Source of the DNA: Candidatus Poribacteria bacterium
GTDB taxonomy: Bacteria; Poribacteria; WGA-4E; PCPOR2b
Length of the DNA: 64,000 bases
Reading direction: 5' to 3'
Assembly: GCA_965208675.1 (NCBI GenBank)
Contig: OZ242351.1
Location: forward strand, 2,432,001 to 2,496,000
Under the pieces are notes generated by a model. That model was not told where the DNA came from. It saw only the letters and a list, made by a program, of their open reading frames with translations, and did not search any database. Positions 1 to 64,000 of this stretch are shown one piece after another (position 1 is the stretch's first letter; each line of letters starts with the position of its first letter). The translations under genes were made by a program, and so were the position numbers.

Positions 1-30
1 TCCAATGCTGGCTGTTAAACACTATGAGAC

Positions 31-950
31 CCTCCTTTTTTGTGTTGCGGATTAAACCCCTATACAATTCACGCATTCGAACACTCCCAAACAAATCGAT
101 AGTCCCTATGTGCCCGGTGTGTCAGTTCCACAAATCGCCAAAATTTCATAGAAAACTTCCGAGCCATATCCAGCGCAACCTTCTCGAAAACCAGTGCTAG
201 ACTCGATTCACGCCCTTTTTCGCCGCCATCAAATCGTTGTGTTGCGTCGGAAAACTATGAAAACTATGAAATTTTTACAGAATCACTCATTCAATTTAAC
301 CATAACCGAATGAATCTGCGCAACGATTTTCTCAGGGGAATCCCTGTTAGAGTTATCGTAGGTTGGGTTAAGCGGATTATATGAAAGGCGCGAAAAATGT
401 TGAATGGATTTCGATATTTGAATATGTGTGGTAATTGTTAAAGGTAGCGAACCCAACGTTTTTCGTTAATTGCGAGGCGTTCCGGTCACCGGGCGACGTG
501 CGTAAATGCGAAAAGCGTTGGGTTACGCTTCATAATTTCAAAATTTGAACGCCCTCAAATCACGCAACGCACACGGCATACATGCGTCGGTTCGTTAAAA
601 CCGCTCAACCCAACCTACAAAAGCTGCAAAAAACTGTGTTACCTCCCTTTTTGTATGTTACAAATTAAACCCTTAAAAAATTCACGGCTACTGACACTCC
701 CAAAAATACCAGTCGCCCCGATATGCCCGGTGTGGCAGTTGGAAAAAACGCTAAAGTTTCATAGTTAACTCCCGAGTCCGCTTCAGCGTGAACTACGCGA
801 AGACCAGTGCTAGACTGAATTTACGCCCCTTTTTCGCCGCAATCATATCGCCGCGCTGACTCGGAAAACTATGAAAACTATGAAATTTTCACAGAATCAC
901 TCGTTCAATTTAACCATAACCGAATGAATCTGCGCAACGATTTTCTCAGG
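31..950. repeat. Diverged ~305-bp direct repeat (31-336 and 642-950), probably a duplicated minus-strand promoter/leader
   Basis: Copies are colinear throughout; 247-336 vs 861-950 differ at 2 of 90 nt. Both end in an RBS-like GGAGG on the minus strand. Copy 1 precedes a GTG at 20-22 of a gene running off the window. Confidence 0.85.
358..618. repeat. REP/REPIN-like palindromic element
   Basis: Terminal inverted repeats GTAGGTTGGGTTAAGCGG (358-375) and CCGCTCAACCCAACCTAC (601-618), 17/18 match. Inner AACCCAACG/CGTTGGGTT pair. Related sequences near 2454 and 47308-47490. Confidence 0.8.
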
Positions 951-1020
951 CGCATCCCTAACAACCGAATTCAACCCGGATCTATGCCGGACACTTGCAA
1001 CGCTAGGCTTTGTTTGCGTG

Positions 1021-1049
1021 TTGACACGGTATTCGCGATGATTTAAAAT
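1021..1049 (+). promoter_or_regulatory. sigma70-type promoter
   Basis: TTGACA-17 nt-TAAAAT upstream of the acyltransferase pair. Confidence 0.6.
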
Positions 1050-1202
1050 ATCGCATATCCCCAGAGAAGTTGAGTTTTGTTCGGCAATGCCGCCCTAAGC
1101 ACGCGAAATTCATTTCCACAATACGGACTAGGCAGTAAGGTAGCAACGCTGTAAACCATGCAGATTTGGGTTTCAGATGTTTCCTGATTTTGGAGTGATT
1201 CG

Positions 1203-2425
1203 ATGCTAGATTTCAAGCCGCCTAAAGAGAATCGAATCGTAATCGGTACCGTCAAGCTAATGTTACCGCTGCTCATGCGGCTTTCCCGAAAGGTTGCACA
1301 TGTAGATATTGACCGCGAATCCCTCAATAGATTGAAATCAATTGAAGGCGTTCCAACGATTCTCGTGCCGAATCATCCAACCTACGCTGACCCGCATGTG
1401 ATGTTTGCGGTGTCACAACGCTGTGGGGAGCGATTTCGCTATATGGCAGCACGAGAGACCTTTGACCGGTTAACTTGGGGAAATGGAGAGGGTTTTTCAT
1501 GGCTCGGCTTGGTGCCTATTCAGTAGCGCGTAGTGCCGTAGACCGCGACTCATTTAGGCTGACACGAGAAACGCTGACCAACGGGAAGCAGAAGTTAGTT
1601 ATCTTCGGCGAAGGGGTAATCTCGCATCAGAACGAGACTATTATGCCGTTTCAAAGTGGGATTGTACAGTTCGGATTCTGGGCGCTCCATGATATGGAAA
1701 AGGCGGGTAACCTCAAACCACTCTACCTTGTACCGGTCGGGCTTAAGTACATCTACAAGAAAGATATGTGGCGTGAAATTGAGCAGGCACTTACGAATCT
1801 GGAACATAACGTCCTATCTGAGCATATCGATCCGCCGACTAAATTGTGCGACCGAGTGAAGCATGTTGGATCGAGACTACTGATGACGCTGGCGAAAAAA
1901 TATCACCTGAATCTAAGCGAGGAAAGTTCACTGAATGAGCGTATCGAACTGATGAGAGAACACATTCTGTCCCAGATGGAGAACTTCATGGCAATCGTTC
2001 CCCAACCCGACTGGCGTCCACTCAGGCGGGTTCGTGCCATTCAGAAACAGATAGATGAAGTAACTTACCGTGATGTGGATGAGATGACCGAATATGAGAA
2101 GGTGATTCACATACAGCGCATTGACAGATTTCGACTATTTTTCAAAGACCTGCGCCGCATTGTGAACTCGATTGCGATTTACGAGGGGTACATCGGCGAA
2201 CAGCCATCTCAAGAACGCTTTCTGGAAGTCATTACACGGCTTGAAATGGAGGTCTTCGGCCGCTCAAAAGTCAAAGGTCCCCTAGATGCTTTCGTTCGGA
2301 TTGGTACGCCCAAAAATCTGCTGGATACCTATGAAGCCTACAAGAAAGAGAAAAGACAAACCACACAGCAAATTACCCTGGAATTAGAAACGGAAGTTCA
2401 AAATATCGTTGCGAGCATGCCGTAG
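1203..2425 (+). pseudogene. Frameshifted phospholipid/glycerol acyltransferase (PlsC-like), copy 1
   Basis: ORFs 1203-1526 (NHPTYAD motif) and 1475-2425 (FGEG motif) together align with intact paralog 2633-3859. The -1 shift falls at TGGGGAAAT (1476-1484). Confidence 0.8.
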
Positions 2426-2632
2426 GTGTGTCCGATTAAATAACCCAAGTGCTGTAGGTAGGGTTGAACGGCAATTCATGAAAGATTACATGCAGCAGAG
2501 AATCTCTAGAGCCTCCGCACATGAACAAGTACGATAAACTCCCGTGCGCGCCTGTGATAAGACGCGAAATGCACCTACACAGTACGTCCCGCATGACCTC
2601 CTTAAAATAGATATTTGATTTGGAGTAATCTG

Positions 2633-3859
2633 ATGCTGGATTTCAAACCGCCGAAAGAGAACCGAGTTTTTATCGGTACCGTCAAGCTAATGTTACCGCT
2701 GCTCATGCGGCTCTCCCAGCGGGTGCAACATGTAGACATTGACCGCGTATCCCTTGATCGCCTCAAATCAACCGACGAATTCCCAACGATCCTGGTGCCT
2801 AACCATCCGAGCCGCGCAGACCCGCATGTGATGTTTGCCCTCTCAAATCGAGGCGGCAAGCCATTTCGGTTTATGTGCGCGCGGGAGACCTTTGACCGCA
2901 AGTTGGCAGGGATGAAATGCCGAGGATTTTTCATGACCCGGCTCGGCAGCTATTCTGTCGTGCGCGGCGCCGTAGACCGCGATTCATTCCGGTTGACTCG
3001 TGCCATGTTATCCAAAGGCGCACAAAAGCTGGTTGTCTTCGGCGAAGGGGAAATCTCGCATCAGAACGAGACCATCATGCCGTTTGAAAGCGGGGTCGCG
3101 CAGTTCGGGTTCTGGGCGCTCCACGATATGGAACGCGCGGACGATCTCAAACCGCTTTACCTCTTACCAATCGGGCTAAAGTACATCTACAAGAAAGACA
3201 TGTGGGGCGAAATTGAGCAGGCGCTGTTAAATCTGGAACACAGCGTTTTGCCTGAAGACGCAGAACCTCCAACAGATTTATATGACCGCGTGAAATATGT
3301 TGGAGGCAGCCTGCTGGGGACACTGGCGAGGGAATACCGCCTGCGTATAAACGAAGGGAGTTCACTGAATGAACGAATCGAACTCATGCGAGAACACATT
3401 CTGTCCCAGATGGAGAGTTTCATGGAACTCGCGCCTCAACCGGACTGGCATCCGCTCAGGCGGGTTCGCGCCATTCAGAACCGAATAGATGGAGAAATTT
3501 ACCGGGAGGTGGAGGAGATGACCGAATATGAGAGAGGCGTTCATGCGCAGCGGGTTGATAAGTTTCGGCAATTTTACACAGATCTGCGCCGCATTGTGAA
3601 CTCGATTGCAATCTACGAGGGGTATATCGGCGAAAATCCGTCTCAAGAACGATTCCTGGAAGTTATCACTCGGCTGGAAGTAGAGGTCTTCGGCCGCTCG
3701 AAAGTCAAAGGCCCGCTAGATGCGTTCGTTCGGATTGGCAACCCCAAAAATCTCCTAGCCTTCTACGAAGCCTACAAGAAGGAAAAGAGGCAGATTACTC
3801 AGCAAGTGACGCTGGAGTTAGAAACAGAAGTTCAGAAAATTGTAGCAGATATGCCGTAG
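2633..3859 (+). CDS. 1-acyl-sn-glycerol-3-phosphate acyltransferase family protein, copy 2
   Basis: NHPSRAD (HX4D) and VFGEG motifs; start at ATG 2633 by alignment with copy 1 and GGAG RBS. Confidence 0.85.
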   Translation: MLDFKPPKENRVFIGTVKLMLPLLMRLSQRVQHVDIDRVSLDRLKSTDEFPTILVPNHPSRADPHVMFALSNRGGKPFRFMCARETFDRKLAGMKCRGFFMTRLGSYSVVRGAVDRDSFRLTRAMLSKGAQKLVVFGEGEISHQNETIMPFESGVAQFGFWALHDMERADDLKPLYLLPIGLKYIYKKDMWGEIEQALLNLEHSVLPEDAEPPTDLYDRVKYVGGSLLGTLAREYRLRINEGSSLNERIELMREHILSQMESFMELAPQPDWHPLRRVRAIQNRIDGEIYREVEEMTEYERGVHAQRVDKFRQFYTDLRRIVNSIAIYEGYIGENPSQERFLEVITRLEVEVFGRSKVKGPLDAFVRIGNPKNLLAFYEAYKKEKRQITQQVTLELETEVQKIVADMP

Positions 3860-4034
3860 TCGCGTCCGCGCAGAAAGCACAGCCTGTAGAATGGTCAACA
3901 AGATGTTCTGCGCACGTTGTATTTCCATCGAAGGATTTTCACCCTTGCTAAACGCGAGCTAAAGGAGGGCGGCACGACTGGAGATTTTCCGCTTCGCAAC
4001 TCGAGATTCCGGTTCGTTACGCCGAGTCGTCTGC

Positions 4035-4496
4035 TTATTGATGTGCTCTCAATACCTCGATACGCCGTTCTGCGGCTGGGCTTAGATGATGCATCCGATA
4101 TTGACTTGACAACAATTCAAATACTTCAATCGCTTTTTTTATCTTGCCAATTTTTACATAGGATTCTGCCTGCCAATACATTGACCGCGCAACCACGCTA
4201 CTCGGTTCTTGCAGTTGCTGTTCTACATTCTCTTCAGCCTTCTCAGAGGATTCTTTGGTCGATGGTGTTTCGTTTTCGATTGCATTTTGAAAATGCTTAA
4301 TGGCTTGTTGAAAATTGTAATCGTCGTGGTATGCTTTGAAACCGAGATAAAAACTCTGGTTACGGTCACGAAGAAACATCAATCGATTCTCAACCGCCTC
4401 TAACGGGCTGAGCACGAATTCATCGGCTGGTTCGTCAAATGGTTCCTGAAAAATTGATGTTTCATCAAATTCTTGATTTTCTAGAATGTCATCCAT
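4035..4496 (-). CDS. Tetratricopeptide-repeat protein (BamD/YbgF-like TPR)
   Basis: TPR-like helices YLGFKAY..FQQAIKHFQ and SMYWQAESYVKIGKIKKAIEVF; GGAG RBS. Confidence 0.65.
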   Translation of the reverse strand: MDDILENQEFDETSIFQEPFDEPADEFVLSPLEAVENRLMFLRDRNQSFYLGFKAYHDDYNFQQAIKHFQNAIENETPSTKESSEKAEENVEQQLQEPSSVVARSMYWQAESYVKIGKIKKAIEVFELLSSQYRMHHLSPAAERRIEVLRAHQ

Positions 4497-4894
4497 GCAA
4501 CGCTCCTTCTGTTATGATTTTCGGTACTCCGAAAAGATTATAGATTACTATGCTATACATGCGTCAAATGTAGATGCTAGGTTTAAAAGGGATATGAACG
4601 GATAGGACATGCGCGCGATTGGCGTTTGGAGAGTACAGAAGATAGGACATGGAGGGTAGAAACCAAGACAAAATTCCGCAGATGTGCTCTGTCTTCCCTC
4701 TTTCACCCGAGTTCTTTCCAGCTTCTACCAGTTCCTTGAATGACGATTCCCGGTTTGGATGTTTTGAGTATTACCGTCGGGCAACTTTTACAGTCCCAAG
4801 AGCACCTCAACACCGATGAAGGACGTGGACAGCCCTGCCCTTCATACCTAGACTGGCAGCCAATCAGTAGCCGTTTACGGAAAAGACATCTCTC

Positions 4895-5308
4895 TCAAGC
4901 ATGCGACTTGAGATACAACGCTAACAAATCGTGCGCAGTAATAACGTTTACTGCGAGCGAGTCTAGCGACAGGAGAAGTTCGTTTGTATCCAAATTCTCT
5001 AATGCTAGGCTATCAACCAATACAATTCGCTTGTCATCCGACTCCGTTGAATCAATCCCGAAGCAGGTTGGAAGGATTTCGGTGTTTTGGTCAAGAATCT
5101 TTTCGTAAATCTCTTCGACGTTCGTCGTATTGAGGTCGTTTACACTGCATAAGTCCACCATAAATTCTATCTGTGATTCATCTACAGCGGCAAAGATATT
5201 CAGTCCGTCCTCATCTTGGATGATAAGAATTGAACCGTCTTCCTCTACACTATAACCTTGGGCGTTCAGAAATGCTGTAATCTCCGCCTGTGTGCTAATC
5301 TTTGACAT
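4895..5308 (-). CDS. YjfI/DUF2170-like (CesT chaperone-fold) protein
   Basis: Acidic 137-aa protein with LPTCFGID...LENLDTNELLLSLDSLA, directly downstream of a PspA-family gene as in yjfI-yjfJ. Confidence 0.6.
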   Translation of the reverse strand: MSKISTQAEITAFLNAQGYSVEEDGSILIIQDEDGLNIFAAVDESQIEFMVDLCSVNDLNTTNVEEIYEKILDQNTEILPTCFGIDSTESDDKRIVLVDSLALENLDTNELLLSLDSLAVNVITAHDLLALYLKSHA

Positions 5309-5375
5309 TGCTCCACTCCTTTACGCTGCGGGACAAACAGAAACCGTATTCGCATTGCGTCCCAGCTTCCGATGC

Positions 5376-6071
5376 TTAACCGCTGCTGCTAGCACTGCTA
5401 GCGCCTGCACTCATCTTCGCTTTCAACGCCGCCAGATCATCGTCGACACTGCCGTCCTTTTCAAGCGCTGCGAACTCATCTTCAAGTGTGTCGTGCTCAA
5501 GTTCAGCCATTTCTGCCGCTGCGTCTGCACGGGCTTCGATGTCCGAAACTTTGGCTTCCATTCGATCGAAACTCGCAAAAGCGCTATTATCCTTCATACC
5601 CGCCATGGTCTCATGAATGGCTTTTTGAGCTTTGGCTCGCTTCTGTCGAGAGATGAGCAGGTCTTTTTTACGTCTTGCCTCTTCAATTTTTCGTTCAAGC
5701 GTTCGGAGATTCTCTTTTAGCATCTCGACAGCCTGTTTCTGCTTCTCCCACTGTTCCTTGTACCCACTGGCGGTACTCGCATGTTCGTTACGGCGGGAGA
5801 GCGCCTGTCTTGCCAGCTCTTCATTGTCCTTCTGCAGTGCCAAGGTGGCTTTCTGTTCCCACTGCTCTGCCTGACCTTGCTCTTGCTCATAATCTTTTTG
5901 GAGCTGCTTCTCATTAGCAATTGCGGCTGCGACCTGTTGCTTGACTTTCACCAATTGCTCTTGCATCTCCGTTGTAATCTGATTTAGCATCTTTTCCGGA
6001 TCTTCTGCTTTGTCCAATGCAGCGTTTACATTGGATTTGAATATGGTTGAAACCCGATCAAAAAACCCCAT
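5376..6071 (-). CDS. pspA: PspA/IM30 family phage shock protein
   Basis: MGFFDRVSTIFKSNVNAALDKAEDPEKML N-terminus, coiled coil, DDDLAALKAKM end. Confidence 0.92.
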   Translation of the reverse strand: MGFFDRVSTIFKSNVNAALDKAEDPEKMLNQITTEMQEQLVKVKQQVAAAIANEKQLQKDYEQEQGQAEQWEQKATLALQKDNEELARQALSRRNEHASTASGYKEQWEKQKQAVEMLKENLRTLERKIEEARRKKDLLISRQKRAKAQKAIHETMAGMKDNSAFASFDRMEAKVSDIEARADAAAEMAELEHDTLEDEFAALEKDGSVDDDLAALKAKMSAGASSASSSG

Positions 6072-6362
6072 TATTTGTCTCCTTTTCGCTGACTGGCTTA
6101 GTGGTATCTGCCCAAAGCCTATATAGTAGAATCAGATCAAATTATAGCCGAAAATTTGGCGCGTGCCAACCTAAAAAGTCAATCATTGCTAAACAAGTGC
6201 ATAGCATTAAGTTCGGCAGGTAAATCCCAACCTTTGAAAATGAGCAATCCTAATCTAACCCTCAAAATATGTCCTCCATTGAGCCATCGGGTTCGAGGAT
6301 GTTGCGCACAACAATTAATCTTGTGTTCTCATTGGCGCAGTTCAGGATTAGGGTTTTTCCAA

Positions 6363-6391
6363 TTGACAGTCACCGCTATGCACTATACAAT
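6363..6391 (+). promoter_or_regulatory. sigma70-type promoter for tgt
   Basis: TTGACA-17 nt-TACAAT. Confidence 0.65.
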
Positions 6392-6499
6392 ACGCCGTAA
6401 CAACCGAGTTACGCAGCACTTACTCGCCGCGTCAATCGCTACGAATGCCACGCGATAAATACCATCTGTACCTTGAATATATCAGACTGACTGAACTGA

Positions 6500-7696
<1,197 letters not shown>

Positions 7697-7880
7697 AAAT
7701 AGGTGATTCGTTCCTTCCAAGATTGCCGAGAACGACCTCAATGCCGCGGCGAATAATTGTGCTTCAAGTCGGACAATCGGGCGAATCTATATTCAGTCAG
7801 TAGTAAAGGGGCAAAAACTCTCTGCCGATAACCGGTGTTTTCATGAAAAAAGGATAGGCAGAACTTACTTGTGATTTTTT

Positions 7881-8678
7881 ATGAAATTAGGCGCAAATTC
7901 CGTTCTGTTCGGCGGACATGATTTGGAAGCCGCCTTTAAGTATACCGCGCTAGCTGGATACGACGGTATCGAGTTGTCCGCGATTAATGGCATGAGCGAA
8001 CATCTCGTCCTTGACCGCTGGAGAGAACTTGCACCGATAATTAGGCGGCTTTCGCGGGAATATGACCTTGAGCTTCTAGCTATGGAACAGCCTACCCACG
8101 ATCCGGACGTGATGGAACGTGCCTTTCAGGCTGCGGTCGAAATCGGCATTCCAATTGTCAACTGCGGCCCCGGAGGGAAATCCAACGACGAAGAAGCCTG
8201 GCCGAATATTATCGAAGCGCTCGGCAATCTAACGCTGATGGCGGAGCGCTACGGCGTGATATTGTGTGTGAAAGCGCATGTGGGTTGCAGTATTTACAAC
8301 ACGCCAACAACCCTGCGCGCTATGGAAGAGATATCATCACCGGCGTTCGGTATTGATATGGACCCGTCACACATTCATCGCGCCGGAGAGAATCCTGTTG
8401 AAGCCATCGCCGCAGTCATTCCCCGGGTAAAACATGTACATATCCGGGATTGCAAGGGACGGGATCGAAATCCGGGAAAGCCGGAAATGCAAGCAAACGG
8501 TCGAGGCGATATAGATTTGGTCGGATACATCCACGTGCTGCATGAATACGGTTATTCCGGTCCCGTCAACTTAGAGATTATCGGCGCCAAGGACTACGGC
8601 ATTGAGCGTTGCTGCATTATCGCCGCCGAATCGCTAGGGTACATGCAGGCTTGCCTGAAAGCATGCGGTGCACGATAG
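7881..8678 (+). CDS. Sugar phosphate isomerase/epimerase (xylose isomerase-like TIM barrel)
   Basis: AGYDGIEL, DMDPSH, HVHIRD, GRGDID, GYSGPVNLE motifs. Confidence 0.85.
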   Translation: MKLGANSVLFGGHDLEAAFKYTALAGYDGIELSAINGMSEHLVLDRWRELAPIIRRLSREYDLELLAMEQPTHDPDVMERAFQAAVEIGIPIVNCGPGGKSNDEEAWPNIIEALGNLTLMAERYGVILCVKAHVGCSIYNTPTTLRAMEEISSPAFGIDMDPSHIHRAGENPVEAIAAVIPRVKHVHIRDCKGRDRNPGKPEMQANGRGDIDLVGYIHVLHEYGYSGPVNLEIIGAKDYGIERCCIIAAESLGYMQACLKACGAR

Positions 8679-8855
8679 AATCGGAGCAAACTCGGCAGGG
8701 CGCTTTCGACATGTAATCGCCGCGGTTAGATGTGCCGATTAATCAAATCGAACAGAGGTGTTTCGAAAATTAAACAGGTTTCACAAGTCTCTAAAACAGC
8801 GGCTTTAAGTGCTGTGAATCTCCGCGGCCACTTTTTACCGCGAACGCTGCCGCGG

Positions 8856-10706
8856 TCAGCCAGCCCTCAACGACACGACAGGCAGATACAACCCTTTCCG
8901 CTCACGCCGCCACCACGCGCCTTCCGCCTGTTTCGTATCGAAATCGGTGAACTGATAATCGTATAGGACAGCGCGGATGTATCGCGGCGGCGCATCGGGG
9001 AATGGGTTCTCTTCGAGCAGACCCAAGACTTCGGGCGACCCTTGCAGCAAACGCTCAATAAATTCTACAAACCAGCGATTCGTCCGATAACTTCCAAGCG
9101 CGGCAAACCACATCTGCCAGTCCAGTCGCGGCTGATGCGGCGCCGCCCAGCGCGGACGACCCGTCAAATCGACCGGTTTCCACTTAAACGAGTATTCGGT
9201 CCATGTCTGGCGGTCGTTGCTCCCTTCGACGACAATCTCCGGTCGAGACGTCGTCATCACAGCAAACAGGCCGTAGGAATTAATGCTCCGGAAGGGTGAA
9301 GCCCAGTTCAGGACATGTTGGGCGGGCTGCGGCAAACTCGATCCCCGCTGGAATAAACGCGCCATCTGAATACCGCTCACCAGAAGCACAACCACTGTTA
9401 GCGCGGCTACCCACACGTTTCGATAGTGTGAGTTCCTCGGCACCGCCTCTGGCGCATTGAACCTTGAGAACAACCGTTTCAGCGGAATGCCCTGAAAAAA
9501 AGTGTCGTCGAGCAACAGGATACATAGCGCGATGGTCAGTAGATTGAAGAAGCAATAGTTGCCTGTCGCTATAATCAGGAGTTGTAAGGCGAGGAATGCT
9601 GCGCATGCTACAAACCGCAGCCGCCGCGGCGCGAAAATCAGGAAGGGCACACCGAGTTCAATGACGAACATCCCCACAACGGATACGGACTGGAACCAGT
9701 CGGGCAGTTGATGGGCATACCAGCTTATCCACGTCGGCAGCGGCTGCGTTTCGTAATGATAATTGAGCGCGGTCAGGTTGCGCCAAGTTTCATCGGCGCT
9801 CACTAATTTCACGGCCCCCGACGCAAACATGAGCCGAAACAATAGCCATCGTAACAACCACAATACCGTCGGCGACGGCGGGGATTTGCGCGAGGACTTC
9901 GGCAGAATCTGCGATGGCGCAAAAAAAATCGCCAGAAAGCCGGTTTCCAACAGTAAAACATCCCACTGAAAACTAAGGAAATCTTGGCCAATCGCTGCCA
10001 GCGAAAGGTAAAATGCCCATAGCCCAATCAGTGCATAAATCGGCGCAAACCCAAAAATGAGCAATATCGACAAAAGCGTTCCGCAGCCACAAAGGAGATG
10101 CAAGAAACCGTCGCTGGTGTTGAGCCAATACAGCGTTGGGATTAACCGATAGCGCTCGTGGCCGCTTTGCGCCCGCACGGCTTCAAGATATTCCTGTGCG
10201 GGCAATATGCCTTTGCTCCCCACCAGTCCGTCAATCTGCGTCCACAACGAGATGAATGCGATGAGGTAAACCGCACCGAGCATTCGGAGGAACAGCCATC
10301 GAGTAAATTGGTATTCGGGGCGCCCCTCATGTTCCCCCCACAACCATCTGGTCAATGCGGAGAAAATGCCCCGATGCTCTGCAATGAATCGGTAAACCCA
10401 CTCGGTTGACGAGGAAAATCCCGGAATCCTACGATACATCCACAGCGGCCATCCCATGCGCGGCGCGTGACCGAGTGTGCGAAAAACCGCTTCAGCGCCG
10501 CCGTACACTTCTCCATTCGGTTCAACGAATAGTACCGCGGTTTCGAACCGTTCCGGCGAAATTTCAGGAAATCGGCTAGCAACTTGGGATGACGGCGCAT
10601 ATCTAACAAGATTACCCGTTAAGTGCCGCCACCGGGCAACCCAAAAACGGCAGAATTTACATTCGCCGTCGTAAACTAGCAAGGGTATGTCCGTGTTCGT
10701 CCTCAT
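8856..10706 (-). CDS. DCC1-like thiol-disulfide oxidoreductase (DUF393) fused to lipase maturation factor (LMF1) domain
   Basis: N-terminal YDGECKFC; LMF motifs FQWDVLLLETG, YHYETQPLP, APHQPRLDWQMWFAAL. Confidence 0.9.
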   Translation of the reverse strand: MRTNTDIPLLVYDGECKFCRFWVARWRHLTGNLVRYAPSSQVASRFPEISPERFETAVLFVEPNGEVYGGAEAVFRTLGHAPRMGWPLWMYRRIPGFSSSTEWVYRFIAEHRGIFSALTRWLWGEHEGRPEYQFTRWLFLRMLGAVYLIAFISLWTQIDGLVGSKGILPAQEYLEAVRAQSGHERYRLIPTLYWLNTSDGFLHLLCGCGTLLSILLIFGFAPIYALIGLWAFYLSLAAIGQDFLSFQWDVLLLETGFLAIFFAPSQILPKSSRKSPPSPTVLWLLRWLLFRLMFASGAVKLVSADETWRNLTALNYHYETQPLPTWISWYAHQLPDWFQSVSVVGMFVIELGVPFLIFAPRRLRFVACAAFLALQLLIIATGNYCFFNLLTIALCILLLDDTFFQGIPLKRLFSRFNAPEAVPRNSHYRNVWVAALTVVVLLVSGIQMARLFQRGSSLPQPAQHVLNWASPFRSINSYGLFAVMTTSRPEIVVEGSNDRQTWTEYSFKWKPVDLTGRPRWAAPHQPRLDWQMWFAALGSYRTNRWFVEFIERLLQGSPEVLGLLEENPFPDAPPRYIRAVLYDYQFTDFDTKQAEGAWWRRERKGLYLPVVSLRAG

Positions 10707-10874
10707 CTATTGATAGCAGATTGCGAATTGACTCCGCATCACACCGCGCTTGGAAAAACCATTCTAATCAGGCCGCAGTAACACGCCATTTATAATCAGC
10801 TGCATCACAACTCTCCCACATTGCCCTGAAAATGGAATGCTGGACCATACGCAGAGTCTATAACCGCCCGCCGG

Positions 10875-12698
10875 TTAAAACATCCCGTTAATCACTAGCA
10901 TAGCGCTGGTCTCGTCGCCCTGCTGAAATCCGGTTGCATACAGAACGTTCGTTTCGTCAATATAGGTATATTCGTTATATCCGAAAAAGTGTATGATTGA
11001 AAAATTTAGCCGAAACGCTCTGTTGAGGTCGTAACGGAACCCAGCGCCCCAATCCGACAAGTGCGCTCTGAAGTCAAACAATCTGAAGTTCTGCGGGTCA
11101 AATGCATCATTAATATAGTCGGTTCGAATGACATTAAAGTAGGCAAATGCTGAGGCTTCCCGGTAGGTGTAAGGGTTATGATTTCGGATGAGCGTAGCGT
11201 CAAATTGGACACGATCCTCCCAAAATACCTCAGTAGATTCGTCGTCCTGATTGAAAGTTCCTCTAAAGTCCTCAAAATCTCTCGCGCGGTAAAAACTCTC
11301 ATCGACAGATTTAAAGTAGGCAAGGTCGTTGGAAACTGCAAAACGCAAGTCTTCATTATAATCATAAGCTAACGTAGCCTTTAGACCGGTGCGATGGAGT
11401 CTGGCACGTCCGTCATAATCGGCTTTGTTGAAGAGATCGGCATCCAGATCGTCCCGATTATCTATTTCAATGTCATCTACATTGACAAGGTATTGCAAGC
11501 TGACTTCTGTCTGGAATGCAGACGAAATCAAGCCGGTTACCGGGGCGAACTGCCGAAACTTTAAAGTTTCGGTATCTATAAAATACAGGTTCCCGCTGTA
11601 ATCGATGCCTTTGAGTTTGAGATGCGCATGCTTCTCATTTTCCCGACTAAAACGAATTAGAATTCTTTCCGCAAATTGACCATCGGGGTGGAATCGTTGT
11701 ACACATCGGTAACGTGCACGAAAGACGCGGTAAGGATACCCGCCAAACTGAAATGGGTCGTACACCCGCCGAGGCAAATCAGACACAAAATCCTTTTTAT
11801 ATTTGGACTTATCTGCAACAAGAACCGACCCATCATCTATCGTTATGAGATGAAAAGGAGAGATAAACTGTCCAGCCCGATCGCCGTATTCTCCGAACGA
11901 CAGCGTATGCTTTCCATTTCCATCAAATTTCAACACAAGATGCGATGCTTCATCAACAATGTAAAGATTTCCCTGGCGGTCTACTGCCATGTCGGCGGCT
12001 TTTAATACCTGTCCCACACGCGGTTGGTCAGTATTAAAAGTCGTCACAGATTTGTCATGCGCCCCTAATTTGTAGATTTTCCCGGCATCGTATATGTATA
12101 AATTCTCGCGATTGTCAACTGCTAGTAGAAAAGAACGCTCTGTATCGCCTTGGGGAATAACTAGCGCGTAGTTCCCGTCGGCGTCAAGTCCCGGCACAGC
12201 CCTTTCGAGCCGCTGTATCCTTTTGCTATAATCTTGGATATGGTAGCTCGCCACGAACTCGCCGCTCGAATCAAATCGGTGGACGCACGGGCCGTAGTTA
12301 AAAATTTTGGGACGTTCCGCACCTCCACTATCATCATGAAGGATTTCACTGTCTACGATTTGCGTTATAGTCCAATCCATGACGTAGATAGATCGGTCTT
12401 CTCCAACTGCAATATCTGTGGGATATATAAAAGTGAATTTTTCCGGATCGGTTGACTTGATTTCAAAGATGAACTGCCCGTTGGCATCAAGCTTTTGAAT
12501 TCTTGCGTTATCGGTGTCAGTAACATAAATGCCCCCGTCCCGATCGAACGCGATGAACACGGTCTCGCCGAATTGACCTGCCTGTTTGCCTTTCCCCCCA
12601 AATCCCTTGACAAACTTAACTTCCTGGTGTGCTGAGACTATGGATTGAACCAACAGGCTCGCAAACAGCACCCAATATACGTTGCGAAATAATGTCAA
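10875..12698 (-). CDS. Secreted NHL-repeat protein with probable C-terminal beta-barrel
   Basis: Signal peptide; NHL repeats (GIYVTDTDNARIQKLD, GNLYIVDEASHLVLKFD); amphipathic aromatic strands; terminal Phe. Confidence 0.7.
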   Translation of the reverse strand: MTLFRNVYWVLFASLLVQSIVSAHQEVKFVKGFGGKGKQAGQFGETVFIAFDRDGGIYVTDTDNARIQKLDANGQFIFEIKSTDPEKFTFIYPTDIAVGEDRSIYVMDWTITQIVDSEILHDDSGGAERPKIFNYGPCVHRFDSSGEFVASYHIQDYSKRIQRLERAVPGLDADGNYALVIPQGDTERSFLLAVDNRENLYIYDAGKIYKLGAHDKSVTTFNTDQPRVGQVLKAADMAVDRQGNLYIVDEASHLVLKFDGNGKHTLSFGEYGDRAGQFISPFHLITIDDGSVLVADKSKYKKDFVSDLPRRVYDPFQFGGYPYRVFRARYRCVQRFHPDGQFAERILIRFSRENEKHAHLKLKGIDYSGNLYFIDTETLKFRQFAPVTGLISSAFQTEVSLQYLVNVDDIEIDNRDDLDADLFNKADYDGRARLHRTGLKATLAYDYNEDLRFAVSNDLAYFKSVDESFYRARDFEDFRGTFNQDDESTEVFWEDRVQFDATLIRNHNPYTYREASAFAYFNVIRTDYINDAFDPQNFRLFDFRAHLSDWGAGFRYDLNRAFRLNFSIIHFFGYNEYTYIDETNVLYATGFQQGDETSAMLVINGMF

Positions 12699-13150
12699 CG
12701 CTCACCTCTACTCGTATTAAAATCCTTCATATCAACCGTGTTACATGCCGTGTCTTTAATCTTGTCGAGCACTGCGTTAATGAATTTCGGCGAATCTTCT
12801 GTGCTATATTTTTTGGAAAGTTCAATTGCTTCATTTATGGATACTGTAGCGGGGATGTCAACAAGAAAAAGGATTTCATAGGTTGCACTTCTTAGGAGAC
12901 AGCGATCAACAACGGGCATTCGATGCACAGGCCAACTGCTTGCCGCCGCTTTGCGAATTGCCGGATCGATTTTAGTAAGGGACTTCAGCGTCCCTTCAAC
13001 AAGAAGATTGGCAAAGGTCTTAATCTCTGCCTTCGCCTTCGTTGTTTTCCAGAAACGCTCTTGAACAGCACCAATTGAATCGCTTGTCAAATCTGCCTGG
13101 TACAACATCTGAAGCGCGAATACTCTTGCTTGCCTGCGCGGTCTCATCAC
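12695..13150 (-). CDS. nusB: Transcription antitermination factor NusB
   Basis: RRQARVFALQMLYQ, VSINEAIELSKKY, FINAVLD. Confidence 0.95.
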   Translation of the reverse strand: MMRPRRQARVFALQMLYQADLTSDSIGAVQERFWKTTKAKAEIKTFANLLVEGTLKSLTKIDPAIRKAAASSWPVHRMPVVDRCLLRSATYEILFLVDIPATVSINEAIELSKKYSTEDSPKFINAVLDKIKDTACNTVDMKDFNTSRGER

Positions 13151-13198
13151 AATCGCTCACTCAATAGAATGTTCCAAATTTCCTACAATCAAAGTTAC

Positions 13199-13227
13199 AT
13201 TGTAGCAATCCGACGTTGCGATGTCAA
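13199..13227 (-). promoter_or_regulatory. sigma70-type promoter for nusB
   Basis: Minus strand TTGACA-17 nt-TACAAT. Confidence 0.65.
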
Positions 13228-13580
13228 TCAGTTTTACCTGTGCACAGTTGGGAACAGACGCACTCAAACAGTTTTCCATTCAGAATAACAGCGTCAGTAG
13301 GCGCGGTGAAAACCTTCTTGTTATCCGTGTGATTGATGGCGACACAGTTGTAGTGAGAAGCTGAGGTCTTCACACAAAATTATCCAATGGGTTTGCGTGT
13401 GCGGTTAATGTTCGGGCTTTCTCGCAGTGACCGATACGGCAGGCTGAAGGCTAATCTCTACCATGGTTTTGGCTGGAATGAGGATTTGATGCGGTTTGGA
13501 TTCGGCAGAACAGCACTAGGTAACATAGGAAGGCTGATGATGGGAGTGCGAATCTGAATGCGTGAGGTCTCCGATTGGGC

Positions 13581-13890
13581 TTACTTGCTTTTTTGAACAT
13601 TTATCACGATGTTTTCATTTAGCGCTTGCTCAAAATCCTCCATGGCTTTCAATGCTAAAGCCGTTTAGCGACTAACGTGCACGTTCTTATCTGCTGATTC
13701 CTGAATCAATGCCGGCACTGCTGCTTCGCCAATTTAGATGAGGGATTCAGCCGCGCTGTCTCGGACATCCGCAGCCGTATGTTCAAGTTTCTGAATTTAT
13801 GATGCGATGTCCTTACCTTGAGCATGAGATACAATGCTCGCCACGCGCCGAATATAGACATATAAGTACACCCCGATTGTGCTTGTTCAT
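13581..13890 (-). pseudogene. Decayed paralog of secreted HEAT-repeat protein 36189-37307
   Basis: Hand translation MNKHNRGVLICLY/fs/VASIVSHAQGKDIAS*IQKLEHTAADVRDSAAESLI*IGEAAVPALI matches MNKHKRTLLICLYLVSMASIVSHAHNENIASLIQQFEHADVDVQDSASKALTEIGEAAVPALI. Confidence 0.85.
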
Positions 13891-13909
13891 TGTTATTGAA
13901 CTCCTTTAA

Positions 13910-14983
13910 CTAGAGCGGGGCTGCTCTAGTTGTAAAGGGAAAATTATAGAGTAACTGTTGTCCTACCCTGTCTTCTGCGTCTATCTTAACATCATATTTT
14001 GTTGAATAATCTAATTGCTCAATTCCGACAAACTTCCAAGTAGCAATACCAGAGCAGCCTTTGATTGTTTCATTGTGAATACGAGCGGGACTAAGTGTTA
14101 TTGCAGGGGTAATCTCACAGAAGGCTTCTGCCATTGGTCTGTCAAAAACAACGTGAATTATTCGTGTGTTTTCTGGGTCAACGTCTCGCCCTATTGGGTA
14201 ATGTTCAACGATTCGCGGCGCGGTGATGTCAAAATCCGGCATCCAATACCAACCTACAAAAGAAAGTGGCTGCACATTATAATTTACGTTTAGAAAATCA
14301 CTTATGACTAATGATCCCACATTGATTAGGTTATCTGTGTCGTCGGGTTCAAGAAATCCAAATTGTCGCCGGCATTGATTCCATGTAATGACATCAGTCG
14401 GTTCTGTTTCTTGCAGTTGAATCCGCTAGTTACCAAACAAAATACGGCCAGAGTTTGGGATAATTGGTTCATTGAAGGTGATACGAAACTCTTGCGTAAG
14501 GGCGTCTAGTTCGACCGGTCTCGAGCGCTGAACGCTTGGCTTTGGATAGACTGCTATCACACGCGGGGAGTTACTCTGTAAATCTAAGGTTACTTTAAGC
14601 GTGTCTTTATGGATGCCGGCTTCATCTTCGTAGATTACCATTAAAACCACTTCCCTGTCAGGACTCCTCTCTATTTGAAGATTCCACACGTCTTCTAAGC
14701 GGTTGCTGTCTAGTTTCCAAACCGTTGCCGGCGGTTCTCCACTGGGTCGGGCTTTAGTAGAATGATTGATGTTCACCGCCAGAACAGGCTTATCAAAGTA
14801 AAGTTCAATTATTGTAGAAGTCTTAATTATGCCACTACCATGTAGTGGCAGCCAGTAGTGCTTGAACGTACCCTGATCAAAACCAAGGGCATCTATCAGC
14901 CGTGCAGGTTGCAATTCCTCTTCCGCGGAGCAGCTCATGAGCAGACAAAATACACAAAAGAGCGTTAAACTTTTCAACAGCAT
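13910..14983 (-). pseudogene. Ig-like-domain lipoprotein interrupted by one in-frame TAG (14426-14428)
   Basis: ORFs 14426-14983 and 13910-14320 share a frame. Read-through ILFGN*RIQLQETEPTDVITWNQC matches paralog 15813. Lipobox LMSC. Confidence 0.85.
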
Positions 14984-14995
14984 GTCAAAATTCCT

Positions 14996-15793
14996 TTAAT
15001 CCGCCGTTTGGAATGTAATCACAAGAGGAGCATCCCTCTTTGTACCCCCAGCGCTATAAAGAGCCAATAGGTGGATTTCGTATTCACGCCCCGGCAATAA
15101 CCTAGCACCTTTACTTTCGGGCAACAGGATCGCCGTCTCGATTCTATCTGTCCAATACACTTTCCAATTAAGTTTCCATCGACCACTGTAAACTTCTATC
15201 CGGGTTCGGTGAGGATCTATCCGATTGCTGAAGCTAATCCTTATCCCTTCTTGGTTTAATTGATTGGCGTCGGCGTCAATCTGATTATTCGATACATTCG
15301 AGGAATCAATCGTTGGTGGTTCTGGGCCTAGCTCGTAATTGCCTAACGCGACTTTAAACGTTTCTTGATGCAAACCGGTTTTATCTTCATAGATTACCGT
15401 AAAAGGCACATTCTTTTTGGGAGTGCGGAAATAGGGTAAAGATGGCAGATTGAGTTCGCCAACTTTTACTATCCAAATCGTCGTCGGCGGTATGCCGTTA
15501 GGTCTTGCGTAACCAAGCACGTTATCCACATCAATAATCACCTGCGACACAGCTTTGTCAAACACAAGTTCTGCCCAATCTTGAAGCGCAAGTACCTCAT
15601 CCCCCTTGCCGTCGGGAAAATGCCAATCTCTAGTGTCTTGATAGTGATTGTCACTGGTGACTTTCATTAACCGCGCAGGTTGTATTTCAGGCATTACTTG
15701 TATGCCCTCATCTGAACAGCTTAGGAACAAAAACAGCACACAACATGGCATGGTGATTTTCAGTAACAACTCAAAAAACCTTGCGAATTTCAT
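14996..15793 (-). CDS. Ig-like-domain lipoprotein (array family, domains A+B)
   Basis: Lipobox FLSC; QPARL..ELVFDK..YEDKTGLH domain plus EGIRISF..IEVYSG..LLPGREYE domain. Confidence 0.8.
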   Translation of the reverse strand: MKFARFFELLLKITMPCCVLFLFLSCSDEGIQVMPEIQPARLMKVTSDNHYQDTRDWHFPDGKGDEVLALQDWAELVFDKAVSQVIIDVDNVLGYARPNGIPPTTIWIVKVGELNLPSLPYFRTPKKNVPFTVIYEDKTGLHQETFKVALGNYELGPEPPTIDSSNVSNNQIDADANQLNQEGIRISFSNRIDPHRTRIEVYSGRWKLNWKVYWTDRIETAILLPESKGARLLPGREYEIHLLALYSAGGTKRDAPLVITFQTAD

Positions 15794-15812
15794 TGTTTTT
15801 TCCCTCCTTTAG

Positions 15813-16892
15813 CTAGAACGGGGCTGCTCTAGTTGTAAAGGAATAATCGAATGCAGACGTACCGGCGAAATCTTCTACTTCAATTTTAACATCATATTTT
15901 GTAGAGTAATTTAACTGCTCAGTGCCGACAAATTCCCAAATAACAACACCAGTGCAGCTTTTGATGCTATCATTTTCAATATGAGCCGGACTCAATGTTA
16001 TTGCGGGGGCAATTTGACAAATCGCTGAGTACACTGACCTGTTGAATACCACGCGAATAAACCGTGTGGTTTCCGGGTCAACGTCCTGTCCTATTGGGTA
16101 GTATTCAAAGACTTTTGCAGGGCCAGGGTCAAAATTTGGCATTCTATACCACCCGACATAAGGGCGAGGCTGGACATCTCCATTTACATTCTGAAAATCA
16201 CGAATGGCCATTGAACCAATATTGTCCAGAAAAAATGGTCGGTAGCATTGATTCCATGTAATGGTATCAGTCGCTTCGGTCTCTTGTAGTTGAATAGTCG
16301 CAATATAAGGACTAGTGCCAAACAGGATACGACCTGAGTTTGGTATGATTGGCTCGTTGAAGGTGATACGAAATTCTTGCCTTGGAACTTCTCGATAGGT
16401 TATGTCAACCGCTTCAGTGCGTTGAGCACCGGGAGGGGGATCGACTGCTATCACACGAGGGGAGTCACTCTGTAAATCTAAGGTAACGTCTAGCGTGTCT
16501 TTATGGATGCCGGTTTCATCTTCGTAAATTATCATCAAGGTCACTTTCTTGTTTCGGCGATTCCACACGCCCTCTAAGCGATTGCTTTCCAGTCTCCAAA
16601 TCGTCGGCGGCGGCATTTCATCGGGTTGGGCTTTAGCCGAATAATTGATGCTTACCTCCAGAACAGGTTTATCAAAGACAAGCTCAATTATTGTAGTAGT
16701 CCCAATTATGCCAGGAAGCGGAAAGGAATCCTGTGGCGTATCTCTGTCATAGCCACGGGCTTCTATCAACCGCGCTGGCTGCAATTCCTCCTCCGTTGAG
16801 CAACCGATGAGCGAACACAAGCAAAGTAAGAGCGTTGTGGCATTTAGCTGGCTTATATCCCCCAAACCACCGATATATCGTGAATTAGCCAA
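15813..16892 (-). CDS. Ig-like-domain lipoprotein (domains A+C+D); 5' end apparently truncated
   Basis: Lipobox LIGC, paralog of 13910-14983. The usual MKF..R leader is absent and the only in-frame starts overlap the upstream gene. Confidence 0.7.
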   Translation of the reverse strand: MANSRYIGGLGDISQLNATTLLLCLCSLIGCSTEEELQPARLIEARGYDRDTPQDSFPLPGIIGTTTIIELVFDKPVLEVSINYSAKAQPDEMPPPTIWRLESNRLEGVWNRRNKKVTLMIIYEDETGIHKDTLDVTLDLQSDSPRVIAVDPPPGAQRTEAVDITYREVPRQEFRITFNEPIIPNSGRILFGTSPYIATIQLQETEATDTITWNQCYRPFFLDNIGSMAIRDFQNVNGDVQPRPYVGWYRMPNFDPGPAKVFEYYPIGQDVDPETTRFIRVVFNRSVYSAICQIAPAITLSPAHIENDSIKSCTGVVIWEFVGTEQLNYSTKYDVKIEVEDFAGTSAFDYSFTTRAAPF

Positions 16893-17494
16893 GAATTATC
16901 CTCTCTAATAAGTAAGACGTAATAACCTGCTCCCGATAAGAGATTGGTACTATTTCCAACGTAAACAAGCGCTTGAGTTCCCCCGGTATCAAAACCGATT
17001 CTCGAAAACTGCATAACCCCTTGAGCACCAGGAAATTTATCATAATAGCGATTCCAGCTATCGTTTATGCTGTCTATTAACTGGTCAATTTCTACATCAT
17101 TGCGAGGAAAGCATTCCCGAAGCTCTTGTTGCCCAAGGATTTTACACGGGACGCTGAGCGCAAGTTGTGCGCAATCAAGTGTTACAGATTGGCGATTGCG
17201 GCTTTCAACACTATTGAATGTCTCTGGAAACACGTTGATGTCGCGCGGTTTATAGAAGTCGGCATCAATAATCAAACTGGAATCAAACACTGTATCGCTT
17301 TCAATGACAATGAGTTTAATATCATCGCGAACATACATGTATTCTATCAATGCTCGGTAGACCGCGTACTCTGTCTCGCTTGTTATTACAAAGGGTTCAC
17401 CGCTGTCATCTGAACAACTTGCTAACGCCAGATAGAACACGAATAACGCGATAGACGACTTTCGAATGATGTAAGTCAGTTGCTGTATCCTCAC
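16853..17494 (-). CDS. Lipoprotein of unknown function (paralog of 17509-18141)
   Basis: Lipobox LASC; ETEYAVYRALIE and FSRIGFDTGGTQALVYVGN shared with neighbour. Confidence 0.75.
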   Translation of the reverse strand: MRIQQLTYIIRKSSIALFVFYLALASCSDDSGEPFVITSETEYAVYRALIEYMYVRDDIKLIVIESDTVFDSSLIIDADFYKPRDINVFPETFNSVESRNRQSVTLDCAQLALSVPCKILGQQELRECFPRNDVEIDQLIDSINDSWNRYYDKFPGAQGVMQFSRIGFDTGGTQALVYVGNSTNLLSGAGYYVLLIREDNSWLIHDISVVWGI

Positions 17495-17508
17495 GTTTCT
17501 CCTTTAAC

Positions 17509-18141
17509 TCATGAAATCCAAAGCTCTGATATGTCGCGGATGACCCAAGTATTATCATCCTTTCTAACTAGCACGATGTAAAATCCTGCACCCGCTGTGT
17601 CAAAAGCTTGGTTGCCCACGTAGACGAGAGCTTGGCGTCCTTCGGTATCGAATCCGATTTTCGAAAGTTGCATAATCCCTTGTGCGCCGGGATAAATTTC
17701 ATAGAAGAGTAACCATTGGGACATCGGAGTCTCAAATTCTCTGTCGCCACGAGAGAAAAATTGTTGAACGTCTTGTCGATCAAGGATTTTACACGGGACG
17801 CTGAGCGCTAGTTTTGTGCAATCGAGCGTTTCAGATTGGCGGTTTCGGTTCTGAAAACTGTTGAATGTATTTAGCGAAACCACAAGATCTAGTGGTTTAT
17901 CCGATGTATTATAAAAGACTGCGCGTGCAGCGGTGTATGGGCGCAATTCAAAATCCAACACGGTTTTACTTTCAATGACAATCAGTTTAATGTCATTGTC
18001 AACGTACAGACCTTCAATCAACGCTCGGTAAACTGCGTACTCGGTCTCGGTAGTAATCATGAAGGGTTCGTCATAGTCTTCCGAGCAATTTGCGAACGCA
18101 AGAACGGCTATAAGAAACAGAAAATTCAACAGTATTTTCAT
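17509..18141 (-). CDS. Lipoprotein of unknown function (paralog of 16853-17494)
   Basis: Lipobox FANC; GGAGG RBS; strong similarity to neighbour. Confidence 0.75.
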   Translation of the reverse strand: MKILLNFLFLIAVLAFANCSEDYDEPFMITTETEYAVYRALIEGLYVDNDIKLIVIESKTVLDFELRPYTAARAVFYNTSDKPLDLVVSLNTFNSFQNRNRQSETLDCTKLALSVPCKILDRQDVQQFFSRGDREFETPMSQWLLFYEIYPGAQGIMQLSKIGFDTEGRQALVYVGNQAFDTAGAGFYIVLVRKDDNTWVIRDISELWIS

Positions 18142-18190
18142 CTTTCCTCCATGATATTAGAGATGGGTTTCCGCTGTCCATCACCGCATT

Positions 18191-18961
18191 TTACTGGTTT
18201 GCGGTCCAAAATCGAATCACAAAAGCCCCTTCTGCCGCCCCTCGTCCAAGTCCTGTCATATCATAATGGGAAAGCAGACGGACTTCATAGGGGCGCCCCG
18301 GTAAGAGCCGGTCATCTTCACTTTTAGGAAACAGGATAGCTGTCTCATAATCCTCTGTCCAATTGATTTCCCAACGCAGTATCATTCGACCGCTGTAAAC
18401 GACAATTCGGGTTCGTTGGGTGTCCATCGTCCTGTCGAATCCAATCTTAATCCCTTCTCTGTTCAAGCGCGCGGCGTCCACATTGACCTCACCCACCTGT
18501 GGATCGCCAGATATTATCGCAGAGGGGAACACGTCAACACTGTAAGCCGCTAACGTTACATCTAGCTTTTCTGAATGGACGCCGGCCTCATCTTCGTAAT
18601 TTATGGTCAAAATTACGCTTGCATTGAACCCTGTTTTGCCATCCCACACGTCTAATCGACTGCTGTCCAGCGTCCAAACCGCTGCGGGTGGGGTTTCATC
18701 GGATTCAGCGTTGACGCTATTGATGCTTACGCGACGCACAGGTTCATCAAAAGTAAGCTCGATTATCGAGGAGAACCAAATCGCACCACGACCATTTTCG
18801 TGAAACGGATAAGATCTCAAGGAATCCACATCAAAGGCACGGGCGTTTACCAGATGCGCTGGTTGCTTGTCCTGATCCGCAGAGCAGCCAATGAGCAAAG
18901 ACAGAAAGCAAAAAATCGCCGTACTACCCATCAGGATATCGCCATTTCTTGTGAATTTCAT
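18191..18961 (-). CDS. Ig-like-domain lipoprotein (domains A+B)
   Basis: MKFTRNGD leader, lipobox LIGC, family motifs. Confidence 0.8.
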   Translation of the reverse strand: MKFTRNGDILMGSTAIFCFLSLLIGCSADQDKQPAHLVNARAFDVDSLRSYPFHENGRGAIWFSSIIELTFDEPVRRVSINSVNAESDETPPAAVWTLDSSRLDVWDGKTGFNASVILTINYEDEAGVHSEKLDVTLAAYSVDVFPSAIISGDPQVGEVNVDAARLNREGIKIGFDRTMDTQRTRIVVYSGRMILRWEINWTEDYETAILFPKSEDDRLLPGRPYEVRLLSHYDMTGLGRGAAEGAFVIRFWTANQ

Positions 18962-19010
18962 CGTGTTTGACCTCCTTTAACACTCTCCCAAGTTGCTGCA
19001 CGACCGGTAA

Positions 19011-19796
19011 CTAGCTCGCCATCCTAAATTTGATTACGACAGGCACGTTTCCCCTTGCGCCCCCAGAGCTATAAAATTCTACCAGATAGATTTCATATTC
19101 ATGACCCGGTAGAAACCAATCATCTTCACTTTCAGGCAACAATATAGCCATCCTATTATCCTCCGTCCATTTGATTTCCCAATTCAGTATCACTTGACCG
19201 TTGTACGCGAAAACGACAATTCGGGTTCGTTGGGTATCCATTGTCTTGTCGAAACCAATCTTTATCCCTTCTCTGTTCAGCTTATTGGCATCTAGATCGA
19301 TTCTAGTCTCTGGATTTACAGATTTAATCTCTGGAGGCGGCTTCTCAATACTGTAAGCTCCAATCCTCACATCGATCGTTTCTGTATGGACGCCATCTTC
19401 ATCTTCGTAGTCTATCACCAAGGTCACATTGCGTGACGGATTCCACCCTATTTGGCGTTTCCACACGTTCAGTTGGGCGGTGTCCAGCGTCCAAACAAAC
19501 GCAGGCGACAATCCATCGGATTCAGCGTTGACACTATTGATGCTCACTTGATGAACGGGTTTATCAAAGAGAAGCTCTATCATCATGAAATACCAAAGTA
19601 CGCCACGGCGGTTTAGTGGAAGCGAAGAGGAATGCCCCGTATTCCTATCATACGCACGGGCTCTAATAAGCTCGGCTGGTATAATATCTTCAGTCTCATC
19701 ATTCGTTGGAGCCGTTGAGCAGGCCATGAGCAAACACAGCCCATAAACCAGCATTAAACCTTTCAACAGCATTGAGTCAAACCTTGTTACCTTCAT
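19011..19796 (-). CDS. Ig-like-domain lipoprotein (domains A+B)
   Basis: MKVTRFDSMLL leader, lipobox LMAC, family motifs. Confidence 0.8.
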   Translation of the reverse strand: MKVTRFDSMLLKGLMLVYGLCLLMACSTAPTNDETEDIIPAELIRARAYDRNTGHSSSLPLNRRGVLWYFMMIELLFDKPVHQVSINSVNAESDGLSPAFVWTLDTAQLNVWKRQIGWNPSRNVTLVIDYEDEDGVHTETIDVRIGAYSIEKPPPEIKSVNPETRIDLDANKLNREGIKIGFDKTMDTQRTRIVVFAYNGQVILNWEIKWTEDNRMAILLPESEDDWFLPGHEYEIYLVEFYSSGGARGNVPVVIKFRMAS

Positions 19797-20252
19797 TGTC
19801 ACCCTTTAATGCCGTCCATACCGGTTGCACTATTTGAGAGTTGAGAATCATCATTTCAGCTCATTTACGTATGTTTTCATCGGTTATTGTGACAATCAAA
19901 TCATCGGTCGAAATGTGGTCAAGCGCAATGAGGGCTTGAAGCGCTGATTCACGTATGGATTCATCGTCGTCAGACAATAGCTCCTTAATTATTGGAATCG
20001 CACCGTCTACCTTAACATTCTTTATATAGCCATCCAATCCAATTACCAAAGAGCTGTTGTCTGACGACGATGAATTCATACCAAATTTTGCGATGGTAGA
20101 AAGAACGCGATTTTGAACATAATGATGTTCAGACCGAAGCAGTGCGGATATTGCGGGCGGATTTATGTGTGACAGCCTGGAAATAATGTTGCCATGAAAC
20201 GTCGAATCAAAATTGATTTCATCTGGATACCATGTTGTTTCTAACACCTTTA

Positions 20253-21139
20253 GAGCCTGTTTGAAAAGTCATTTGATTCGATTTTGCATTAAGTAAATGG
20301 AAGCGATGTACACCATAGTCTCAGCAGTCCTAGGATAGCGTTCATAATCCAAAGTCAATCGACGAAACCAACCAAGCCAAGAAAATGTGCGCTCAACAAT
20401 CCATCGTAACGGGATAACTTCAAACTTCTCCCGTCCTAGCGTAGATGCAATCTCCAGTTGACATTGATGAGCAAAATATAACCAGTCTTCCAATTCTCCA
20501 CGATAGGCGGCATCGGCACACACCAACTGAATGGTTATGTACCAGCTAAACACTTCTGTTAGTAACTCGATAGCAATCTGATTATCACTGACATTCGCGT
20601 CAGTGACTTTGACCATCAATGGAATACCCGTCGTATCCGTTACTAGATGTCGTTTGCGTCCTTTGACCTTCTTGTGACCATCAAAACCGCGAGTCGTCGC
20701 CAGTTCAGTTGTCTTAATGGATTGGCTGTCAATGATAGCTGCTGTCGGTGATGGTTCTTTGCCACCATCACAGCGTGATTGTTCGTGAAGTGCCTGATGA
20801 ATCAAGAGCCATGTATTGTCGGCTTCCCACTTCCTAAAATGGTAATAGACGGTTTGCCACGGTGGCATATCGTATGGTAGCATTCGCCACTGGCAACCGG
20901 ACTTGACGACATAAAAGATGGCATGGACAATTAAGTACATCTCCCATTTTAGAGGTCTACCTAATGGTTGAGGGGTTGGCAGAAACGCTGACAGTTTCTG
21001 CCATTGTACATCGGTCAAATCACTAGGATAACGTTTTCGGTTCATGTTTACTCCCTTCATTGGTTCGGAATCAACTGCTCCAGTGAGTAAACGTAAACAT
21101 CAACCGTTCAGACATCTTTTTTCTTTTTCAAACAGGCTC
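20253..21139 (-). mobile_element. IS5-family (IS1031-like) insertion sequence, 887 bp
   Basis: Perfect 15-bp IRs GAGCCTGTTTGAAAA (20253-20267 / 21125-21139); 3-bp TTA target duplication (20250-20252, 21140-21142). Confidence 0.93.
20269..21060 (-). CDS. IS5-family transposase
   Basis: YPSDLTD..W, GCQWRMLP, IIDSQS, KKVKGRKRH, RWIVERTFSWL..RRL..DYE. Confidence 0.95.
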   Translation of the reverse strand: MKGVNMNRKRYPSDLTDVQWQKLSAFLPTPQPLGRPLKWEMYLIVHAIFYVVKSGCQWRMLPYDMPPWQTVYYHFRKWEADNTWLLIHQALHEQSRCDGGKEPSPTAAIIDSQSIKTTELATTRGFDGHKKVKGRKRHLVTDTTGIPLMVKVTDANVSDNQIAIELLTEVFSWYITIQLVCADAAYRGELEDWLYFAHQCQLEIASTLGREKFEVIPLRWIVERTFSWLGWFRRLTLDYERYPRTAETMVYIASIYLMQNRIK

Positions 21140-23055
21140 TTACCAAAATTGGAGTAATCTCATCGACAAGTGATGCTCCCTCCGCCAACCCGGCTAATGC
21201 GGAGAGGGCCGTATGCCGTGTATGAAAATGCGGAGAAGCCAATGCCTCAGTCAGAATCGGAATGGTCGCTTTGTCGTGCCCCGAACCCATCCATGCCAAT
21301 GCGATTGCCGCATGTTGCCGCACTCCTGCGTCCGTTGCGTTCATAGCCTCCGCTAATAACGGCACTGCGGCAGCACCAATTGACTGAAGACACCACGCCA
21401 CTCGAACGTGAAAGTTGCTCAAGCCTTCCATACAGGACAGAACGTCTCCTCCACGCTGGAAATGCCCGGTCGCAAAGTTCGGCGTGTTAAGTGTTGCAAT
21501 CAGTTTATCGGCAATTTCCAGTTTTTTCTTCAGAGTCAGGATTGAGGAAGTAATTACCGCATCTAATGTTAAAACCGCCGTAGGTCGGGCAACCCGATTA
21601 TTGACCGTATCGTCCGTCGATTCTAACACCTGCACTAAGGCTTGTAGCACCGGATTAACGAGCCGAGGCCGATCCGCCAAGTCTACGAATCTGTAGGTAG
21701 CAAACTTCCGCGTAACGCTGTAAGGCGAAGCCAATGCCTGAGTCAGAATCGGAATGGTTGCATCGTCGTGTTCCGACCCAATCTCCGCCAATGCTATAGC
21801 TGCATGATGGCGCACTCCTGCGTCGGTTGCGTTCATAGCCTCCACTAACAATGGCACCGCGGCAGCACCAATTGACTGAAGACACTCCGCGACTCGAACG
21901 TGAAAGTTACCATCGCGACGATGACCAGGGATGTCAAAGTTTGGCGCGTTTAGCATATCAATCAGTTTGTTGGCAATTTCAAGTTGAACCTCCGGAATCG
22001 CCATCGCAATGTCTCCCAATACGTCAACCACAGCGGTTTGCACATCGTGGCTGTCGTCGGTCAATCTCATCAGCGTCTTGAGAAATTCAGGCTGAACTGC
22101 TGGAATTCCCGCTGCAATCTCCCCTAATGTGGAAACGGTAGTGGCACGGACTTTTTGATTCTCATCGTTCAACGCATTGATTAACCCCGGAACGGCGGCT
22201 TCGGCATGGGACGGGATAATCCCTAATAGACGGGACGCAGTTTCACGGACTTCCGCCACCGAGTCGTTGAATGACTCTGCGATTAGGGTGGCGGTGCCGG
22301 GAAGCGGTTTTATATTAGCGTTCCTCAGTTTATGGGCAATCCGCTCAATCATATACCGCGTCAGTATGGATTCATCTTTGTTGTCGCTTTTCAACAAAGG
22401 CAGCAAGCCGCCCAAAGCCTTATCAAGGTCAATTAAACGAAAAACCGCATCTTCAATTTGACGCCAAGATTCGCTTATCCCACCGCCGCTCAACAACCTC
22501 AAGACTTTTGCCCAAGCGAGGAGTATCTGATCATGGCTCACATTCGTGTCTTTAATGGCTGCGGCTGCATCTTGCTTCACTTGCGGATTTTCGTCACCGA
22601 GCTGAAGGATTAAACTATCCAGACCTAGGGCGGATTCATCTCTGTTGTCGCTTTTCAAGGTATCTAGCACGCCAGCCGAAGTCTTATCAATGTCAATTAA
22701 ACCAAAAACTGCATCTGTCGTTCGTACCCAATGATCGGTGTTGTCTTCAAGCATCCGGCTCCGACTTAATAACAGCGAGAGCTTTGCCCATGCGAGCAGT
22801 ATCTTATCATCAGTCACGTTCATCTTTTTAATATTCGCGGCGGCATCTTGCCGAACCTGTGGACGTTCATGACCGAGTTCGATGATAGAGATTTCCAGAG
22901 ATTCACTCATGCCCTTGAAAGGACTAGTTACTAAAGAAGTGTTGTGGGCGGCGGCTCTCGAACAGATGATGATACCGATTAAAAAGAACAAGCGTCTATA
23001 ATTTTGCATTTTGACCGCCTTTCATGTCATTGGGTTGCGTTCGATGCAGTACGGG

Positions 23056-23943
23056 TTAGTTATGTCTCGGCTCGCTGAACAGTTTCTTTAGGTCTGTGAC
23101 GGTATATTTCTGGGTATACGAATCGGCGTAAGGTTCTGGTAGTAACGGATCCGCCCACTTTCTAAGCTGGCAAAAGTGATGATTGACATTCCAATCAGAC
23201 GCGGCATCGCTGCCGAACTGTTCTTCATAGGTTGCATAGAATGGCTCCGTCCGAAGATGTTGCGGCACTTGCAGCATCTCCAGAGCTGTCTGTATTTGCT
23301 TCAATTGCTTGAGTGCGTTCGTCGGATCCTTCCCATCCTCGACTGCAATTTCGATATGAGTCAATGCCCGTATCTCCGATTGCATTAAGTAGTAGGCACT
23401 TCTACCAAGCAAAAATGACTCCAGGTTCGTTCCTACCACATCCATACAACCTTCCTCGTGTATAGCCCCGACTTCGATGATTGGTTGCCTGAAAACTTCA
23501 CTGTTAGTTTCTGGCAACCAGATGCCATACACATCAGAAGCCCCCTCATCAGCGAACAACAGAACTTCTTGAGGATTGCACCAACCCCACTCAATGTACA
23601 TCTGGGTGGCGTTGGTCAGTCCTAGTAAATCGTCGGGGGTGGGCTGGAGTCGGTAAAAAAACAGTTGCCCCAAAGTGTCATTACCACCATTGAAGAACCC
23701 ATAGAGTTCGCGCAGAGATGACGGAAGGGGCGAACCGATTTTTTCTTCCGCGGCGCGAATTTCAGCTTCAATCGCTGGTGGACTCCAAGTGTGAGACGGG
23801 TCTGATGCCGCCCAAGAATCAATCAGCTTTTGTATCGTCATTGGATGTATTCCTTCATGTGTTGAGCTGCCAATGAGCAAACACAGCCCACAAAACAACA
23901 CTGTATTTCTCATCAGTAAATCATAATTGCATGCGAATTTCAT
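23056..23943 (-). CDS. SMI1/KNR4 (SUKH) family immunity-type protein with degenerate lipoprotein leader
   Basis: PPAIEAEIRAAEEKIGSPLPSSLRELYGFFNGG; leader ends LLIGSS where array paralogs have LLIGCS. Confidence 0.85.
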   Translation of the reverse strand: MKFACNYDLLMRNTVLFCGLCLLIGSSTHEGIHPMTIQKLIDSWAASDPSHTWSPPAIEAEIRAAEEKIGSPLPSSLRELYGFFNGGNDTLGQLFFYRLQPTPDDLLGLTNATQMYIEWGWCNPQEVLLFADEGASDVYGIWLPETNSEVFRQPIIEVGAIHEEGCMDVVGTNLESFLLGRSAYYLMQSEIRALTHIEIAVEDGKDPTNALKQLKQIQTALEMLQVPQHLRTEPFYATYEEQFGSDAASDWNVNHHFCQLRKWADPLLPEPYADSYTQKYTVTDLKKLFSEPRHN

Positions 23944-24023
23944 TTTTGTTGCCCTCAGATTATTGTTAAAGGCGAATATGTCCTAGTCCTTTGTTGATGG
24001 AATCCGTGAGCTCCCCTCGTCCT

Positions 24024-24908
24024 CTAAAACCGCACATTGACCAATCGTACCAAGTAGTCCATTTCGAGGCGATGATAAGGTAATTGTGAACTCTGTATCG
24101 CTATTGTCGGTGGTAGGAGTGTGCGCATTCTGCCGCCCGATGAGGTATTAGACAGCTTCGCTGGTTTTGAATGTTGATAGCCGATAGTGCCGCCGATAGG
24201 CGTCAATATTGACCATTTTAAGGTCTCCTTAAAAGAGCCGCCGCCGCTGCCATATAACTCTCCTATCGCATAGGCGCTTACAGCGGAAAGAAATATTCCG
24301 CCTATCGCGCCTCCATAAAATGATGCGGGCGGGAAAGGCTCCCCATCTTCAGTGAAAATAGAACTAACAGTGCCGCCTATACCTATTCCCCAATTGTAGC
24401 CTGTGATCAGCCCCAAAATCCCAACGTTCACTTGACCAGCCATGACGAGCAGCCCATCCCTTTGACGCCGATCTTGAGGCAAATCTGTTTCGGCAAATTG
24501 GTTCTTTGACCGTTGATAGGCAATGGTGGCACCGATAGGCGTCAACGGCGCCCATCGTAAGGTCTGCTTAAAAGAGCCGCCGCCGCTGCCGAAGGTTTCT
24601 CCAATCAGATAGACGGTCGCAGCACTCGAAACGTATGCGCCCGCCAGTCCGCCGAACGCGACTTTAGGAGAGACGTGAATGACCTAAGAAGAACTATAAA
24701 ACTCATCGCCGAATAACAGGTTCTCAGCATAAAGTAAAGAAACTATACAAGCCAGGAAGCCCGCGGACTCACCGACAAAACCAGCCCCCACTTGACCCGC
24801 GATGACGAATGGGCCGTCGCGTTGACTCAAGTCTGTTTCGGCGAATAGCCCTTGCTTGATAAAGAGCGAAAAGCAACAGATAAGCACAAGCCGCTTTTGC
24901 GTATTCAT
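24024..24908 (-). pseudogene. Gly-rich membrane protein with duplicated domain, interrupted by one in-frame TAG (24684-24686)
   Basis: ORFs 24684-24908 and 24024-24545 share a frame. The intervening GETFGSGGGSFKQTLRWAPLTPIG repeats GELYGSGGGSFKETLKWSILTPIG. Confidence 0.8.
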
Positions 24909-24944
24909 TGTTTTTCAAAGGATCCGGATTGTTCAACAATTGAA

Positions 24945-25832
24945 TCAAAACGGCCACCAGCGACGTTTTTCAAACTCCTTGACGGCGTCCAATGCTTCAG
25001 GCGTGCCAATGTCCTTTAATGCGCGGGCGGCGCGTAAACGTGCCCAAGCCGTTCGAGAACCCAACCGTTGAATATAATAGGCAACCACGGCGTCCAATGC
25101 TTCAGGCGTGCCGATGTCCTGTAATGCTGCAGTGGCATGATGACGTTCCTTATAAGCCTCTGGATCGTTCAAAATTTGAATCAAAACGGGAACCAGAAAC
25201 TCATCATCCGCTAATGCCACTAACGGTCACACTGCCCGTCTTTCAATTAGCTCCTCTATCACGATGCCGCGCATAGAAGGGTCGATTTTGACAATTGCCA
25301 ACCCTGCGCCGTTCCTAACATACCGCAGATACCGCTTATCATCACTACGAAAAAGCTCTGTCAAGGCAGGTATGGCTTCCGCGGCGTCAGGCCCCATTTT
25401 TCCCAATGACATTAACGCCGTCCAGTGAACGCTAGGCCATTCATCATTGAGTACTGATGTTCGTCCCGTATTTTCATCCCGCAATGTTTCTATCAGTGCG
25501 GGGATGGCTGAGACGGCAGGCGGTTCTATACTACCTAACACGTCTGCGGCAGCTTCTCGAACATAGGCATATTCATCAAACAAAGCGTGCGTCAAGGCGG
25601 GAATGACTTTATCGCGCTCTTGTTGAGCCTTGCTCGCCAACAGGTAGACTGCCTTTTCTCGTAAGTTATAAAATCGATTGTTTTTGAGTTGAGTTATCAG
25701 GAAATCTACATCCTTATCCGACCAATCCGGATTGTGACACCCCATCGGGTAACACCCCATCACAGTTAAACAGCTGATGAGAAGCATGAACACATGGATG
25801 GAAAAAAAACGACGCCCATTCCTTTTGTCCAT
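24945..25832 (-). pseudogene. HEAT-repeat lipoprotein split by one in-frame TGA (25227-25229)
   Basis: ORFs 25227-25832 and 24945-25220 are in frame, 6 nt apart (ERRAV*PLVALADDE). No clear RBS for the second. Lipobox VMGC. Confidence 0.65.
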
Positions 25833-25864
25833 TGGTATCCTCTAACTCGCCGTAGGGTATTTCC

Positions 25865-26443
25865 TCACTGCTCCTTTGGTTGCCGTTCAATCACAATGGG
25901 GTTATACTGTGATTCAGGCAGATAATCCTCAATAGCGTATTCTAACCGCACTGGAGTCCCGGACGAATCGGGACGGAGAATAAATCGCATAGCTAGTGAT
26001 GGATGGCCGTCAACACCGTAAAGATATACCTTGTACACCCGATTCACTTCCAACGGTTTGGCGGGCACCAATTCTTTGTAACCGGGCGGCACCGCCCCAT
26101 ACTGTATACAGTGCAATGGATGGCTCGCCCGTTTCTCTGTCGGTCGATACTGCATTCGCCAGAAACACTTGTCATGACCCCGCCAAGGGGTTTTGACGCC
26201 CAAATCCTGTTGATTGTGTTTCTCCGATTCCCAAAAACGAAATACAGCGATTTCACCAATATACAGGGGATCCGCAATTTGATGCAGATGTTCGGATTTT
26301 TCAGATTTATCATGTAAACAGAACGTGGGGCGGGAAACCTCCGAGTAGGGCGGCACCGTTGTCCAACTTAGTAATCCGTTGCCGCAACCACTCAAGATTG
26401 CCGCTCCAGTTATTAAGCAGAAAATCAAAACAAGCCGTCTCAT
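25865..26443 (-). CDS. Lipoprotein of unknown function (paralog of 26454-26996)
   Basis: Lipobox LSGC; YGAVPPGYKE..PAKPL and GTPVRLEY shared with neighbour; AGGAG RBS before ATG 26443. Confidence 0.75.
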   Translation of the reverse strand: MRRLVLIFCLITGAAILSGCGNGLLSWTTVPPYSEVSRPTFCLHDKSEKSEHLHQIADPLYIGEIAVFRFWESEKHNQQDLGVKTPWRGHDKCFWRMQYRPTEKRASHPLHCIQYGAVPPGYKELVPAKPLEVNRVYKVYLYGVDGHPSLAMRFILRPDSSGTPVRLEYAIEDYLPESQYNPIVIERQPKEQ

Positions 26444-26453
26444 AATTCTCCTT

Positions 26454-26996
26454 TTAATCACGATCACGATGGAGGAAGTGCCTTGAAAAGACGTATTCCA
26501 ATTTCACGGGTGTCCCGTTCTCGTCCGACCGGATAACAAAACGAATCGGACGTGATGGATAAGTATAGCTCATCCCCGAAACGTCAGCGACATAGATTTT
26601 TTCAGGTATCAAGGGCAAAGCGGGATGTTCCTCCTTGTACCCCGGCGGTACTGTTCCGTACTCGATGGTGGTTACAGGACTCGCCGTGTGTGCCGAGGAA
26701 TCAGGCTTATATTCAATAAACCAATCTATCACATCCTTGCTTCGTCCGGGTGGAAGTTCTGAATACCCCGTATCGAGATAAACTTTAATGCGTCGGATAT
26801 GGTCTAGATCGTCGGTGTCACTTGCTGTATCTTTATAGTCACTGTTGTGTTTGTAAACGCAAAATACTGGGGTTGTCACTGGTGTTTCCAGTGCTGGATG
26901 CAAGCCATACACCCCGCTAGAACCCCCGTATGACACACAGCTACTCTGAAAACAACAACCAATACTGACAGCAAGCACCACAATGAAGCGTATCAT
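26454..26996 (-). CDS. Secreted protein/lipoprotein of unknown function
   Basis: GGAGG RBS; signal-like N-terminus; YGTVPPGYKE..PALPL, GTPVKLEY. Confidence 0.75.
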   Translation of the reverse strand: MIRFIVVLAVSIGCCFQSSCVSYGGSSGVYGLHPALETPVTTPVFCVYKHNSDYKDTASDTDDLDHIRRIKVYLDTGYSELPPGRSKDVIDWFIEYKPDSSAHTASPVTTIEYGTVPPGYKEEHPALPLIPEKIYVADVSGMSYTYPSRPIRFVIRSDENGTPVKLEYVFSRHFLHRDRD

Positions 26997-27143
26997 TTGG
27001 AAAGCCTCCTCTAAGGTTGAGTATCCGAGCTATTCAATTCATCATGCCATTGTTTGAACTCATCTAGGAGAAATTGATAATGCTCTCTCATCTCATCGGT
27101 CACTTTTTGACTGCCGTAATTGAAAATTTTAGCTGTCTAAAAT

Positions 27144-27926
27144 CTAATCACTAGCAGGTGCGGCTCTAGTTGTAAAGGAAAAATCAACAACTCCGAGATT
27201 CCCCATATCATCGGTTATTGCTATGCTGACACTATATTTTGTTGCATAATTTAATTCCTGCATGTAGCCAAACTCCCAAGTAGCGATACCAGTACAGGCT
27301 CGCATACTTTCATTGTCAATACGCAGAGCAGCAACTTTTATCGGGGGACTGATCTCAAAAGATGTTGAGCCTCGCATGGCCTGTATGGGGCGGTCAAATA
27401 CAACTCGCACCCCGCGTGTGGTTTTTGGGTCAACATCTTGCCCAATTGGGTGATATTCAAGGACTATCGGCGCAGCGATGTCAAATGGTGCTATCCGAAA
27501 CCATCCTACATAAGGATGGGCCTGGACATCGCCATTGACGTTCTGGAAATCACGAATGACAATCGAACTTATATTGTCGTCCGGTGCAACATACGCAAAT
27601 GTTCGAAAGCATTGATTCCATGTAATGGTATCGGTCGCTTCGGTCTCTTGAAGTTGATAAGGTGTGACGCCAAACACAATACGACCTGAATTTGGTATGA
27701 TTGGCTGGCTGAAACTGATACGAAATTCTTGCGTAGCGGTGTTCAGTTCAGCGGGTGCAGAGTGCTGAGCGCCGGGTTTTGGGCTGAATGCTATCACCCG
27801 CGGGGGATTCATCGGTTGTTCTGGTCGTATGCTATCATCCGTTGGCTCTGATGAGCAGCCAATGACCAAAAACCACCCTAAAACAAGACAAACTATAAGA
27901 AACGGCAAAATGATTTGTAGTTTCAT
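27144..27926 (-). CDS. Ig-like-domain lipoprotein (domains C+D); candidate cognate immunity protein of Rhs 27956
   Basis: Lipobox VIGC; QEFRISFSQPIIPNSGRIVFG..ITWNQC; immediately downstream of the Rhs gene. Confidence 0.75.
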   Translation of the reverse strand: MKLQIILPFLIVCLVLGWFLVIGCSSEPTDDSIRPEQPMNPPRVIAFSPKPGAQHSAPAELNTATQEFRISFSQPIIPNSGRIVFGVTPYQLQETEATDTITWNQCFRTFAYVAPDDNISSIVIRDFQNVNGDVQAHPYVGWFRIAPFDIAAPIVLEYHPIGQDVDPKTTRGVRVVFDRPIQAMRGSTSFEISPPIKVAALRIDNESMRACTGIATWEFGYMQELNYATKYSVSIAITDDMGNLGVVDFSFTTRAAPASD

Positions 27927-27955
27927 ATTTTCCACCATACGCAATTACGTTTAGG

Positions 27956-30900
27956 TTACTGAATTTTTATACTGCCCCACGTAACTAGATTATACTGAGT
28001 AATCAGAGGTTGAAACCAAGATAAAGCTGAGTGTGCGTCTTGAACACTTATAACTTGCCTGCGATACTCCTCAAACCTCATATCCATACGTAAATCAACC
28101 ACCGTTCTTCCCCAAGAAAGTTGCCAGGCGATATGGAAGTAGGACTGGGTTGCCGAAGCATGTTGTTCCATGCCTAAGTTCAGGGTCGTTAATTCATGCC
28201 TATTGAACGCATAAAACGATTTGTCCGGAGGCGGATCTCGCCAAGGTGAACGTCCGCGAAAACGATTGTACTTCCGCTGCCACGCATGAGTTACTTCGTG
28301 AATCAAAATACCCAATGCGTTTGTGACATCGGCGGTAAGTGAACCGTTGCTACCAAAAGCATCGGATGTTGTCGATCCTGCATTGAGACCGGCATAGAAG
28401 TCCGGATTAACTGCGATTCTGTGCTTACCGTCTCGAAATTCTAGATACTTTCCTCTTACGGGCTTTCCTCGACTGTCAAAAAGAGGCTTTATAGTTATAT
28501 CCAACTCATCCGCAGATATGGATCCGTTAAATACCATATCCACAGCATACGACTCCAATGCACTTAGGGCTCTCAACCCCGTCGGGTCGATAAACGCCAA
28601 CGGATTGTTATTCGCATAGGCATACCAGTTGATGCCATCTCCGGCGGGATCTCGCTGATTAAACCTGCCAGTGTAGGGGTCATAGCCGACGGGACGCCCG
28701 GGGAAATGGTATAATTTTACATCACTTTCATACTCTTTACCCGTGAACTTGCGCGCGTTGTCGGTCGTGCCGACTTCAGAGCGCACTGCGCCGAACACGT
28801 CGTACTCATACCGCACAAGCACATTCTTGTTATCGTCCGTTAAGACGATGTTGCTGCCCAAAGCGTTGGGGTGGTGGTATTCATAGCGTCCCATCTGATT
28901 GTTTGACAACTTAGTTATCTCAGCGTCGCTTAGCGCAGCGTCGTAGATGGATACATCGTCGAGATAACCGTTGAGGTGGTGGTTAGTCGCATCATAAAAT
29001 CCCATCCACAACGCCTTGGTCGTTGCCGCCAACGACGCTGTTGATGCCGTTGAAGCCGTGTCTTTGGTGCCGCCGATAAAGACGCGGAGTTCGCTGCCGT
29101 CATACCGAGCCGCCACATGCTTCCATGTGTTTAAGGGGATGGTCGTTGCACTGGTGACGGTCTTGGTTGTCCCGCTGAACAGCACCTCGAACTGAACCGC
29201 GCCGGTGCTAGTTATCCAGAGCCGATACCCGTTAGAGGCGTTTGCCTTTTTGACCAGATTCCCGCTCGCCACAGTGGACCGCTTCACCCAACAACTGATG
29301 GTTAGTGTATTGCCAACAAGGTCTAAGGCATCACTGTCTGCGACTTTTACGACATCGTTAGTGCCGTCAAAAAGGAGGCTACCCCCGTTTTCAGTGCTCC
29401 AAGCAGGCTTTTTGTTTTCAGTGCCGCCGCCCAGCGTGCCGTTCTGGCTGCCGTCAACGTCATGCGCCACAGTGCCGGTGCCTTCATCAAAGTGCCAATG
29501 CGCAACGGCATTGTGTTTCCGGCGATATACAACGCCGTTGCCGCCATAGAGATAGCTGGCCGTGATGTTCTTGCTTGAATCCAATTCTAGCACCGGCATC
29601 AAGCCGTCGTAAAGAAAATACCTTGTGCCCTGGCTGTCCGAGACTTTCACCCGTTTGCCCCCGCCGTCGTAGGCGTATGTGAGCGTCTGTGTCACCGTGT
29701 TGTTTCGGGTCTTCTGAATCTGTTTCAACTGCGAACCGAATCCGTAGGTAAATGCGTCCGAATCCGTGCCTTCGCTCCGTTGCGTCAGCTTCCCTTCAGC
29801 ATCGTAGGTGTAATTCATCGTCGAGAAGTCGGTATCTTCAGGCACTAGTGAACGGTAGGTCAATTGGTTGCTGTTGGTGGCAACCGTGTAGGTCGTCGTG
29901 CCATCAACGCTGCTCACCTGTGTGAGCCGGTTGCCGGACTTGTCGTAGGTGTAGCTGACGGTCTCGTTCCCGTAGTTGGCGCTAGTCAAGCGTGAGATAT
30001 TATCGTAACCGAATGTGAACGTCTTGCTTGACCCGCCGGCGCCGGTATCGTCTCTCACCAACTGCGTCACATTCGATTTGTCGTCGTAGGTGTAGGTTAA
30101 GGAACTGAGCGTAGTGGAAGCGTCCTTCTTGTACGTCAGCGTGCTTAAGCGGTTGACGTTATCAAGCGTTCGATGCGCGGTGATGCCGTTTGGAACCGTG
30201 ACTTTCTTCAACGCCCCGATGTCGAAGTAACCGTAGCTTTCGGTCTTGTTAGCAAGCACGTCCTTAACCGTCAGCAGCCGGTTGGCTTCGTCGTAGGTAT
30301 ACTGGACATCGTATAACTTTGTGGTTGTGCTGCCGGTAGTTGGATTGACGTACATGCGCGTCCGCATCGAAGAATCGTCGTATTCGTAGACGGTCTTATA
30401 ACCCAAGAGCGAATCGGTGCGGTTCTTGATGCGGTTGAGTTGGTCGTGCGTGAAGGTATAGGTGTAAGTATTCGCGCCGTCGTTGGTCTTTTGGGTAAGC
30501 ACGTTGTCGCCCAAGTCGTAGGTGTAGTCTACGACCTCGCCCGTCTTGTAGCTGACTTTCGAGAGGCGGTTGAGGTTGTCGTAGGTATTGCTGACGGCGG
30601 GGCTGGTTTCAGTGCCGGTTTGGCTCGTCCACGCCTTCGTAACCTGATTCAGGGTATTGTAGCGCGTCTCCACCCAATCGCCGTCGGGCAAGGTCTGCTT
30701 AGTCACTCTGCCGAGTTCATCGACGGTATAGTTGGTTATCAAGCCGCGGGGGTCTTTGGTCTGGGAAATGTCGCCGGCAATGTTGTAGACCGTTTCGGCT
30801 GTAGCGTATGGAGTCGTCCAGTTATCCTTGAAGCTGTGGGCTTTGACGGCGCGGTTCATGGCGTCGTATTCGGTTTTGGTCTGGGCTATTAGCGTGCCGG

Positions 30901-32887
30901 TCTGCCAGTTGTTCTTGCGGACTTGGGTCTGGGTGACGTTGCCGTTCTTGTCGTAGGTTGGGATGGTGTGCATGTTATCGGCAACGCGCCGGGTGTATTT
31001 TAGCTTTCTATCTTTCCAGTAGGCGTATTCGGTGCGTCTGCCCTGCGCGTCAATGTCTGCCGTTTTCAACCCGCGGTTGACATCCCACTCGGATTTGGTC
31101 TTGATGATATGGTCTGCACCGTTTACTGTGACGGTGGTCTTGACCTCGATTGGATACGTGTGATGGGTCGCATCATAGACAGTCTCCACAACCTTCTCTT
31201 GCGTTGTCCCCGGCATGAAGGTGGTCTTGGTTCGGTTGCCGTAGGAGTCGTAGGTGTGCTTGGTGATGATGTCGTGGTCGACGGCGTGGGGCTGTGTGCC
31301 GGTATTGGCTTTGCTGCGCTGCTCGGTGAGATTTCCCTTCGAGTCGTAGGTGAACGTCGTCTTATGCCCCATCGGGTCTATCTGCCAGAGGGGGCGGTTA
31401 AACTTTGTCTCGTAGTCCGCCGTCCATTTGCGGAAAACAGAGCCATTCGTGGTATCTATCTGTTCCCAATTCGTGGCGTTGCCCATCTGACTGTTGTGGG
31501 TGGCATTTGTGCCCGCATAGTAGATTTTGTACAGAAAATCCAGGCTGGAAGAAGCACCGCCATGTTGCGATCTAATAAGATTTCTATTGGAGTATACCCA
31601 ACGCGAATCGGCATAAGACGCCCGCGGCATTTTCACACCTTTTACATATATCCAGCGTCTGCTTCCCAAACCGTGGTGTTTAGCAATGACGGCGCTTGAG
31701 GTGACAGTATAGCCGGCGTAATGCCGGTCGCTTCCGCTTTCTATGGCATGACGGCGGTTGTTATGTCTACTAGTAATAAAATAGTACCGGCGATATACTA
31801 TGTCCCCGTGAATGCTGCCTGCCTTGGGAAGATTTCTGACGTACACAGTTGACACCTGGAGGTGCTTGAGTCCATAGTTATATAAATAGCTAATTGTGGT
31901 TCGAGAGCCCAACGGAGAGACGATTGCTGAGAGATAGCGATAGTTATTCTTGTAGTAGGTTTCGTATTCGTATTGAGTCTTTAACTCACTGCCGCGGGGG
32001 TCGCCGGTGCCAAGCGGATGTGTAACGGATTTCAGGCAAGTTCGCACAGGTCTCGCGTATCTGCCATAGCAACCGTGGCTGTATTTTACCGTCCGATAGA
32101 CGGTTGTTAATGCCGTTGGCGTGCCCAAACCGAACTCAATTTTACTGATATGCCGCGTCAAATTCGTGTTATCTATCCGGACATCATAGTAGAATTTCAG
32201 TATCCGTCCGAGCGAATCTTCCACCGCGACGAGCCGGGGATATTTAGGAGCGCTAGTGCCTTGATAGCGTGTCTCAGGTGCGTTCTCATAATGGAGTGTA
32301 AGTTTGTTGCCGTTCGGGTCTAAAATCTCTTTCAACACATACCGCGCGTAACGATCGGTGACAAGTTGCTCAAACGTGTATTTGATACCGTGCTTGGTTG
32401 TGTAGATAAATGCGCCAGCCTGTGTGCCTGACTGCACTAACTTCAAAGTGGCGCGCACCCCGGCTTTAGGGGTTAATTTTATGTTAGGTTTTCTGCCAGT
32501 TCCCGTAAAGGTATGTTTCGCGCCGCTGCCGGTGGTAATTGATACGATCTGCAGTTTGTAAGCTCTACTCCCGTAATGCCACGCCCCACCAGTGTATATA
32601 TCCCATTGATAGGAATGAGACCAATCGTGTCCGATATAACTGGCGCCTTGATACCAATTACGAGAGATGCCGTTGTAAATGTAATTCCGCGTAAATTCAA
32701 GCCCCAATCCGCGCCCCGGCACAGTCAAATCGGTCTCCGAAAAAACGAGCTGAAAAGAAATCATATTGACCATGCTGTCCATCTCTTGCGGGTAATTCGG
32801 CACGGGACTTCCGAACTGGCTGGGGGCGGTGTTAGAAAAAGCGAATAGCATCAAAGTTATTAACAGATAGAAACAGATTTGCTTCAT
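27956..32887 (-). CDS. Rhs/YD-repeat protein with Sec signal, inserted LamG domain and HExxH C-terminal domain
   Basis: Signal peptide; DUF6531-like LEFTRNY..GHDWSHSY; YD repeats; WHFDEG..LDDVSIYDAALS LamG; RDPAG..NNPLAFIDPTG; CT with HEVTHAWQ; ends VTWGSIKIQ. Confidence 0.93.
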   Translation of the reverse strand: MKQICFYLLITLMLFAFSNTAPSQFGSPVPNYPQEMDSMVNMISFQLVFSETDLTVPGRGLGLEFTRNYIYNGISRNWYQGASYIGHDWSHSYQWDIYTGGAWHYGSRAYKLQIVSITTGSGAKHTFTGTGRKPNIKLTPKAGVRATLKLVQSGTQAGAFIYTTKHGIKYTFEQLVTDRYARYVLKEILDPNGNKLTLHYENAPETRYQGTSAPKYPRLVAVEDSLGRILKFYYDVRIDNTNLTRHISKIEFGLGTPTALTTVYRTVKYSHGCYGRYARPVRTCLKSVTHPLGTGDPRGSELKTQYEYETYYKNNYRYLSAIVSPLGSRTTISYLYNYGLKHLQVSTVYVRNLPKAGSIHGDIVYRRYYFITSRHNNRRHAIESGSDRHYAGYTVTSSAVIAKHHGLGSRRWIYVKGVKMPRASYADSRWVYSNRNLIRSQHGGASSSLDFLYKIYYAGTNATHNSQMGNATNWEQIDTTNGSVFRKWTADYETKFNRPLWQIDPMGHKTTFTYDSKGNLTEQRSKANTGTQPHAVDHDIITKHTYDSYGNRTKTTFMPGTTQEKVVETVYDATHHTYPIEVKTTVTVNGADHIIKTKSEWDVNRGLKTADIDAQGRRTEYAYWKDRKLKYTRRVADNMHTIPTYDKNGNVTQTQVRKNNWQTGTLIAQTKTEYDAMNRAVKAHSFKDNWTTPYATAETVYNIAGDISQTKDPRGLITNYTVDELGRVTKQTLPDGDWVETRYNTLNQVTKAWTSQTGTETSPAVSNTYDNLNRLSKVSYKTGEVVDYTYDLGDNVLTQKTNDGANTYTYTFTHDQLNRIKNRTDSLLGYKTVYEYDDSSMRTRMYVNPTTGSTTTKLYDVQYTYDEANRLLTVKDVLANKTESYGYFDIGALKKVTVPNGITAHRTLDNVNRLSTLTYKKDASTTLSSLTYTYDDKSNVTQLVRDDTGAGGSSKTFTFGYDNISRLTSANYGNETVSYTYDKSGNRLTQVSSVDGTTTYTVATNSNQLTYRSLVPEDTDFSTMNYTYDAEGKLTQRSEGTDSDAFTYGFGSQLKQIQKTRNNTVTQTLTYAYDGGGKRVKVSDSQGTRYFLYDGLMPVLELDSSKNITASYLYGGNGVVYRRKHNAVAHWHFDEGTGTVAHDVDGSQNGTLGGGTENKKPAWSTENGGSLLFDGTNDVVKVADSDALDLVGNTLTISCWVKRSTVASGNLVKKANASNGYRLWITSTGAVQFEVLFSGTTKTVTSATTIPLNTWKHVAARYDGSELRVFIGGTKDTASTASTASLAATTKALWMGFYDATNHHLNGYLDDVSIYDAALSDAEITKLSNNQMGRYEYHHPNALGSNIVLTDDNKNVLVRYEYDVFGAVRSEVGTTDNARKFTGKEYESDVKLYHFPGRPVGYDPYTGRFNQRDPAGDGINWYAYANNNPLAFIDPTGLRALSALESYAVDMVFNGSISADELDITIKPLFDSRGKPVRGKYLEFRDGKHRIAVNPDFYAGLNAGSTTSDAFGSNGSLTADVTNALGILIHEVTHAWQRKYNRFRGRSPWRDPPPDKSFYAFNRHELTTLNLGMEQHASATQSYFHIAWQLSWGRTVVDLRMDMRFEEYRRQVISVQDAHSALSWFQPLITQYNLVTWGSIKIQ
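28911..32700. repeat. 3.79-kb direct repeat (second copy 38410-42199): shared Rhs core
   Basis: Constant 9499-bp offset; identical shadow ORFs in both copies; no mismatch noticed by eye. Confidence 0.9.
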
Positions 32888-32905
32888 TGTGTGTGTCCTC
32901 CTGAG

Positions 32906-33751
32906 TTATTGACTTGTTTTGCCGTATAATTGATGAATCCATGTGGATTTGTCGAGCGCTTGTTTGGCTTCGGCGTCTCTTTTGTGTTCCTTTAGGCAGA
33001 GAGCGCGTAGACCTAGGAAGCCCGACATTTCTTCTGCCGGTGATAGCGATTTCAAAAAGCGGTTGGCTTGTTCTTCTGCTTCGGTGAATGGGTGCGGCCA
33101 CTTGCGGTAATACGAATCCGGATAAGGATTCCACCCTCGCCCTGTCGCCTCAATGTTGAAACGTCCATTTTCCGACTCCCACCGCGCAAAGAGATGAGCT
33201 TTAGCGCGTACCAACTTTAACGGGTAGCCTAAGCGTCTACCGATGGCAACAACCAAGACAGGCATCGAGGCGCAAGTTCCCATGGGACGCTGAGATAACA
33301 GCCCATGAAGGAACAAATCTTTTGAATCGGCAAAAAACCGCGTCGATTTAAGGTCGTCCAATGCGCCAGTCTCAATCAGTTCGGAATTGTATTTGACCCC
33401 CATATCCTGCGCTAAGACCGTCACCATCATCTCTATCTGGTAATATGCCAGTGAGTTGTTGTAATAGCCCTTATCTCGATGAAATAGATGTTGGTAGCGT
33501 TCGGTTTCCGACTCAATCCGCCGCACCCATTCATCGAGTTTCGCTAAAGCGGCCGGAATATCCAATGCTTCAGCGCCGGGCAGCCCCTGCGCACAAACCA
33601 TGTTGATGTAGGCAATATCAAACTCTGGCAGTGCCGTTTCCAGTTCTTTTTCTGTTATAGCAAGTAACTTTTCAACCGATAGCGGCTCGGCAAATTGCGC
33701 TGAGCATAGCGCAGGCATCAAATGGAGAATTAGCACAGAGATTTTTGGCAT
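32906..33751 (-). CDS. Secreted transglutaminase-like (SirB1/Transglut_core2-type) protein
   Basis: DLFLHGLL..GTCASMPVLVVAIGRRLGYPL...AHLFARW..FNIEAT; putative Cys-His catalytic residues. Confidence 0.7.
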   Translation of the reverse strand: MPKISVLILHLMPALCSAQFAEPLSVEKLLAITEKELETALPEFDIAYINMVCAQGLPGAEALDIPAALAKLDEWVRRIESETERYQHLFHRDKGYYNNSLAYYQIEMMVTVLAQDMGVKYNSELIETGALDDLKSTRFFADSKDLFLHGLLSQRPMGTCASMPVLVVAIGRRLGYPLKLVRAKAHLFARWESENGRFNIEATGRGWNPYPDSYYRKWPHPFTEAEEQANRFLKSLSPAEEMSGFLGLRALCLKEHKRDAEAKQALDKSTWIHQLYGKTSQ

Positions 33752-33811
33752 GAGAATAAAAACAGCAAATTGAAAAGGAGGAAAAAGACAGCGGCGAGTG
33801 TTGTGAAAAAT

Positions 33812-34579
33812 TTACTCGCTCGCCGTTTGGAAGCGAATCACAATCGGGCCGTCCTCAAGCCCTCTGCCTCTATCTCCACCGATGTTATAAAGGTCTAACA
33901 GATGGATTTCATATTCATGACCCGGCAAAAGCCAATCGTCTTCGCTTGCAGGCAACAGGGTAGCAATGTCTTGATCGCTTGCCCAATCAATTATCCAATT
34001 CAGCCTCATTTGACCGCTGTAAACTTCAATCGGGGATCGTTGGATGTCAATAAAAGTGTTAAAAGTAATCCGTATCCCTTCTCGGTTCAACTGATCGGCA
34101 TTAGCATCAGTTTGCTTATGACTTATATTTGCTTCCTGAATCGCTGGTAAGGGCCTCGAAACATGGTAAGCGCCCAGGGTCACATCAAGCGTATCTCCAT
34201 GCTGGACACCGGGTTCGTCTTCGTAGACTATCCTCAAGGTCACATCCTTTTCAGGATTAAAGCCGTCTTGACTATCCCACACCTCTAGTCGGTTGGTTTC
34301 CAGCAGCCAAATCGTCGCCGCCGGTTTTTGATTTGGTCTAGCGTCTACCTCATTGATGCTAACCTGTCGGACAGGCTTGTCAAAGACAAGCTCTATTGTA
34401 TCCGAATGCGAAATTATCTCACGTCCATTTAGTGGAAGGATGCTGACAACCAACTCTTGAAGGCCTCGATAGTAATAAGCACTAGCTTCTATGAGCCGCG
34501 CTGGTTGTATTTCCTCATCCGCTGAGCAGCCAATGAGCAAACACAGCACGGCACACAGCATCACACTGTTCAACAGCAT
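33812..34579 (-). CDS. Ig-like-domain lipoprotein (domains A+B)
   Basis: Lipobox LIGC, family motifs. Confidence 0.8.
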   Translation of the reverse strand: MLLNSVMLCAVLCLLIGCSADEEIQPARLIEASAYYYRGLQELVVSILPLNGREIISHSDTIELVFDKPVRQVSINEVDARPNQKPAATIWLLETNRLEVWDSQDGFNPEKDVTLRIVYEDEPGVQHGDTLDVTLGAYHVSRPLPAIQEANISHKQTDANADQLNREGIRITFNTFIDIQRSPIEVYSGQMRLNWIIDWASDQDIATLLPASEDDWLLPGHEYEIHLLDLYNIGGDRGRGLEDGPIVIRFQTASE

Positions 34580-34591
34580 GTCATAATTCCT

Positions 34592-35389
34592 TTAATCCGC
34601 CGTCTGGAAGCGAATCACAAGCGGCTTCTCCTCAAGCCTCTCTCCCCTTGTGCCCTTGTAATCATAAAAATCGACCACATGAACTTCATAATCCTGCCCC
34701 GGCAGTAACCAATCATCTTCGCTTTCAGGCATCAGGATGACCGTGTGAACCGCCCCATTATCATCGTCCAATGTCCAACGATAAATACTCCAATCAAGCA
34801 TTTCTTGACCGCTGTAAACTTCAATCTTGGTTCGGTATGGGCGGTTATCCATCTCCTTATCAAAACCAATCTTTATCCCTTCTTGGTTCAACCGATTGGC
34901 ATCTACATCAACCTCACCACTCCATGGATCCAAGAACACAATGAGCGGGGGGAACACGTCAAGACTGTATGCGCCTAAAGTTACATCCAGCGTGTCTTTA
35001 TGGATGCCAGCTTCATCTTCATAGATTACCATCAAGGTTACATCTCGTTCCGGATTCCATCCAATTTGGAGATTCCACACATCTTCTAGGTGGTTGCTTT
35101 CCAGTTTCCAAATTGTCGTCGGCGGCATTTCATCGGGTTGGGCTTTAGCACTATAATTGATGCTTACTTCCAGAACAGGTTTATCAAAGACAAGCTCAAT
35201 TGTTGTAGTAGTCCCAATTACGCCAGGAAGCGGAAATGAACTCTGTGGAGTATCCTCATCATAGCCACGGGCTTCTATCAACTGCGCCGGTTGTAATTCC
35301 TCATCCGCTGAGCAGCCAATGAGCAAGCACAATCCACAAAACAGCATTGAACCTCTCGTCAGTGCATCGTAAAACCTTGCTAACTTCAT
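34592..35389 (-). CDS. Ig-like-domain lipoprotein (domains A+B); candidate partner of mini-Rhs
   Basis: Start ATG 35389 after an AAAGGAGG embedded in the mini-Rhs end; lipobox LIGC. Confidence 0.8.
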   Translation of the reverse strand: MKLARFYDALTRGSMLFCGLCLLIGCSADEELQPAQLIEARGYDEDTPQSSFPLPGVIGTTTTIELVFDKPVLEVSINYSAKAQPDEMPPTTIWKLESNHLEDVWNLQIGWNPERDVTLMVIYEDEAGIHKDTLDVTLGAYSLDVFPPLIVFLDPWSGEVDVDANRLNQEGIKIGFDKEMDNRPYRTKIEVYSGQEMLDWSIYRWTLDDDNGAVHTVILMPESEDDWLLPGQDYEVHVVDFYDYKGTRGERLEEKPLVIRFQTAD

Positions 35390-35391
35390 TG

Positions 35392-36192
35392 CTATAGACC
35401 TCCTTTGATACCCCCCAATGTTGTTGCTTTGAGGATGGGTGCACGAATCACATTCAGTAATGGTTCGTATCGCCATGACGAAGCTATATCCACTAGGTCT
35501 TGTCTGCTAAGTGTATCCTCTGATGCCGCCAAATCGCCATAATGACTAGCGTACCACTTGAAAGCCCCACCTGCGGGAAATGCTCCAGCAGCGTGCATGG
35601 CGTAGTAATGTTCTTGAACGGCTTTTGCCATCTGTTCTCGATTCAGTTGCACGTAATATAGTTGATAAAGAGTATGTTCATATCTATCATCAGGGTTTGG
35701 AGAGCCAGACCCAACAGGATCCTGATAGCCCGTCATATCTTGCCAAGCGTGAGTAAGTTCATGCACGAAAGTGCTTAGGCGCGATGGATGAAGATTGACG
35801 TTATCTATATCTATTGCATAGAGCACTATTATACGGTCTCGGAACAGCCACTCCCCGTCTTTACCTGGGCTTTCATCGTGCGTTGCGAATCGTACCGCCG
35901 TGACAAAGTTCATCAGTATATTCGCATTGCTTTCTCCAAAAGAGAAGTTTGCAGCTCCTCGGAGCGTTTCGAGTTCTGCGTTAGTTGCTAATCTGTTAAG
36001 TAACCCCGTCGGATCAATAAACTTCAGCGGATTATTATAGGCATAAATGTACCAGTTGATGCCGTCTCCGGCGGGGTCACGCTGTAAAAAGTGTCCGGCG
36101 TGGGGGTGGTAGTAGGCTTCTAAAGCGGGTGCAGCGATAAGGGTCAGCAGCAGTATTGCAAGGGTAAATCTAAAAACTGTGTTCATAGTCAT
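35392..36192 (-). CDS. 'Mini-Rhs': signal peptide + Rhs core-end cleavage module + HExxH domain
   Basis: 26-aa signal (…AAPALEA), 37-aa YYHPHAGHFLQRDPAG..NNPLKFIDPTG, 203-aa CT with HELTHAWQ..EQMA, ends ATTLGGIKGGL. Confidence 0.88.
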   Translation of the reverse strand: MTMNTVFRFTLAILLLTLIAAPALEAYYHPHAGHFLQRDPAGDGINWYIYAYNNPLKFIDPTGLLNRLATNAELETLRGAANFSFGESNANILMNFVTAVRFATHDESPGKDGEWLFRDRIIVLYAIDIDNVNLHPSRLSTFVHELTHAWQDMTGYQDPVGSGSPNPDDRYEHTLYQLYYVQLNREQMAKAVQEHYYAMHAAGAFPAGGAFKWYASHYGDLAASEDTLSRQDLVDIASSWRYEPLLNVIRAPILKATTLGGIKGGL

Positions 36193-37307
36193 TGCGTGTT
36201 CGGGCGTTTTATTCGATTGCTCCTTTTTGTTGAGAACTCGATTTCGGCATCGACTTGATTCCCCGCAACATCCATAAAATCCCTGAGTTGAATCGTATAG
36301 CGCTGACCTTCCACCAGTTCTTTGCCTTCCGGAGGGGTTATGGTCACTGAATGACTGCTCCTTTCAACATTCCAACCCAGCGGTTCACTATCATCGGAAC
36401 TGATTGTAATCTCGCCCCCGCCAGTTGAACGGTTGAATTTGAAAGTAATGCCATCGGTATTTAATGAATCGAGAGCATCGGGATCCCTAAATCGCTGCCT
36501 ATCTTTGATGGTTTGGGATATGATACCGAAGGGCGGCAATGCTTCAAGCGCTTTTGCCGCTTCGCCAATGCGACACGATTGGAGGCGCTTCAAGACCTCA
36601 GCCGCTTCTTCTCGCGTCCTCCAATCTGGATGGGATAATCCTTCAGCTAATCTAGGAACCACCGCTGGGGGGAGAGTCCCCACTTTCAGCTCCGGCTTAT
36701 TGCACGCATATTCAAAACCATATCCATAAGCGATAGCGGTACCGAAACTAAGCGCCCAATTGCTACTGTGCAACGCCTCGATTAAGGCGGAACGCCCGTG
36801 ATGTCCCATACGCGGGAGCAAAACTTGGGCTGCATCTGGGGAAAAGATGGGAGAACCATAATAGAATAACCGGATAAAACCCGCAATTTCTTCCGGTGTG
36901 AGTTCTTCGCGCCCTGTGTAACCTATGAAGCCACCTATCGCTGAATAACGCATAACCGAATCTTCAGCTTTTAGGGCTTTAACCAACCCACGGACGATGT
37001 GTTTGTAATACGGGGTGCTCGTGTCCTTGTCTAGAAGCTGATGAAACTGATCTCTCATATCATGCAGTGTATTCAAAGCCCACGCCTGCACCCCGGTATC
37101 TTCGTGGTCTAATGCCGCAATCAATGCCGGCACTGCTGCTTCACCTATTTCGGTGAGGGCTTTACTTGCACTGTCTTGGACATCCACATCCGCATGTTCA
37201 AATTGCTGAATCAACGATGCGATGTTCTCATTGTGAGCATGAGACACTATGCTTGCCATGCTCACCAAATATAGACAGATAAGCAGGGTTCGTTTGTGTT
37301 TGTTCAC
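36189..37307 (-). CDS. Secreted HEAT-repeat protein with C-terminal Ig-like domain; candidate cognate immunity protein of Rhs 37434
   Basis: Signal peptide; IGEAAVPALIAAL HEAT repeats; ITFKFNRS..YTIQL..DVAGN; first gene after Rhs; ATGA overlap with mini-Rhs. Confidence 0.75.
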   Translation of the reverse strand: MNKHKRTLLICLYLVSMASIVSHAHNENIASLIQQFEHADVDVQDSASKALTEIGEAAVPALIAALDHEDTGVQAWALNTLHDMRDQFHQLLDKDTSTPYYKHIVRGLVKALKAEDSVMRYSAIGGFIGYTGREELTPEEIAGFIRLFYYGSPIFSPDAAQVLLPRMGHHGRSALIEALHSSNWALSFGTAIAYGYGFEYACNKPELKVGTLPPAVVPRLAEGLSHPDWRTREEAAEVLKRLQSCRIGEAAKALEALPPFGIISQTIKDRQRFRDPDALDSLNTDGITFKFNRSTGGGEITISSDDSEPLGWNVERSSHSVTITPPEGKELVEGQRYTIQLRDFMDVAGNQVDAEIEFSTKRSNRIKRPNTQ

Positions 37308-37433
37308 GGTATATCCTCCTGTATTTTTAAGGTATGATTATCAGACTAAAGCCACTGAACTTTCAGTGTGGAGAACCGTCTGATACAACACCCCATCGAC
37401 GTTTTATCTCAGTTAAAACAGTTGGGCGCCCGA

Positions 37434-40400
37434 TTATCTAGGGAAATAGTTGGAGGCCGTAGCTGCTAAATTACGAAGTTGTTCGGTATAGTCCGCAGAC
37501 CCATACGTGTTGAGTTGTCCTTCTGTAAAGCGACTATAACCAACATACCAGCGGCCAAGTTTACTTTTGCCCACTACCCAATCCATATTTTCTATTGCGA
37601 ACCGGGCGCCTAAATCGAAAGCCATCAGTTCCATGACATAAAGATAAAAATCTTTATCATAACTAGAGCTGCCATGCAGAAATACACTAGGATACATGAT
37701 AAAGTTATGGACATGAGAAAATTCATGAACCAGATCCGTTGTTAATCTAATAAGTTGGCCCACAAATTGGGGATTCGGTGTGTTTTTAACATTTACCGTA
37801 ATACCGCTGTTGTGGAAGTCAGTTGGATCAGTATTAGCATCCGATGCGAGGTTTTTATCAAACTTTATGTTCACTTGCACATCACTTTCAATTATATCGG
37901 TCAGAATACCACCCGCAGCGCCACTTCCAGCAATTCCTGTGCCGTTTATTCCCCCTGTGAATATTGCATCCCAAACCAGACCACCGTCGTCTGTCAAACC
38001 CGCCGGCCTTATATAGTTACCATCAGCATCTGTTTTAGGGACGCTTCTTATTTCGGTGCCGCCCGGCAGGACGATATACATCCCCGTCGGATCGACAAAT
38101 CCAAGCGGGTTATTATACGCATAGGCGTACCAATTCACGCCTTGACCGGCAGGGTCGCGCTGATTAAACGTGCCGGTGTAGGGGTCATAGTATCTCGCTG
38201 CGAAGTAGTAGAGTTTTACATCGCTCTCATACTCTTTGCCCGTGAATTTGCGCGGGTTGTCGCTGGTGCCGACTTCGGAGCGAACTGCGCCGAACACGTC
38301 GTACTCATACCGCACAAGCACATTCTTGTTATCGTCCGTTAAGACGATGTTGCTGCCCAAAGCGTTGGTGTGGTGGTATTCATAGCGTCCCATCTGATTG
38401 TTCGACAATTTAGTTATCTCAGCGTCGCTTAGCGCAGCGTCGTAGATGGATACATCGTCGAGATAACCGTTGAGGTGGTGGTTAGTCGCATCATAAAATC
38501 CCATCCACAACGCCTTGGTCGTTGCCGCCAACGACGCTGTTGATGCCGTTGAAGCCGTGTCTTTGGTGCCGCCGATAAAGACGCGGAGTTCGCTGCCGTC
38601 ATACCGAGCCGCCACATGCTTCCATGTGTTTAAGGGGATGGTCGTTGCACTGGTGACGGTCTTGGTTGTCCCGCTGAACAGCACCTCGAACTGAACCGCG
38701 CCGGTGCTAGTTATCCAGAGCCGATACCCGTTAGAGGCGTTTGCCTTTTTGACCAGATTCCCGCTCGCCACAGTGGACCGCTTCACCCAACAACTGATGG
38801 TTAGTGTATTGCCAACAAGGTCTAAGGCATCACTGTCTGCGACTTTTACGACATCGTTAGTGCCGTCAAAAAGGAGGCTACCCCCGTTTTCAGTGCTCCA
38901 AGCAGGCTTTTTGTTTTCAGTGCCGCCGCCCAGCGTGCCGTTCTGGCTGCCGTCAACGTCATGCGCCACAGTGCCGGTGCCTTCATCAAAGTGCCAATGC
39001 GCAACGGCATTGTGTTTCCGGCGATATACAACGCCGTTGCCGCCATAGAGATAGCTGGCCGTGATGTTCTTGCTTGAATCCAATTCTAGCACCGGCATCA
39101 AGCCGTCGTAAAGAAAATACCTTGTGCCCTGGCTGTCCGAGACTTTCACCCGTTTGCCCCCGCCGTCGTAGGCGTATGTGAGCGTCTGTGTCACCGTGTT
39201 GTTTCGGGTCTTCTGAATCTGTTTCAACTGCGAACCGAATCCGTAGGTAAATGCGTCCGAATCCGTGCCTTCGCTCCGTTGCGTCAGCTTCCCTTCAGCA
39301 TCGTAGGTGTAATTCATCGTCGAGAAGTCGGTATCTTCAGGCACTAGTGAACGGTAGGTCAATTGGTTGCTGTTGGTGGCAACCGTGTAGGTCGTCGTGC
39401 CATCAACGCTGCTCACCTGTGTGAGCCGGTTGCCGGACTTGTCGTAGGTGTAGCTGACGGTCTCGTTCCCGTAGTTGGCGCTAGTCAAGCGTGAGATATT
39501 ATCGTAACCGAATGTGAACGTCTTGCTTGACCCGCCGGCGCCGGTATCGTCTCTCACCAACTGCGTCACATTCGATTTGTCGTCGTAGGTGTAGGTTAAG
39601 GAACTGAGCGTAGTGGAAGCGTCCTTCTTGTACGTCAGCGTGCTTAAGCGGTTGACGTTATCAAGCGTTCGATGCGCGGTGATGCCGTTTGGAACCGTGA
39701 CTTTCTTCAACGCCCCGATGTCGAAGTAACCGTAGCTTTCGGTCTTGTTAGCAAGCACGTCCTTAACCGTCAGCAGCCGGTTGGCTTCGTCGTAGGTATA
39801 CTGGACATCGTATAACTTTGTGGTTGTGCTGCCGGTAGTTGGATTGACGTACATGCGCGTCCGCATCGAAGAATCGTCGTATTCGTAGACGGTCTTATAA
39901 CCCAAGAGCGAATCGGTGCGGTTCTTGATGCGGTTGAGTTGGTCGTGCGTGAAGGTATAGGTGTAAGTATTCGCGCCGTCGTTGGTCTTTTGGGTAAGCA
40001 CGTTGTCGCCCAAGTCGTAGGTGTAGTCTACGACCTCGCCCGTCTTGTAGCTGACTTTCGAGAGGCGGTTGAGGTTGTCGTAGGTATTGCTGACGGCGGG
40101 GCTGGTTTCAGTGCCGGTTTGGCTCGTCCACGCCTTCGTAACCTGATTCAGGGTATTGTAGCGCGTCTCCACCCAATCGCCGTCGGGCAAGGTCTGCTTA
40201 GTCACTCTGCCGAGTTCATCGACGGTATAGTTGGTTATCAAGCCGCGGGGGTCTTTGGTCTGGGAAATGTCGCCGGCAATGTTGTAGACCGTTTCGGCTG
40301 TAGCGTATGGAGTCGTCCAGTTATCCTTGAAGCTGTGGGCTTTGACGGCGCGGTTCATGGCGTCGTATTCGGTTTTGGTCTGGGCTATTAGCGTGCCGGT

Positions 40401-42389
40401 CTGCCAGTTGTTCTTGCGGACTTGGGTCTGGGTGACGTTGCCGTTCTTGTCGTAGGTTGGGATGGTGTGCATGTTATCGGCAACGCGCCGGGTGTATTTT
40501 AGCTTTCTATCTTTCCAGTAGGCGTATTCGGTGCGTCTGCCCTGCGCGTCAATGTCTGCCGTTTTCAACCCGCGGTTGACATCCCACTCGGATTTGGTCT
40601 TGATGATATGGTCTGCACCGTTTACTGTGACGGTGGTCTTGACCTCGATTGGATACGTGTGATGGGTCGCATCATAGACAGTCTCCACAACCTTCTCTTG
40701 CGTTGTCCCCGGCATGAAGGTGGTCTTGGTTCGGTTGCCGTAGGAGTCGTAGGTGTGCTTGGTGATGATGTCGTGGTCGACGGCGTGGGGCTGTGTGCCG
40801 GTATTGGCTTTGCTGCGCTGCTCGGTGAGATTTCCCTTCGAGTCGTAGGTGAACGTCGTCTTATGCCCCATCGGGTCTATCTGCCAGAGGGGGCGGTTAA
40901 ACTTTGTCTCGTAGTCCGCCGTCCATTTGCGGAAAACAGAGCCATTCGTGGTATCTATCTGTTCCCAATTCGTGGCGTTGCCCATCTGACTGTTGTGGGT
41001 GGCATTTGTGCCCGCATAGTAGATTTTGTACAGAAAATCCAGGCTGGAAGAAGCACCGCCATGTTGCGATCTAATAAGATTTCTATTGGAGTATACCCAA
41101 CGCGAATCGGCATAAGACGCCCGCGGCATTTTCACACCTTTTACATATATCCAGCGTCTGCTTCCCAAACCGTGGTGTTTAGCAATGACGGCGCTTGAGG
41201 TGACAGTATAGCCGGCGTAATGCCGGTCGCTTCCGCTTTCTATGGCATGACGGCGGTTGTTATGTCTACTAGTAATAAAATAGTACCGGCGATATACTAT
41301 GTCCCCGTGAATGCTGCCTGCCTTGGGAAGATTTCTGACGTACACAGTTGACACCTGGAGGTGCTTGAGTCCATAGTTATATAAATAGCTAATTGTGGTT
41401 CGAGAGCCCAACGGAGAGACGATTGCTGAGAGATAGCGATAGTTATTCTTGTAGTAGGTTTCGTATTCGTATTGAGTCTTTAACTCACTGCCGCGGGGGT
41501 CGCCGGTGCCAAGCGGATGTGTAACGGATTTCAGGCAAGTTCGCACAGGTCTCGCGTATCTGCCATAGCAACCGTGGCTGTATTTTACCGTCCGATAGAC
41601 GGTTGTTAATGCCGTTGGCGTGCCCAAACCGAACTCAATTTTACTGATATGCCGCGTCAAATTCGTGTTATCTATCCGGACATCATAGTAGAATTTCAGT
41701 ATCCGTCCGAGCGAATCTTCCACCGCGACGAGCCGGGGATATTTAGGAGCGCTAGTGCCTTGATAGCGTGTCTCAGGTGCGTTCTCATAATGGAGTGTAA
41801 GTTTGTTGCCGTTCGGGTCTAAAATCTCTTTCAACACATACCGCGCGTAACGATCGGTGACAAGTTGCTCAAACGTGTATTTGATACCGTGCTTGGTTGT
41901 GTAGATAAATGCGCCAGCCTGTGTGCCTGACTGCACTAACTTCAAAGTGGCGCGCACCCCGGCTTTAGGGGTTAATTTTATGTTAGGTTTTCTGCCAGTT
42001 CCCGTAAAGGTATGTTTCGCGCCGCTGCCGGTGGTAATTGATACGATCTGCAGTTTGTAAGCTCTACTCCCGTAATGCCACGCCCCACCAGTGTATATAT
42101 CCCATTGATAGGAATGAGACCAATCGTGTCCGATATAACTGGCGCCTTGATACCAATTACGAGAGATGCCGTTGTAAATGTAATTCCGCGTAAATTCAAT
42201 CCCTAATCCGCGCCCCGGAACAACCAAATCGGTCTCCGAGTGAATGCTCCCAAAGGTAATCATATTGACCATGCCGTCCATCTCTTGCGGGTGACGCGGC
42301 ACCGGACTCCCGAACTGGCTTACGGCGGCGCTAGAGAAAGCGAATACCATCAGACTTATTAACATACAAAAACAGAAATTTCTTTTCAT
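37434..42389 (-). CDS. Rhs/YD-repeat protein with Sec signal, inserted LamG domain and a different HExxH C-terminal domain
   Basis: Same core as 27956; ARYYDP..RDPAG..NNPLGFVDPTG; CT with LVHEFSH..ELMA. Confidence 0.93.
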   Translation of the reverse strand: MKRNFCFCMLISLMVFAFSSAAVSQFGSPVPRHPQEMDGMVNMITFGSIHSETDLVVPGRGLGIEFTRNYIYNGISRNWYQGASYIGHDWSHSYQWDIYTGGAWHYGSRAYKLQIVSITTGSGAKHTFTGTGRKPNIKLTPKAGVRATLKLVQSGTQAGAFIYTTKHGIKYTFEQLVTDRYARYVLKEILDPNGNKLTLHYENAPETRYQGTSAPKYPRLVAVEDSLGRILKFYYDVRIDNTNLTRHISKIEFGLGTPTALTTVYRTVKYSHGCYGRYARPVRTCLKSVTHPLGTGDPRGSELKTQYEYETYYKNNYRYLSAIVSPLGSRTTISYLYNYGLKHLQVSTVYVRNLPKAGSIHGDIVYRRYYFITSRHNNRRHAIESGSDRHYAGYTVTSSAVIAKHHGLGSRRWIYVKGVKMPRASYADSRWVYSNRNLIRSQHGGASSSLDFLYKIYYAGTNATHNSQMGNATNWEQIDTTNGSVFRKWTADYETKFNRPLWQIDPMGHKTTFTYDSKGNLTEQRSKANTGTQPHAVDHDIITKHTYDSYGNRTKTTFMPGTTQEKVVETVYDATHHTYPIEVKTTVTVNGADHIIKTKSEWDVNRGLKTADIDAQGRRTEYAYWKDRKLKYTRRVADNMHTIPTYDKNGNVTQTQVRKNNWQTGTLIAQTKTEYDAMNRAVKAHSFKDNWTTPYATAETVYNIAGDISQTKDPRGLITNYTVDELGRVTKQTLPDGDWVETRYNTLNQVTKAWTSQTGTETSPAVSNTYDNLNRLSKVSYKTGEVVDYTYDLGDNVLTQKTNDGANTYTYTFTHDQLNRIKNRTDSLLGYKTVYEYDDSSMRTRMYVNPTTGSTTTKLYDVQYTYDEANRLLTVKDVLANKTESYGYFDIGALKKVTVPNGITAHRTLDNVNRLSTLTYKKDASTTLSSLTYTYDDKSNVTQLVRDDTGAGGSSKTFTFGYDNISRLTSANYGNETVSYTYDKSGNRLTQVSSVDGTTTYTVATNSNQLTYRSLVPEDTDFSTMNYTYDAEGKLTQRSEGTDSDAFTYGFGSQLKQIQKTRNNTVTQTLTYAYDGGGKRVKVSDSQGTRYFLYDGLMPVLELDSSKNITASYLYGGNGVVYRRKHNAVAHWHFDEGTGTVAHDVDGSQNGTLGGGTENKKPAWSTENGGSLLFDGTNDVVKVADSDALDLVGNTLTISCWVKRSTVASGNLVKKANASNGYRLWITSTGAVQFEVLFSGTTKTVTSATTIPLNTWKHVAARYDGSELRVFIGGTKDTASTASTASLAATTKALWMGFYDATNHHLNGYLDDVSIYDAALSDAEITKLSNNQMGRYEYHHTNALGSNIVLTDDNKNVLVRYEYDVFGAVRSEVGTSDNPRKFTGKEYESDVKLYYFAARYYDPYTGTFNQRDPAGQGVNWYAYAYNNPLGFVDPTGMYIVLPGGTEIRSVPKTDADGNYIRPAGLTDDGGLVWDAIFTGGINGTGIAGSGAAGGILTDIIESDVQVNIKFDKNLASDANTDPTDFHNSGITVNVKNTPNPQFVGQLIRLTTDLVHEFSHVHNFIMYPSVFLHGSSSYDKDFYLYVMELMAFDLGARFAIENMDWVVGKSKLGRWYVGYSRFTEGQLNTYGSADYTEQLRNLAATASNYFPR

Positions 42390-42409
42390 GATACTTTCCT
42401 CCTTTAGAT

Positions 42410-42478
42410 GCAGTGCCAGTAGCCAGTGGTCAGTGACCAGAATGAAGCTTTTACTGGCGACTGGGCACTAGCCACTGC
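42410..42478. repeat. Heptamer-based palindromic element (CAGTGNC units)
   Basis: GCAGTGCCAGTAGCCAGTGGTCAGTGACCAG...ACTGGCGACTGGGCACTAGCCACTGC; relatives inside CDSs at 44885-44957 and 46402-46483. Confidence 0.7.
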
Positions 42479-42479
42479 T

Positions 42480-43616
42480 TTATTCCGGTATCGGGGGACT
42501 TGTGTCACCGTTTGCGTCGTTGGCTCCCGTTGTTCCAACCGGTCCTATGTCTGCGCCCCGATCCTCAAGTATTGATAGATACTCCTTCGCTTTTTCCGAA
42601 TCGCCTCCGGCTTCAGACGTCTGCACAGCATGCCACAACGATTCGTCAATCAAACCGTCAAACCGTGCCTTTGCCGCCGCCAATGCCTCAGCACGCTCTT
42701 TCGCGCCGTCAAACAGAGCGGAGAACACATTCGCAAACACCGTATCCTTACGCGTTATACCCGCCGCTTCCGCGTATAACCGAGAAGCACTAAGCTGCCC
42801 ATCGGAGTTGTAGAAGTCTTCTTCCTTCGTCCACTTCGCCTTGGTCGCTAATTCCTGTACCTGCATCACATTGGCTTCAATGGCTAAAAGGTGTGTTGGG
42901 TAGTCTATCAGGAATTGCGCGTAGGATACCGTGTTGTCGGTGGTGAAGGCGGTCCGCGTCAGTTCTAATGCGTCGAACCACGTCTGACCGGCGTTGTGGT
43001 TGGAGATGCACCACACGCTCAACTTCACCGCTCCATCGGGCGGCAAAGCACTGACGGTGACTGTCCCCCAGTCGTTTTCGCCGGCGGGCAGCATAGGTGA
43101 GTCAGACGTGCTTATCATATCTCCATCTTTATTGAACCAGGCTATCAAGAGGTAGACTTCACCGTTGTTGCCTAGGGTCTTGACCTTCCCGGTCAGGGTG
43201 TACCACTGAAAACCGTCTCTCTCAACTGTAAGCTCGTCGCTTGACCATCGACCGTAGTTCCAGCGCGAGCTGTGGATGGAGATGCTGTGGCTGCCGGCGG
43301 ATTTGACCTCGGAATCCCAGATGTAGTTGTCACCGACAAACAAGGTCAGGGGCGTCCAGTTGTTCGGACCTGGGAGTTCCTCATTGTTGTTGCTTTCATC
43401 AAACGACGGGTTAGCGAGCGCGACAGTGACGGCGGCTGCAGGCTGCTCGTCATCACCAGGCCCCACACCAGGGCCGCCGCCGGTTCCGCCAGTACCGCCG
43501 GTTTCACCAGTGCCCCCGGTGTCGTCGTTTCCGCCGGGGATAGGTGACGCGTGGAGAAATGAAGTGGATAACAACAGGAAAAGAATCGTAATTGCGCTTA
43601 TGAAATACCTTGACAT
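42480..43616 (-). CDS. Secreted protein with Gly/Thr linker and CBM4/9-like carbohydrate-binding domain
   Basis: AGGAGG RBS before ATG 43616; signal peptide; ANPSFDE..W..WFDALEL galactose-binding-like pattern. Confidence 0.65.
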   Translation of the reverse strand: MSRYFISAITILFLLLSTSFLHASPIPGGNDDTGGTGETGGTGGTGGGPGVGPGDDEQPAAAVTVALANPSFDESNNNEELPGPNNWTPLTLFVGDNYIWDSEVKSAGSHSISIHSSRWNYGRWSSDELTVERDGFQWYTLTGKVKTLGNNGEVYLLIAWFNKDGDMISTSDSPMLPAGENDWGTVTVSALPPDGAVKLSVWCISNHNAGQTWFDALELTRTAFTTDNTVSYAQFLIDYPTHLLAIEANVMQVQELATKAKWTKEEDFYNSDGQLSASRLYAEAAGITRKDTVFANVFSALFDGAKERAEALAAAKARFDGLIDESLWHAVQTSEAGGDSEKAKEYLSILEDRGADIGPVGTTGANDANGDTSPPIPE

Positions 43617-43856
43617 GTTTTGACCTCCTAAGAGTTTGTTTGATAAAGTCATTTGATACGTTTGCGTATCAAAAATGTGGAAGCTATTCAACATCGCTAA
43701 GAACTTGTTTGAAAAGTCCTTCCTTTCCCGACGAAAAGGGACTGTAGGCATCGCGTAACCCTGCTGCCGTCTTCTGCCGCGGGAAGGATTAAAAGATGCA
43801 TCAATCTCTAGAGCCAGCCGGATTAGAGAAAGACAATCTGCCTCCCCTGTACTATG

Positions 43857-43872
43857 GCAAAAACCGTGCCAA
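43857..43872 (-). promoter_or_regulatory. sigma-54 (RpoN) -24/-12 promoter
   Basis: Minus strand TTGGCACGGTTTTTGC matches TGGCACG-N4-TTGC. Confidence 0.85.
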
Positions 43873-43992
43873 TGGTCGGTTTAAGGAGGAGTTCAACTCT
43901 GTAGAGACGGATAAATTCAGTGGTAGCCTAGGTTCGATGGATATGCGAAGGAGTCAGAAGGACGGTAGCGTGACAGGGTGCGGGTTGAAAAA

Positions 43993-44096
43993 GTCCCATA
44001 TTGGGACTGACAAGATTGGCAGAAATAGCGGATAAGCCTGTAATGACGCGGGATGGGGGCGTTTTCCCAATATGGGAATTTGTCCCATATTGGGAC
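43993..44096. promoter_or_regulatory. Three palindromic boxes TCCCA-N3-TGGGA; putative enhancer (bEBP UAS)
   Basis: GTCCCATATTGGGAC at 43993-44007 and 44082-44096; TTCCCAATATGGGAA at 44064-44078; 120-225 bp upstream of the sigma-54 site. Confidence 0.75.
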
Positions 44097-44578
44097 GAAA
44101 GAAGAAGGTTTAAGGGCGGATTAGTTCATTCAATTGATAATTTTTTTTGTAGGACAGGATTTTTTTCAAGATTTAAATAATTTTTCGGTAAATTCCGAGT
44201 GATGTCCGGTGCGGTTGGGGAACCGAATCTACCGAGTTGGACGGAATTCGCTGTAGTTGGGAAATCGCACCTACCGCCGTGAAAGGAGGTTATACGACTT
44301 CAATTTCCGATACAGTGTTGATTAACCAATCTTCAACGCGTACACCCTAATGGACGCGCATCACTGTCTACACATTGGGGGTAAGTCAGGGCACGAGGAG
44401 GTGGGGACTTTTTTTTGAAACTGTCCGACATGGTTAGGAGCGAGGTTGCATTGCCCATTAAGCAACGCAATCAAACAGTGCAATAGTATGACCGGATTCA
44501 TCGGGGGCATCGGAACGGAATACGTCTATATTCGTACCTCGATACCGAAATTGTAAAGCGGCGAGCATAGACAATTCT

Positions 44579-45466
44579 TTACTCGCCGCTCTCCTCTACT
44601 TTCAATTTCCACAACTTCAGCTTTTGTTGCTGTGTGCTGCGCATAACAACGACCTGCTGCGGTCCAATGGAGTGGATAGTTGCGCCAGCAATAACGTCTC
44701 CCACACGCGCCGTTTGTGCCCCAAATATGGCAATCGGGTTCGCTTCGTCCCACAGGATTCCTGTCAGTTGCGGTAAAGTCGACTCGGTCACCGAGATTTT
44801 GGCTGTGATCGATTGCGGTGCAGTTGCGTCAAAAACAAACGGGTTGCGTTTGACGGAAAATCTTCGTATTGCTGGCATCTCAATCAGTGGCGAGTGACTA
44901 GTGGAGAGTGGAGAGTTAAGGAATTGCTCTCCACTCATCACTCTCCACTCTCCACTGTCTCTTTTGTGCATCGGCGAAAGTGTCAGACTCATCCACAAGG
45001 TGTCTTTTTGCATTTTTCGTCGATAGAGCCGCACTTCCTCAATTCGTACCGTCGGGACTATCCGTTCCACAACTGACAAAAAAGTTATAAATCCGTTATA
45101 GTTACCTGAAAGCGTCAGTTGAATCGGGAGCGCGCCATAATCGCCGCGATGCCATTCTCGGAGTTCCTCAACGCCGACGAGGAATGGGGATAACCTATCG
45201 GAAATTTTTCCTAGCTCCGGCAAAAGTGCATCGGGTTCACGCCAGAGGAGTTGCTTTTCTATTCGATGGCGTTTCTCCTCTGCATCGGCGACCTGTTTCA
45301 TCCACTTTTGGTGGACAGTAGAAGCAGTGTCAGTGGTCTGTGATTTGTGACCAGTAGAAGACAAGTCCTTCTCTGTCGCCGTGGCACGCTTCCATTGGGC
45401 GAGTTGTACCACTAGCGCGGCAAACAGTATGAAGACTAGAAAGTAGAGTAATCGTATCATAATCAA
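44579..45466 (-). CDS. PilO/GspM-like protein with C-terminal PilP/GspC-like domain
   Basis: N-terminal TM; LPIQLTLSGNYNGFITFLSVVE; RNPF..LTGILWD..IAIF..RVGDVIAG. Confidence 0.65.
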   Translation of the reverse strand: MIMIRLLYFLVFILFAALVVQLAQWKRATATEKDLSSTGHKSQTTDTASTVHQKWMKQVADAEEKRHRIEKQLLWREPDALLPELGKISDRLSPFLVGVEELREWHRGDYGALPIQLTLSGNYNGFITFLSVVERIVPTVRIEEVRLYRRKMQKDTLWMSLTLSPMHKRDSGEWRVMSGEQFLNSPLSTSHSPLIEMPAIRRFSVKRNPFVFDATAPQSITAKISVTESTLPQLTGILWDEANPIAIFGAQTARVGDVIAGATIHSIGPQQVVVMRSTQQQKLKLWKLKVEESGE

Positions 45467-45659
45467 AAGGCAGTGGCGAGTGGAGAGTTAAAACTATCGC
45501 CTGAGATTTCTATGAAGAACTATCGTACTCAACTATTCGTTCGATCGATCGTTTCCTTCTGTTACTGTAGGAGGGACATCCCTGTCCCGACCATCGGGGC
45601 TAGGAAGCTAAGCAGGACTATCGCCCTCTCTATTCGGTCGGTTGATCCTACAGATATTG

Positions 45660-47294
45660 TCATTCAACTGCTTCTAACGAGGTGAGAGCTAATGTAAACT
45701 CCAGCCATCGCTTCCCGCCAATCAAGGTTTGTTCGGTCTCGACCTGTCGGACAGATGAGAATTCCGGTTGTGTGACTAAAGCGGCTCGGAACGCATTTAT
45801 CTCCGATTGAGCCGGTGCAACCCCGATAACCAATAGTGCGCGGCGGGCATCAAAGGTGACATCCGCTTTTGTCGCTTGAGATGGTAAAACAGTGCGTATC
45901 TCTGTTAGCCGCACAGTAGCGGGACACCGATTGGAAATTTGCACCAAACGCTCCGCCAACGTCGGGAAACGACGCTCGCCCCAAGCGAGATGCGCGAGCG
46001 CGTCTTCGATTTCGGTGTGACGTTCTTGCAGCGATTTGGTTTCCGTCTGCAATGTTTTTTCATGTGCGCGGGCACGACGAAGCGTATCAATACGCTCGCT
46101 CTTCGATTCGATTGTATCAAAGAGTTTCACGTTAGCACCCAACAGCAGGAGCAGCGCGGCTATCGGAATCATCCGCATCAGCAACCGCTTTCGCCGCAAT
46201 TTTCGTTTTACGGCTCTTTCGGCAAGCACCGGGGACAGCAGATTCAGGATAAAACCAGAGCCAGCGGTCAGTAACCTGTTGCCAGTGAAGGACGATTTTG
46301 CTGACCACCGGTCACTGGAAATTGGCCTCTGAATTGGTTTCAATAACGCCGTATGCCAATCGAAGGTGGATTCCGCAACCTCCGCAACCCCCAACTGTGA
46401 AGCAGTGCCAGTGGCTAGTGACCAGTAGCCAGCATTAGAAGCACTACTCTCACTGTTCACTGGCGCATGACCACTGGCACTGCCTTTGCTACTTTCGGCA
46501 GCATGGAGCAGGACAATCCTTTTCAGCGGTGTTCCCGTTGGGTTAGGACAGTTGGCTAGGCTATGCCGAACCGTTCGCCACAGTTGATCGGCGTTTTCGA
46601 TAACAAAGCTGCGCCCGAAGCAGATTTGAGCTTCCCTTTCTGGTCGGTCGGTTAATCCCGCCTCGACGACCACTAAATCGCACAGCTGTCCGTCGATATG
46701 TACGCCACATACCCGTTCCGAACCGTCCCAATGCGAAAGAAGTTGGTTGGCTAACACGACTGACTGCGGGGCTAGGTACGCCAATTCCACTCCCGAAAGC
46801 TGTGCTAAGACCGAAACTAACTTTCTCTTAAGCATCCAACCGACCAACAGCGTCGTCGGCGACAGTAACTGAAAATCGTAAGCGGCTGAATTCAAAGCGA
46901 TGGGAATGTGATTCTCGTTCTCCAGTGCGGTCTCAATCGCCACTTTTTGCAGTTCAACCGTGGCTTGGGGAACGGCATCCGACATTTGAATCCATTTGAG
47001 CAGCACCTCGTTGCTGGATATGGAGGCAAATACTGGCTGCGACTTTATGTCCGCAAGGAGGTAACGTACGGTTTCTGCGAGGGCGGGATGAGACAGCGGG
47101 TCAACGACTTGTCCCCTAAGACTATCGCACTCACTATCCGTTCGCTTGATCCCACCGTGGTAAGGGGGAGAACTCTCTGATGCCGGTAACGGTCGTGAAT
47201 CTTCCCGGACACACGTCCAGCTCCCGCCGCGCCAAACCATATCCGCTCGGCGGACTGCCGCGTGAGTTATCTGCAAACAGGTACAGCTTTTCAT
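45660..47294 (-). CDS. PilM/GspL-like domain fused to PilN-like domain
   Basis: Actin-like N-terminal region; LNLL motif then TM and coiled coil; CPATVRLTEI..VIGVA..FRAAL..FSSV..EFTL. Confidence 0.6.
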   Translation of the reverse strand: MKSCTCLQITHAAVRRADMVWRGGSWTCVREDSRPLPASESSPPYHGGIKRTDSECDSLRGQVVDPLSHPALAETVRYLLADIKSQPVFASISSNEVLLKWIQMSDAVPQATVELQKVAIETALENENHIPIALNSAAYDFQLLSPTTLLVGWMLKRKLVSVLAQLSGVELAYLAPQSVVLANQLLSHWDGSERVCGVHIDGQLCDLVVVEAGLTDRPEREAQICFGRSFVIENADQLWRTVRHSLANCPNPTGTPLKRIVLLHAAESSKGSASGHAPVNSESSASNAGYWSLATGTASQLGVAEVAESTFDWHTALLKPIQRPISSDRWSAKSSFTGNRLLTAGSGFILNLLSPVLAERAVKRKLRRKRLLMRMIPIAALLLLLGANVKLFDTIESKSERIDTLRRARAHEKTLQTETKSLQERHTEIEDALAHLAWGERRFPTLAERLVQISNRCPATVRLTEIRTVLPSQATKADVTFDARRALLVIGVAPAQSEINAFRAALVTQPEFSSVRQVETEQTLIGGKRWLEFTLALTSLEAVE

Positions 47295-47494
47295 CTTTTA
47301 GAAAAAGCGTTGGGTTTCGAAATCCTGTTCAACCCAACTTACAATCTGTCGCCCCGCTGGGGCTTAGGTGGGTGGGGTTGCGGTATTTCTATACACCTTC
47401 CGCCCCGCTGGGGCTTTTGGCTTGATTGTTGGGTTTCGCAGAAAACTATCGCCCTCGTTATTCACTCGGTTGATCGCTCGACCCAATCTACAGT

Positions 47495-49882
47495 TTATTC
47501 GGTTGGTCGATCATTGCTTTTAATCACTGTCGGTTGAATGATTACAATTAACTCCGTCTGTTCGACGGTTGTTTCTTTTGAGGAGAATAGGAGACCTCCA
47601 AGCAGCGGAATGCGGCCCAGGATTGGGACTCGGCTGACTTTCTGAATCTCCTTCTCCTGGAGCAACCCTCCAATCACAACGACGCCCTGATCGGGGACGT
47701 TGATGGTGGTCTGTATCAGGCGCTGATCTAACGACGATTCTTCGCGTGACAGTTGGTCGGCATTTCGGATAGCGAGTTGTATTTGCATCGTGACCTCGCC
47801 GGAGGCGCCGATGGCGGGCGTCAATTCTAACAGAATTCCTGTTTCAATCGTGAAGTAGCTGCGGTAACTCGACGGCGGGTATCCGCCGAACGCCGTTACC
47901 TGCGACGAAGATTCACCGACAACCCCGCCTATCGACGTGTAAATCGGGTTGTTGGTCTCGAACAGATGCTTCCCGCCAATATCGATCGATGCCTTCTCGC
48001 CGTTCACGACAGCAAGCGAGGGATTAGCCAGCAGCTTACCGCGATTTTTTTCGACCAACGCGGATAGTTTCGCGCTGAACGCCGGCGGCACACTCACCAA
48101 CGAGTCGAAACTCACCACGCTTCTATCGTTTATCTGAACCGCAGCTCGGTTTTCGGCGGCTTCGACGGCCAGTCCCAATTCGTCACGGTTGCCTTTCGTC
48201 AACTCCAGCAGGTAGAGTTGAATCATCGCCTGCGGCTGAGGCACATCAACGGTTTGCAGATACTCACGAAATGCGCTAATTTTCGCACCGGAGCCCACGA
48301 CTAGCAAGGCGCTCCGCTCCGGCAGTGGGCTGATGTTCACATTGAGCGGGGCAGGCAGCAGTTCCATTGCCTTCGGCACATCCAGATAGTTTAAGGCAAT
48401 CAGTTCCTCCTCCACAAATGGCGCATTCATTTCGGATCCGATAATCAGCATCGGCTTTTCGTCAGGCGTCGTTTTGACCCATTTGTATGCGTAGCCCGAA
48501 CCCAAAAACAGTGCCGACAGAACCGATTCTAAAGTGGCGTCTGTTTGGCGCAAGGTAACGGTCTCGGTTGATGAAATGGGCTGGGGGTCTGGGGTTGCAC
48601 GTTGGGACGCAGTTGGCGATGTGGTTGACGGCTCCGGCGCTGTTCCATCTAAGAACACTATATCAATTCCGGTTTCAATGGAGAGCTGACGTACCGCATC
48701 GAAGCGCGGCGCGTTTAATAGGTCAACGCTCAGCCGTCCCGTTCCGCTGTCCGAATTGATGGCAATCGCGCCGCTGCCCTGATATCCACGAATAGCATCG
48801 TCTGTGGTGTCCAGTTCACCAAGGAATTGTGCTGCCTCTTGAATCAACTTCCGTGATCCGACGATAGTGACCGTGTTGTGCGTCTGGGAGACAACGACAT
48901 TTTGCTTGGGGATATGAATCGGGAGTAGGTTGAGAACCGTGTTTGCCTCAAGGTGGCGTAGCCATATGGTCTTGCGTTCGATTAACGGGTTCAGTTCATC
49001 CGCTTTTATCTCAGGTCTGCCAAAGAAGTGGAGGTCATCGGTTTGACGATAGGTATAGCCGGTCATTTTCGCCAAATCCATTAATATCTCCGTAACGGTT
49101 CTGTTATCGAGCCGCAACGTGATTTTTTGGCGCTCAATATCCCCCACTATCGACAGGTTGATCTTTGCACGCTCCGCCAACTCCGTCAGCAGTAGAGTCA
49201 AACTCGCCTCGTGGGCTGTTACTGAGATGCGACCGTCGGATATCAATAGCGTTAAACCAGCTTGCTGCAAAGGTGCCGGAGGCTCAACTCGGTAGATGTC
49301 ATCGGAAACGTGCAGGGTGAAGTCGGCGAATAGTACGGGCAGGGCCTTGTCAAGCGGTTGGTCTCGGAGATGTGACGTGACTTGACCCGTCAGGTTGGAG
49401 TCGCTAGTTATATTCATGCCGGCTTGAGCTAAAGCACGAACCACCTGATTCACTTCAACCCCGTTCGCATCAACAGCGAGTTTCCCTTCGGAGATGTTGA
49501 GCGAAAGGCGTTGGCTCTCAGGGAGGCTTTGTCCAATGAAATAGATTTCGCCGCGCTTTTCAAGCGTGAACCCGTTCGGTTCTAACAGTGCTAACAGCCC
49601 GGTTTCTATCGACACGGCGTTTAGGTTGGTCGTGACAGTGGTGGTCGCGGGGATAATATCAAGCCCCGCTACGCTGATGCTTTTCTGCGCGGCAAGATTG
49701 CCTAACACGTCGCGCAAGCTGGCGTCCCGGCAACTTAGGCTGAAAACGGAGTCATGGTTTTGGGCGTGGCTTGAGCAAGGAAGGATGTTATCATGCGCAA
49801 GAGACAAGAAAAAGAGCAGCAATACGGTTCGAGGCACTGGGGTAATCTTTTCCATTCGGAATACGCATTGCAGGAACTTCAA
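47495..49882 (-). CDS. Type II secretion/type IV pilus secretin (GspD/PilQ-like)
   Basis: Several STN/N domains; LLANPSL..NGEKASI; VVIGGLL..SRVPILGRIPLLGGLLF..TELIVIIQP. Confidence 0.9.
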   Translation of the reverse strand: MKFLQCVFRMEKITPVPRTVLLLFFLSLAHDNILPCSSHAQNHDSVFSLSCRDASLRDVLGNLAAQKSISVAGLDIIPATTTVTTNLNAVSIETGLLALLEPNGFTLEKRGEIYFIGQSLPESQRLSLNISEGKLAVDANGVEVNQVVRALAQAGMNITSDSNLTGQVTSHLRDQPLDKALPVLFADFTLHVSDDIYRVEPPAPLQQAGLTLLISDGRISVTAHEASLTLLLTELAERAKINLSIVGDIERQKITLRLDNRTVTEILMDLAKMTGYTYRQTDDLHFFGRPEIKADELNPLIERKTIWLRHLEANTVLNLLPIHIPKQNVVVSQTHNTVTIVGSRKLIQEAAQFLGELDTTDDAIRGYQGSGAIAINSDSGTGRLSVDLLNAPRFDAVRQLSIETGIDIVFLDGTAPEPSTTSPTASQRATPDPQPISSTETVTLRQTDATLESVLSALFLGSGYAYKWVKTTPDEKPMLIIGSEMNAPFVEEELIALNYLDVPKAMELLPAPLNVNISPLPERSALLVVGSGAKISAFREYLQTVDVPQPQAMIQLYLLELTKGNRDELGLAVEAAENRAAVQINDRSVVSFDSLVSVPPAFSAKLSALVEKNRGKLLANPSLAVVNGEKASIDIGGKHLFETNNPIYTSIGGVVGESSSQVTAFGGYPPSSYRSYFTIETGILLELTPAIGASGEVTMQIQLAIRNADQLSREESSLDQRLIQTTINVPDQGVVVIGGLLQEKEIQKVSRVPILGRIPLLGGLLFSSKETTVEQTELIVIIQPTVIKSNDRPTE

Positions 49883-50087
49883 AGCGCCCGTTAGCAGTTT
49901 GCAACCTGAAACAAAAACACAAAAATGGGCTGCCTACTCAAGCCACGTTGCCCTTTTGTCCCGATTGAAGTTGAAACTGAAATTGAAGGCTGTAATGGAT
50001 TATACAATTTGTTTAAGCGATTTGAGCGTGCGCTCGGGTGGTTTTAGGCGGATTCGAGTTCAGGCTTGGATTCCTAGACTCACAAAC

Positions 50088-50116
50088 ACTTTAAATCATC
50101 TGAAAAAACCTGTCAA
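50088..50116 (-). promoter_or_regulatory. sigma70-type promoter for the secretin cluster
   Basis: Minus strand TTGACA-17 nt-TAAAGT. Confidence 0.5.
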
Positions 50117-50876
50117 CACTTTTTCCAAGCCTCGAAATGCTCACCCGCGCCAATAGACAAATCCAAAAGATCGGAATTGCTTGCCCCGAAGCGTTGACGA
50201 GATGTTCATTTCGGCTCATAAAAACTTTCTCTTTCGCGCAGTCAGGTAAAAGGATGCTAAGCATTTTTTTCCCTAAAGGAAAATGTAGTCTCGTTTTTAT
50301 TGCAACCCGCTTGTCACGGCAAAAGAACTAAGCGATTAACCCGAAACATCATCCAGCCCCCAAGTTCCTAGTTCGCCAGTTGCAACCTCCCGTATCGTAA
50401 AAAGTAACAGCATATTTTTTCTTAAGACTCCTATCATCCTTATCTAGATTGACTTTGATACGCCCCAACGGTACCGGAATTTACTGTAATTTCGGTATCA
50501 GCTAGGAATGTACTTCAGATGAATTCGCCATTTTTTCGCGTTGAAGTTTGCATAAGTGGTATGATATACTGTTGTTGAGTAAAGACGGCAGTCGTGCAAC
50601 TCATCCTGAATACATTCACAGGACAGGCGCTTCCTCATCCGGCATTAGAATTCCAATAAAATTTCGCTGCCTCACGGTACGATACCGCCGCATCTGCAAC
50701 GATTTAAAACGCGAAATACCGCCCGGCGTTACCACGGCGGTTAAAGCGCATGAACCTGTTTACTCGAAGATGGATTGTACGCTTCGTGGAAATCAGCGAT
50801 TGAGCAGAACTGTAATTTGCTAGGGTGCTGCGATTTCCGTCTTTATGGTTTTTCACCTCATAAGGGGAGGGTTAAT

Positions 50877-51980
50877 TTGATTAACCTATATGGAAGAGAA
50901 TTCGACAGGATCGAATTGCTTCGCCATGTCGGTGACATTTCGCAGATTGCCGGCGTCAAACAATTTGAATTAACCGCAGGCAATGAAAAGGGGGTTGAGG
51001 CGGTCAAGTTTTGGACAGGCGCTGGGTTAAATTTTACGGTGTTGCTGGATCGGGGATTGGATATATCCCATGCATCGTACAAGGACATCCCGTTAAGCTG
51101 GCAGTCGAGTACAGGAGATGTCGCTCCCACCTATTACGAGCCGGAAGGATTCGGTTGGCTGCGGGGGTTTTTCGGAGGATTGCTGACAACCTGCGGTATG
51201 ATGTATGCTGGCGCACCCTGTGAGGATGAGGGAGAGGAGCTAGGACAGCACGGACGCGTATCTTATATCCCCGCAAAGAACGTCTGGGTAGATAGCCGAT
51301 GGGAAGGCAATCGGTATACTTTATGGGTGCAGGGTAAAGTGACTGAGACTACAGTATTCGGCGGCACGCTCTGCCGAACGCGCCGCATTTGGACGGAGCT
51401 AGGGGCGGCGAGTCTACACATTGAGGATGTCGTTGAAAACCTCGGGTATCAAGACACACCTCACATGTACCTGTTCCATATCAACGCTGGATTTCCCGTT
51501 GTAGCTGAGGGTACTGAATTAATTGCGCCATCGAAAGAAGTCCTCCCAATTGATGAGCATTCCGCTGGAGGCTTGAGCAATCACGCCCGGTGTGAACCGC
51601 CGACAGCCGATTTTGGCCAACTGGTTTATTACCATGATATGCAGGCGGACAACAATAACCACATTCATGTCGCACTCGCGAATCGATCGTTCAACAACGG
51701 GCAAGGATTGGGGCTATACATACGGTATCACAAGACCCAGCTACCCAAATTTAACCAGTGGAAGATGAACGGTGAAGGAACATACGTCATCGGTTTGGAA
51801 CCCGCTAATTGTTGGGTTGAGGGACGTGCGAAAGAGCGAAAACAGGGCACATTACAGTATATCGAACCGGGTGGACGTCGGCATTATGAGGTGGAAATCG
51901 GTGTACTTGCCACTAATGCAGAGATTGATAGTTTCGCGGAAAAGATAGAAGCGATTAAAGTTCAAACCTCCTCCGCGTAG
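50877..51980 (+). CDS. Aldose 1-epimerase-like protein (DUF4432)
   Basis: LLDRGLDI, GGLLTTCG, HGRVS, HINAGFP, YVIGLEPAN; TTG start after GGGGAGG. Confidence 0.85.
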   Translation: MINLYGREFDRIELLRHVGDISQIAGVKQFELTAGNEKGVEAVKFWTGAGLNFTVLLDRGLDISHASYKDIPLSWQSSTGDVAPTYYEPEGFGWLRGFFGGLLTTCGMMYAGAPCEDEGEELGQHGRVSYIPAKNVWVDSRWEGNRYTLWVQGKVTETTVFGGTLCRTRRIWTELGAASLHIEDVVENLGYQDTPHMYLFHINAGFPVVAEGTELIAPSKEVLPIDEHSAGGLSNHARCEPPTADFGQLVYYHDMQADNNNHIHVALANRSFNNGQGLGLYIRYHKTQLPKFNQWKMNGEGTYVIGLEPANCWVEGRAKERKQGTLQYIEPGGRRHYEVEIGVLATNAEIDSFAEKIEAIKVQTSSA

Positions 51981-52128
51981 ACTCAGGCACAACAACTGGA
52001 TCGAGTACAAATTTTTTGAAGAGAGTCAAAAACTCTAAATTAACCGTCTCCGCGAGGCATTATCCTCCATAATAGTCAAGATAAATTAAACGGAAGACTG
52101 TAAAACTCATTAGTGAGGAGAATAGATC

Positions 52129-53976
52129 ATGAAAACGCAGGTGTTGTCAGCAAACGTTACTCTGATTCTGACCATTTTGATAATGCTATTCGGTTGCGGC
52201 GGCAAGGAAGTTGCCGTTGGTACTCCCGCGGAAATGGACGACGTTTTGGACGTGGTTCCTGCAGGTGTTGCTGGGTTCGTTTACACCCCTAGTTTTCAGG
52301 CGTTAAACTATGAAATCAAAGCCCTCGTCACGGAGTTGACGCCCAATAATCCGCCGCAGGAAGACCTCGCCATGGGATTGGTAGATTTCTTCGGGGCGGA
52401 ATTTGAAATGCTGCAGAAGCTCGGTTTATTTGATTTAAGCAAAAGTTTTGCTATATTTTTTACCGGTGTGAATCCCTCGGTTCCTTCTGCCGCCGCTTAC
52501 CTGAAGGATTCGGAGACAGTTCAACAGCTTATCGAAACTGCAGCATTGGACCGTAGGTCTGTGAACCATAATGATGTGCGATATTACATCACAAGCGATG
52601 GAACCATGTTTGTACCCATGGGAGATTTCATCGTCTTTTCGGGTTCTGCGGAAGCTATTGAAAATGCGATTGATACCTATAAAAACACCATGCCTTCAAT
52701 TGCTAGGGATGTCACCTACACCTCGTTTGAACTCGATAGGAAATCTGGCATTAACGATCTCGTTGGATACGTTGAAATGGAATCGGTTATGCCAGTCATC
52801 CGTGAATGGCTGACGGACTTTGCGGAAATGACGGCTGCAGGAACGCAAGACATGGGTGAAATGACCCCGCAAGTCGGATCAACTTTAGAGTTTACGGCAA
52901 AGATGGTTGACGGGGTTGACTGGGTGCTCAATCAAGCCGACGCATTGAGTTTCGCGCTCGAACTCAATGAAGGTGCATTACAGATTTCACCAGTCCTAAA
53001 GTTCAAAGCCGACAGCGAAATTAACGAATATATTCATGCGGCGCAGGTGAACCTGACACAACTCAAATATCTTCCGCCGGGAGCTATGGCAAACAGCGCG
53101 ATGCGATTTCAAAAAGAGGACTTGATTAAGTTAAGCACAGCCATGATGACATTTTTCAGTTCGTCGGATTCAGAAGCCGGTGAAGACGAAAGCGAAGAAG
53201 CAACACAGGAAGTTACTGAATGGATGGCAAAGTTTTACGAACCCCTTGGAGAGGAAGTCGCTTTTTCCGCCGACTACAGCGGTAGCTTGATGCCCGACAT
53301 GCTGTATATTTATGATGTAGTCAACGAAGACAAGCTCAAGCGTTTCATGGATGAAGATTTTATCTCCTACCTTGAAGCCTCTAATTTGATGCTGCGCGCC
53401 ATTATGCCGGGCGAATTCTCAAACATGTACGCGGATGCGTCATTGGGACCGTCTGAGATATATAACGGTGTGGAAATTAAATATTTCACACTGCCGAATT
53501 TTCTCTCCTTTTTCGCCCAATTTTCGACACAAATGGAAGGCTTGGAAGGACTCGCGCCGAAAGAATTGAACATTTACTACGCTATTTCAGATGGAAAACT
53601 AATTTATGCTATGAGCGCTGATGCGCAGCCGGTCAGGGATACAATCGATCGAATTGCGGGAGTAGCAACAGGCTTCGATAGCGCTGCAGGTTACGAAAAT
53701 ATCACCGGCGCGTTGACGCTGAAGAACAATTTCCTTATTGCAATCTCCCCGCTCACAGCGATCAAACGTACTGTAGAAATGGCTGCTCAAATTGAGCCTG
53801 CCGCCGGTATGGCAATGATGGTTCTAGCAAGTATGCCTGAGACCTACAGCATTGGAATCTCCAGTCAAGGGCATGCAGGCAGCGTTGAAGTGAACCTGTT
53901 TGTTTCGATCGTTGATTTTAAGGAGCTGATCGAATTGTTGACAACCTTTGAAAGCAGCATGCAAGGGATGCCTTAA
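52129..53976 (+). CDS. Lipoprotein of unknown function (DUF3352-like)
   Basis: Lipobox LFGC; GAGGAG RBS; 615-aa acidic ORF. Confidence 0.65.
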   Translation: MKTQVLSANVTLILTILIMLFGCGGKEVAVGTPAEMDDVLDVVPAGVAGFVYTPSFQALNYEIKALVTELTPNNPPQEDLAMGLVDFFGAEFEMLQKLGLFDLSKSFAIFFTGVNPSVPSAAAYLKDSETVQQLIETAALDRRSVNHNDVRYYITSDGTMFVPMGDFIVFSGSAEAIENAIDTYKNTMPSIARDVTYTSFELDRKSGINDLVGYVEMESVMPVIREWLTDFAEMTAAGTQDMGEMTPQVGSTLEFTAKMVDGVDWVLNQADALSFALELNEGALQISPVLKFKADSEINEYIHAAQVNLTQLKYLPPGAMANSAMRFQKEDLIKLSTAMMTFFSSSDSEAGEDESEEATQEVTEWMAKFYEPLGEEVAFSADYSGSLMPDMLYIYDVVNEDKLKRFMDEDFISYLEASNLMLRAIMPGEFSNMYADASLGPSEIYNGVEIKYFTLPNFLSFFAQFSTQMEGLEGLAPKELNIYYAISDGKLIYAMSADAQPVRDTIDRIAGVATGFDSAAGYENITGALTLKNNFLIAISPLTAIKRTVEMAAQIEPAAGMAMMVLASMPETYSIGISSQGHAGSVEVNLFVSIVDFKELIELLTTFESSMQGMP

Positions 53977-54073
53977 AGCGTGACTTGGAGCAAATTGTCG
54001 ACTCGAGGAACACCTTTTGAGTAATCCCACGGTTAACCTGCTTCGGTCAACAGGTATCAAGTAAAGGTTTCAG

Positions 54074-55072
54074 ATGAACATCCTCGGCATTGATACTTCG
54101 TGTGATGAGACCGCTGCTGCGGTTGTCGCTGACGGCAAAAAAATCCTCTCTAACATCGTGGCTTCACAGGTTGACCTGCACCAGAAATACGGTGGGATTG
54201 TTCCTGAACTCGCTTCCCGTAAACATGTCGAATCAATTAACTACATCATCGATCAGGCGGTGACTGATGCGGGCATATCTTTCGACGATATCGGAGCAAT
54301 TGCTGTAACAAATCGTCCCGGTTTAATTGGTGCGCTTCTCGTGGGCGTGTCGGCTGCTAAGTCGCTAGCATACTGTTATAAGCTTCCGTTTATGGGGATT
54401 AACCACATCGAAGGTCATGTTTATGCAAACTTTATTGCGCATGATAATCTGCCTTTCCCCAATATATGCTTGACCGTTGCCGGCGGACATACACTGCTGA
54501 TTGAAGTACATGAGGGGTGGAAATACAGCTTGCTCGGCACCACGCAGGATGACGCGGCCGGCGAGGCTTACGACAAGGTTTCTCAATACCTCGGGCTCGG
54601 TTTTCCCGGTGGACGCATTATTGATGAATATGCTAGTAAGGGCAAGGACACGGCAATTGGCTTTCCGCGTCCGCTTCTCAACAGCAGCGACTATCAGTTC
54701 AGTTTCAGCGGGCTTAAAACTGCCGTCCGATATTTTGTTGACAAAGCGGGGGAGAAGCTGCCGCCAATCGAGGATATCGCAGCTAGTTTCCAAACTGCCG
54801 TAGTGGACGTGCTTGTACAAAAGACCATTCGGGCGGCGAAGGAGAAAAACGCAAAAGCAATCACGTTGACGGGCGGGGTTGCGGCAAATAGCCAACTCCG
54901 TCAAACTATGCACGAAACGGGCGTGGATCTTGGCGTGGAGGTTTACTACCCACCGATTCAACTCTGCACAGATAATGCGGCAATGATTGCGGGCATTGGC
55001 TATCACAAGTATCGAGAAGGATTGCGGGATGGGCTAGATCTTAACGCCTATGCTACGGCTTCTATAGCATGA
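54074..55072 (+). CDS. tsaD: tRNA N6-adenosine threonylcarbamoyltransferase
   Basis: GIDTSCDET, GGIVPELASRKH, NHIEGH, DDAAGEAYDKV, CTDNAAMI. Confidence 0.96.
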   Translation: MNILGIDTSCDETAAAVVADGKKILSNIVASQVDLHQKYGGIVPELASRKHVESINYIIDQAVTDAGISFDDIGAIAVTNRPGLIGALLVGVSAAKSLAYCYKLPFMGINHIEGHVYANFIAHDNLPFPNICLTVAGGHTLLIEVHEGWKYSLLGTTQDDAAGEAYDKVSQYLGLGFPGGRIIDEYASKGKDTAIGFPRPLLNSSDYQFSFSGLKTAVRYFVDKAGEKLPPIEDIAASFQTAVVDVLVQKTIRAAKEKNAKAITLTGGVAANSQLRQTMHETGVDLGVEVYYPPIQLCTDNAAMIAGIGYHKYREGLRDGLDLNAYATASIA

Positions 55073-55132
55073 GATGCTCTAATACCCATTTCGCCAAAAG
55101 TCAACATTCAGGAATTTATTGATTTTTTCTCT

Positions 55133-55750
55133 ATGTCCTTTATGACCCCAGCCAAGGATTCACTTATTGATCGAGCCGTTTCGATTCTGAACCGCGGCGG
55201 GGTAGTCGCTTTTCCCACCGATACGGTATACGGTATCGGCGCCCATCCATGCCGCCCGGAAGCTGTACGCAAACTCTATCAGGTCAAGGGACGCCCCATT
55301 GATAAACCTATCCCTATCCTCCTCGGATCTATTGGAGATGTCGAGCAGGTCGCTCAGAACGTCCCGGAGAGTTTCTTTCAACTCGCAAATCGATACTGGC
55401 CGGGTGAGTTGACCCTGATTGTCGAGGCGAAAAACCTACCGCCTGAAGTCACCGCCGGGGGGAAGACCGTAGGTGTGCGAATGCCGAATCATGCGCTTGC
55501 TCTGAAACTGTTGCACAGTTTCGGTAGACCGATTGCAACAACGAGCGCGAATAAATCCGATGAAATGCCGGCGACTTCGTCGGAGGAAGTACGGGACAAT
55601 CTTGGGAAACTGGTCGATCTGATTTTGGACGGTGGACAGACGTTTACGAAAACTGCTTCAACAGTCTTGGATCTCTCCGTCTGTCCCCCGCAGATACGAC
55701 GGCATGGAGGCATCCCGGCCGACGGACTCATGCCATACCTTGAGGCGTAA
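55133..55750 (+). CDS. tsaC: L-threonylcarbamoyladenylate synthase (YrdC/Sua5 domain)
   Basis: AFPTDTVYG, KGRP, WPGELT, TTSANKS, STVLD. Confidence 0.92.
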   Translation: MSFMTPAKDSLIDRAVSILNRGGVVAFPTDTVYGIGAHPCRPEAVRKLYQVKGRPIDKPIPILLGSIGDVEQVAQNVPESFFQLANRYWPGELTLIVEAKNLPPEVTAGGKTVGVRMPNHALALKLLHSFGRPIATTSANKSDEMPATSSEEVRDNLGKLVDLILDGGQTFTKTASTVLDLSVCPPQIRRHGGIPADGLMPYLEA

Positions 55751-55824
55751 CCGCAATAATCGAACGTTCGACCGTTGAGCACTGATGAGGAGGAGTAATT
55801 CAATTTGTACTCGGAGGTAACTGA

Positions 55825-57144
55825 ATGAGCAACAGGCGCAAACCTTATATCTATGTTACACTGCAAGGCCCCGAAGATGGCGGGGATTTTGGCCCCAACA
55901 CGCCGGGAACCAAAACCAGCGGAATCCAGGAAGCGATTGACTTTGCGCACGAAAATTGTAGAGACGTTCACATCTTTGGCGGCAGAGGCGGCATGCACGA
56001 TGGAAAAGGGTTGCCGGATAACGTGTATACGTTAAATGAGACACTAAGAGTCCCTTGGAGCCAGGACCTCAAAGTGGATGGCGGCAATTACGTATTATCG
56101 TATACAAAAAATACCGGGCACGCAATCCAGATTGACAGCCAGATGAATTGCCGGTACAAATTCGGACTTATCGGTTCTCAATCTCGCGACGCTGTGGTTT
56201 GCATCAAACCAGAAACGCCGGGACCGGACGATTTCGTTGTTATCACCGCCTGCATTTTTGATTTTTCAGCGATTGTCTCACATCATCCGGATAGCACCGC
56301 GATGTTAATAGACTCGTCCAAAGGGTTGATTATCAACAGCAAGATTGTGGCAGAAGAGACAAACTCAATGGGCACGGGAGTTCATGTGACTGATGGCGCC
56401 GGCACAGGGCACTGGATTAGCAACAATGAGATTGAAGTGAGGTACGGCAATCAATACCACGCTAGGGAAAGGTGCGTGGGTCTCCGATTGGGCGATCCCG
56501 GTTCGACGAAGATAGTCCATAACAGTTTTGATATGTCATACCATGCACCAAAAGGCGTGCATTGGGACGAACAGACAGGACGGTACGTTACGGCTGAAGA
56601 TTTTGTGCCGGAAGAAGCTATCGGGGTGGACATCTTCGCGCAAAGGAACTTACTGAACCTTTCGTTTTACGGCAAACGAGCGCAGGGGCACGACGTTGTC
56701 TTTGAGCAAGACGCCCGAGACAACACCATTTTTGCCTTCAACTTGCCAAACGGTATCACAAACAACGCTGCAACCCCGACAAATCGAATTATCGCGAATT
56801 GGCCAATCGGGTTTGATGTTTCCACGCCGCCGGTGCCCGGCTCCGGCGAATCCATGATGAACACAACGCCTTATACGGTGCAAATCATTATCCTCACGCC
56901 GGGCATTGTGTCAAGCTGGGCCATTACGGATGCCGGCAGTACCCAGCAGACCTATCCGCGAAGCTTGAGCCTGGCGGATAATCTCAAGCGGCCGCAACTC
57001 ACACCGCCGACTCCACGGCCGCCAAGCACGCAAACTATCGCCGCCGGACTTTTCGCTGGCCAGACAGTCATATTAGAACCGGGCGAAGAGATACAGTTCA
57101 CCTATTCAAACGCCCCAACTTGGAGATGGAAAGCGCTCCGATAA
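55825..57144 (+). CDS. Hypothetical protein, probable beta-helix (pectin-lyase-like)
   Basis: GGAGG RBS; DFGPNTPGTKTSGIQEAID N-terminal cap; Asn/Ile-rich strands. Confidence 0.6.
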   Translation: MSNRRKPYIYVTLQGPEDGGDFGPNTPGTKTSGIQEAIDFAHENCRDVHIFGGRGGMHDGKGLPDNVYTLNETLRVPWSQDLKVDGGNYVLSYTKNTGHAIQIDSQMNCRYKFGLIGSQSRDAVVCIKPETPGPDDFVVITACIFDFSAIVSHHPDSTAMLIDSSKGLIINSKIVAEETNSMGTGVHVTDGAGTGHWISNNEIEVRYGNQYHARERCVGLRLGDPGSTKIVHNSFDMSYHAPKGVHWDEQTGRYVTAEDFVPEEAIGVDIFAQRNLLNLSFYGKRAQGHDVVFEQDARDNTIFAFNLPNGITNNAATPTNRIIANWPIGFDVSTPPVPGSGESMMNTTPYTVQIIILTPGIVSSWAITDAGSTQQTYPRSLSLADNLKRPQLTPPTPRPPSTQTIAAGLFAGQTVILEPGEEIQFTYSNAPTWRWKALR

Positions 57145-57198
57145 CATCTATACATAACCTCAAAACTAAAGAAAAGGAAATCACGGAAAAAACAACTA

Positions 57199-57777
57199 AT
57201 GGACTTACAACAGATTAACATTAAGGTCTTCGTTACGGAAGACAGTCATATCAGTTACGAGAACTTCATTAAAGTTTTCAACCGGTGGATGGAGGAAGCA
57301 GATCAAGACGACTACTTGAACTACGCCGACTATTCCTTTACACATGCAGGCCCCGGCGTGCTGTTGATTTCCAAACGTGCGAATTATAGCATTGATAACG
57401 CCCATAACCGCCACGGTTTACTCTACAACCGGAAGCACAAATCGGAAGGGAATAATTCCCAAAAACTGCATCGTGCGTTTGTCGAGACGCTTCAAAAGTG
57501 CCGCCGTTTAGAAGAAGCCGAAGAACTTGAGAATGAAGTTCGGTTCAATGGTGATGACATCCTGTTTATGGTAAATAATCGACATATCGCCCCGAATACG
57601 GATGAGTCATTTCAGGGAATTAGGCAGGAATTGAGTCTTGTGCTTCAGCAGATGTACGGCGGTGATGATTTCACGTTGGAACGCGCATCCGAGGACACAC
57701 GAGAGCGGTTTATGATTCGAATTTCTGCGAATGCACAAAAAAGCGTATCGGAGCTTCTCGCAAATCTGGAGGAGTAG
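57199..57777 (+). CDS. Hypothetical protein
   Basis: 192-aa ORF in operon context; ADYS..HAGPGVLLI motif. Confidence 0.65.
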   Translation: MDLQQINIKVFVTEDSHISYENFIKVFNRWMEEADQDDYLNYADYSFTHAGPGVLLISKRANYSIDNAHNRHGLLYNRKHKSEGNNSQKLHRAFVETLQKCRRLEEAEELENEVRFNGDDILFMVNNRHIAPNTDESFQGIRQELSLVLQQMYGGDDFTLERASEDTRERFMIRISANAQKSVSELLANLEE

Positions 57778-57820
57778 TTTTAGCGCCTATTGAGATGTTT
57801 CACCAGGGAGTGATTTTCAG

Positions 57821-58627
57821 ATGTTTAAGTTCAGCAACGAACAGATTGAGCGGTACAGCCGACACATTGTCCTTCCAGAAGTTGGCGGTATGGGACAAAC
57901 CAAGCTCCTCGAATCGAAAGTCCTGCTCATCGGCGCAGGCGGTTTGGGTTCACCGGCGGGGCTATATCTAGCGGCGGCTGGCATCGGAACGTTGGGAATT
58001 ATCGATCAAGACGTCGTTGATCTGAGCAACCTTCAACGACAAATTCTGCACGGTATGAGTGATATTGGCCGTCTAAAAGTTGAATCCGCGAAGGAGACGA
58101 TTGCGGATATTAATCCTGATGTACAAGTTATCACTCACACCGAACGCCTATCATCGGAAAATGCACTTGAAATTATTGGGCAGTACGATTTGGTCGTTGA
58201 TGGATGTGATAATTTCCCCACCCGCTATCTGATAAATGACGCTTGCGTAATGCTGGGCAAGCCGAACGTACACGGCAGCATATTTCAGTTTGAAGGGCAA
58301 GCGACTGTGTTCTACCCGGGAAAAGGACCGTGTTACCGCTGCCTCTATCCCATGCCTCCGCCGCCCGGTATGGCGCCAAGTTGCCAAGAGGCAGGCGTAT
58401 TTGGTGTATTGCCGGGAATTATCGGGAACATACAAGCGTTTGAGGCTATCAAGATTTTGCTCGATATTGGCGAGCCGCTTATCGGCCGGTTAAAACTATT
58501 CAACGGGTTAACAGCAGAATTCAAAGAACTGAAACTACGGCAAGATTCAGAATGTCCGATGTGCGGAGAAAATCCCACCATCCATGAACTGATTGACTAC
58601 GAGGAATTCTGTCGAGTGCAATGGTGA
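57821..58627 (+). CDS. moeB: MoeB/ThiF family adenylyltransferase
   Basis: RYSRH, IGAGGLG, SNLQRQILH, CYRC and CPMC Zn motifs. Confidence 0.9.
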   Translation: MFKFSNEQIERYSRHIVLPEVGGMGQTKLLESKVLLIGAGGLGSPAGLYLAAAGIGTLGIIDQDVVDLSNLQRQILHGMSDIGRLKVESAKETIADINPDVQVITHTERLSSENALEIIGQYDLVVDGCDNFPTRYLINDACVMLGKPNVHGSIFQFEGQATVFYPGKGPCYRCLYPMPPPPGMAPSCQEAGVFGVLPGIIGNIQAFEAIKILLDIGEPLIGRLKLFNGLTAEFKELKLRQDSECPMCGENPTIHELIDYEEFCRVQW

Positions 58628-58687
58628 CTTCATTGATAGTGCGCCGTCGGTAAACACGCCGCTTTTAAAGGGTAATGTGGAAAATAC

Positions 58688-58716
58688 TTGCCTAGCGCAG
58701 AATATTCATGTAGAAT
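58688..58716 (+). promoter_or_regulatory. sigma70-type promoter for the selenoprotein gene
   Basis: TTGCCT-17 nt-TAGAAT. Confidence 0.55.
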
Positions 58717-58789
58717 TGTAATTCATCAGATTGGGTAATGTTCTAATGACCTAAATGTTAGGGAAATTGACTGCATAGGAGGATTCGCA

Positions 58790-59020
58790 ATGAATCTACA
58801 AATTGAATATTGCACGGCTTGAGGCTATTTACCCACAGCCGTCAGTTTGACGCAAGAACTATTGGATAAATACAAGACAGATATTAAGGGACTCACCCTT
58901 GTCCCGGGCAGCGGCGGCTGCTTTGAAGTGACGAGTAATGGAGACCTAATCTACTCTAAACTCCAAACAGGCGAGTTTCCAACCACGAAGCAGATTACTT
59001 CGGCAATTGAAGCGAACTAA
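58790..59020 (+). CDS. Rdx-family (SelW/SelT/SelH-like) selenoprotein, 76 aa, UGA=Sec at 58820-58822
   Basis: AGGAGG RBS; MNLQIEYCTA(U)GYLPTAVSLTQELL...LVPGSGGCFEV..NGDLIYSKLQTGEFP; absent from the ORF track. Confidence 0.9.
58840..58852 (+). promoter_or_regulatory. Putative bacterial SECIS apical hairpin
   Basis: CGTCA-GTT-TGACG with loop G 23 nt after the UGA. Confidence 0.55.
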
Positions 59021-59181
59021 GAAACAGGTGTGTGATTGTACAAGTCCAGTGGAACGTATGGATCTCTCCCTGCGTTCCACAAACATCCACGCCCTTACTC
59101 TCCCTACCTATTTCCTCAACTCCAGCAGATATCTCCCATCCCCATGATTACAGGTGCAAAGCGCTACTTTTAACTCCTACT

Positions 59182-59985
59182 TTACTCCACTGCGACGATG
59201 GACACATTCCATAGATCGGCTTGCCTGCAGAGCGCTTCCTGATTTACCACAAATGTACGCTTCGCTTCAACAGCGAGAACGCTGCCGTTGACTTCATGCA
59301 GCGCTTTCAGAGTTTCACTGCCGACAGTCGGCACGTCAATTCGGAAATCGTGATTCGAAGCGGCGGCTTTAGCAACAACTATCCCTTTACCCCCAAGTGC
59401 CCCGCCCCGTTGAATCGCCTCGTCGGTTCCTTCAATAGCTTCTATAGCGATTGGCAGCAACGATTTGACGATTACGGTTTGTCCAATGTCCAAGTTTGCA
59501 ACTTGGCGAGCTAACTGCATACCGTACTTCAAATCCTTCCATTCCGATGCCGTTGGCTGCTTTTTCGACAATACTCCCGCTTTAGGCATTAAACCCTTGA
59601 GGAAACGGTGTTGCTCAATGACAGATAGCCCTTTCGATTCAAACCTATCGATAATCGCAGCGATGCTGGCGCGGATACCCTTGCTGCGTGTACTCGCAAG
59701 AATTTTTGCCGCTGTTGAATCTAATAGAAAGGGACGAAGGAGCACGCTTTTATGGATTTTTCCAATAATCACAATTTCCCGGACGCCTGAATCGAGAAAT
59801 ATTCGCGTAACCTTTTGGATTTGTCCAATTCCAGCCGGAAATATTTCGGAAGAGACATCCGCCAATCGCTCGGAGGGATTTTTCGTGATAGGGACGACAA
59901 CTGGCACGCGGCCGTAATCGATCGCGGCTTGCGCCATCAAAACGGGCAACTCTCCCATGCCGGCAATTATCCCGAGTTTCTCCAT
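59182..59985 (-). CDS. lpxI: UDP-2,3-diacylglucosamine pyrophosphatase LpxI
   Basis: GIIAGMGELP, DIGQTVIV, AIEAIEGTD, DFRIDVPTVG; follows lpxA. Confidence 0.9.
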   Translation of the reverse strand: MEKLGIIAGMGELPVLMAQAAIDYGRVPVVVPITKNPSERLADVSSEIFPAGIGQIQKVTRIFLDSGVREIVIIGKIHKSVLLRPFLLDSTAAKILASTRSKGIRASIAAIIDRFESKGLSVIEQHRFLKGLMPKAGVLSKKQPTASEWKDLKYGMQLARQVANLDIGQTVIVKSLLPIAIEAIEGTDEAIQRGGALGGKGIVVAKAAASNHDFRIDVPTVGSETLKALHEVNGSVLAVEAKRTFVVNQEALCRQADLWNVSIVAVE

Positions 59986-60034
59986 CCCGGCTCCCCTGCG
60001 TCAATATTTTAACCGCTATCTGATGCTTGTCGGT

Positions 60035-60826
60035 CTAAACCCCGATACCTCGTTGAGAGTTCTCAATAAAATTCAGGAGATATTCCACTTCCTCATCCGG
60101 TTTGACTTCACTTCTGACCCGCGCAATTGCTTGGGTGAAATCAACCTTAGAACGAAAAAGAATACGGTGTGCCTGTTTGAGATGCTTAATTGTTTCCGGC
60201 GAGACGGATGCCATAGGATGGATTCCAGAGGAGCCGAGACCAACTACATTCAATGCACGGACACGCGCAGGGTGGCCATCGGAAATGGTGAACGGCGGCA
60301 CGTCCTGCACAAATTTCGAACATGCACCAGCCATTGCCATTTTTCCAACCCGCACAAATTGATGAAATGCAGCGTGGGCACCGATTCGCGCGTCGTCTTC
60401 GATTATCACATGTCCGCCCAGCGTGGCGAAATTCGCCATAATCGTTCGATTTCCAACAACGGTGTCATGGGCGATATTCACCCAGTTCATTAGCAAGTTG
60501 TCATTTCCAACAATCGTTGCGCCATCCTCAACCGTAGATCTGGAAATTGAAACGTACTCTCGCAATACATTCCGATCGCCAACTCGGACATAGCTTCGCC
60601 AACCCCCGTATTTAAGATCTTTTGAAGGATTGCCGATGGAACACCCGAAGAAGATTTGGCACTCTTCGCCAATGATTGTCCAGCGATCAATTTGAACATG
60701 CGGGCCAATCACGGTTCCACGACCGATTTGGACCTCATCGCTGATAATTGAGAAGGGACCGACTTCGACGTTCGCTCCGAACTTTGCCGTTGGCGAAACA
60801 ATTGCGGTAGGGTGAATATTGCTCAC
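60035..60826 (-). CDS. lpxA: Acyl-ACP--UDP-N-acetylglucosamine O-acyltransferase
   Basis: IHPTAIV, hexapeptide repeats, DLKY, AHD, HQFVRVG, QDVPPF. Confidence 0.95.
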   Translation of the reverse strand: MSNIHPTAIVSPTAKFGANVEVGPFSIISDEVQIGRGTVIGPHVQIDRWTIIGEECQIFFGCSIGNPSKDLKYGGWRSYVRVGDRNVLREYVSISRSTVEDGATIVGNDNLLMNWVNIAHDTVVGNRTIMANFATLGGHVIIEDDARIGAHAAFHQFVRVGKMAMAGACSKFVQDVPPFTISDGHPARVRALNVVGLGSSGIHPMASVSPETIKHLKQAHRILFRSKVDFTQAIARVRSEVKPDEEVEYLLNFIENSQRGIGV

Positions 60827-60962
60827 TCATCTTCTCCCTAATGGTAACAGCCGCGAATGCGCAGCGTGGATGTTTCTCTCCCTTAGAATCAGTGACCATC
60901 AGTTGCGGCAAGTGCTATGCGGCGCACTCCAAAGATAAGTTTGCTTCATTAAGGTCACGCCC

Positions 60963-62246
60963 CTACGCCGCTGCGTTCTGGTTGAGCGCGATTGCTAACT
61001 CTCCCTCGGCTGCAAGCGTTCCTTCGACATACGCTTTACCACCGATGCGCGCCCATGTGCGGCGCCTCCGTAGAATTTCAACTTCCAACCTGAGTTGGTC
61101 CCCCGGAATAACAGGGCGCCGGAATTTTGCGTCCTTAATCGACGCAAAATATCCAAGTTGCCCCTCAACAGATTGTTCTTGCAGTAACAACCAGGCGCCA
61201 AGTTGCGCTAACGCCTCCATCTGCAATACGCCCGGCATCACCGGCTGCTCAGGAAAATGGCCCTGAAAAAATTGCTCGTTGATTGTGAGATTCTTGATAC
61301 CAACTGCCCGTTTTCCCGGTTCAAATTCAATAACCCGATCGAGCATGCACATTGGATAACGGTGCGGTAGAATCCGATAAATCTCTAGGGATTCCACCGG
61401 GTCTTGCAATGGTTCTCCAATTAGTCTCTTTTCCGCTAGATTTTGAATCAGCTGCGCGTGTAAAGCGTGGCCAGATCGAATCGCAATAACTTGTGATTTA
61501 GGAAGTTGACCGCCCAAGTAGAGATCGCCAATCAGATCCAAAATTTTGTGCCGCACGAATTCATCTTCAAACCTTAGCGCACCACTGGTGCGTCCACCTT
61601 CATCAACAACAACCACGTTTTCATGAGTCGCTCCTTTACCGATCCCCTGATTTTTGAGCGCCTCAACTTCATCGGCGAAACAGAAACTGCGTGCAGGCGC
61701 AATCTCTTTTTCATAAATCTCTGGCTGGATGGTGTAGGTTGCAACTTGAGACGGTATTTGGGGGTGATCGTACGCGAAGGAGACTTGCATTGAATCCGAA
61801 GGAAGTAAAATTAGTTGCTTATCATTGTCATAAACAGCGAACGGTTCTGACAGTTCAACCGAGTACCGCGGTGCGTTCTGTTGAATAATTCCCGCTTCTT
61901 TGATGAGATTTACATATTGCAACGCACTTCCATCTAGCGCAGGCGGCTCCGGCGCATTGATGTCAATGCTCACATTATCAATCCTCATACCCGCCAATGC
62001 CGACAATAGGTGTTCAACGCTGCTGATTGTAGCATCACCGCTGCGTAAGCTAGTACAGCGGGGAACCGCATCTTCATAGTTATCGGGGCAAACTTTAATC
62101 GAGGGGTTGCCGGGGAGATCGATTCGGTGAAAAACAACCCCGTAATCTTCCGGCGCCGATTTAAAGGTTAGCTCAACTGCTTCGCCCAGCATCAAACCAC
62201 ACCCCGAAATCGCCGCTTCATTTTGAATCGTCTGTTGCCGCTCCAA
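60963..62246 (-). CDS. lpxC: Bifunctional LpxC deacetylase / FabZ dehydratase
   Basis: VEHLLSAL and RHKILDLIGDL (LpxC); LPHRYP, GHFP, PGVLQMEALAQ (FabZ); TTG start after GGGAG. Confidence 0.93.
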   Translation of the reverse strand: MERQQTIQNEAAISGCGLMLGEAVELTFKSAPEDYGVVFHRIDLPGNPSIKVCPDNYEDAVPRCTSLRSGDATISSVEHLLSALAGMRIDNVSIDINAPEPPALDGSALQYVNLIKEAGIIQQNAPRYSVELSEPFAVYDNDKQLILLPSDSMQVSFAYDHPQIPSQVATYTIQPEIYEKEIAPARSFCFADEVEALKNQGIGKGATHENVVVVDEGGRTSGALRFEDEFVRHKILDLIGDLYLGGQLPKSQVIAIRSGHALHAQLIQNLAEKRLIGEPLQDPVESLEIYRILPHRYPMCMLDRVIEFEPGKRAVGIKNLTINEQFFQGHFPEQPVMPGVLQMEALAQLGAWLLLQEQSVEGQLGYFASIKDAKFRRPVIPGDQLRLEVEILRRRRTWARIGGKAYVEGTLAAEGELAIALNQNAAA

Positions 62247-62288
62247 ATCGAAGTCTCCCTTCCTTGTACGCACGTAGGCTTGAGCCTG

Positions 62289-63326
62289 TCAGTCCGCACC
62301 TTGTGCTTTTATTTTGCGAATCATCTTTTGGTGTTCCTTTAAAGTATTCGAGAAGTGGTGTTTGCCGCCGTCAATGGCGACAAAGTAAAGATGAGACGTG
62401 GAAACGGGACGTAAGGCAGCAAGGATCGAATCCAACCCCGGATTACAAATAGGCCCAGGCGGTAAACCCTTATGACGGTATGTATTGTAAAGAGAGTCTA
62501 CTTCAAGATCCGCCCTTGTCAATTGGTGTTCGGGGTTGCCAAGCGCATAAAGAACGGTTGGATCTGCTTCCAGCCGCCAACCTCGACGTAAGCGGTTGTG
62601 GTAAACGCCTGAAATTAATGGGCGTTCATGCGCGTGTTTTGCTTCCTTTTCGATAATTGACGCCAATGTAACCACCTCGTGCCTAGACAATTGCAGCGAT
62701 TCGGCTTCGTCGCTCAACTTAGATGTCCACAACCGGTCAAAAATCTTAAGCATCAACTCGATTTGTACCTCGGGTGGTGTTCCATCAGCCAATTGGAAAG
62801 TATTCGGGAAAAGATATCCTTCCAACGTTTCCGCTTCGATCTTGTATTTCGTTCGCCACAGCGGAGAACTAGCTGCCCGCGCAAACGCCTCCGCGGATCC
62901 AAATCCCTCGCTCTCCCAAAGCTGCCCAATTTGAGCAATTGTCAAACCTTCGGGTACAACAAATCGGCGCGTCTCTACCCTTCCCGCTTTTAGCTTTTCG
63001 ATAATGTTCATGGGAGTCATCGAACCGCTCAACCGGTAGATTCCCGCTTTCAAATCGCGGCTAGCACCACTGAACCGGGCCATCAACTGAAACATCACCG
63101 CACTGCGGATAAGATTTTCACGCGCAAGCTGTTTTGCTATGGCTTTTGAACTCATCCCGGTAGAAATGGAGGATAATCGCGGTTTAGCATCTCGACTGAC
63201 CGGCCTCAAGCACATCACCGCAAAAATCGCCGCAATTGCGCCCGAGATAGACAAACTGAATATTGCAACGTAGATAATTGCAGGGGCATTCCGCGCCGCG
63301 TATTTATAAAGAATGCGTGAATTCAT
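62289..63326 (-). CDS. mltG: Endolytic transglycosylase MltG
   Basis: N-terminal TM; VPEG, LEGYLFP, LASIIEKE, ADPTVLY, YNTY..GLPPGPICNPG. Confidence 0.93.
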   Translation of the reverse strand: MNSRILYKYAARNAPAIIYVAIFSLSISGAIAAIFAVMCLRPVSRDAKPRLSSISTGMSSKAIAKQLARENLIRSAVMFQLMARFSGASRDLKAGIYRLSGSMTPMNIIEKLKAGRVETRRFVVPEGLTIAQIGQLWESEGFGSAEAFARAASSPLWRTKYKIEAETLEGYLFPNTFQLADGTPPEVQIELMLKIFDRLWTSKLSDEAESLQLSRHEVVTLASIIEKEAKHAHERPLISGVYHNRLRRGWRLEADPTVLYALGNPEHQLTRADLEVDSLYNTYRHKGLPPGPICNPGLDSILAALRPVSTSHLYFVAIDGGKHHFSNTLKEHQKMIRKIKAQGAD

Positions 63327-63376
63327 CGTATTTTATTTTGACACTTAAACCAGTAATCGTTACTTGGCATTCCCAG

Positions 63377-63799
63377 CTATGGGCGGTTTCGTAATTGCTC
63401 TAGGTAGCTCTCAAGTATCAACACGGCTGCCACCTGATCGATGATTCTCTTCTGCTTCTTTCGACGCTTTTTGGTTTGCTGAAGTATCTGTTCCGCCTCT
63501 ACCGTAGTGAAACTTTCATCCCAGAATGAAATTGGTAGATTGGATGCGCGCTCTAAAAACGCAGCGAATTTTTTGACCTTCTGCGCTTGAATCCCAACTT
63601 CACCATTGAGCCGAAGCGGCAGCCCGATGACAATCTGGTCTACACCGTGCGCATCAATTAGGGCATTTAGCGCTGCGAGATCGACCTTACGATTCTTCCG
63701 CGTAATTGTGCAGAGCGGGTGCGCTGCAATACCGAGTTCATCGCTTATCGCGGCGCCGATTCGTACATCCCCGATGTCTAATCCAAGAATGACTGCCAT
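63377..63799 (-). CDS. ruvX: Holliday junction resolvase-like / pre-16S rRNA nuclease YqgF
   Basis: LGLDIGDVRIGAAISD, IGLP, WDESFTT, IDQVAAVLILESYL. Confidence 0.92.
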   Translation of the reverse strand: MAVILGLDIGDVRIGAAISDELGIAAHPLCTITRKNRKVDLAALNALIDAHGVDQIVIGLPLRLNGEVGIQAQKVKKFAAFLERASNLPISFWDESFTTVEAEQILQQTKKRRKKQKRIIDQVAAVLILESYLEQLRNRP

Positions 63800-64000
63800 G
63801 ATGAGTTATACCTGCCTCAAAATCGAACAAAACCAGAGATAGACAGACCGATTCTGCCGCTTTCAATTAAGGTTTCCCCCACGTTTCTTATCGATTTGAT
63901 GGACATGTTCAGCATGACAATCATCGCATCGGGGGAACCTGAATCGTCATCTGCTTCAGGTGAGAAGGGGTGGATAAATGTCTATCGCTTTGGACGTTGT

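What the first reader, a model, noticed from the sequence alone, without database searches (positions are those of the whole stretch)
13581..49882. Candidate new system: sigma-54-controlled, Sec/secretin-exported polymorphic Rhs metallopeptidase locus with a cassette array
Seen: about 30 co-oriented minus-strand genes. Order is secretin, PilMN-like, PilOP-like, then UAS plus sigma-54 promoter, CBM protein, Rhs, HEAT/Ig protein, mini-Rhs, lipoproteins, transglutaminase-like, Rhs, and ~14 kb of lipoprotein/HEAT/SMI1 genes. Both Rhs have Sec signal peptides and no PAAR, VgrG or EagR features were seen. Known: the best-studied diderm Rhs toxins are T6SS cargo. Inference: these are exported via Sec and the adjacent secretin, act outside the cytoplasm, and are neutralised by exported partners, with the tail serving as an orphan-immunity bank.
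Basis: partly seen in the sequence, partly recalled or inferred. Interest (0 to 1): 0.88.

Follow-up and report, generated by a model that had tools for sequence, protein, structure and literature searches.

The report
Secretin-linked Sec-exported Rhs toxin island
A sponge-symbiont bacterium that has no type VI secretion system carries signal-peptide-bearing Rhs toxins next to their own outer-membrane secretin genes, which points to an undescribed export route for this toxin class.

Summary
Window 13.6-49.9 kb (minus strand) of a Candidatus Poribacteria genome encodes a secretin, a PilM-N-like fusion, a PilO-like protein, a CBM-like exported protein and two 98%-identical Rhs proteins. Both Rhs have signal peptides and different HExxH C-terminal toxins. 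Also present are a signal-peptide-bearing mini-Rhs and about 20 exported lipoprotein/HEAT/SUKH genes, with one IS5 insertion and toxin and immunity remnants.

The genome lacks TssC, Hcp, VgrG, PAAR and DUF1795. It has one T2SS engine (one GspE, one GspF) with its own GspD.

The order secretin-PilMN-PilO-CBM-Rhs recurs in 4 genomes of 2 families, as overlapping ORFs in one of them. Secretin remnants lie beside Rhs genes at 2 further loci. The linkage is not universal: intact Rhs loci exist without the secretin, and secretin/PilMN-PilO loci exist without Rhs.

Toxin tails and downstream exported genes co-vary, and a displaced toxin 3' end sits before an orphan immunity pair.

The sigma-54 promoter and its upstream sites are real. 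They belong to a ~550-bp repeat with 5 genomic copies, one beside an NtrC-type activator gene.

Verdict: a new variant of the known Sec-dependent Rhs polymorphic toxin class. The secretin export route is plausible (~50%) but untested.

The parts
47495..49882 (-). Divergent secretin (795 aa) with a signal peptide, an N-terminal ~400 aa of uncertain N0/STN-like character, then STN, Secretin_N and the secretin domain
   Evidence: Pfam Secretin 4.4e-33, STN, Secretin_N. Below every NCBIfam secretin cut-off (GspD 153.8 against 351; PilQ 118.7 against 284). Orthologues 71-77% identical in G002, G061 and G063.
45660..47294 (-). PilM-PilN-like (GspL-like) fusion protein, 544 aa
   Evidence: Sub-threshold PilM_2 at residues 73-147 and PilN at 453-536. 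Atlas feature hits 0.96 to PilM_2, PilN and fused clusters. Its profile weakly matches the N-terminal half of the PilM-like proteins of T2SS loci. Orthologues at E<1e-60 in 8 of 176 phylum genomes.
44579..45466 (-). PilO-like (GspM-like) bitopic protein, 295 aa, with an extra C-terminal ~130 aa (faint GspC hit)
   Evidence: Pfam PilO 23.9 bits, cut-off 22. NCBIfam GspC_delta E 0.0044 at residues 251-287, far below its cut-off.
43700..44330 (-). Copy of a ~550-bp dispersed repeat that carries three GTCCCA-N3-TGGGAC palindromes (43994-44006, 44065-44077, 44083-44095) and a sigma-54 -24/-12 promoter (43857-43871)
   Evidence: Five copies in the genome, aligned. rpoN is present. One copy lies directly after an RR-PAS-Sigma54_activat-HTH_8 gene.
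42480..43616 (-). Exported CBM-like accessory protein (378 aa from Met46): signal peptide, a low-confidence Gly/Pro-rich stretch, a beta-sandwich and a helical bundle
   Evidence: No Pfam or NCBIfam hit. Family of 46 clusters. AF2 mean pLDDT 70.5; the beta-sandwich resembles CBM4/CBM16 modules (Foldseek E 1e-5 to 1e-4, TM low). Lies directly upstream of an Rhs at 7 of 7 loci found.
37434..42389 (-). RhsA (1651 aa): signal peptide, YD-repeat shell with an inserted LamG domain, Rhs core end PLGFVDPTGM at about residue 1428, and a 214-aa HEFSH toxin tail (37434-38078)
   Evidence: Rhs_assc_core 73 bits, cut-off 32.5. Tail: invariant H-E-x-x-H plus a Glu 28 residues after the second His. AF2 pLDDT 86.7. 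Best VIA Z 7.5, and nearly all of the 50 listed rows are zincins.
36189..37307 (-). Exported HEAT-repeat plus Ig-like protein (372 aa), candidate immunity for the RhsA tail
   Evidence: Pfam HEAT_2. Follows RhsA-type tails at 5 places. Complex prediction: weak support.
35392..36192 (-). Mini-Rhs (266 aa): its own signal peptide joined at AYYHP to the last ~40 residues of the Rhs core, then a 202-aa HELTH tail
33812..35476 (-). Two paralogous lipoproteins (lipobox LLIGC), candidate immunity for the mini-Rhs tail
   Evidence: The family has 7 copies in the window.
32906..33751 (-). Exported transglutaminase-like protein directly upstream of RhsB
   Evidence: Pfam Transglut_core2 27.4 bits, cut-off 23.5. 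A 78%-identical paralogue heads the second orphan array at 3.078 Mb.
27956..32887 (-). RhsB (1643 aa): 98.1% DNA identity to RhsA over 4302 nt, with a different 205-aa HEVTH tail
   Evidence: Tail: Peptidase_M91 E 9e-4, 20.1 bits, below the cut-off of 25.
27144..27944 (-). Big_5 lipoprotein, candidate immunity for the RhsB tail
27014..27130 (-). Remnant (last 39 residues, 87% identical) of a toxin tail that is full-length in a G002 Rhs: the footprint of a displaced cassette
13611..26996 (-). Array of orphan exported genes: lp180/lp200, HEAT201/HEAT91, a 173-aa ORF, SUKH with a degenerate lipobox, HEAT633, an IS5 transposase (20269-21060), HEAT128, seven Lpp/Big_5 lipoproteins, two further lipoproteins and a terminal HEAT/Ig fragment (13611-13890)

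Best explanation
This is a polymorphic Rhs toxin-immunity island of a Candidatus Poribacteria sponge symbiont that works without a type VI system.

Shown by sequence: two nearly identical Rhs proteins have cleavable-looking Sec signal peptides, a YD-repeat shell with an inserted LamG domain, the canonical core end (PxxFxDPTG[LM]) and different ~210-residue HExxH tails. Each tail is followed by a gene for an exported protein (a lipoprotein or a HEAT/Ig protein).

Inferred mechanism:
1. The Rhs proteins cross the inner membrane by Sec and fold in the periplasm around their zincin-type peptidase tails.
2. The exported partners neutralise the tails in the producer's envelope.
3. The outer-membrane step uses the co-inherited module: a divergent secretin, a PilM-N/GspL-like protein and a PilO/GspM-like protein. 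This module has no ATPase or pseudopilins of its own, so it would plug into the genome's single T2SS engine (GspE, GspF, pseudopilins at 1.35 Mb).
4. The CBM-like exported protein that always precedes the Rhs acts as an accessory, for targeting or for hand-over to the secretin.
5. Successive tail replacement left a downstream bank of orphan immunity genes that protects against relatives' toxins.
6. In this genus, transcription of CBM-Rhs comes from a sigma-54 promoter shared by a five-member repeat family, probably answering to one NtrC-type activator.
For: **Toxin architecture.** RhsA and RhsB are 97.5% identical over 1437 aa and diverge right after PLxFxDPTG. Rhs_assc_core is above its cut-off.

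**HExxH tails.** 16 of 18 tails collected from this Rhs family have HExxH. In the RhsA tail family H, E, H and a downstream E are invariant. The model has pLDDT 86.7, and nearly all of the 50 listed VIA rows (Z 4.9-7.5) are zincins.

**No T6SS.** VipB, PAAR, Phage_GPD, T6SS_HCP and DcrB/DUF1795 each gave 0 matches in a single-contig genome that is 96.4% complete.

**One T2SS engine.** There is one T2SSE gene and one T2SSF gene, both in a complete T2SS locus with a GspD above its equivalog cut-off.

**Linkage of the secretin module to Rhs.**
- The order secretin-PilMN-PilO-CBM-Rhs is kept in G000, G002, G061 and G063, which belong to two families. Protein identities are 52-77%.
- In G002 the first four ORFs overlap or abut, and the Rhs follows after 120 nt.
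- A secretin fragment lies upstream of CBM-Rhs at a second G002 locus.
- In G022 a secretin N-terminal part abuts an Rhs C-terminal part.
- Of 7 CBM-Rhs loci in 176 phylum genomes, 4 have the full module upstream, 1 has a remnant and 2 have none.

**Exported immunity.** Downstream genes start with signal peptides or lipoboxes. Among 136 pairs of tail/downstream-gene sets, 10 are similar in both, 24 in the tail only, 6 in the downstream gene only and 96 in neither. RhsA-type tails sit next to HEAT/Ig homologues at 5 places.

**Complex prediction, RhsA tail with HEAT/Ig: weak support.** Score 0.38 against a best control of 0.10; the three runs gave 0.37, 0.84 and 0.38. The runs agree in at least 0% of contacts, and the partner's pLDDT is at least 83. 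In the tool's calibration the mark was reached by 58 of 80 solved complexes and 2 of 110 mismatched pairs. At 0.60 or under, only 7 of those 80 and both of the mismatches passed. My own alignments were used, so these counts hold only roughly.

**Displacement footprint.** The last 39 residues of a G002-type tail (87% identical) lie directly before lp180/lp200. Homologues of lp180/lp200 follow that tail type in G002, G018 and G019.

**Sigma-54.**
Against: - No experiment and no expression data are available; no RNA run was listed.
- Linkage is not obligatory. G013 and G018 keep full-length intact Rhs orthologues (about 57-65% identical by the two searches), and G047 a 1410-aa Rhs ORF 37-40% identical, with no such secretin in the stretches fetched. 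G017's Rhs is split by an IS, and G019 and G023 hold only 3' parts.
- G022 shows the secretin being deleted.
- Secretin orthologues (43-48% identical) stand alone in G004 and G009. PilMN-PilO pairs occur without an Rhs in G004, G008, G047 and G048, though some of those contigs are short.
- The high identity of the module between families (secretin 77%) suggests transfer as one island. Part of the conserved order may therefore be shared descent rather than selection.
- The module has no ATPase, platform protein or pseudopilin. Sharing the T2SS engine is pure inference.
- From recall, not from any call: a folded Rhs shell of about 1400 residues with an added LamG domain is near or above the size of known secretin cargo.
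- One relative (G063) has a tail without HExxH, followed by a gene without a signal peptide. Not all cargo of this chassis need act in the envelope.
- Foldseek gave no PDB match at E<=0.001 for the tail, and VIA Z values under 8 are within the range of chance arrangements.
Confidence: 0.5

Rival explanations
1. The toxin island is real, but the secretin/PilMN/PilO genes are an independent, patchily distributed envelope apparatus. It could be a spare outer half of a T2SS or T4P-like machine with other cargo, or a decaying one. It travels on the same island without moving the Rhs. The Rhs would leave through the canonical GspD T2SS or in vesicles, or would stay on the cell surface or in the periplasm.
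For: - Orthologous secretins stand alone in G004 and G009, and the one in G006 is broken.
- PilMN-PilO pairs lie away from any Rhs in G004, G008, G047 and G048.
- Full-length Rhs genes persist without the module in G013, G018 and G047.
- Secretin remnants in G002 and G022 show that the module is lost easily.
- The genome has a complete T2SS with its own GspD that could serve any Sec-exported folded protein.
- In Neisseria, the Sec-dependent MafB toxins did not need the PilQ secretin (PMC4287609, passage seen).
Against: - The five-gene order is kept at 52-77% identity in two families, while the downstream cassettes differ.
- G002 has an overlapping-ORF operon that runs from the secretin into CBM-Rhs.
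- Both secretin remnants found lie exactly at Rhs loci.
- The genome has no second ATPase or platform gene that would give the module a machine of its own.
Confidence: 0.33
2. The Rhs proteins are aimed at the sponge host or other eukaryotes, or serve as adhesins in the manner of teneurin or Tc toxins, rather than at rival bacteria. The exported partners would only protect the producer's own periplasm during transit.
For: - The organism is a sponge symbiont (record titles; sponge metagenome runs).
- The LamG and CBM-like modules suggest glycan binding.
- The weak fold neighbours of the tail include host-directed zincin effectors.
- HEAT repeats are typical of symbiont genomes; this last point is recalled.
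Against: - Large arrays of orphan immunity genes and displaced cassettes are what strain-against-strain conflict produces.
- Immunity genes outnumber toxins: 7 Lpp paralogues in the window.
- Tail and partner families co-vary among Poribacteria genomes.
- No Tc-type TcA/TcB or SpvB domains were found on these proteins.
Confidence: 0.1
3. The Rhs proteins are conventional type VI secretion cargo.
For: This is the best-studied route for Rhs in diderm bacteria (recalled; also stated in PMC4287609, passage seen).
Against: There are no matches to VipB, Hcp, Phage_GPD, PAAR or DcrB/DUF1795 anywhere in the 4.89-Mb single-contig genome. The Rhs proteins start with signal peptides and have no PAAR or VgrG-binding N-terminal domain.
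Confidence: 0.02

Closest known systems
Sec-dependent ('T2SS/Sec') polymorphic toxins with RHS repeats, as catalogued by Zhang, de Souza, Anantharaman, Iyer and Aravind 2012 (PMC3482391; Table 1 and toxin-table passages seen)
   Same: A signal-peptide leader, RHS repeats, HExxH metallopeptidase tails, HEAT and SUKH immunity families, and a transglutaminase-like protein in the neighbourhood.
   Different: That table lists no signature neighbourhood gene for this export class. Here a secretin, a PilM-N-like gene, a PilO-like gene and a CBM-like gene are inherited together with the Rhs. The immunity proteins here are nearly all exported. The tail and CBM families have no Pfam model.
T6SS-delivered Rhs effectors (PAAR- or VgrG-linked, EagR-chaperoned)
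   Same: A YD-repeat shell, the Rhs_assc_core end with the DPxG[LM] motif, a variable tail, a downstream immunity gene and orphan cassettes.
   Different: This genome has no T6SS genes. The N-terminus is a Sec signal peptide instead of PAAR or prePAAR. A LamG domain is inserted in the shell. The immunity proteins are exported.
Neisseria MafB toxins with MafA and MafI (PMC4287609; passages seen)
   Same: A diderm polymorphic toxin that crosses the inner membrane by Sec. An exported accessory gene lies directly upstream, immunity lies downstream, and orphan cassettes follow. The outer-membrane route is unknown.
   Different: MafB has no Rhs shell. PilQ was tested and was not needed for MafB release. 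Here a dedicated secretin is genetically linked.
WapA of Bacillus subtilis and Streptococcus suis (PMC12704120, listing and abstract start seen; the B. subtilis part is recalled)
   Same: A Sec-exported Rhs/YD polymorphic toxin used in competition.
   Different: These are monoderm organisms with no outer membrane to cross. Their immunity proteins are cytoplasmic (recalled).
Type II secretion and type IV pilus secretin subcomplexes (GspD-GspC-GspL-GspM; PilQ-PilP-PilO-PilN-PilM)
   Same: A secretin with N0/N1-like domains, a PilM-PilN-like fusion (the GspL arrangement) and a PilO/GspM-like protein.
   Different: The gene order starts with the secretin. The module has no ATPase, platform protein, pseudopilins or prepilin peptidase. 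The secretin is below every named subfamily cut-off. The module is found in only 8 of 176 phylum genomes.
Orphan immunity arrays, such as the acquired interbacterial defence islands of Bacteroidales and the T6SS orphan immunity arrays of Vibrio (recalled; not looked up)
   Same: Surplus immunity genes without cognate toxins, built by cassette displacement.
   Different: Here they encode exported lipoproteins and HEAT proteins tied to an Rhs chassis.

Membership tests
Rhs/YD polymorphic toxin | YD/RHS repeats that form the shell | tested here: met
   Pfam RHS_repeat 2.6e-21 and 4.8e-21. NCBIfam YD_repeat_2x, and RHS_core matched in part.
Rhs/YD polymorphic toxin | Rhs-associated core domain ending in PxxxxDPxG[LM], followed by a variable tail | tested here: met
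   TIGR03696 73 bits, cut-off 32.5, at residues 1363-1437. PLGFVDPTGM and PLAFIDPTGL are present. Identity between the two Rhs drops from 100% to about 20% after the motif.
Rhs/YD polymorphic toxin | A cognate immunity gene directly downstream that binds and neutralises the tail | tested here: inconclusive
   Adjacency and co-variation are met. Complex prediction gives weak support: 0.38 against a best control of 0.10. Binding and protection have not been assayed.
Rhs/YD polymorphic toxin | Orphan tail/immunity cassettes downstream | tested here: met
   The mini-Rhs at 35392-36192, a tail remnant at 27014-27130, and a second array at 3.078 Mb.
T6SS cargo Rhs | A T6SS core (TssC, Hcp, VgrG) in the genome and a PAAR domain or EagR partner | tested here: not met
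   0 matches for PF05943, PF05638, PF05954, PF05488 and PF08786 in the genome.
Tc (ABC) toxin TcB/TcC | SpvB or TcdB mid/N domains on a partner, and a TcA translocator | tested here: not met
   No such Pfam family was found on any of the 29 proteins scanned in the locus. The genome-wide search was not done.
Type II secretion system | A GspD-type secretin | tested here: not met
   The secretin domain is present, but TIGR02517 scores 153.8 against a cut-off of 351.35. The genome's other secretin scores 438.8.
Type II secretion system | GspE ATPase, GspF platform and GspG-K pseudopilins encoded with the secretin | tested here: not met
   None lie in the window locus. The only copies lie at 1.35 Mb.
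Type IV pilus PilMNOPQ subcomplex | PilQ, PilM, PilN, PilO and PilP homologues together with PilB/PilC and pilins | tested here: inconclusive
   PilO is above its cut-off. PilM_2 and PilN are sub-threshold, and PilQ scores 118.7 against 284.35. Only one T2SSE gene and one T2SSF gene exist in the genome.
Sigma-54-dependent promoter | A -24 GG / -12 GC element with the right spacing, upstream activator sites, rpoN and an activator in the genome | tested here: met
   TGGCACGGTTTTTGC. Palindromes lie 123-238 bp upstream. rpoN is present. An RR-PAS-Sigma54_activat-HTH_8 gene lies beside another copy of the element. The transcript start was not tested.
Zincin metallopeptidase (toxin tails) | HExxH plus a third zinc ligand on a zincin fold | tested here: inconclusive
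   HExxH and a Glu 28 residues after the second His are invariant in 11 sequences. VIA best Z 7.5, rmsd 4.7, 161 residues aligned; nearly all listed rows are zincins. Foldseek gave none at E<=0.001. Peptidase_M91 scores 20.1 bits against a cut-off of 25 for the RhsB tail.
Sec-exported proteins and lipoproteins | An N-terminal signal peptide, or a lipobox with Cys | tested here: met
   Judged by inspection and a hydrophobicity/lipobox heuristic. The Rhs N-termini are conserved in G061 and G063. No dedicated predictor was available.

The most novel reading that the evidence does not exclude
A new outer-membrane export pathway for Rhs toxins. A divergent secretin with its own GspL-like and GspM-like partners and a CBM-like accessory would be dedicated to moving ~180-kDa Sec-exported Rhs shells out of a diderm cell that has no T6SS. 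It might also move small signal-peptide-bearing mini-Rhs toxins. The module would either borrow the single T2SS motor or work without one. The zincin tails would attack the envelope of rival cells.
Probability: 0.35. Interest if true: 0.8.

Novelty: new variant of a known kind. Interest (0 to 1): 0.62.

Why it matters
How signal-peptide-bearing polymorphic toxins cross the outer membrane of diderm bacteria is an open question. MafB is the worked example, and there the one secretin tested was not needed.

This locus offers a concrete and testable candidate: a five-gene unit in which the secretin and the Rhs are inherited together, in one genome as an overlapping-ORF operon. It occurs in a phylum with no T6SS found in the genome studied.

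If confirmed, it would add a route to the list of Rhs delivery systems. It would show that a secretin can pass a very large shell-like cargo. It would also give uncultured sponge symbionts a defined weapon for strain competition.

Three further points could be followed up separately:
- the immunity proteins are nearly all exported;
- the orphan toxins carry their own signal peptides;
- five near-identical sigma-54 promoter cassettes precede the toxin genes and other genes, two of which look defence-related.

Tried and rejected
- **RNA evidence.** The look-up of sequencing runs listed 12 holders from 8 studies and no RNA holder, so expression was not tested.
- **Metagenome scan.** The scan with the CBM alignment gave only 1 short locus. 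The genome-contig scan with the PilMN alignment gave 4 loci in three genomes already in hand.
- **RNA gene in the repeat.** Rfam found no family in the promoter repeat; the only row had E 0.69 and 18 bits against a gathering score of 60. The transcribed part of the repeat folds no better than shuffles, z 0.53. The idea of a sigma-54-driven small RNA was dropped.
- **Tail fold.** Foldseek against the PDB gave nothing at E<=0.001.
- **PilMN544 against the T2SS-locus PilM-like protein.** BLASTP gave no significant match, best E 2.1. Only the profile search linked them weakly.
- **tRNA at the island borders.** None in the window.
- **Earlier findings of this scan.** Nothing for place, relatives or words.
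- **Literature.** Three searches were run: Rhs + secretin + signal peptide + polymorphic toxin; Poribacteria + Rhs; Rhs toxin + type II secretion + Sec-dependent + YD repeat. No listed title or abstract start described a secretin-linked Rhs operon. Most of those papers were not opened. Subscription journals are not covered, and supplements were not seen.
- **T6SS cargo and Tc-toxin readings.** Rejected; see the membership tests.
- Failed because of a frame slip of mine and was corrected.

Full report
**What is there.**
The window lies in a single-contig 4.89-Mb genome. Its relatives carry record titles naming Candidatus Poribacteria, and its DNA is held by sponge metagenome runs. From 49882 down to about 13611 the minus strand carries 29 ORFs of 91 aa or more. 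In order, Pfam and NCBIfam give the following.
- A secretin: Secretin 114.7 bits, with STN and Secretin_N.
- A 544-aa protein with no hit at gathering score. It has sub-threshold PilM_2 (residues 73-147) and PilN (453-536) matches in the right order. Its language-model neighbours are PilM_2, PilN and fused PilM-PilN clusters, score 0.96 with 194-200 of 256 features shared.
- A PilO-like protein, just above the Pfam cut-off, with an extra C-terminal part and a faint GspC hit.
- An 830-bp spacer.
- A protein with no family, whose model shows a CBM4/16-like beta-sandwich followed by a helical bundle (mean pLDDT 70.5).
- RhsA, followed by a HEAT/Ig protein, a 266-aa mini-Rhs, two lipoproteins and a Transglut_core2 protein.
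- RhsB, followed by a Big_5 lipoprotein and a 13-kb run of lipoprotein, HEAT and SUKH genes.
- One IS5-family transposase, which interrupts that run and has 11 matches in the genome.

**The Rhs proteins.**
RhsA and RhsB are 98.1% identical in DNA over 4302 nt and 100% identical in protein over roughly residues 100-1300. They diverge directly after PLGFVDPTGM / PLAFIDPTGL, the end of the Rhs-associated core (TIGR03696 73 bits against a cut-off of 32.5). Both begin with a basic and then hydrophobic N-terminus (MKRNFCFCMLISLMVFAFSSAAVSQ...). The G061 and G063 orthologues keep it. I had no signal-peptide predictor, so this rests on inspection and a simple hydrophobicity scan. A LamG domain is inserted in the shell at residues 1175-1325. 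The tails are 214 and 205 residues long and carry HEFSH and HEVTH.

**The toxin tails.**
Across relatives, 16 of 18 tails collected from this Rhs family contain HExxH. The RhsB tail has a sub-threshold Peptidase_M91 hit (20.1 bits against 25). The RhsA tail family is tiny. An exhaustive HMMER search of 1.84 billion representatives found 12 proteins at E<=0.001, all 168-268 residues long. In the alignment H, E, H and a Glu 28 residues after the second His are invariant. The AlphaFold model is confident (pLDDT 86.7). Foldseek finds nothing at E<=0.001. The exhaustive structural aligner gives a best Z of 7.5, and nearly all of the 50 listed rows are zincin peptidases. Z under 8 is not decisive by the tool's own note. 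'Zincin-type metallopeptidase' is therefore the best reading, not a shown fact.

**No type VI system, and one type II engine.**
The genome is 96.4% complete. It gives no match to VipB/TssC, Hcp, Phage_GPD/VgrG, PAAR or DcrB/DUF1795. It has one T2SSE ATPase gene and one T2SSF gene. Both lie in a complete T2SS locus at 1.35 Mb, with pseudopilins, a PilM-like protein and a 1008-aa secretin that passes the GspD equivalog cut-off. The window's secretin is the only other secretin. It falls below every named secretin subfamily cut-off.

**Is the secretin linked to the Rhs in relatives?**
- In 41 relatives the window-type secretin is patchy.
- The full order secretin-PilMN-PilO-CBM-Rhs is present in G002 (same genus). 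It is also present in G061 and G063, which belong to a different family of the same order. Identities there are 77% for the secretin, 57% for PilMN, 54-61% for PilO, 67-73% for CBM and 68-69% for the Rhs.
- In G002 the first four ORFs overlap or abut (6685-9132, 9104-10513, 10513-11436, 11403-12605), and the Rhs starts at 12726. That is the layout of one operon.
- A second G002 locus has a secretin fragment, then CBM (80-84% identical), then an Rhs (69%). In G022 the first ~340 residues of the secretin run directly into the last ~880 residues of an Rhs.
- Across 176 genomes of the phylum, the CBM family occurs at 7 loci in 6 genomes, always directly before an Rhs. Four of these have the full module upstream, one has the remnant, and two (G018, G047) have unrelated genes upstream.

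**Results against a strict dependence.**
- PilMN orthologues (E<1e-60) occur in 8 of 176 genomes. Four are the loci above. G004, G008 (two copies, on short contigs), G047 and G048 have PilMN-PilO with no Rhs in the DNA available.
- Secretin orthologues at 43-48% identity stand alone in G004 and G009, and the one in G006 is broken.
- G013 and G018 have full-length intact Rhs orthologues, about 57-65% identical by the two searches, without the module. G017's Rhs is split by an IS. G019 and G023 hold only 3' parts.

The linkage is therefore real and has lasted through much sequence divergence, but neither partner strictly needs the other in the genome. Because the module is more similar between families than expected, it probably moved as one island. 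Shared descent explains part of the conserved order.

**Exported partners and cassette history.**
Almost every gene after a tail begins with a signal peptide or lipobox. Tail families and downstream gene families co-vary. Among 136 pairs, 10 are similar in both, 24 in the tail only (mostly weak matches around the HExxH helix), 6 in the partner only and 96 in neither.

RhsA-type tails sit before HEAT/Ig homologues at five places:
- the window;
- the second array at 3.083 Mb;
- G002;
- two metagenome contigs, where the Rhs and HEAT proteins share a contig.

A complex prediction for the RhsA tail with the mature HEAT/Ig protein gave weak support. The score was 0.38 against a best control of 0.10, and the three runs gave 0.37, 0.84 and 0.38. 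The runs agree in at least 0% of contacts, and the partner's pLDDT is at least 83. The tool states that the mark was reached by 58 of 80 solved complexes and 2 of 110 mismatched pairs. At 0.60 or under, only 7 of those 80 and both of the mismatches passed. My own alignments were used, so these counts hold only roughly.

The tail of the locus is a bank of displaced cassettes:
- The last 39 residues of a tail that is full-length in a G002 Rhs lie at 27014-27130 (87% identical), directly before lp180/lp200. Homologues of lp180/lp200 follow that tail type in G002, G018 and G019.
- HEAT201/HEAT91 follow a full Rhs in G002 but have no toxin here.
- Seven Lpp paralogues are present.
- The array ends in a HEAT/Ig fragment at 13611-13890.
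- A second array lies at 3.078-3.085 Mb. It runs transglutaminase-like gene, mini-Rhs, HEAT, HEAT/Ig, mini-Rhs, HEAT/Ig, and ends in an integrase fragment. It has no full Rhs.

**Mini-Rhs genes.**
The three orphan toxin genes of this genome, and one database relative, are not bare 3' fragments. Each starts with its own signal-peptide-like segment (MTMN/Q...FTL..LLLT.IA.P.LEA) joined at AYY(D/H)P to the last part of the Rhs core, followed by the tail. The orphans of another genus (G013, G017, G018, G019) are ordinary internal fragments. These mini-Rhs genes may therefore be exported on their own.

**The sigma-54 element.**
The -24/-12 match and the three palindromes are significant, and rpoN is present. 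They are part of a ~550-bp segment repeated five times in the genome, with the identical promoter each time.
- One copy follows a response-regulator-PAS-Sigma54_activat-HTH_8 gene, the obvious candidate activator.
- Two other copies precede Cas_NE0113 + HD genes and DEAD-helicase + MZB genes.
- The ATG that the ORF listing gives for the CBM gene lies inside the repeat, so Met46 is the likelier start.
- G002's tight operon has no such promoter inside it. A 69%-identical copy lies about 6 kb upstream of its secretin. G002's second locus has a degenerate copy, TGGCACGGTTTTTGT. In G061 and G063 the only pattern match lies upstream of the secretin on the opposite strand, facing away from the module, and none precedes the CBM gene.
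- Sigma-54 control is thus a trait of this genus, not of the system. In G000 it splits the module into two likely transcription units.

**Mechanism.**
Shown:
- the architecture of the locus;
- the absence of a T6SS;
- a single T2SS engine;
- the synteny;
- exported partners that co-vary with the tails;
- the displacement footprints.

Inferred:
- Sec export and periplasmic folding of the Rhs around a zincin tail;
- neutralisation of the tail by the exported partner;
- outer-membrane passage through the linked secretin, with its GspL-like and GspM-like partners docking on the only GspE/GspF engine;
- an accessory role for the CBM-like protein;
- attack on the envelope of rival Poribacteria strains.

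Weak points:
- the size of a folded Rhs shell relative to known secretin cargo (recalled, not computed);
- the lack of a motor in the module;
- the loci where the two parts occur apart;
- G063, whose tail has no HExxH and whose downstream gene has no signal peptide.

**Comparison with what is known.**
Zhang et al. 2012 (PMC3482391; Table 1 and toxin-table passages read) already list a 'T2SS/Sec-dependent' class of polymorphic toxins with signal peptides and RHS repeats. They also list HExxH tails on RHS proteins, Imm-HEAT and Imm-SUKH, and an inactive transglutaminase. For that class they give no signature neighbourhood gene. Jamet et al. 2015 (PMC4287609; passages read) showed that MafB is Sec-dependent, that PilQ is not needed, and that the outer-membrane route is unknown. 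Three full-text searches listed no title or abstract start describing a secretin-linked Rhs operon. Most of those papers were not opened, and subscription journals and supplements were not covered. I therefore file this as a new variant of a known kind: a Sec-dependent Rhs system with a dedicated, co-inherited secretin module, exported immunity proteins and signal-peptide mini-Rhs genes.

Noticed in passing
window 43700-44330; also G000 at about 84.0-84.6 kb, 2637.3-2637.9 kb, 3044.3-3044.9 kb and 3790.1-3790.7 kb: A ~550-bp repeat with 5 copies. It carries three palindromes, an identical sigma-54 promoter and about 130 nt of conserved transcribed leader. The copies sit upstream of unrelated genes: CBM-Rhs, Cas_NE0113 + HD, DEAD helicase + MZB, and an unknown 232-aa ORF. 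One copy lies just after an RR-PAS-AAA+-HTH activator gene. It may be a mobile promoter cassette or a conflict-related regulon. No Rfam family matched, and it folds no better than shuffles.
   Followed up: partly
window 35392-36192; L003 4987-5826 and 8713-9540 (G000 at 3.079 and 3.083 Mb): The orphan Rhs tails of this genome have their own signal-peptide-like N-terminus fused to the last part of the Rhs core. The orphans of another genus are plain 3' fragments.
   Followed up: partly
L003 (G000 3074001-3090000): A second cassette array without a full-length Rhs. Its order is transglutaminase-like, mini-Rhs, HEAT, HEAT/Ig, mini-Rhs, HEAT/Ig. It ends at a phage-integrase fragment on the opposite strand.
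   Followed up: partly
window 20269-21060: An IS5-family transposase (DDE_Tnp_1 + DUF4096) with 11 matches in the genome, several of them 99-100% identical. It is inserted between two HEAT ORFs that correspond to one 665-aa ORF in G013.
   Followed up: partly
window 23056-23943: The SUKH/SMI1 protein starts with the same leader as the lipoprotein family (58% identical over 34 residues), but the lipobox Cys is replaced by Ser (LLIGSS). The 61-87-nt stretch coding this leader recurs at the 5' end of 7 genes, so the leader region looks like a shared joint between otherwise unrelated cassettes.
   Followed up: no
L073 19411-19977 (G063): In G063 the secretin-linked Rhs carries a 197-residue tail without HExxH. 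It is followed by a 188-aa gene without a signal peptide. The same chassis may therefore also carry a toxin that acts in the cytoplasm.
   Followed up: no
genomes G000-G040, many loci: These genomes hold dozens of stand-alone ~260-300-aa LamG (Laminin_G_3-like) ORFs that match the LamG insert of the Rhs at 23-36% identity.
   Followed up: no
L044 12573-13370 (G017): The full-length Rhs of G017 is split near residue 175 by an inserted transposase-like ORF.
   Followed up: no

Follow-up and report, generated by a model that had tools for sequence, protein, structure and literature searches.

The gene at positions 35392..36192 of the window (the whole stretch of 64,000 nucleotides that was analysed) encodes a predicted signal peptide joined directly to the last half of an Rhs core and a C-terminal toxin domain (CT), and represents a variation on the Rhs polymorphic-toxin theme that recurs and has apparently not been described before. 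Our preferred reading, to which we assign a slightly better than even chance, is that this short form is a Sec-exported, cage-less polymorphic toxin accompanied by an envelope immunity protein, with the Rhs tip serving as the constant junction for cassettes and possibly as a self-cleaving pro-segment. Among the interpretations offered in the initial annotation of this DNA, the one of a putative expressed, secreted pro-toxin is the best-fitting. The gene and its parts are as follows:

35392..36192, minus strand: putative short-form Rhs toxin gene, 266 aa, comprising leader, Rhs half-core and zincin-like CT (ORF list, partial TIGR03696 match, relatives)
36115..36192, minus strand: predicted Sec-type signal peptide, codons 1–26, with predicted cleavage past Ala26 (LEA/YY) (sequence features, AF2 helix, family conservation)
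36001..36114, minus strand: last half of the Rhs-associated core, codons 27–64, with both DPxG motifs (Asp39, Asp60) (TIGR03696 positions 37–76 of 76, YenC2 alignment)
35395..36000, minus strand: CT modelled with a zincin-like fold, codons 65–266 (202 aa) (AF2, VIA-align, conserved residues)
35749..35763, minus strand: HELTH, an HExxH metal-binding/catalytic motif, aa 144–148 (sequence, conservation in alignment A4)

The open reading frame starts with ATG and runs over 266 aa without an internal stop, confirming the intact gene with leader, Rhs core end and HExxH domain that had been annotated initially. The leader (aa 1–26, MTMNTVFRFTLAILLLTLIAAPALEA) combines an n-region containing Arg8 with a hydrophobic core of 13 residues, Leu at −3 and Ala at −1, and forms a helix spanning aa 3–27 in the AF2 model. 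Based on its n/h/c regions, the −3/−1 rule and its conservation in the family, this segment is predicted to be a Sec-type signal peptide. The adjoining residues 27–64 match positions 37–76 of the 76 positions of the NCBIfam profile TIGR03696 (E 7.2e-11; 42.4 bits versus a cut-off of 32.5) and align to residues 651–691 of YenC2 as well as to TccC3, corresponding to the last 40 residues of the solved TcC/Rhs shells. This half-core contains RDPAG at aa 38–42 and DPTG (DPTGL) at aa 60–63, the usual Rhs cleavage site following DPTG, and the portion of the protein past this motif amounts to 203 aa. Pfam yielded no family in the 266-aa protein, neither RHS/YD repeats (PF05593) nor MAFB-N/DUF1020, and NCBIfam matched the core end alone and not the repeat model TIGR01643, whereas both neighbouring full-length Rhs genes matched RHS/YD repeat models in the same Pfam and NCBIfam scans. 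Likewise, TIGR03696 is complete over positions 1–76 in both full-length proteins, Rhs1 and Rhs2, whereas the short form lacks positions 1–36 and has the signal peptide instead.

We compared this arrangement with the known Rhs and TcC proteins. The full-length representatives P. protegens RhsA, YenC2 and TccC3 have the same core end as the short form, whose two DPxG motifs are spaced 21 residues apart. For P. protegens RhsA, the structural report gives D1324 and D1346 as catalytic aspartates and residue 1350 as the cleavage position (PMC8765631); Asp39 and Asp60 of the short form occupy the motif positions of D1324 and D1346. Full-length Rhs proteins also have a variable CT after the core end and an immunity-type gene downstream, and CT families are common to the short forms and the full-length proteins of the same lineage. 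In contrast to them, the short form is devoid of YD repeats, of the cocoon and of the N-terminal half of the core, so that its toxin would be unencapsulated. Thus, repeats and complete core are absent, whereas the two-Asp autoproteolysis motif is present as a motif. The AF2 model assigns the half-core a pLDDT of 44–60, i.e. no fold is predicted for the half-core by itself, and in the solved Rhs proteins the protease region is a far larger spiral within the cocoon (PMC8765631). Self-cleavage in the absence of a shell is therefore doubtful. The tip could nevertheless be an autonomous module, acting either as a cocoon-free minimal aspartyl autoprotease or pro-segment, or as a docking tag to an Rhs cocoon or a secretin route, a proposal that we regard as quite unlikely. 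If the docking-tag version were true, one pool of toxins would be usable in two ways, encapsulated or naked.

The short form lies between two full-length Rhs genes, in a run of genes on the same strand:

37434..42389, minus strand: Rhs2, full-length, 1651 aa, with a signal-peptide-like N-terminus, RHS repeats, a LamG insert, a complete core and a HEFSH CT
36189..37307, minus strand: secreted protein with HEAT repeats and an Ig-like C-terminus, candidate immunity protein for the Rhs2 CT (Pfam HEAT_2, blastp)
34592..35389, minus strand: lipoprotein A, candidate cognate immunity, 265 aa, lipobox LIGC (Cys26), two Ig-like beta domains (ORF, AF2)
33812..34579, minus strand: lipoprotein B, a paralogue 52% identical to lipoprotein A, spare or orphan immunity candidate (blastp)
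32906..33751, minus strand: secreted Transglut_core2 protein, directly upstream of Rhs1 (Pfam, blastp)
27956..32887, minus strand: Rhs1, full-length, 1643 aa, 99% identical to Rhs2 over aa 3–1362, with a HEVTH CT

Read along the minus strand, a secretin, a 544-aa ORF, a PilO-like gene and a gene for a 423-aa secreted protein lead into Rhs2, which is followed by the HEAT/Ig protein, the short form, lipoprotein A, lipoprotein B, the Transglut_core2 protein, Rhs1 and a Big_5 lipoprotein. Further along, lipoproteins and HEAT proteins make up a long island that also contains a SUKH-1 protein and an IS. For all toxins here, long and short, the next gene encodes a secreted protein or a lipoprotein. 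The CT of Rhs1 is 32.5% identical to that of the short form. The CT of Rhs2 is 54% identical to that of a second short form of this genome (L003) by blastp, and the HEAT genes following each of them are likewise 54% identical, which fits cognate pairs.

The short form is coupled to its neighbours as initially annotated. Its ATG overlaps the stop of the upstream ORF 36189..37307 (ATGA), and a Shine–Dalgarno (SD) sequence, AAAGGAGG, is located at 35399-35406, within the last short-form codons and 9 nt ahead of the ATG of lipoprotein A at 35389. No SD was found near the ATG of the short form itself in the window copy, so that translation would rely on the ATGA overlap, a point counting against the preferred reading. 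Scans of positions 32500-44500 remained at chance level for promoters (19 versus 12.8±3.3 expected) as well as for terminators (14 versus 12.9±4.2).

Lipoprotein A, modelled by AF2 with a pLDDT of 87, consists of tandem beta domains, and its structure matches are tandem-Ig proteins. We identified 45 homologues of it. The longest-contig values 5435, 32841, 38203, 3848 and 53686 are common to lipoprotein A homologues and to the toxin homologues P0004, P0001, P0002/3, P0005 and P0006, respectively, which we read as both being located on the same contigs and travelling together. Gene order, coupling, lipobox and co-occurrence make lipoprotein A a candidate envelope immunity protein of the short form. 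Comparing lipoprotein A with the Big_5 lipoprotein that follows Rhs1 gave no clear relation (hhalign probability 54% over 17 columns).

To delineate the distribution of this architecture, its own 4.89-Mb genome, a metagenome-assembled genome of Candidatus Poribacteria, was searched with TIGR03696, yielding five matches, two of them full (Rhs1, Rhs2) and three partial. All three partial matches begin at profile position 37. The two additional short forms, ORFs of 275 and 279 aa, lie ~610 kb from the one in the window and from any rhs gene; all three short forms have near-identical leaders and the same A/YY junction together with differing HExxH CTs. A protein search covering 1.84 billion representatives returned 4530 matches at E ≤ 0.001, and among the 150 listed, the leader abuts the core end in 15. 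We additionally used alignment A3, a profile of leader plus half-core, for a search against longer proteins, in which 8000 candidates were scored and 120 clusters (90% identity) listed. The best 44 of these 120 clusters scored 105–132 bits and are all leader-bearing with lengths of 126–287 aa, whereas leaderless proteins reached at most 93 bits, leaving a gap between the two groups. A full-length Rhs protein with the short-form leader was not found among the 8000 scored candidates, as the 44 best matches do not exceed 287 aa and the best long protein falls at the leaderless score; since 8000 candidates were scored, this absence is weak evidence. Two matches from one UBP2 metagenome-assembled genome (L079, L090) had appeared leader-bearing in the scan of species genomes described below; they were rejected, since both are full-length Rhs proteins whose alignment had been extended spuriously.

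In total, at least 49 protein clusters in public data share the leader/YYDP junction with many different CTs. These include eight or more HExxH variants, several domains that lack HExxH and one that bears a PT-TG pre-toxin domain. The reading frames are uninterrupted and mostly 250–287 aa long. Leader-spanning matches within 176 Poribacteria genomes were restricted to seven places in three genomes (three in this genome, three in a same-genus genome and one in another genus), and with one genome per species for 185,579 species, leader-covering matches occurred in Poribacteria only. The sequencing runs containing the stretch are mostly labelled sponge metagenomes, and no RNA run was among those listed for 34592-37307. 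One of the family members looked up is annotated as "hypothetical protein" and the rest are nameless, and a full-text literature search found no description of an architecture of signal peptide, Rhs half-core and CT. The same leader and half-core recurring three times here and in 44 further clusters is more than chance. The search for proteins combining signal peptide and core end, which the initial annotation had called for, was thus successful, and its concern that the architecture might be unique to this genome does not apply, because it is present beyond it.

The family also informs on the fate of the leader. It comprises two main leader types, in both of which Ala precedes YYDP; across 49 relatives, Ala is found at −1 in 49/49 and small residues occupy both −1 and −3 in 49/49. 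This profile bears on the possibility that the leader is not removed but serves as a signal anchor, so that the protease would stay tethered to the inner membrane of the producing cell, facing the periplasm, in a housekeeping or self-directed role. The hydrophobic core with its flanks indeed measures ~17 residues and is modelled as a single helix (aa 3–27), which speaks for such a membrane tether. The hydrophobic core itself, with 13–15 residues, is short for a membrane span, the small residues at −1 and −3 are invariably kept, and the variability of the CTs, their pairing with partner genes and the replacement of cassettes are typical of conflict systems, not of housekeeping functions. We therefore consider tethering improbable and retain the reading of an exported, cleaved protein. 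Within the half-core, the first Asp is conserved in 49/49 relatives and the second in 48/49, being shifted by an indel in the remaining one. At two positions the window copy has His where relatives have Asp (46/49) and Arg (47/49), respectively, and may therefore be drifting.

Next, selection was assessed from five DNA copies, giving ten pairs with small numbers. The half-core showed dN/dS values of 0.08–0.39 for the ten pairs, whereas those of the leader were in the range of 0.33–0.78 with one pair at 1.66, i.e. only mildly below 1, which counts against the preferred reading. The synonymous divergence pS was lower for the leader (0.05–0.25) than for the half-core (0.17–0.51). Taken from this small set, the dN/dS values fit a translated, constrained tip behind a signal peptide tolerating hydrophobic swaps.

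We compared the locus with its counterparts in related DNA. The orthologous locus of a sister genome from the same genus is 98.7% identical over 1314 nt, a stretch that runs from the HEAT gene through the leader and covers most of the half-core. This homology stops at window position 36005, inside the half-core, and is followed by a different CT and a different partner gene. On contigs from two other studies (runs X6 and X8), the match ends at 36021 and the sister-type allele follows, and in a further run (X11) parts of the allele described here are present, among them its CT and lipoproteins. Of the 44 short-form CTs, 38 have homologues without a leader that span no less than 60% of the CT, with identities of up to 92% and including proteins of 1249–1622 aa. 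The shared CTs together with the allele switch at the tip indicate that one CT pool moves between short and full-length chassis with the tip as the junction. As judged by these comparisons, the CT together with its partner is indeed exchanged at the core end, among short forms as well as with full-length rhs genes. The initial annotation had suggested that the gene may donate its CT by recombination, pointing to the resemblance of 36051-36083 to 28624-28657. Exchange at the core end is borne out by the sister locus and the breaks at 36005 and 36021; the 33-nt match to Rhs1 itself (36051-36083 against 28624-28656, 30/33 identical), which codes for the conserved QRDPAGDGINW and nothing beyond, is too short and too divergent to argue for donation to Rhs1. 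Over all 114 nt of the half-core, the DNA is identical to Rhs1 at 84/114 and to Rhs2 at 82/114 positions (72–74%), with a longest exact run of 14 nt. The short form at this sister locus contains an in-frame stop and has NPTG in place of DPTG, indicating that such genes can decay, which also counts against the preferred reading.

These exchanges lead to the question of whether the short form is a silent orphan cassette, that is, a stored CT-plus-immunity module useful only after recombining into a full-length rhs gene, with the leader being an evolutionary accident of a duplicated 5' constant region. Orphan rhs-CT modules (Poole et al. 2011, PMC3150448; Koskiniemi et al. 2014, PMC3967940) occupy the same place after the immunity gene of the main toxin, and they likewise use a core fragment as junction and undergo CT replacement between close relatives. 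The short form shares this position, behind the candidate immunity gene of Rhs2, and the order of CT and immunity gene. The displacement of CTs at the half-core in the sister genome, X6 and X8 and the CT types common to short forms and full-length Rhs proteins fit such storage as well, ~40 nt ahead of the ATG are conserved between copies as in a recombination arm, and the lower pS of the leader compared to the half-core would fit gene conversion. Ordinary orphans are start-less, with no translation signals of their own, whereas the short form has its own ATG, leader and translational coupling; it keeps half of the core with a precise, conserved A/YYDP boundary and occurs also far from rhs genes, where the two copies ~610 kb away have their own SD or coupling. 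Moreover, signal-peptide features kept over two divergent leader types in 49 clusters, intact ORFs of regular length, a half-core dN/dS well below 1 and a DNA identity of only 72–74% to the two rhs genes of the window, with no exact run beyond 14 nt, argue against mere storage. In other Poribacteria, that role is filled by ordinary orphan Rhs-CT modules with a whole core and no leader, which also substantiates the distinction from ordinary orphans that had been drawn initially. On balance, we consider a silent cassette unlikely and favour the expressed, exported toxin.

We then turned to the CT. Its AF2 model, based on a 34-row alignment, has a mean pLDDT of 76, rising to ~90 for aa 66–200, and places H144, E145 and H148 on a helix (136–154) and the conserved E186 on a second one (185–200). 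In alignment A4, H144 is conserved in 31/32, E145 in 30/31 and H148 in 30/31 sequences, and W150, Q151 and E186 are conserved too. A VIA-align comparison with 48,161 chains ranked the effector domain of VgrG2b first (6h56_B; Z 8.9, rmsd 3.7, 130 aa, 23% identity) and anthrax lethal factor second (Z 7.1), with rows 2–5 and many lower rows being zincins. As Z values of 7–8 are common background for this tool and 8.9 is barely higher, the match alone is moderate evidence. Foldseek against the PDB returned only weak rows for the toxin model and no match at E ≤ 0.001, and the ESM Atlas features search reached a best score of 0.86 with small zincin families, which serve as leads only. The CT of the window had no Pfam match at threshold, with DUF6782, M78 and M91 as sub-threshold matches, and no PF13699 at E ≤ 10. 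Among the relatives, matches at the edge of detection were obtained for DUF6782, M91 and eCIS_core (PF13699), the latter in 1/34 aligned relatives (E 1.9e-4; P0160 at 22.0 bits versus a cut-off of 22). The CT thus models as a zincin-type fold, in which HExxH is borne by the active-site helix and followed by a third ligand, a reading that gains weight from the all-zincin ranking, the conserved H144, E145, H148 and E186 and the edge matches of the relatives.

The first-ranked structure also offers a functional parallel. Like the CT of the short form, the C-terminal metallopeptidase of P. aeruginosa VgrG2b (PDB 6h56) contains HExxH (Wood et al. 2019, PMC6899460). The VgrG2b C-terminal domain (DUF4157) is reported to be toxic in the periplasm only, and its immunity proteins to bear a signal peptide or a lipobox (PMC6899460); the gene downstream of the short form likewise encodes a product with such a location signal. 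The two differ in delivery, which for the short form would be by predicted Sec export and not by a T6SS spike, in the missing PF13699 match and in the partner, a tandem-Ig lipoprotein.

With respect to its layout, the short form by analogy works most like the Sec-dependent polymorphic toxins of the MafB-like kind (PMC3482391). For toxins exported by Sec/T2SS, a survey describes lineage-specific constant N-terminal modules, namely MafB/MAFB-N in Neisseria, Microscilla-N and APD1/2 (Zhang et al. 2012, PMC3482391). MafB-like toxins have the layout that is predicted for the short form, namely a signal peptide, a short constant module conserved within one lineage, polymorphic CTs and immunity genes, with several copies per genome, and the combination of constant N-terminus and polymorphic C-termini is found here in three paralogues and in 49 clusters elsewhere. 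In contrast to MafB-like toxins, the constant module consists of 38 residues from the Rhs core, including its autoprotease dyad, and is not a lineage-specific globular domain, and the junction is consequently shared with full-length Rhs genes.

For other Sec-dependent polymorphic toxins, the same survey proposes that the constant N-terminal module binds an upstream-encoded partner (PMC3482391), and the short form could similarly be partner-dependent cargo whose conserved, disordered tip docks, after Sec export, on an Rhs cocoon, an upstream-encoded secreted protein or a secretin system. A tip that is strongly conserved yet modelled unfolded resembles a segment folding upon binding. In addition, the secretin/PilO-like cluster adjoins Rhs2 upstream on the same strand, with a secretin only a few kb from the rhs genes in the sister genome, and a Transglut_core2 gene precedes Rhs1 and, as a copy 78% identical, short form L004 in the second cluster. 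Against this stands that the upstream gene varies among copies (HEAT, Transglut_core2 or a gap) and that 4/4 other-genus genomes, including a short-form holder, had no secretin homologue at E ≤ 1e-20. As for the cocoons, both have complete tips of their own, and when the genome was searched for further shells or shells without a tip, nothing beyond the two known Rhs proteins and LamG-only proteins came up. A 1585-aa ORF of the second cluster, considered as a tip-less shell, turned out to be a helicase. Dependence on a partner accordingly appears to us to have a low probability. The related suggestion of the initial annotation, that the protein is loaded in trans as cargo of a full Rhs shell, is not supported: both shells keep their own tips, and for two of the three short forms the nearest shell is ~610 kb away, the second cluster having none nearby.

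Returning to the preferred reading of a Sec-exported toxin, the following course of events can be envisaged. The leader would take the protein through Sec and be removed after Ala26. The mature protein would then open with YYxPxxG.F.QRDP, the last ~38 residues of the core, which by sequence contain both catalytic aspartates and the DPxG site. Outside the cytoplasm, the CT may act as a zincin-type metallopeptidase on the cell envelope of competitors, its fold being modelled and its activity and target presumed, whereas lipoprotein A would provide envelope-located immunity, as suggested by gene order, location signals and co-occurrence. The Rhs tip would be retained as the constant junction for swapping CT-plus-immunity cassettes, in line with the exchanges evident from the comparison of loci, and might in addition be a pro-segment that is cut off after DPTG.

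Rhs toxins are thought to need the cocoon for shielding the producer, for autoproteolysis and for delivery. Here, a lineage has repeatedly retained just the last 38 cocoon residues, including the catalytic dyad, behind a signal peptide, and these short forms carry the same toxin domains as the full-length Rhs proteins of the lineage. If made and exported, they would constitute a natural experiment on the abilities of the isolated Rhs tip and would show how periplasm-acting toxins are handled without encapsulation. The family thereby represents an added polymorphic-toxin chassis in the uncultured sponge-symbiont phylum Poribacteria.

Alignment of the two full-length Rhs proteins, Rhs1 (27956-32887, minus strand) and Rhs2 (37434-42389, minus strand), yielded 99% identity over residues 3-1362, the two diverging only once the core end is reached. 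A LamG insert (PF13385) is present in each at about residues 1174-1325, and each has a signal-peptide-like amino terminus. Genes for transglutaminase-like proteins lie next to Rhs1 as well as to L004, a short form of the second cluster of the source genome, which lies on the stretch L006:

32906-33751, minus strand: secreted Transglut_core2 protein, immediately before Rhs1
L006:10118-10990: Transglut_core2 copy, 78% identical to the former, preceding L004 with an ATGA overlap

PMC3482391 describes RHS toxins of other bacteria in which the signal peptide is followed by a fused, inactive transglutaminase domain. Flanking the same second cluster is a 182-residue fragment of the phage-integrase family (L006:16620-17168, minus strand), adjoined by helicase and creatininase genes.

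Downstream of Rhs1 extends a long island that looks like a poly-immunity locus, its contents including Big_5 lipoproteins and HEAT-repeat proteins together with paralogues of lipoprotein A, the candidate immunity protein of the short form:

13910-27944, minus strand: entire island
14426-14983 and 14996-15793: the two lipoprotein A paralogues
20269-21060: IS4/5 transposase
23056-23943: SUKH-1/SMI1 protein

About 40 nt directly 5' of the short-form ATG are kept between copies (window 36193-36232; L004:1385-1422; positions 2963-3000 in both L038 and L040, stretches with further copies) and are absent in L003, the other short form of the second cluster. The ORFs upstream, otherwise unrelated to one another (a HEAT protein in the window and a Transglut_core2 protein at L004), take their carboxy-terminal tail (..RIKRPN..) from this segment. 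In three of five copies, a hairpin with z about -1.8 to -2.0, CGGGCG-AAUAAAA-CGCCCG, lies between GGAG and ATG; in the window copy its stem is broken.

At the tip of the window copy of the short form, residues 29 and 34 (36094-36108) are both His (YYHPHAGHF), positions occupied by Asp in 46 and Arg in 47, respectively, of the 49 relatives with a leader and A/YY junction; P0009, the closest database relative, has both changes. The orthologue in a same-genus genome (L039:3001-3783) is probably a decaying copy, having an in-frame stop after 69 codons and NPTG in place of DPTG, with a different CT running on in the same frame.

A secretin cluster shares its strand with Rhs2 and lies immediately upstream of that gene:

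42480-49882, minus strand: entire cluster, including a 423-residue secreted protein and a 544-residue ORF matching no Pfam family
44579-45466, minus strand: PilO-like protein
47495-49882, minus strand: secretin (PF00263)

None of four genomes of another genus yielded a secretin homologue at E <= 1e-20. The same-genus genome encodes one, 71% identical, a few kb upstream of its rhs genes, and the cluster could provide an outer-membrane route for Sec-exported Rhs proteins.
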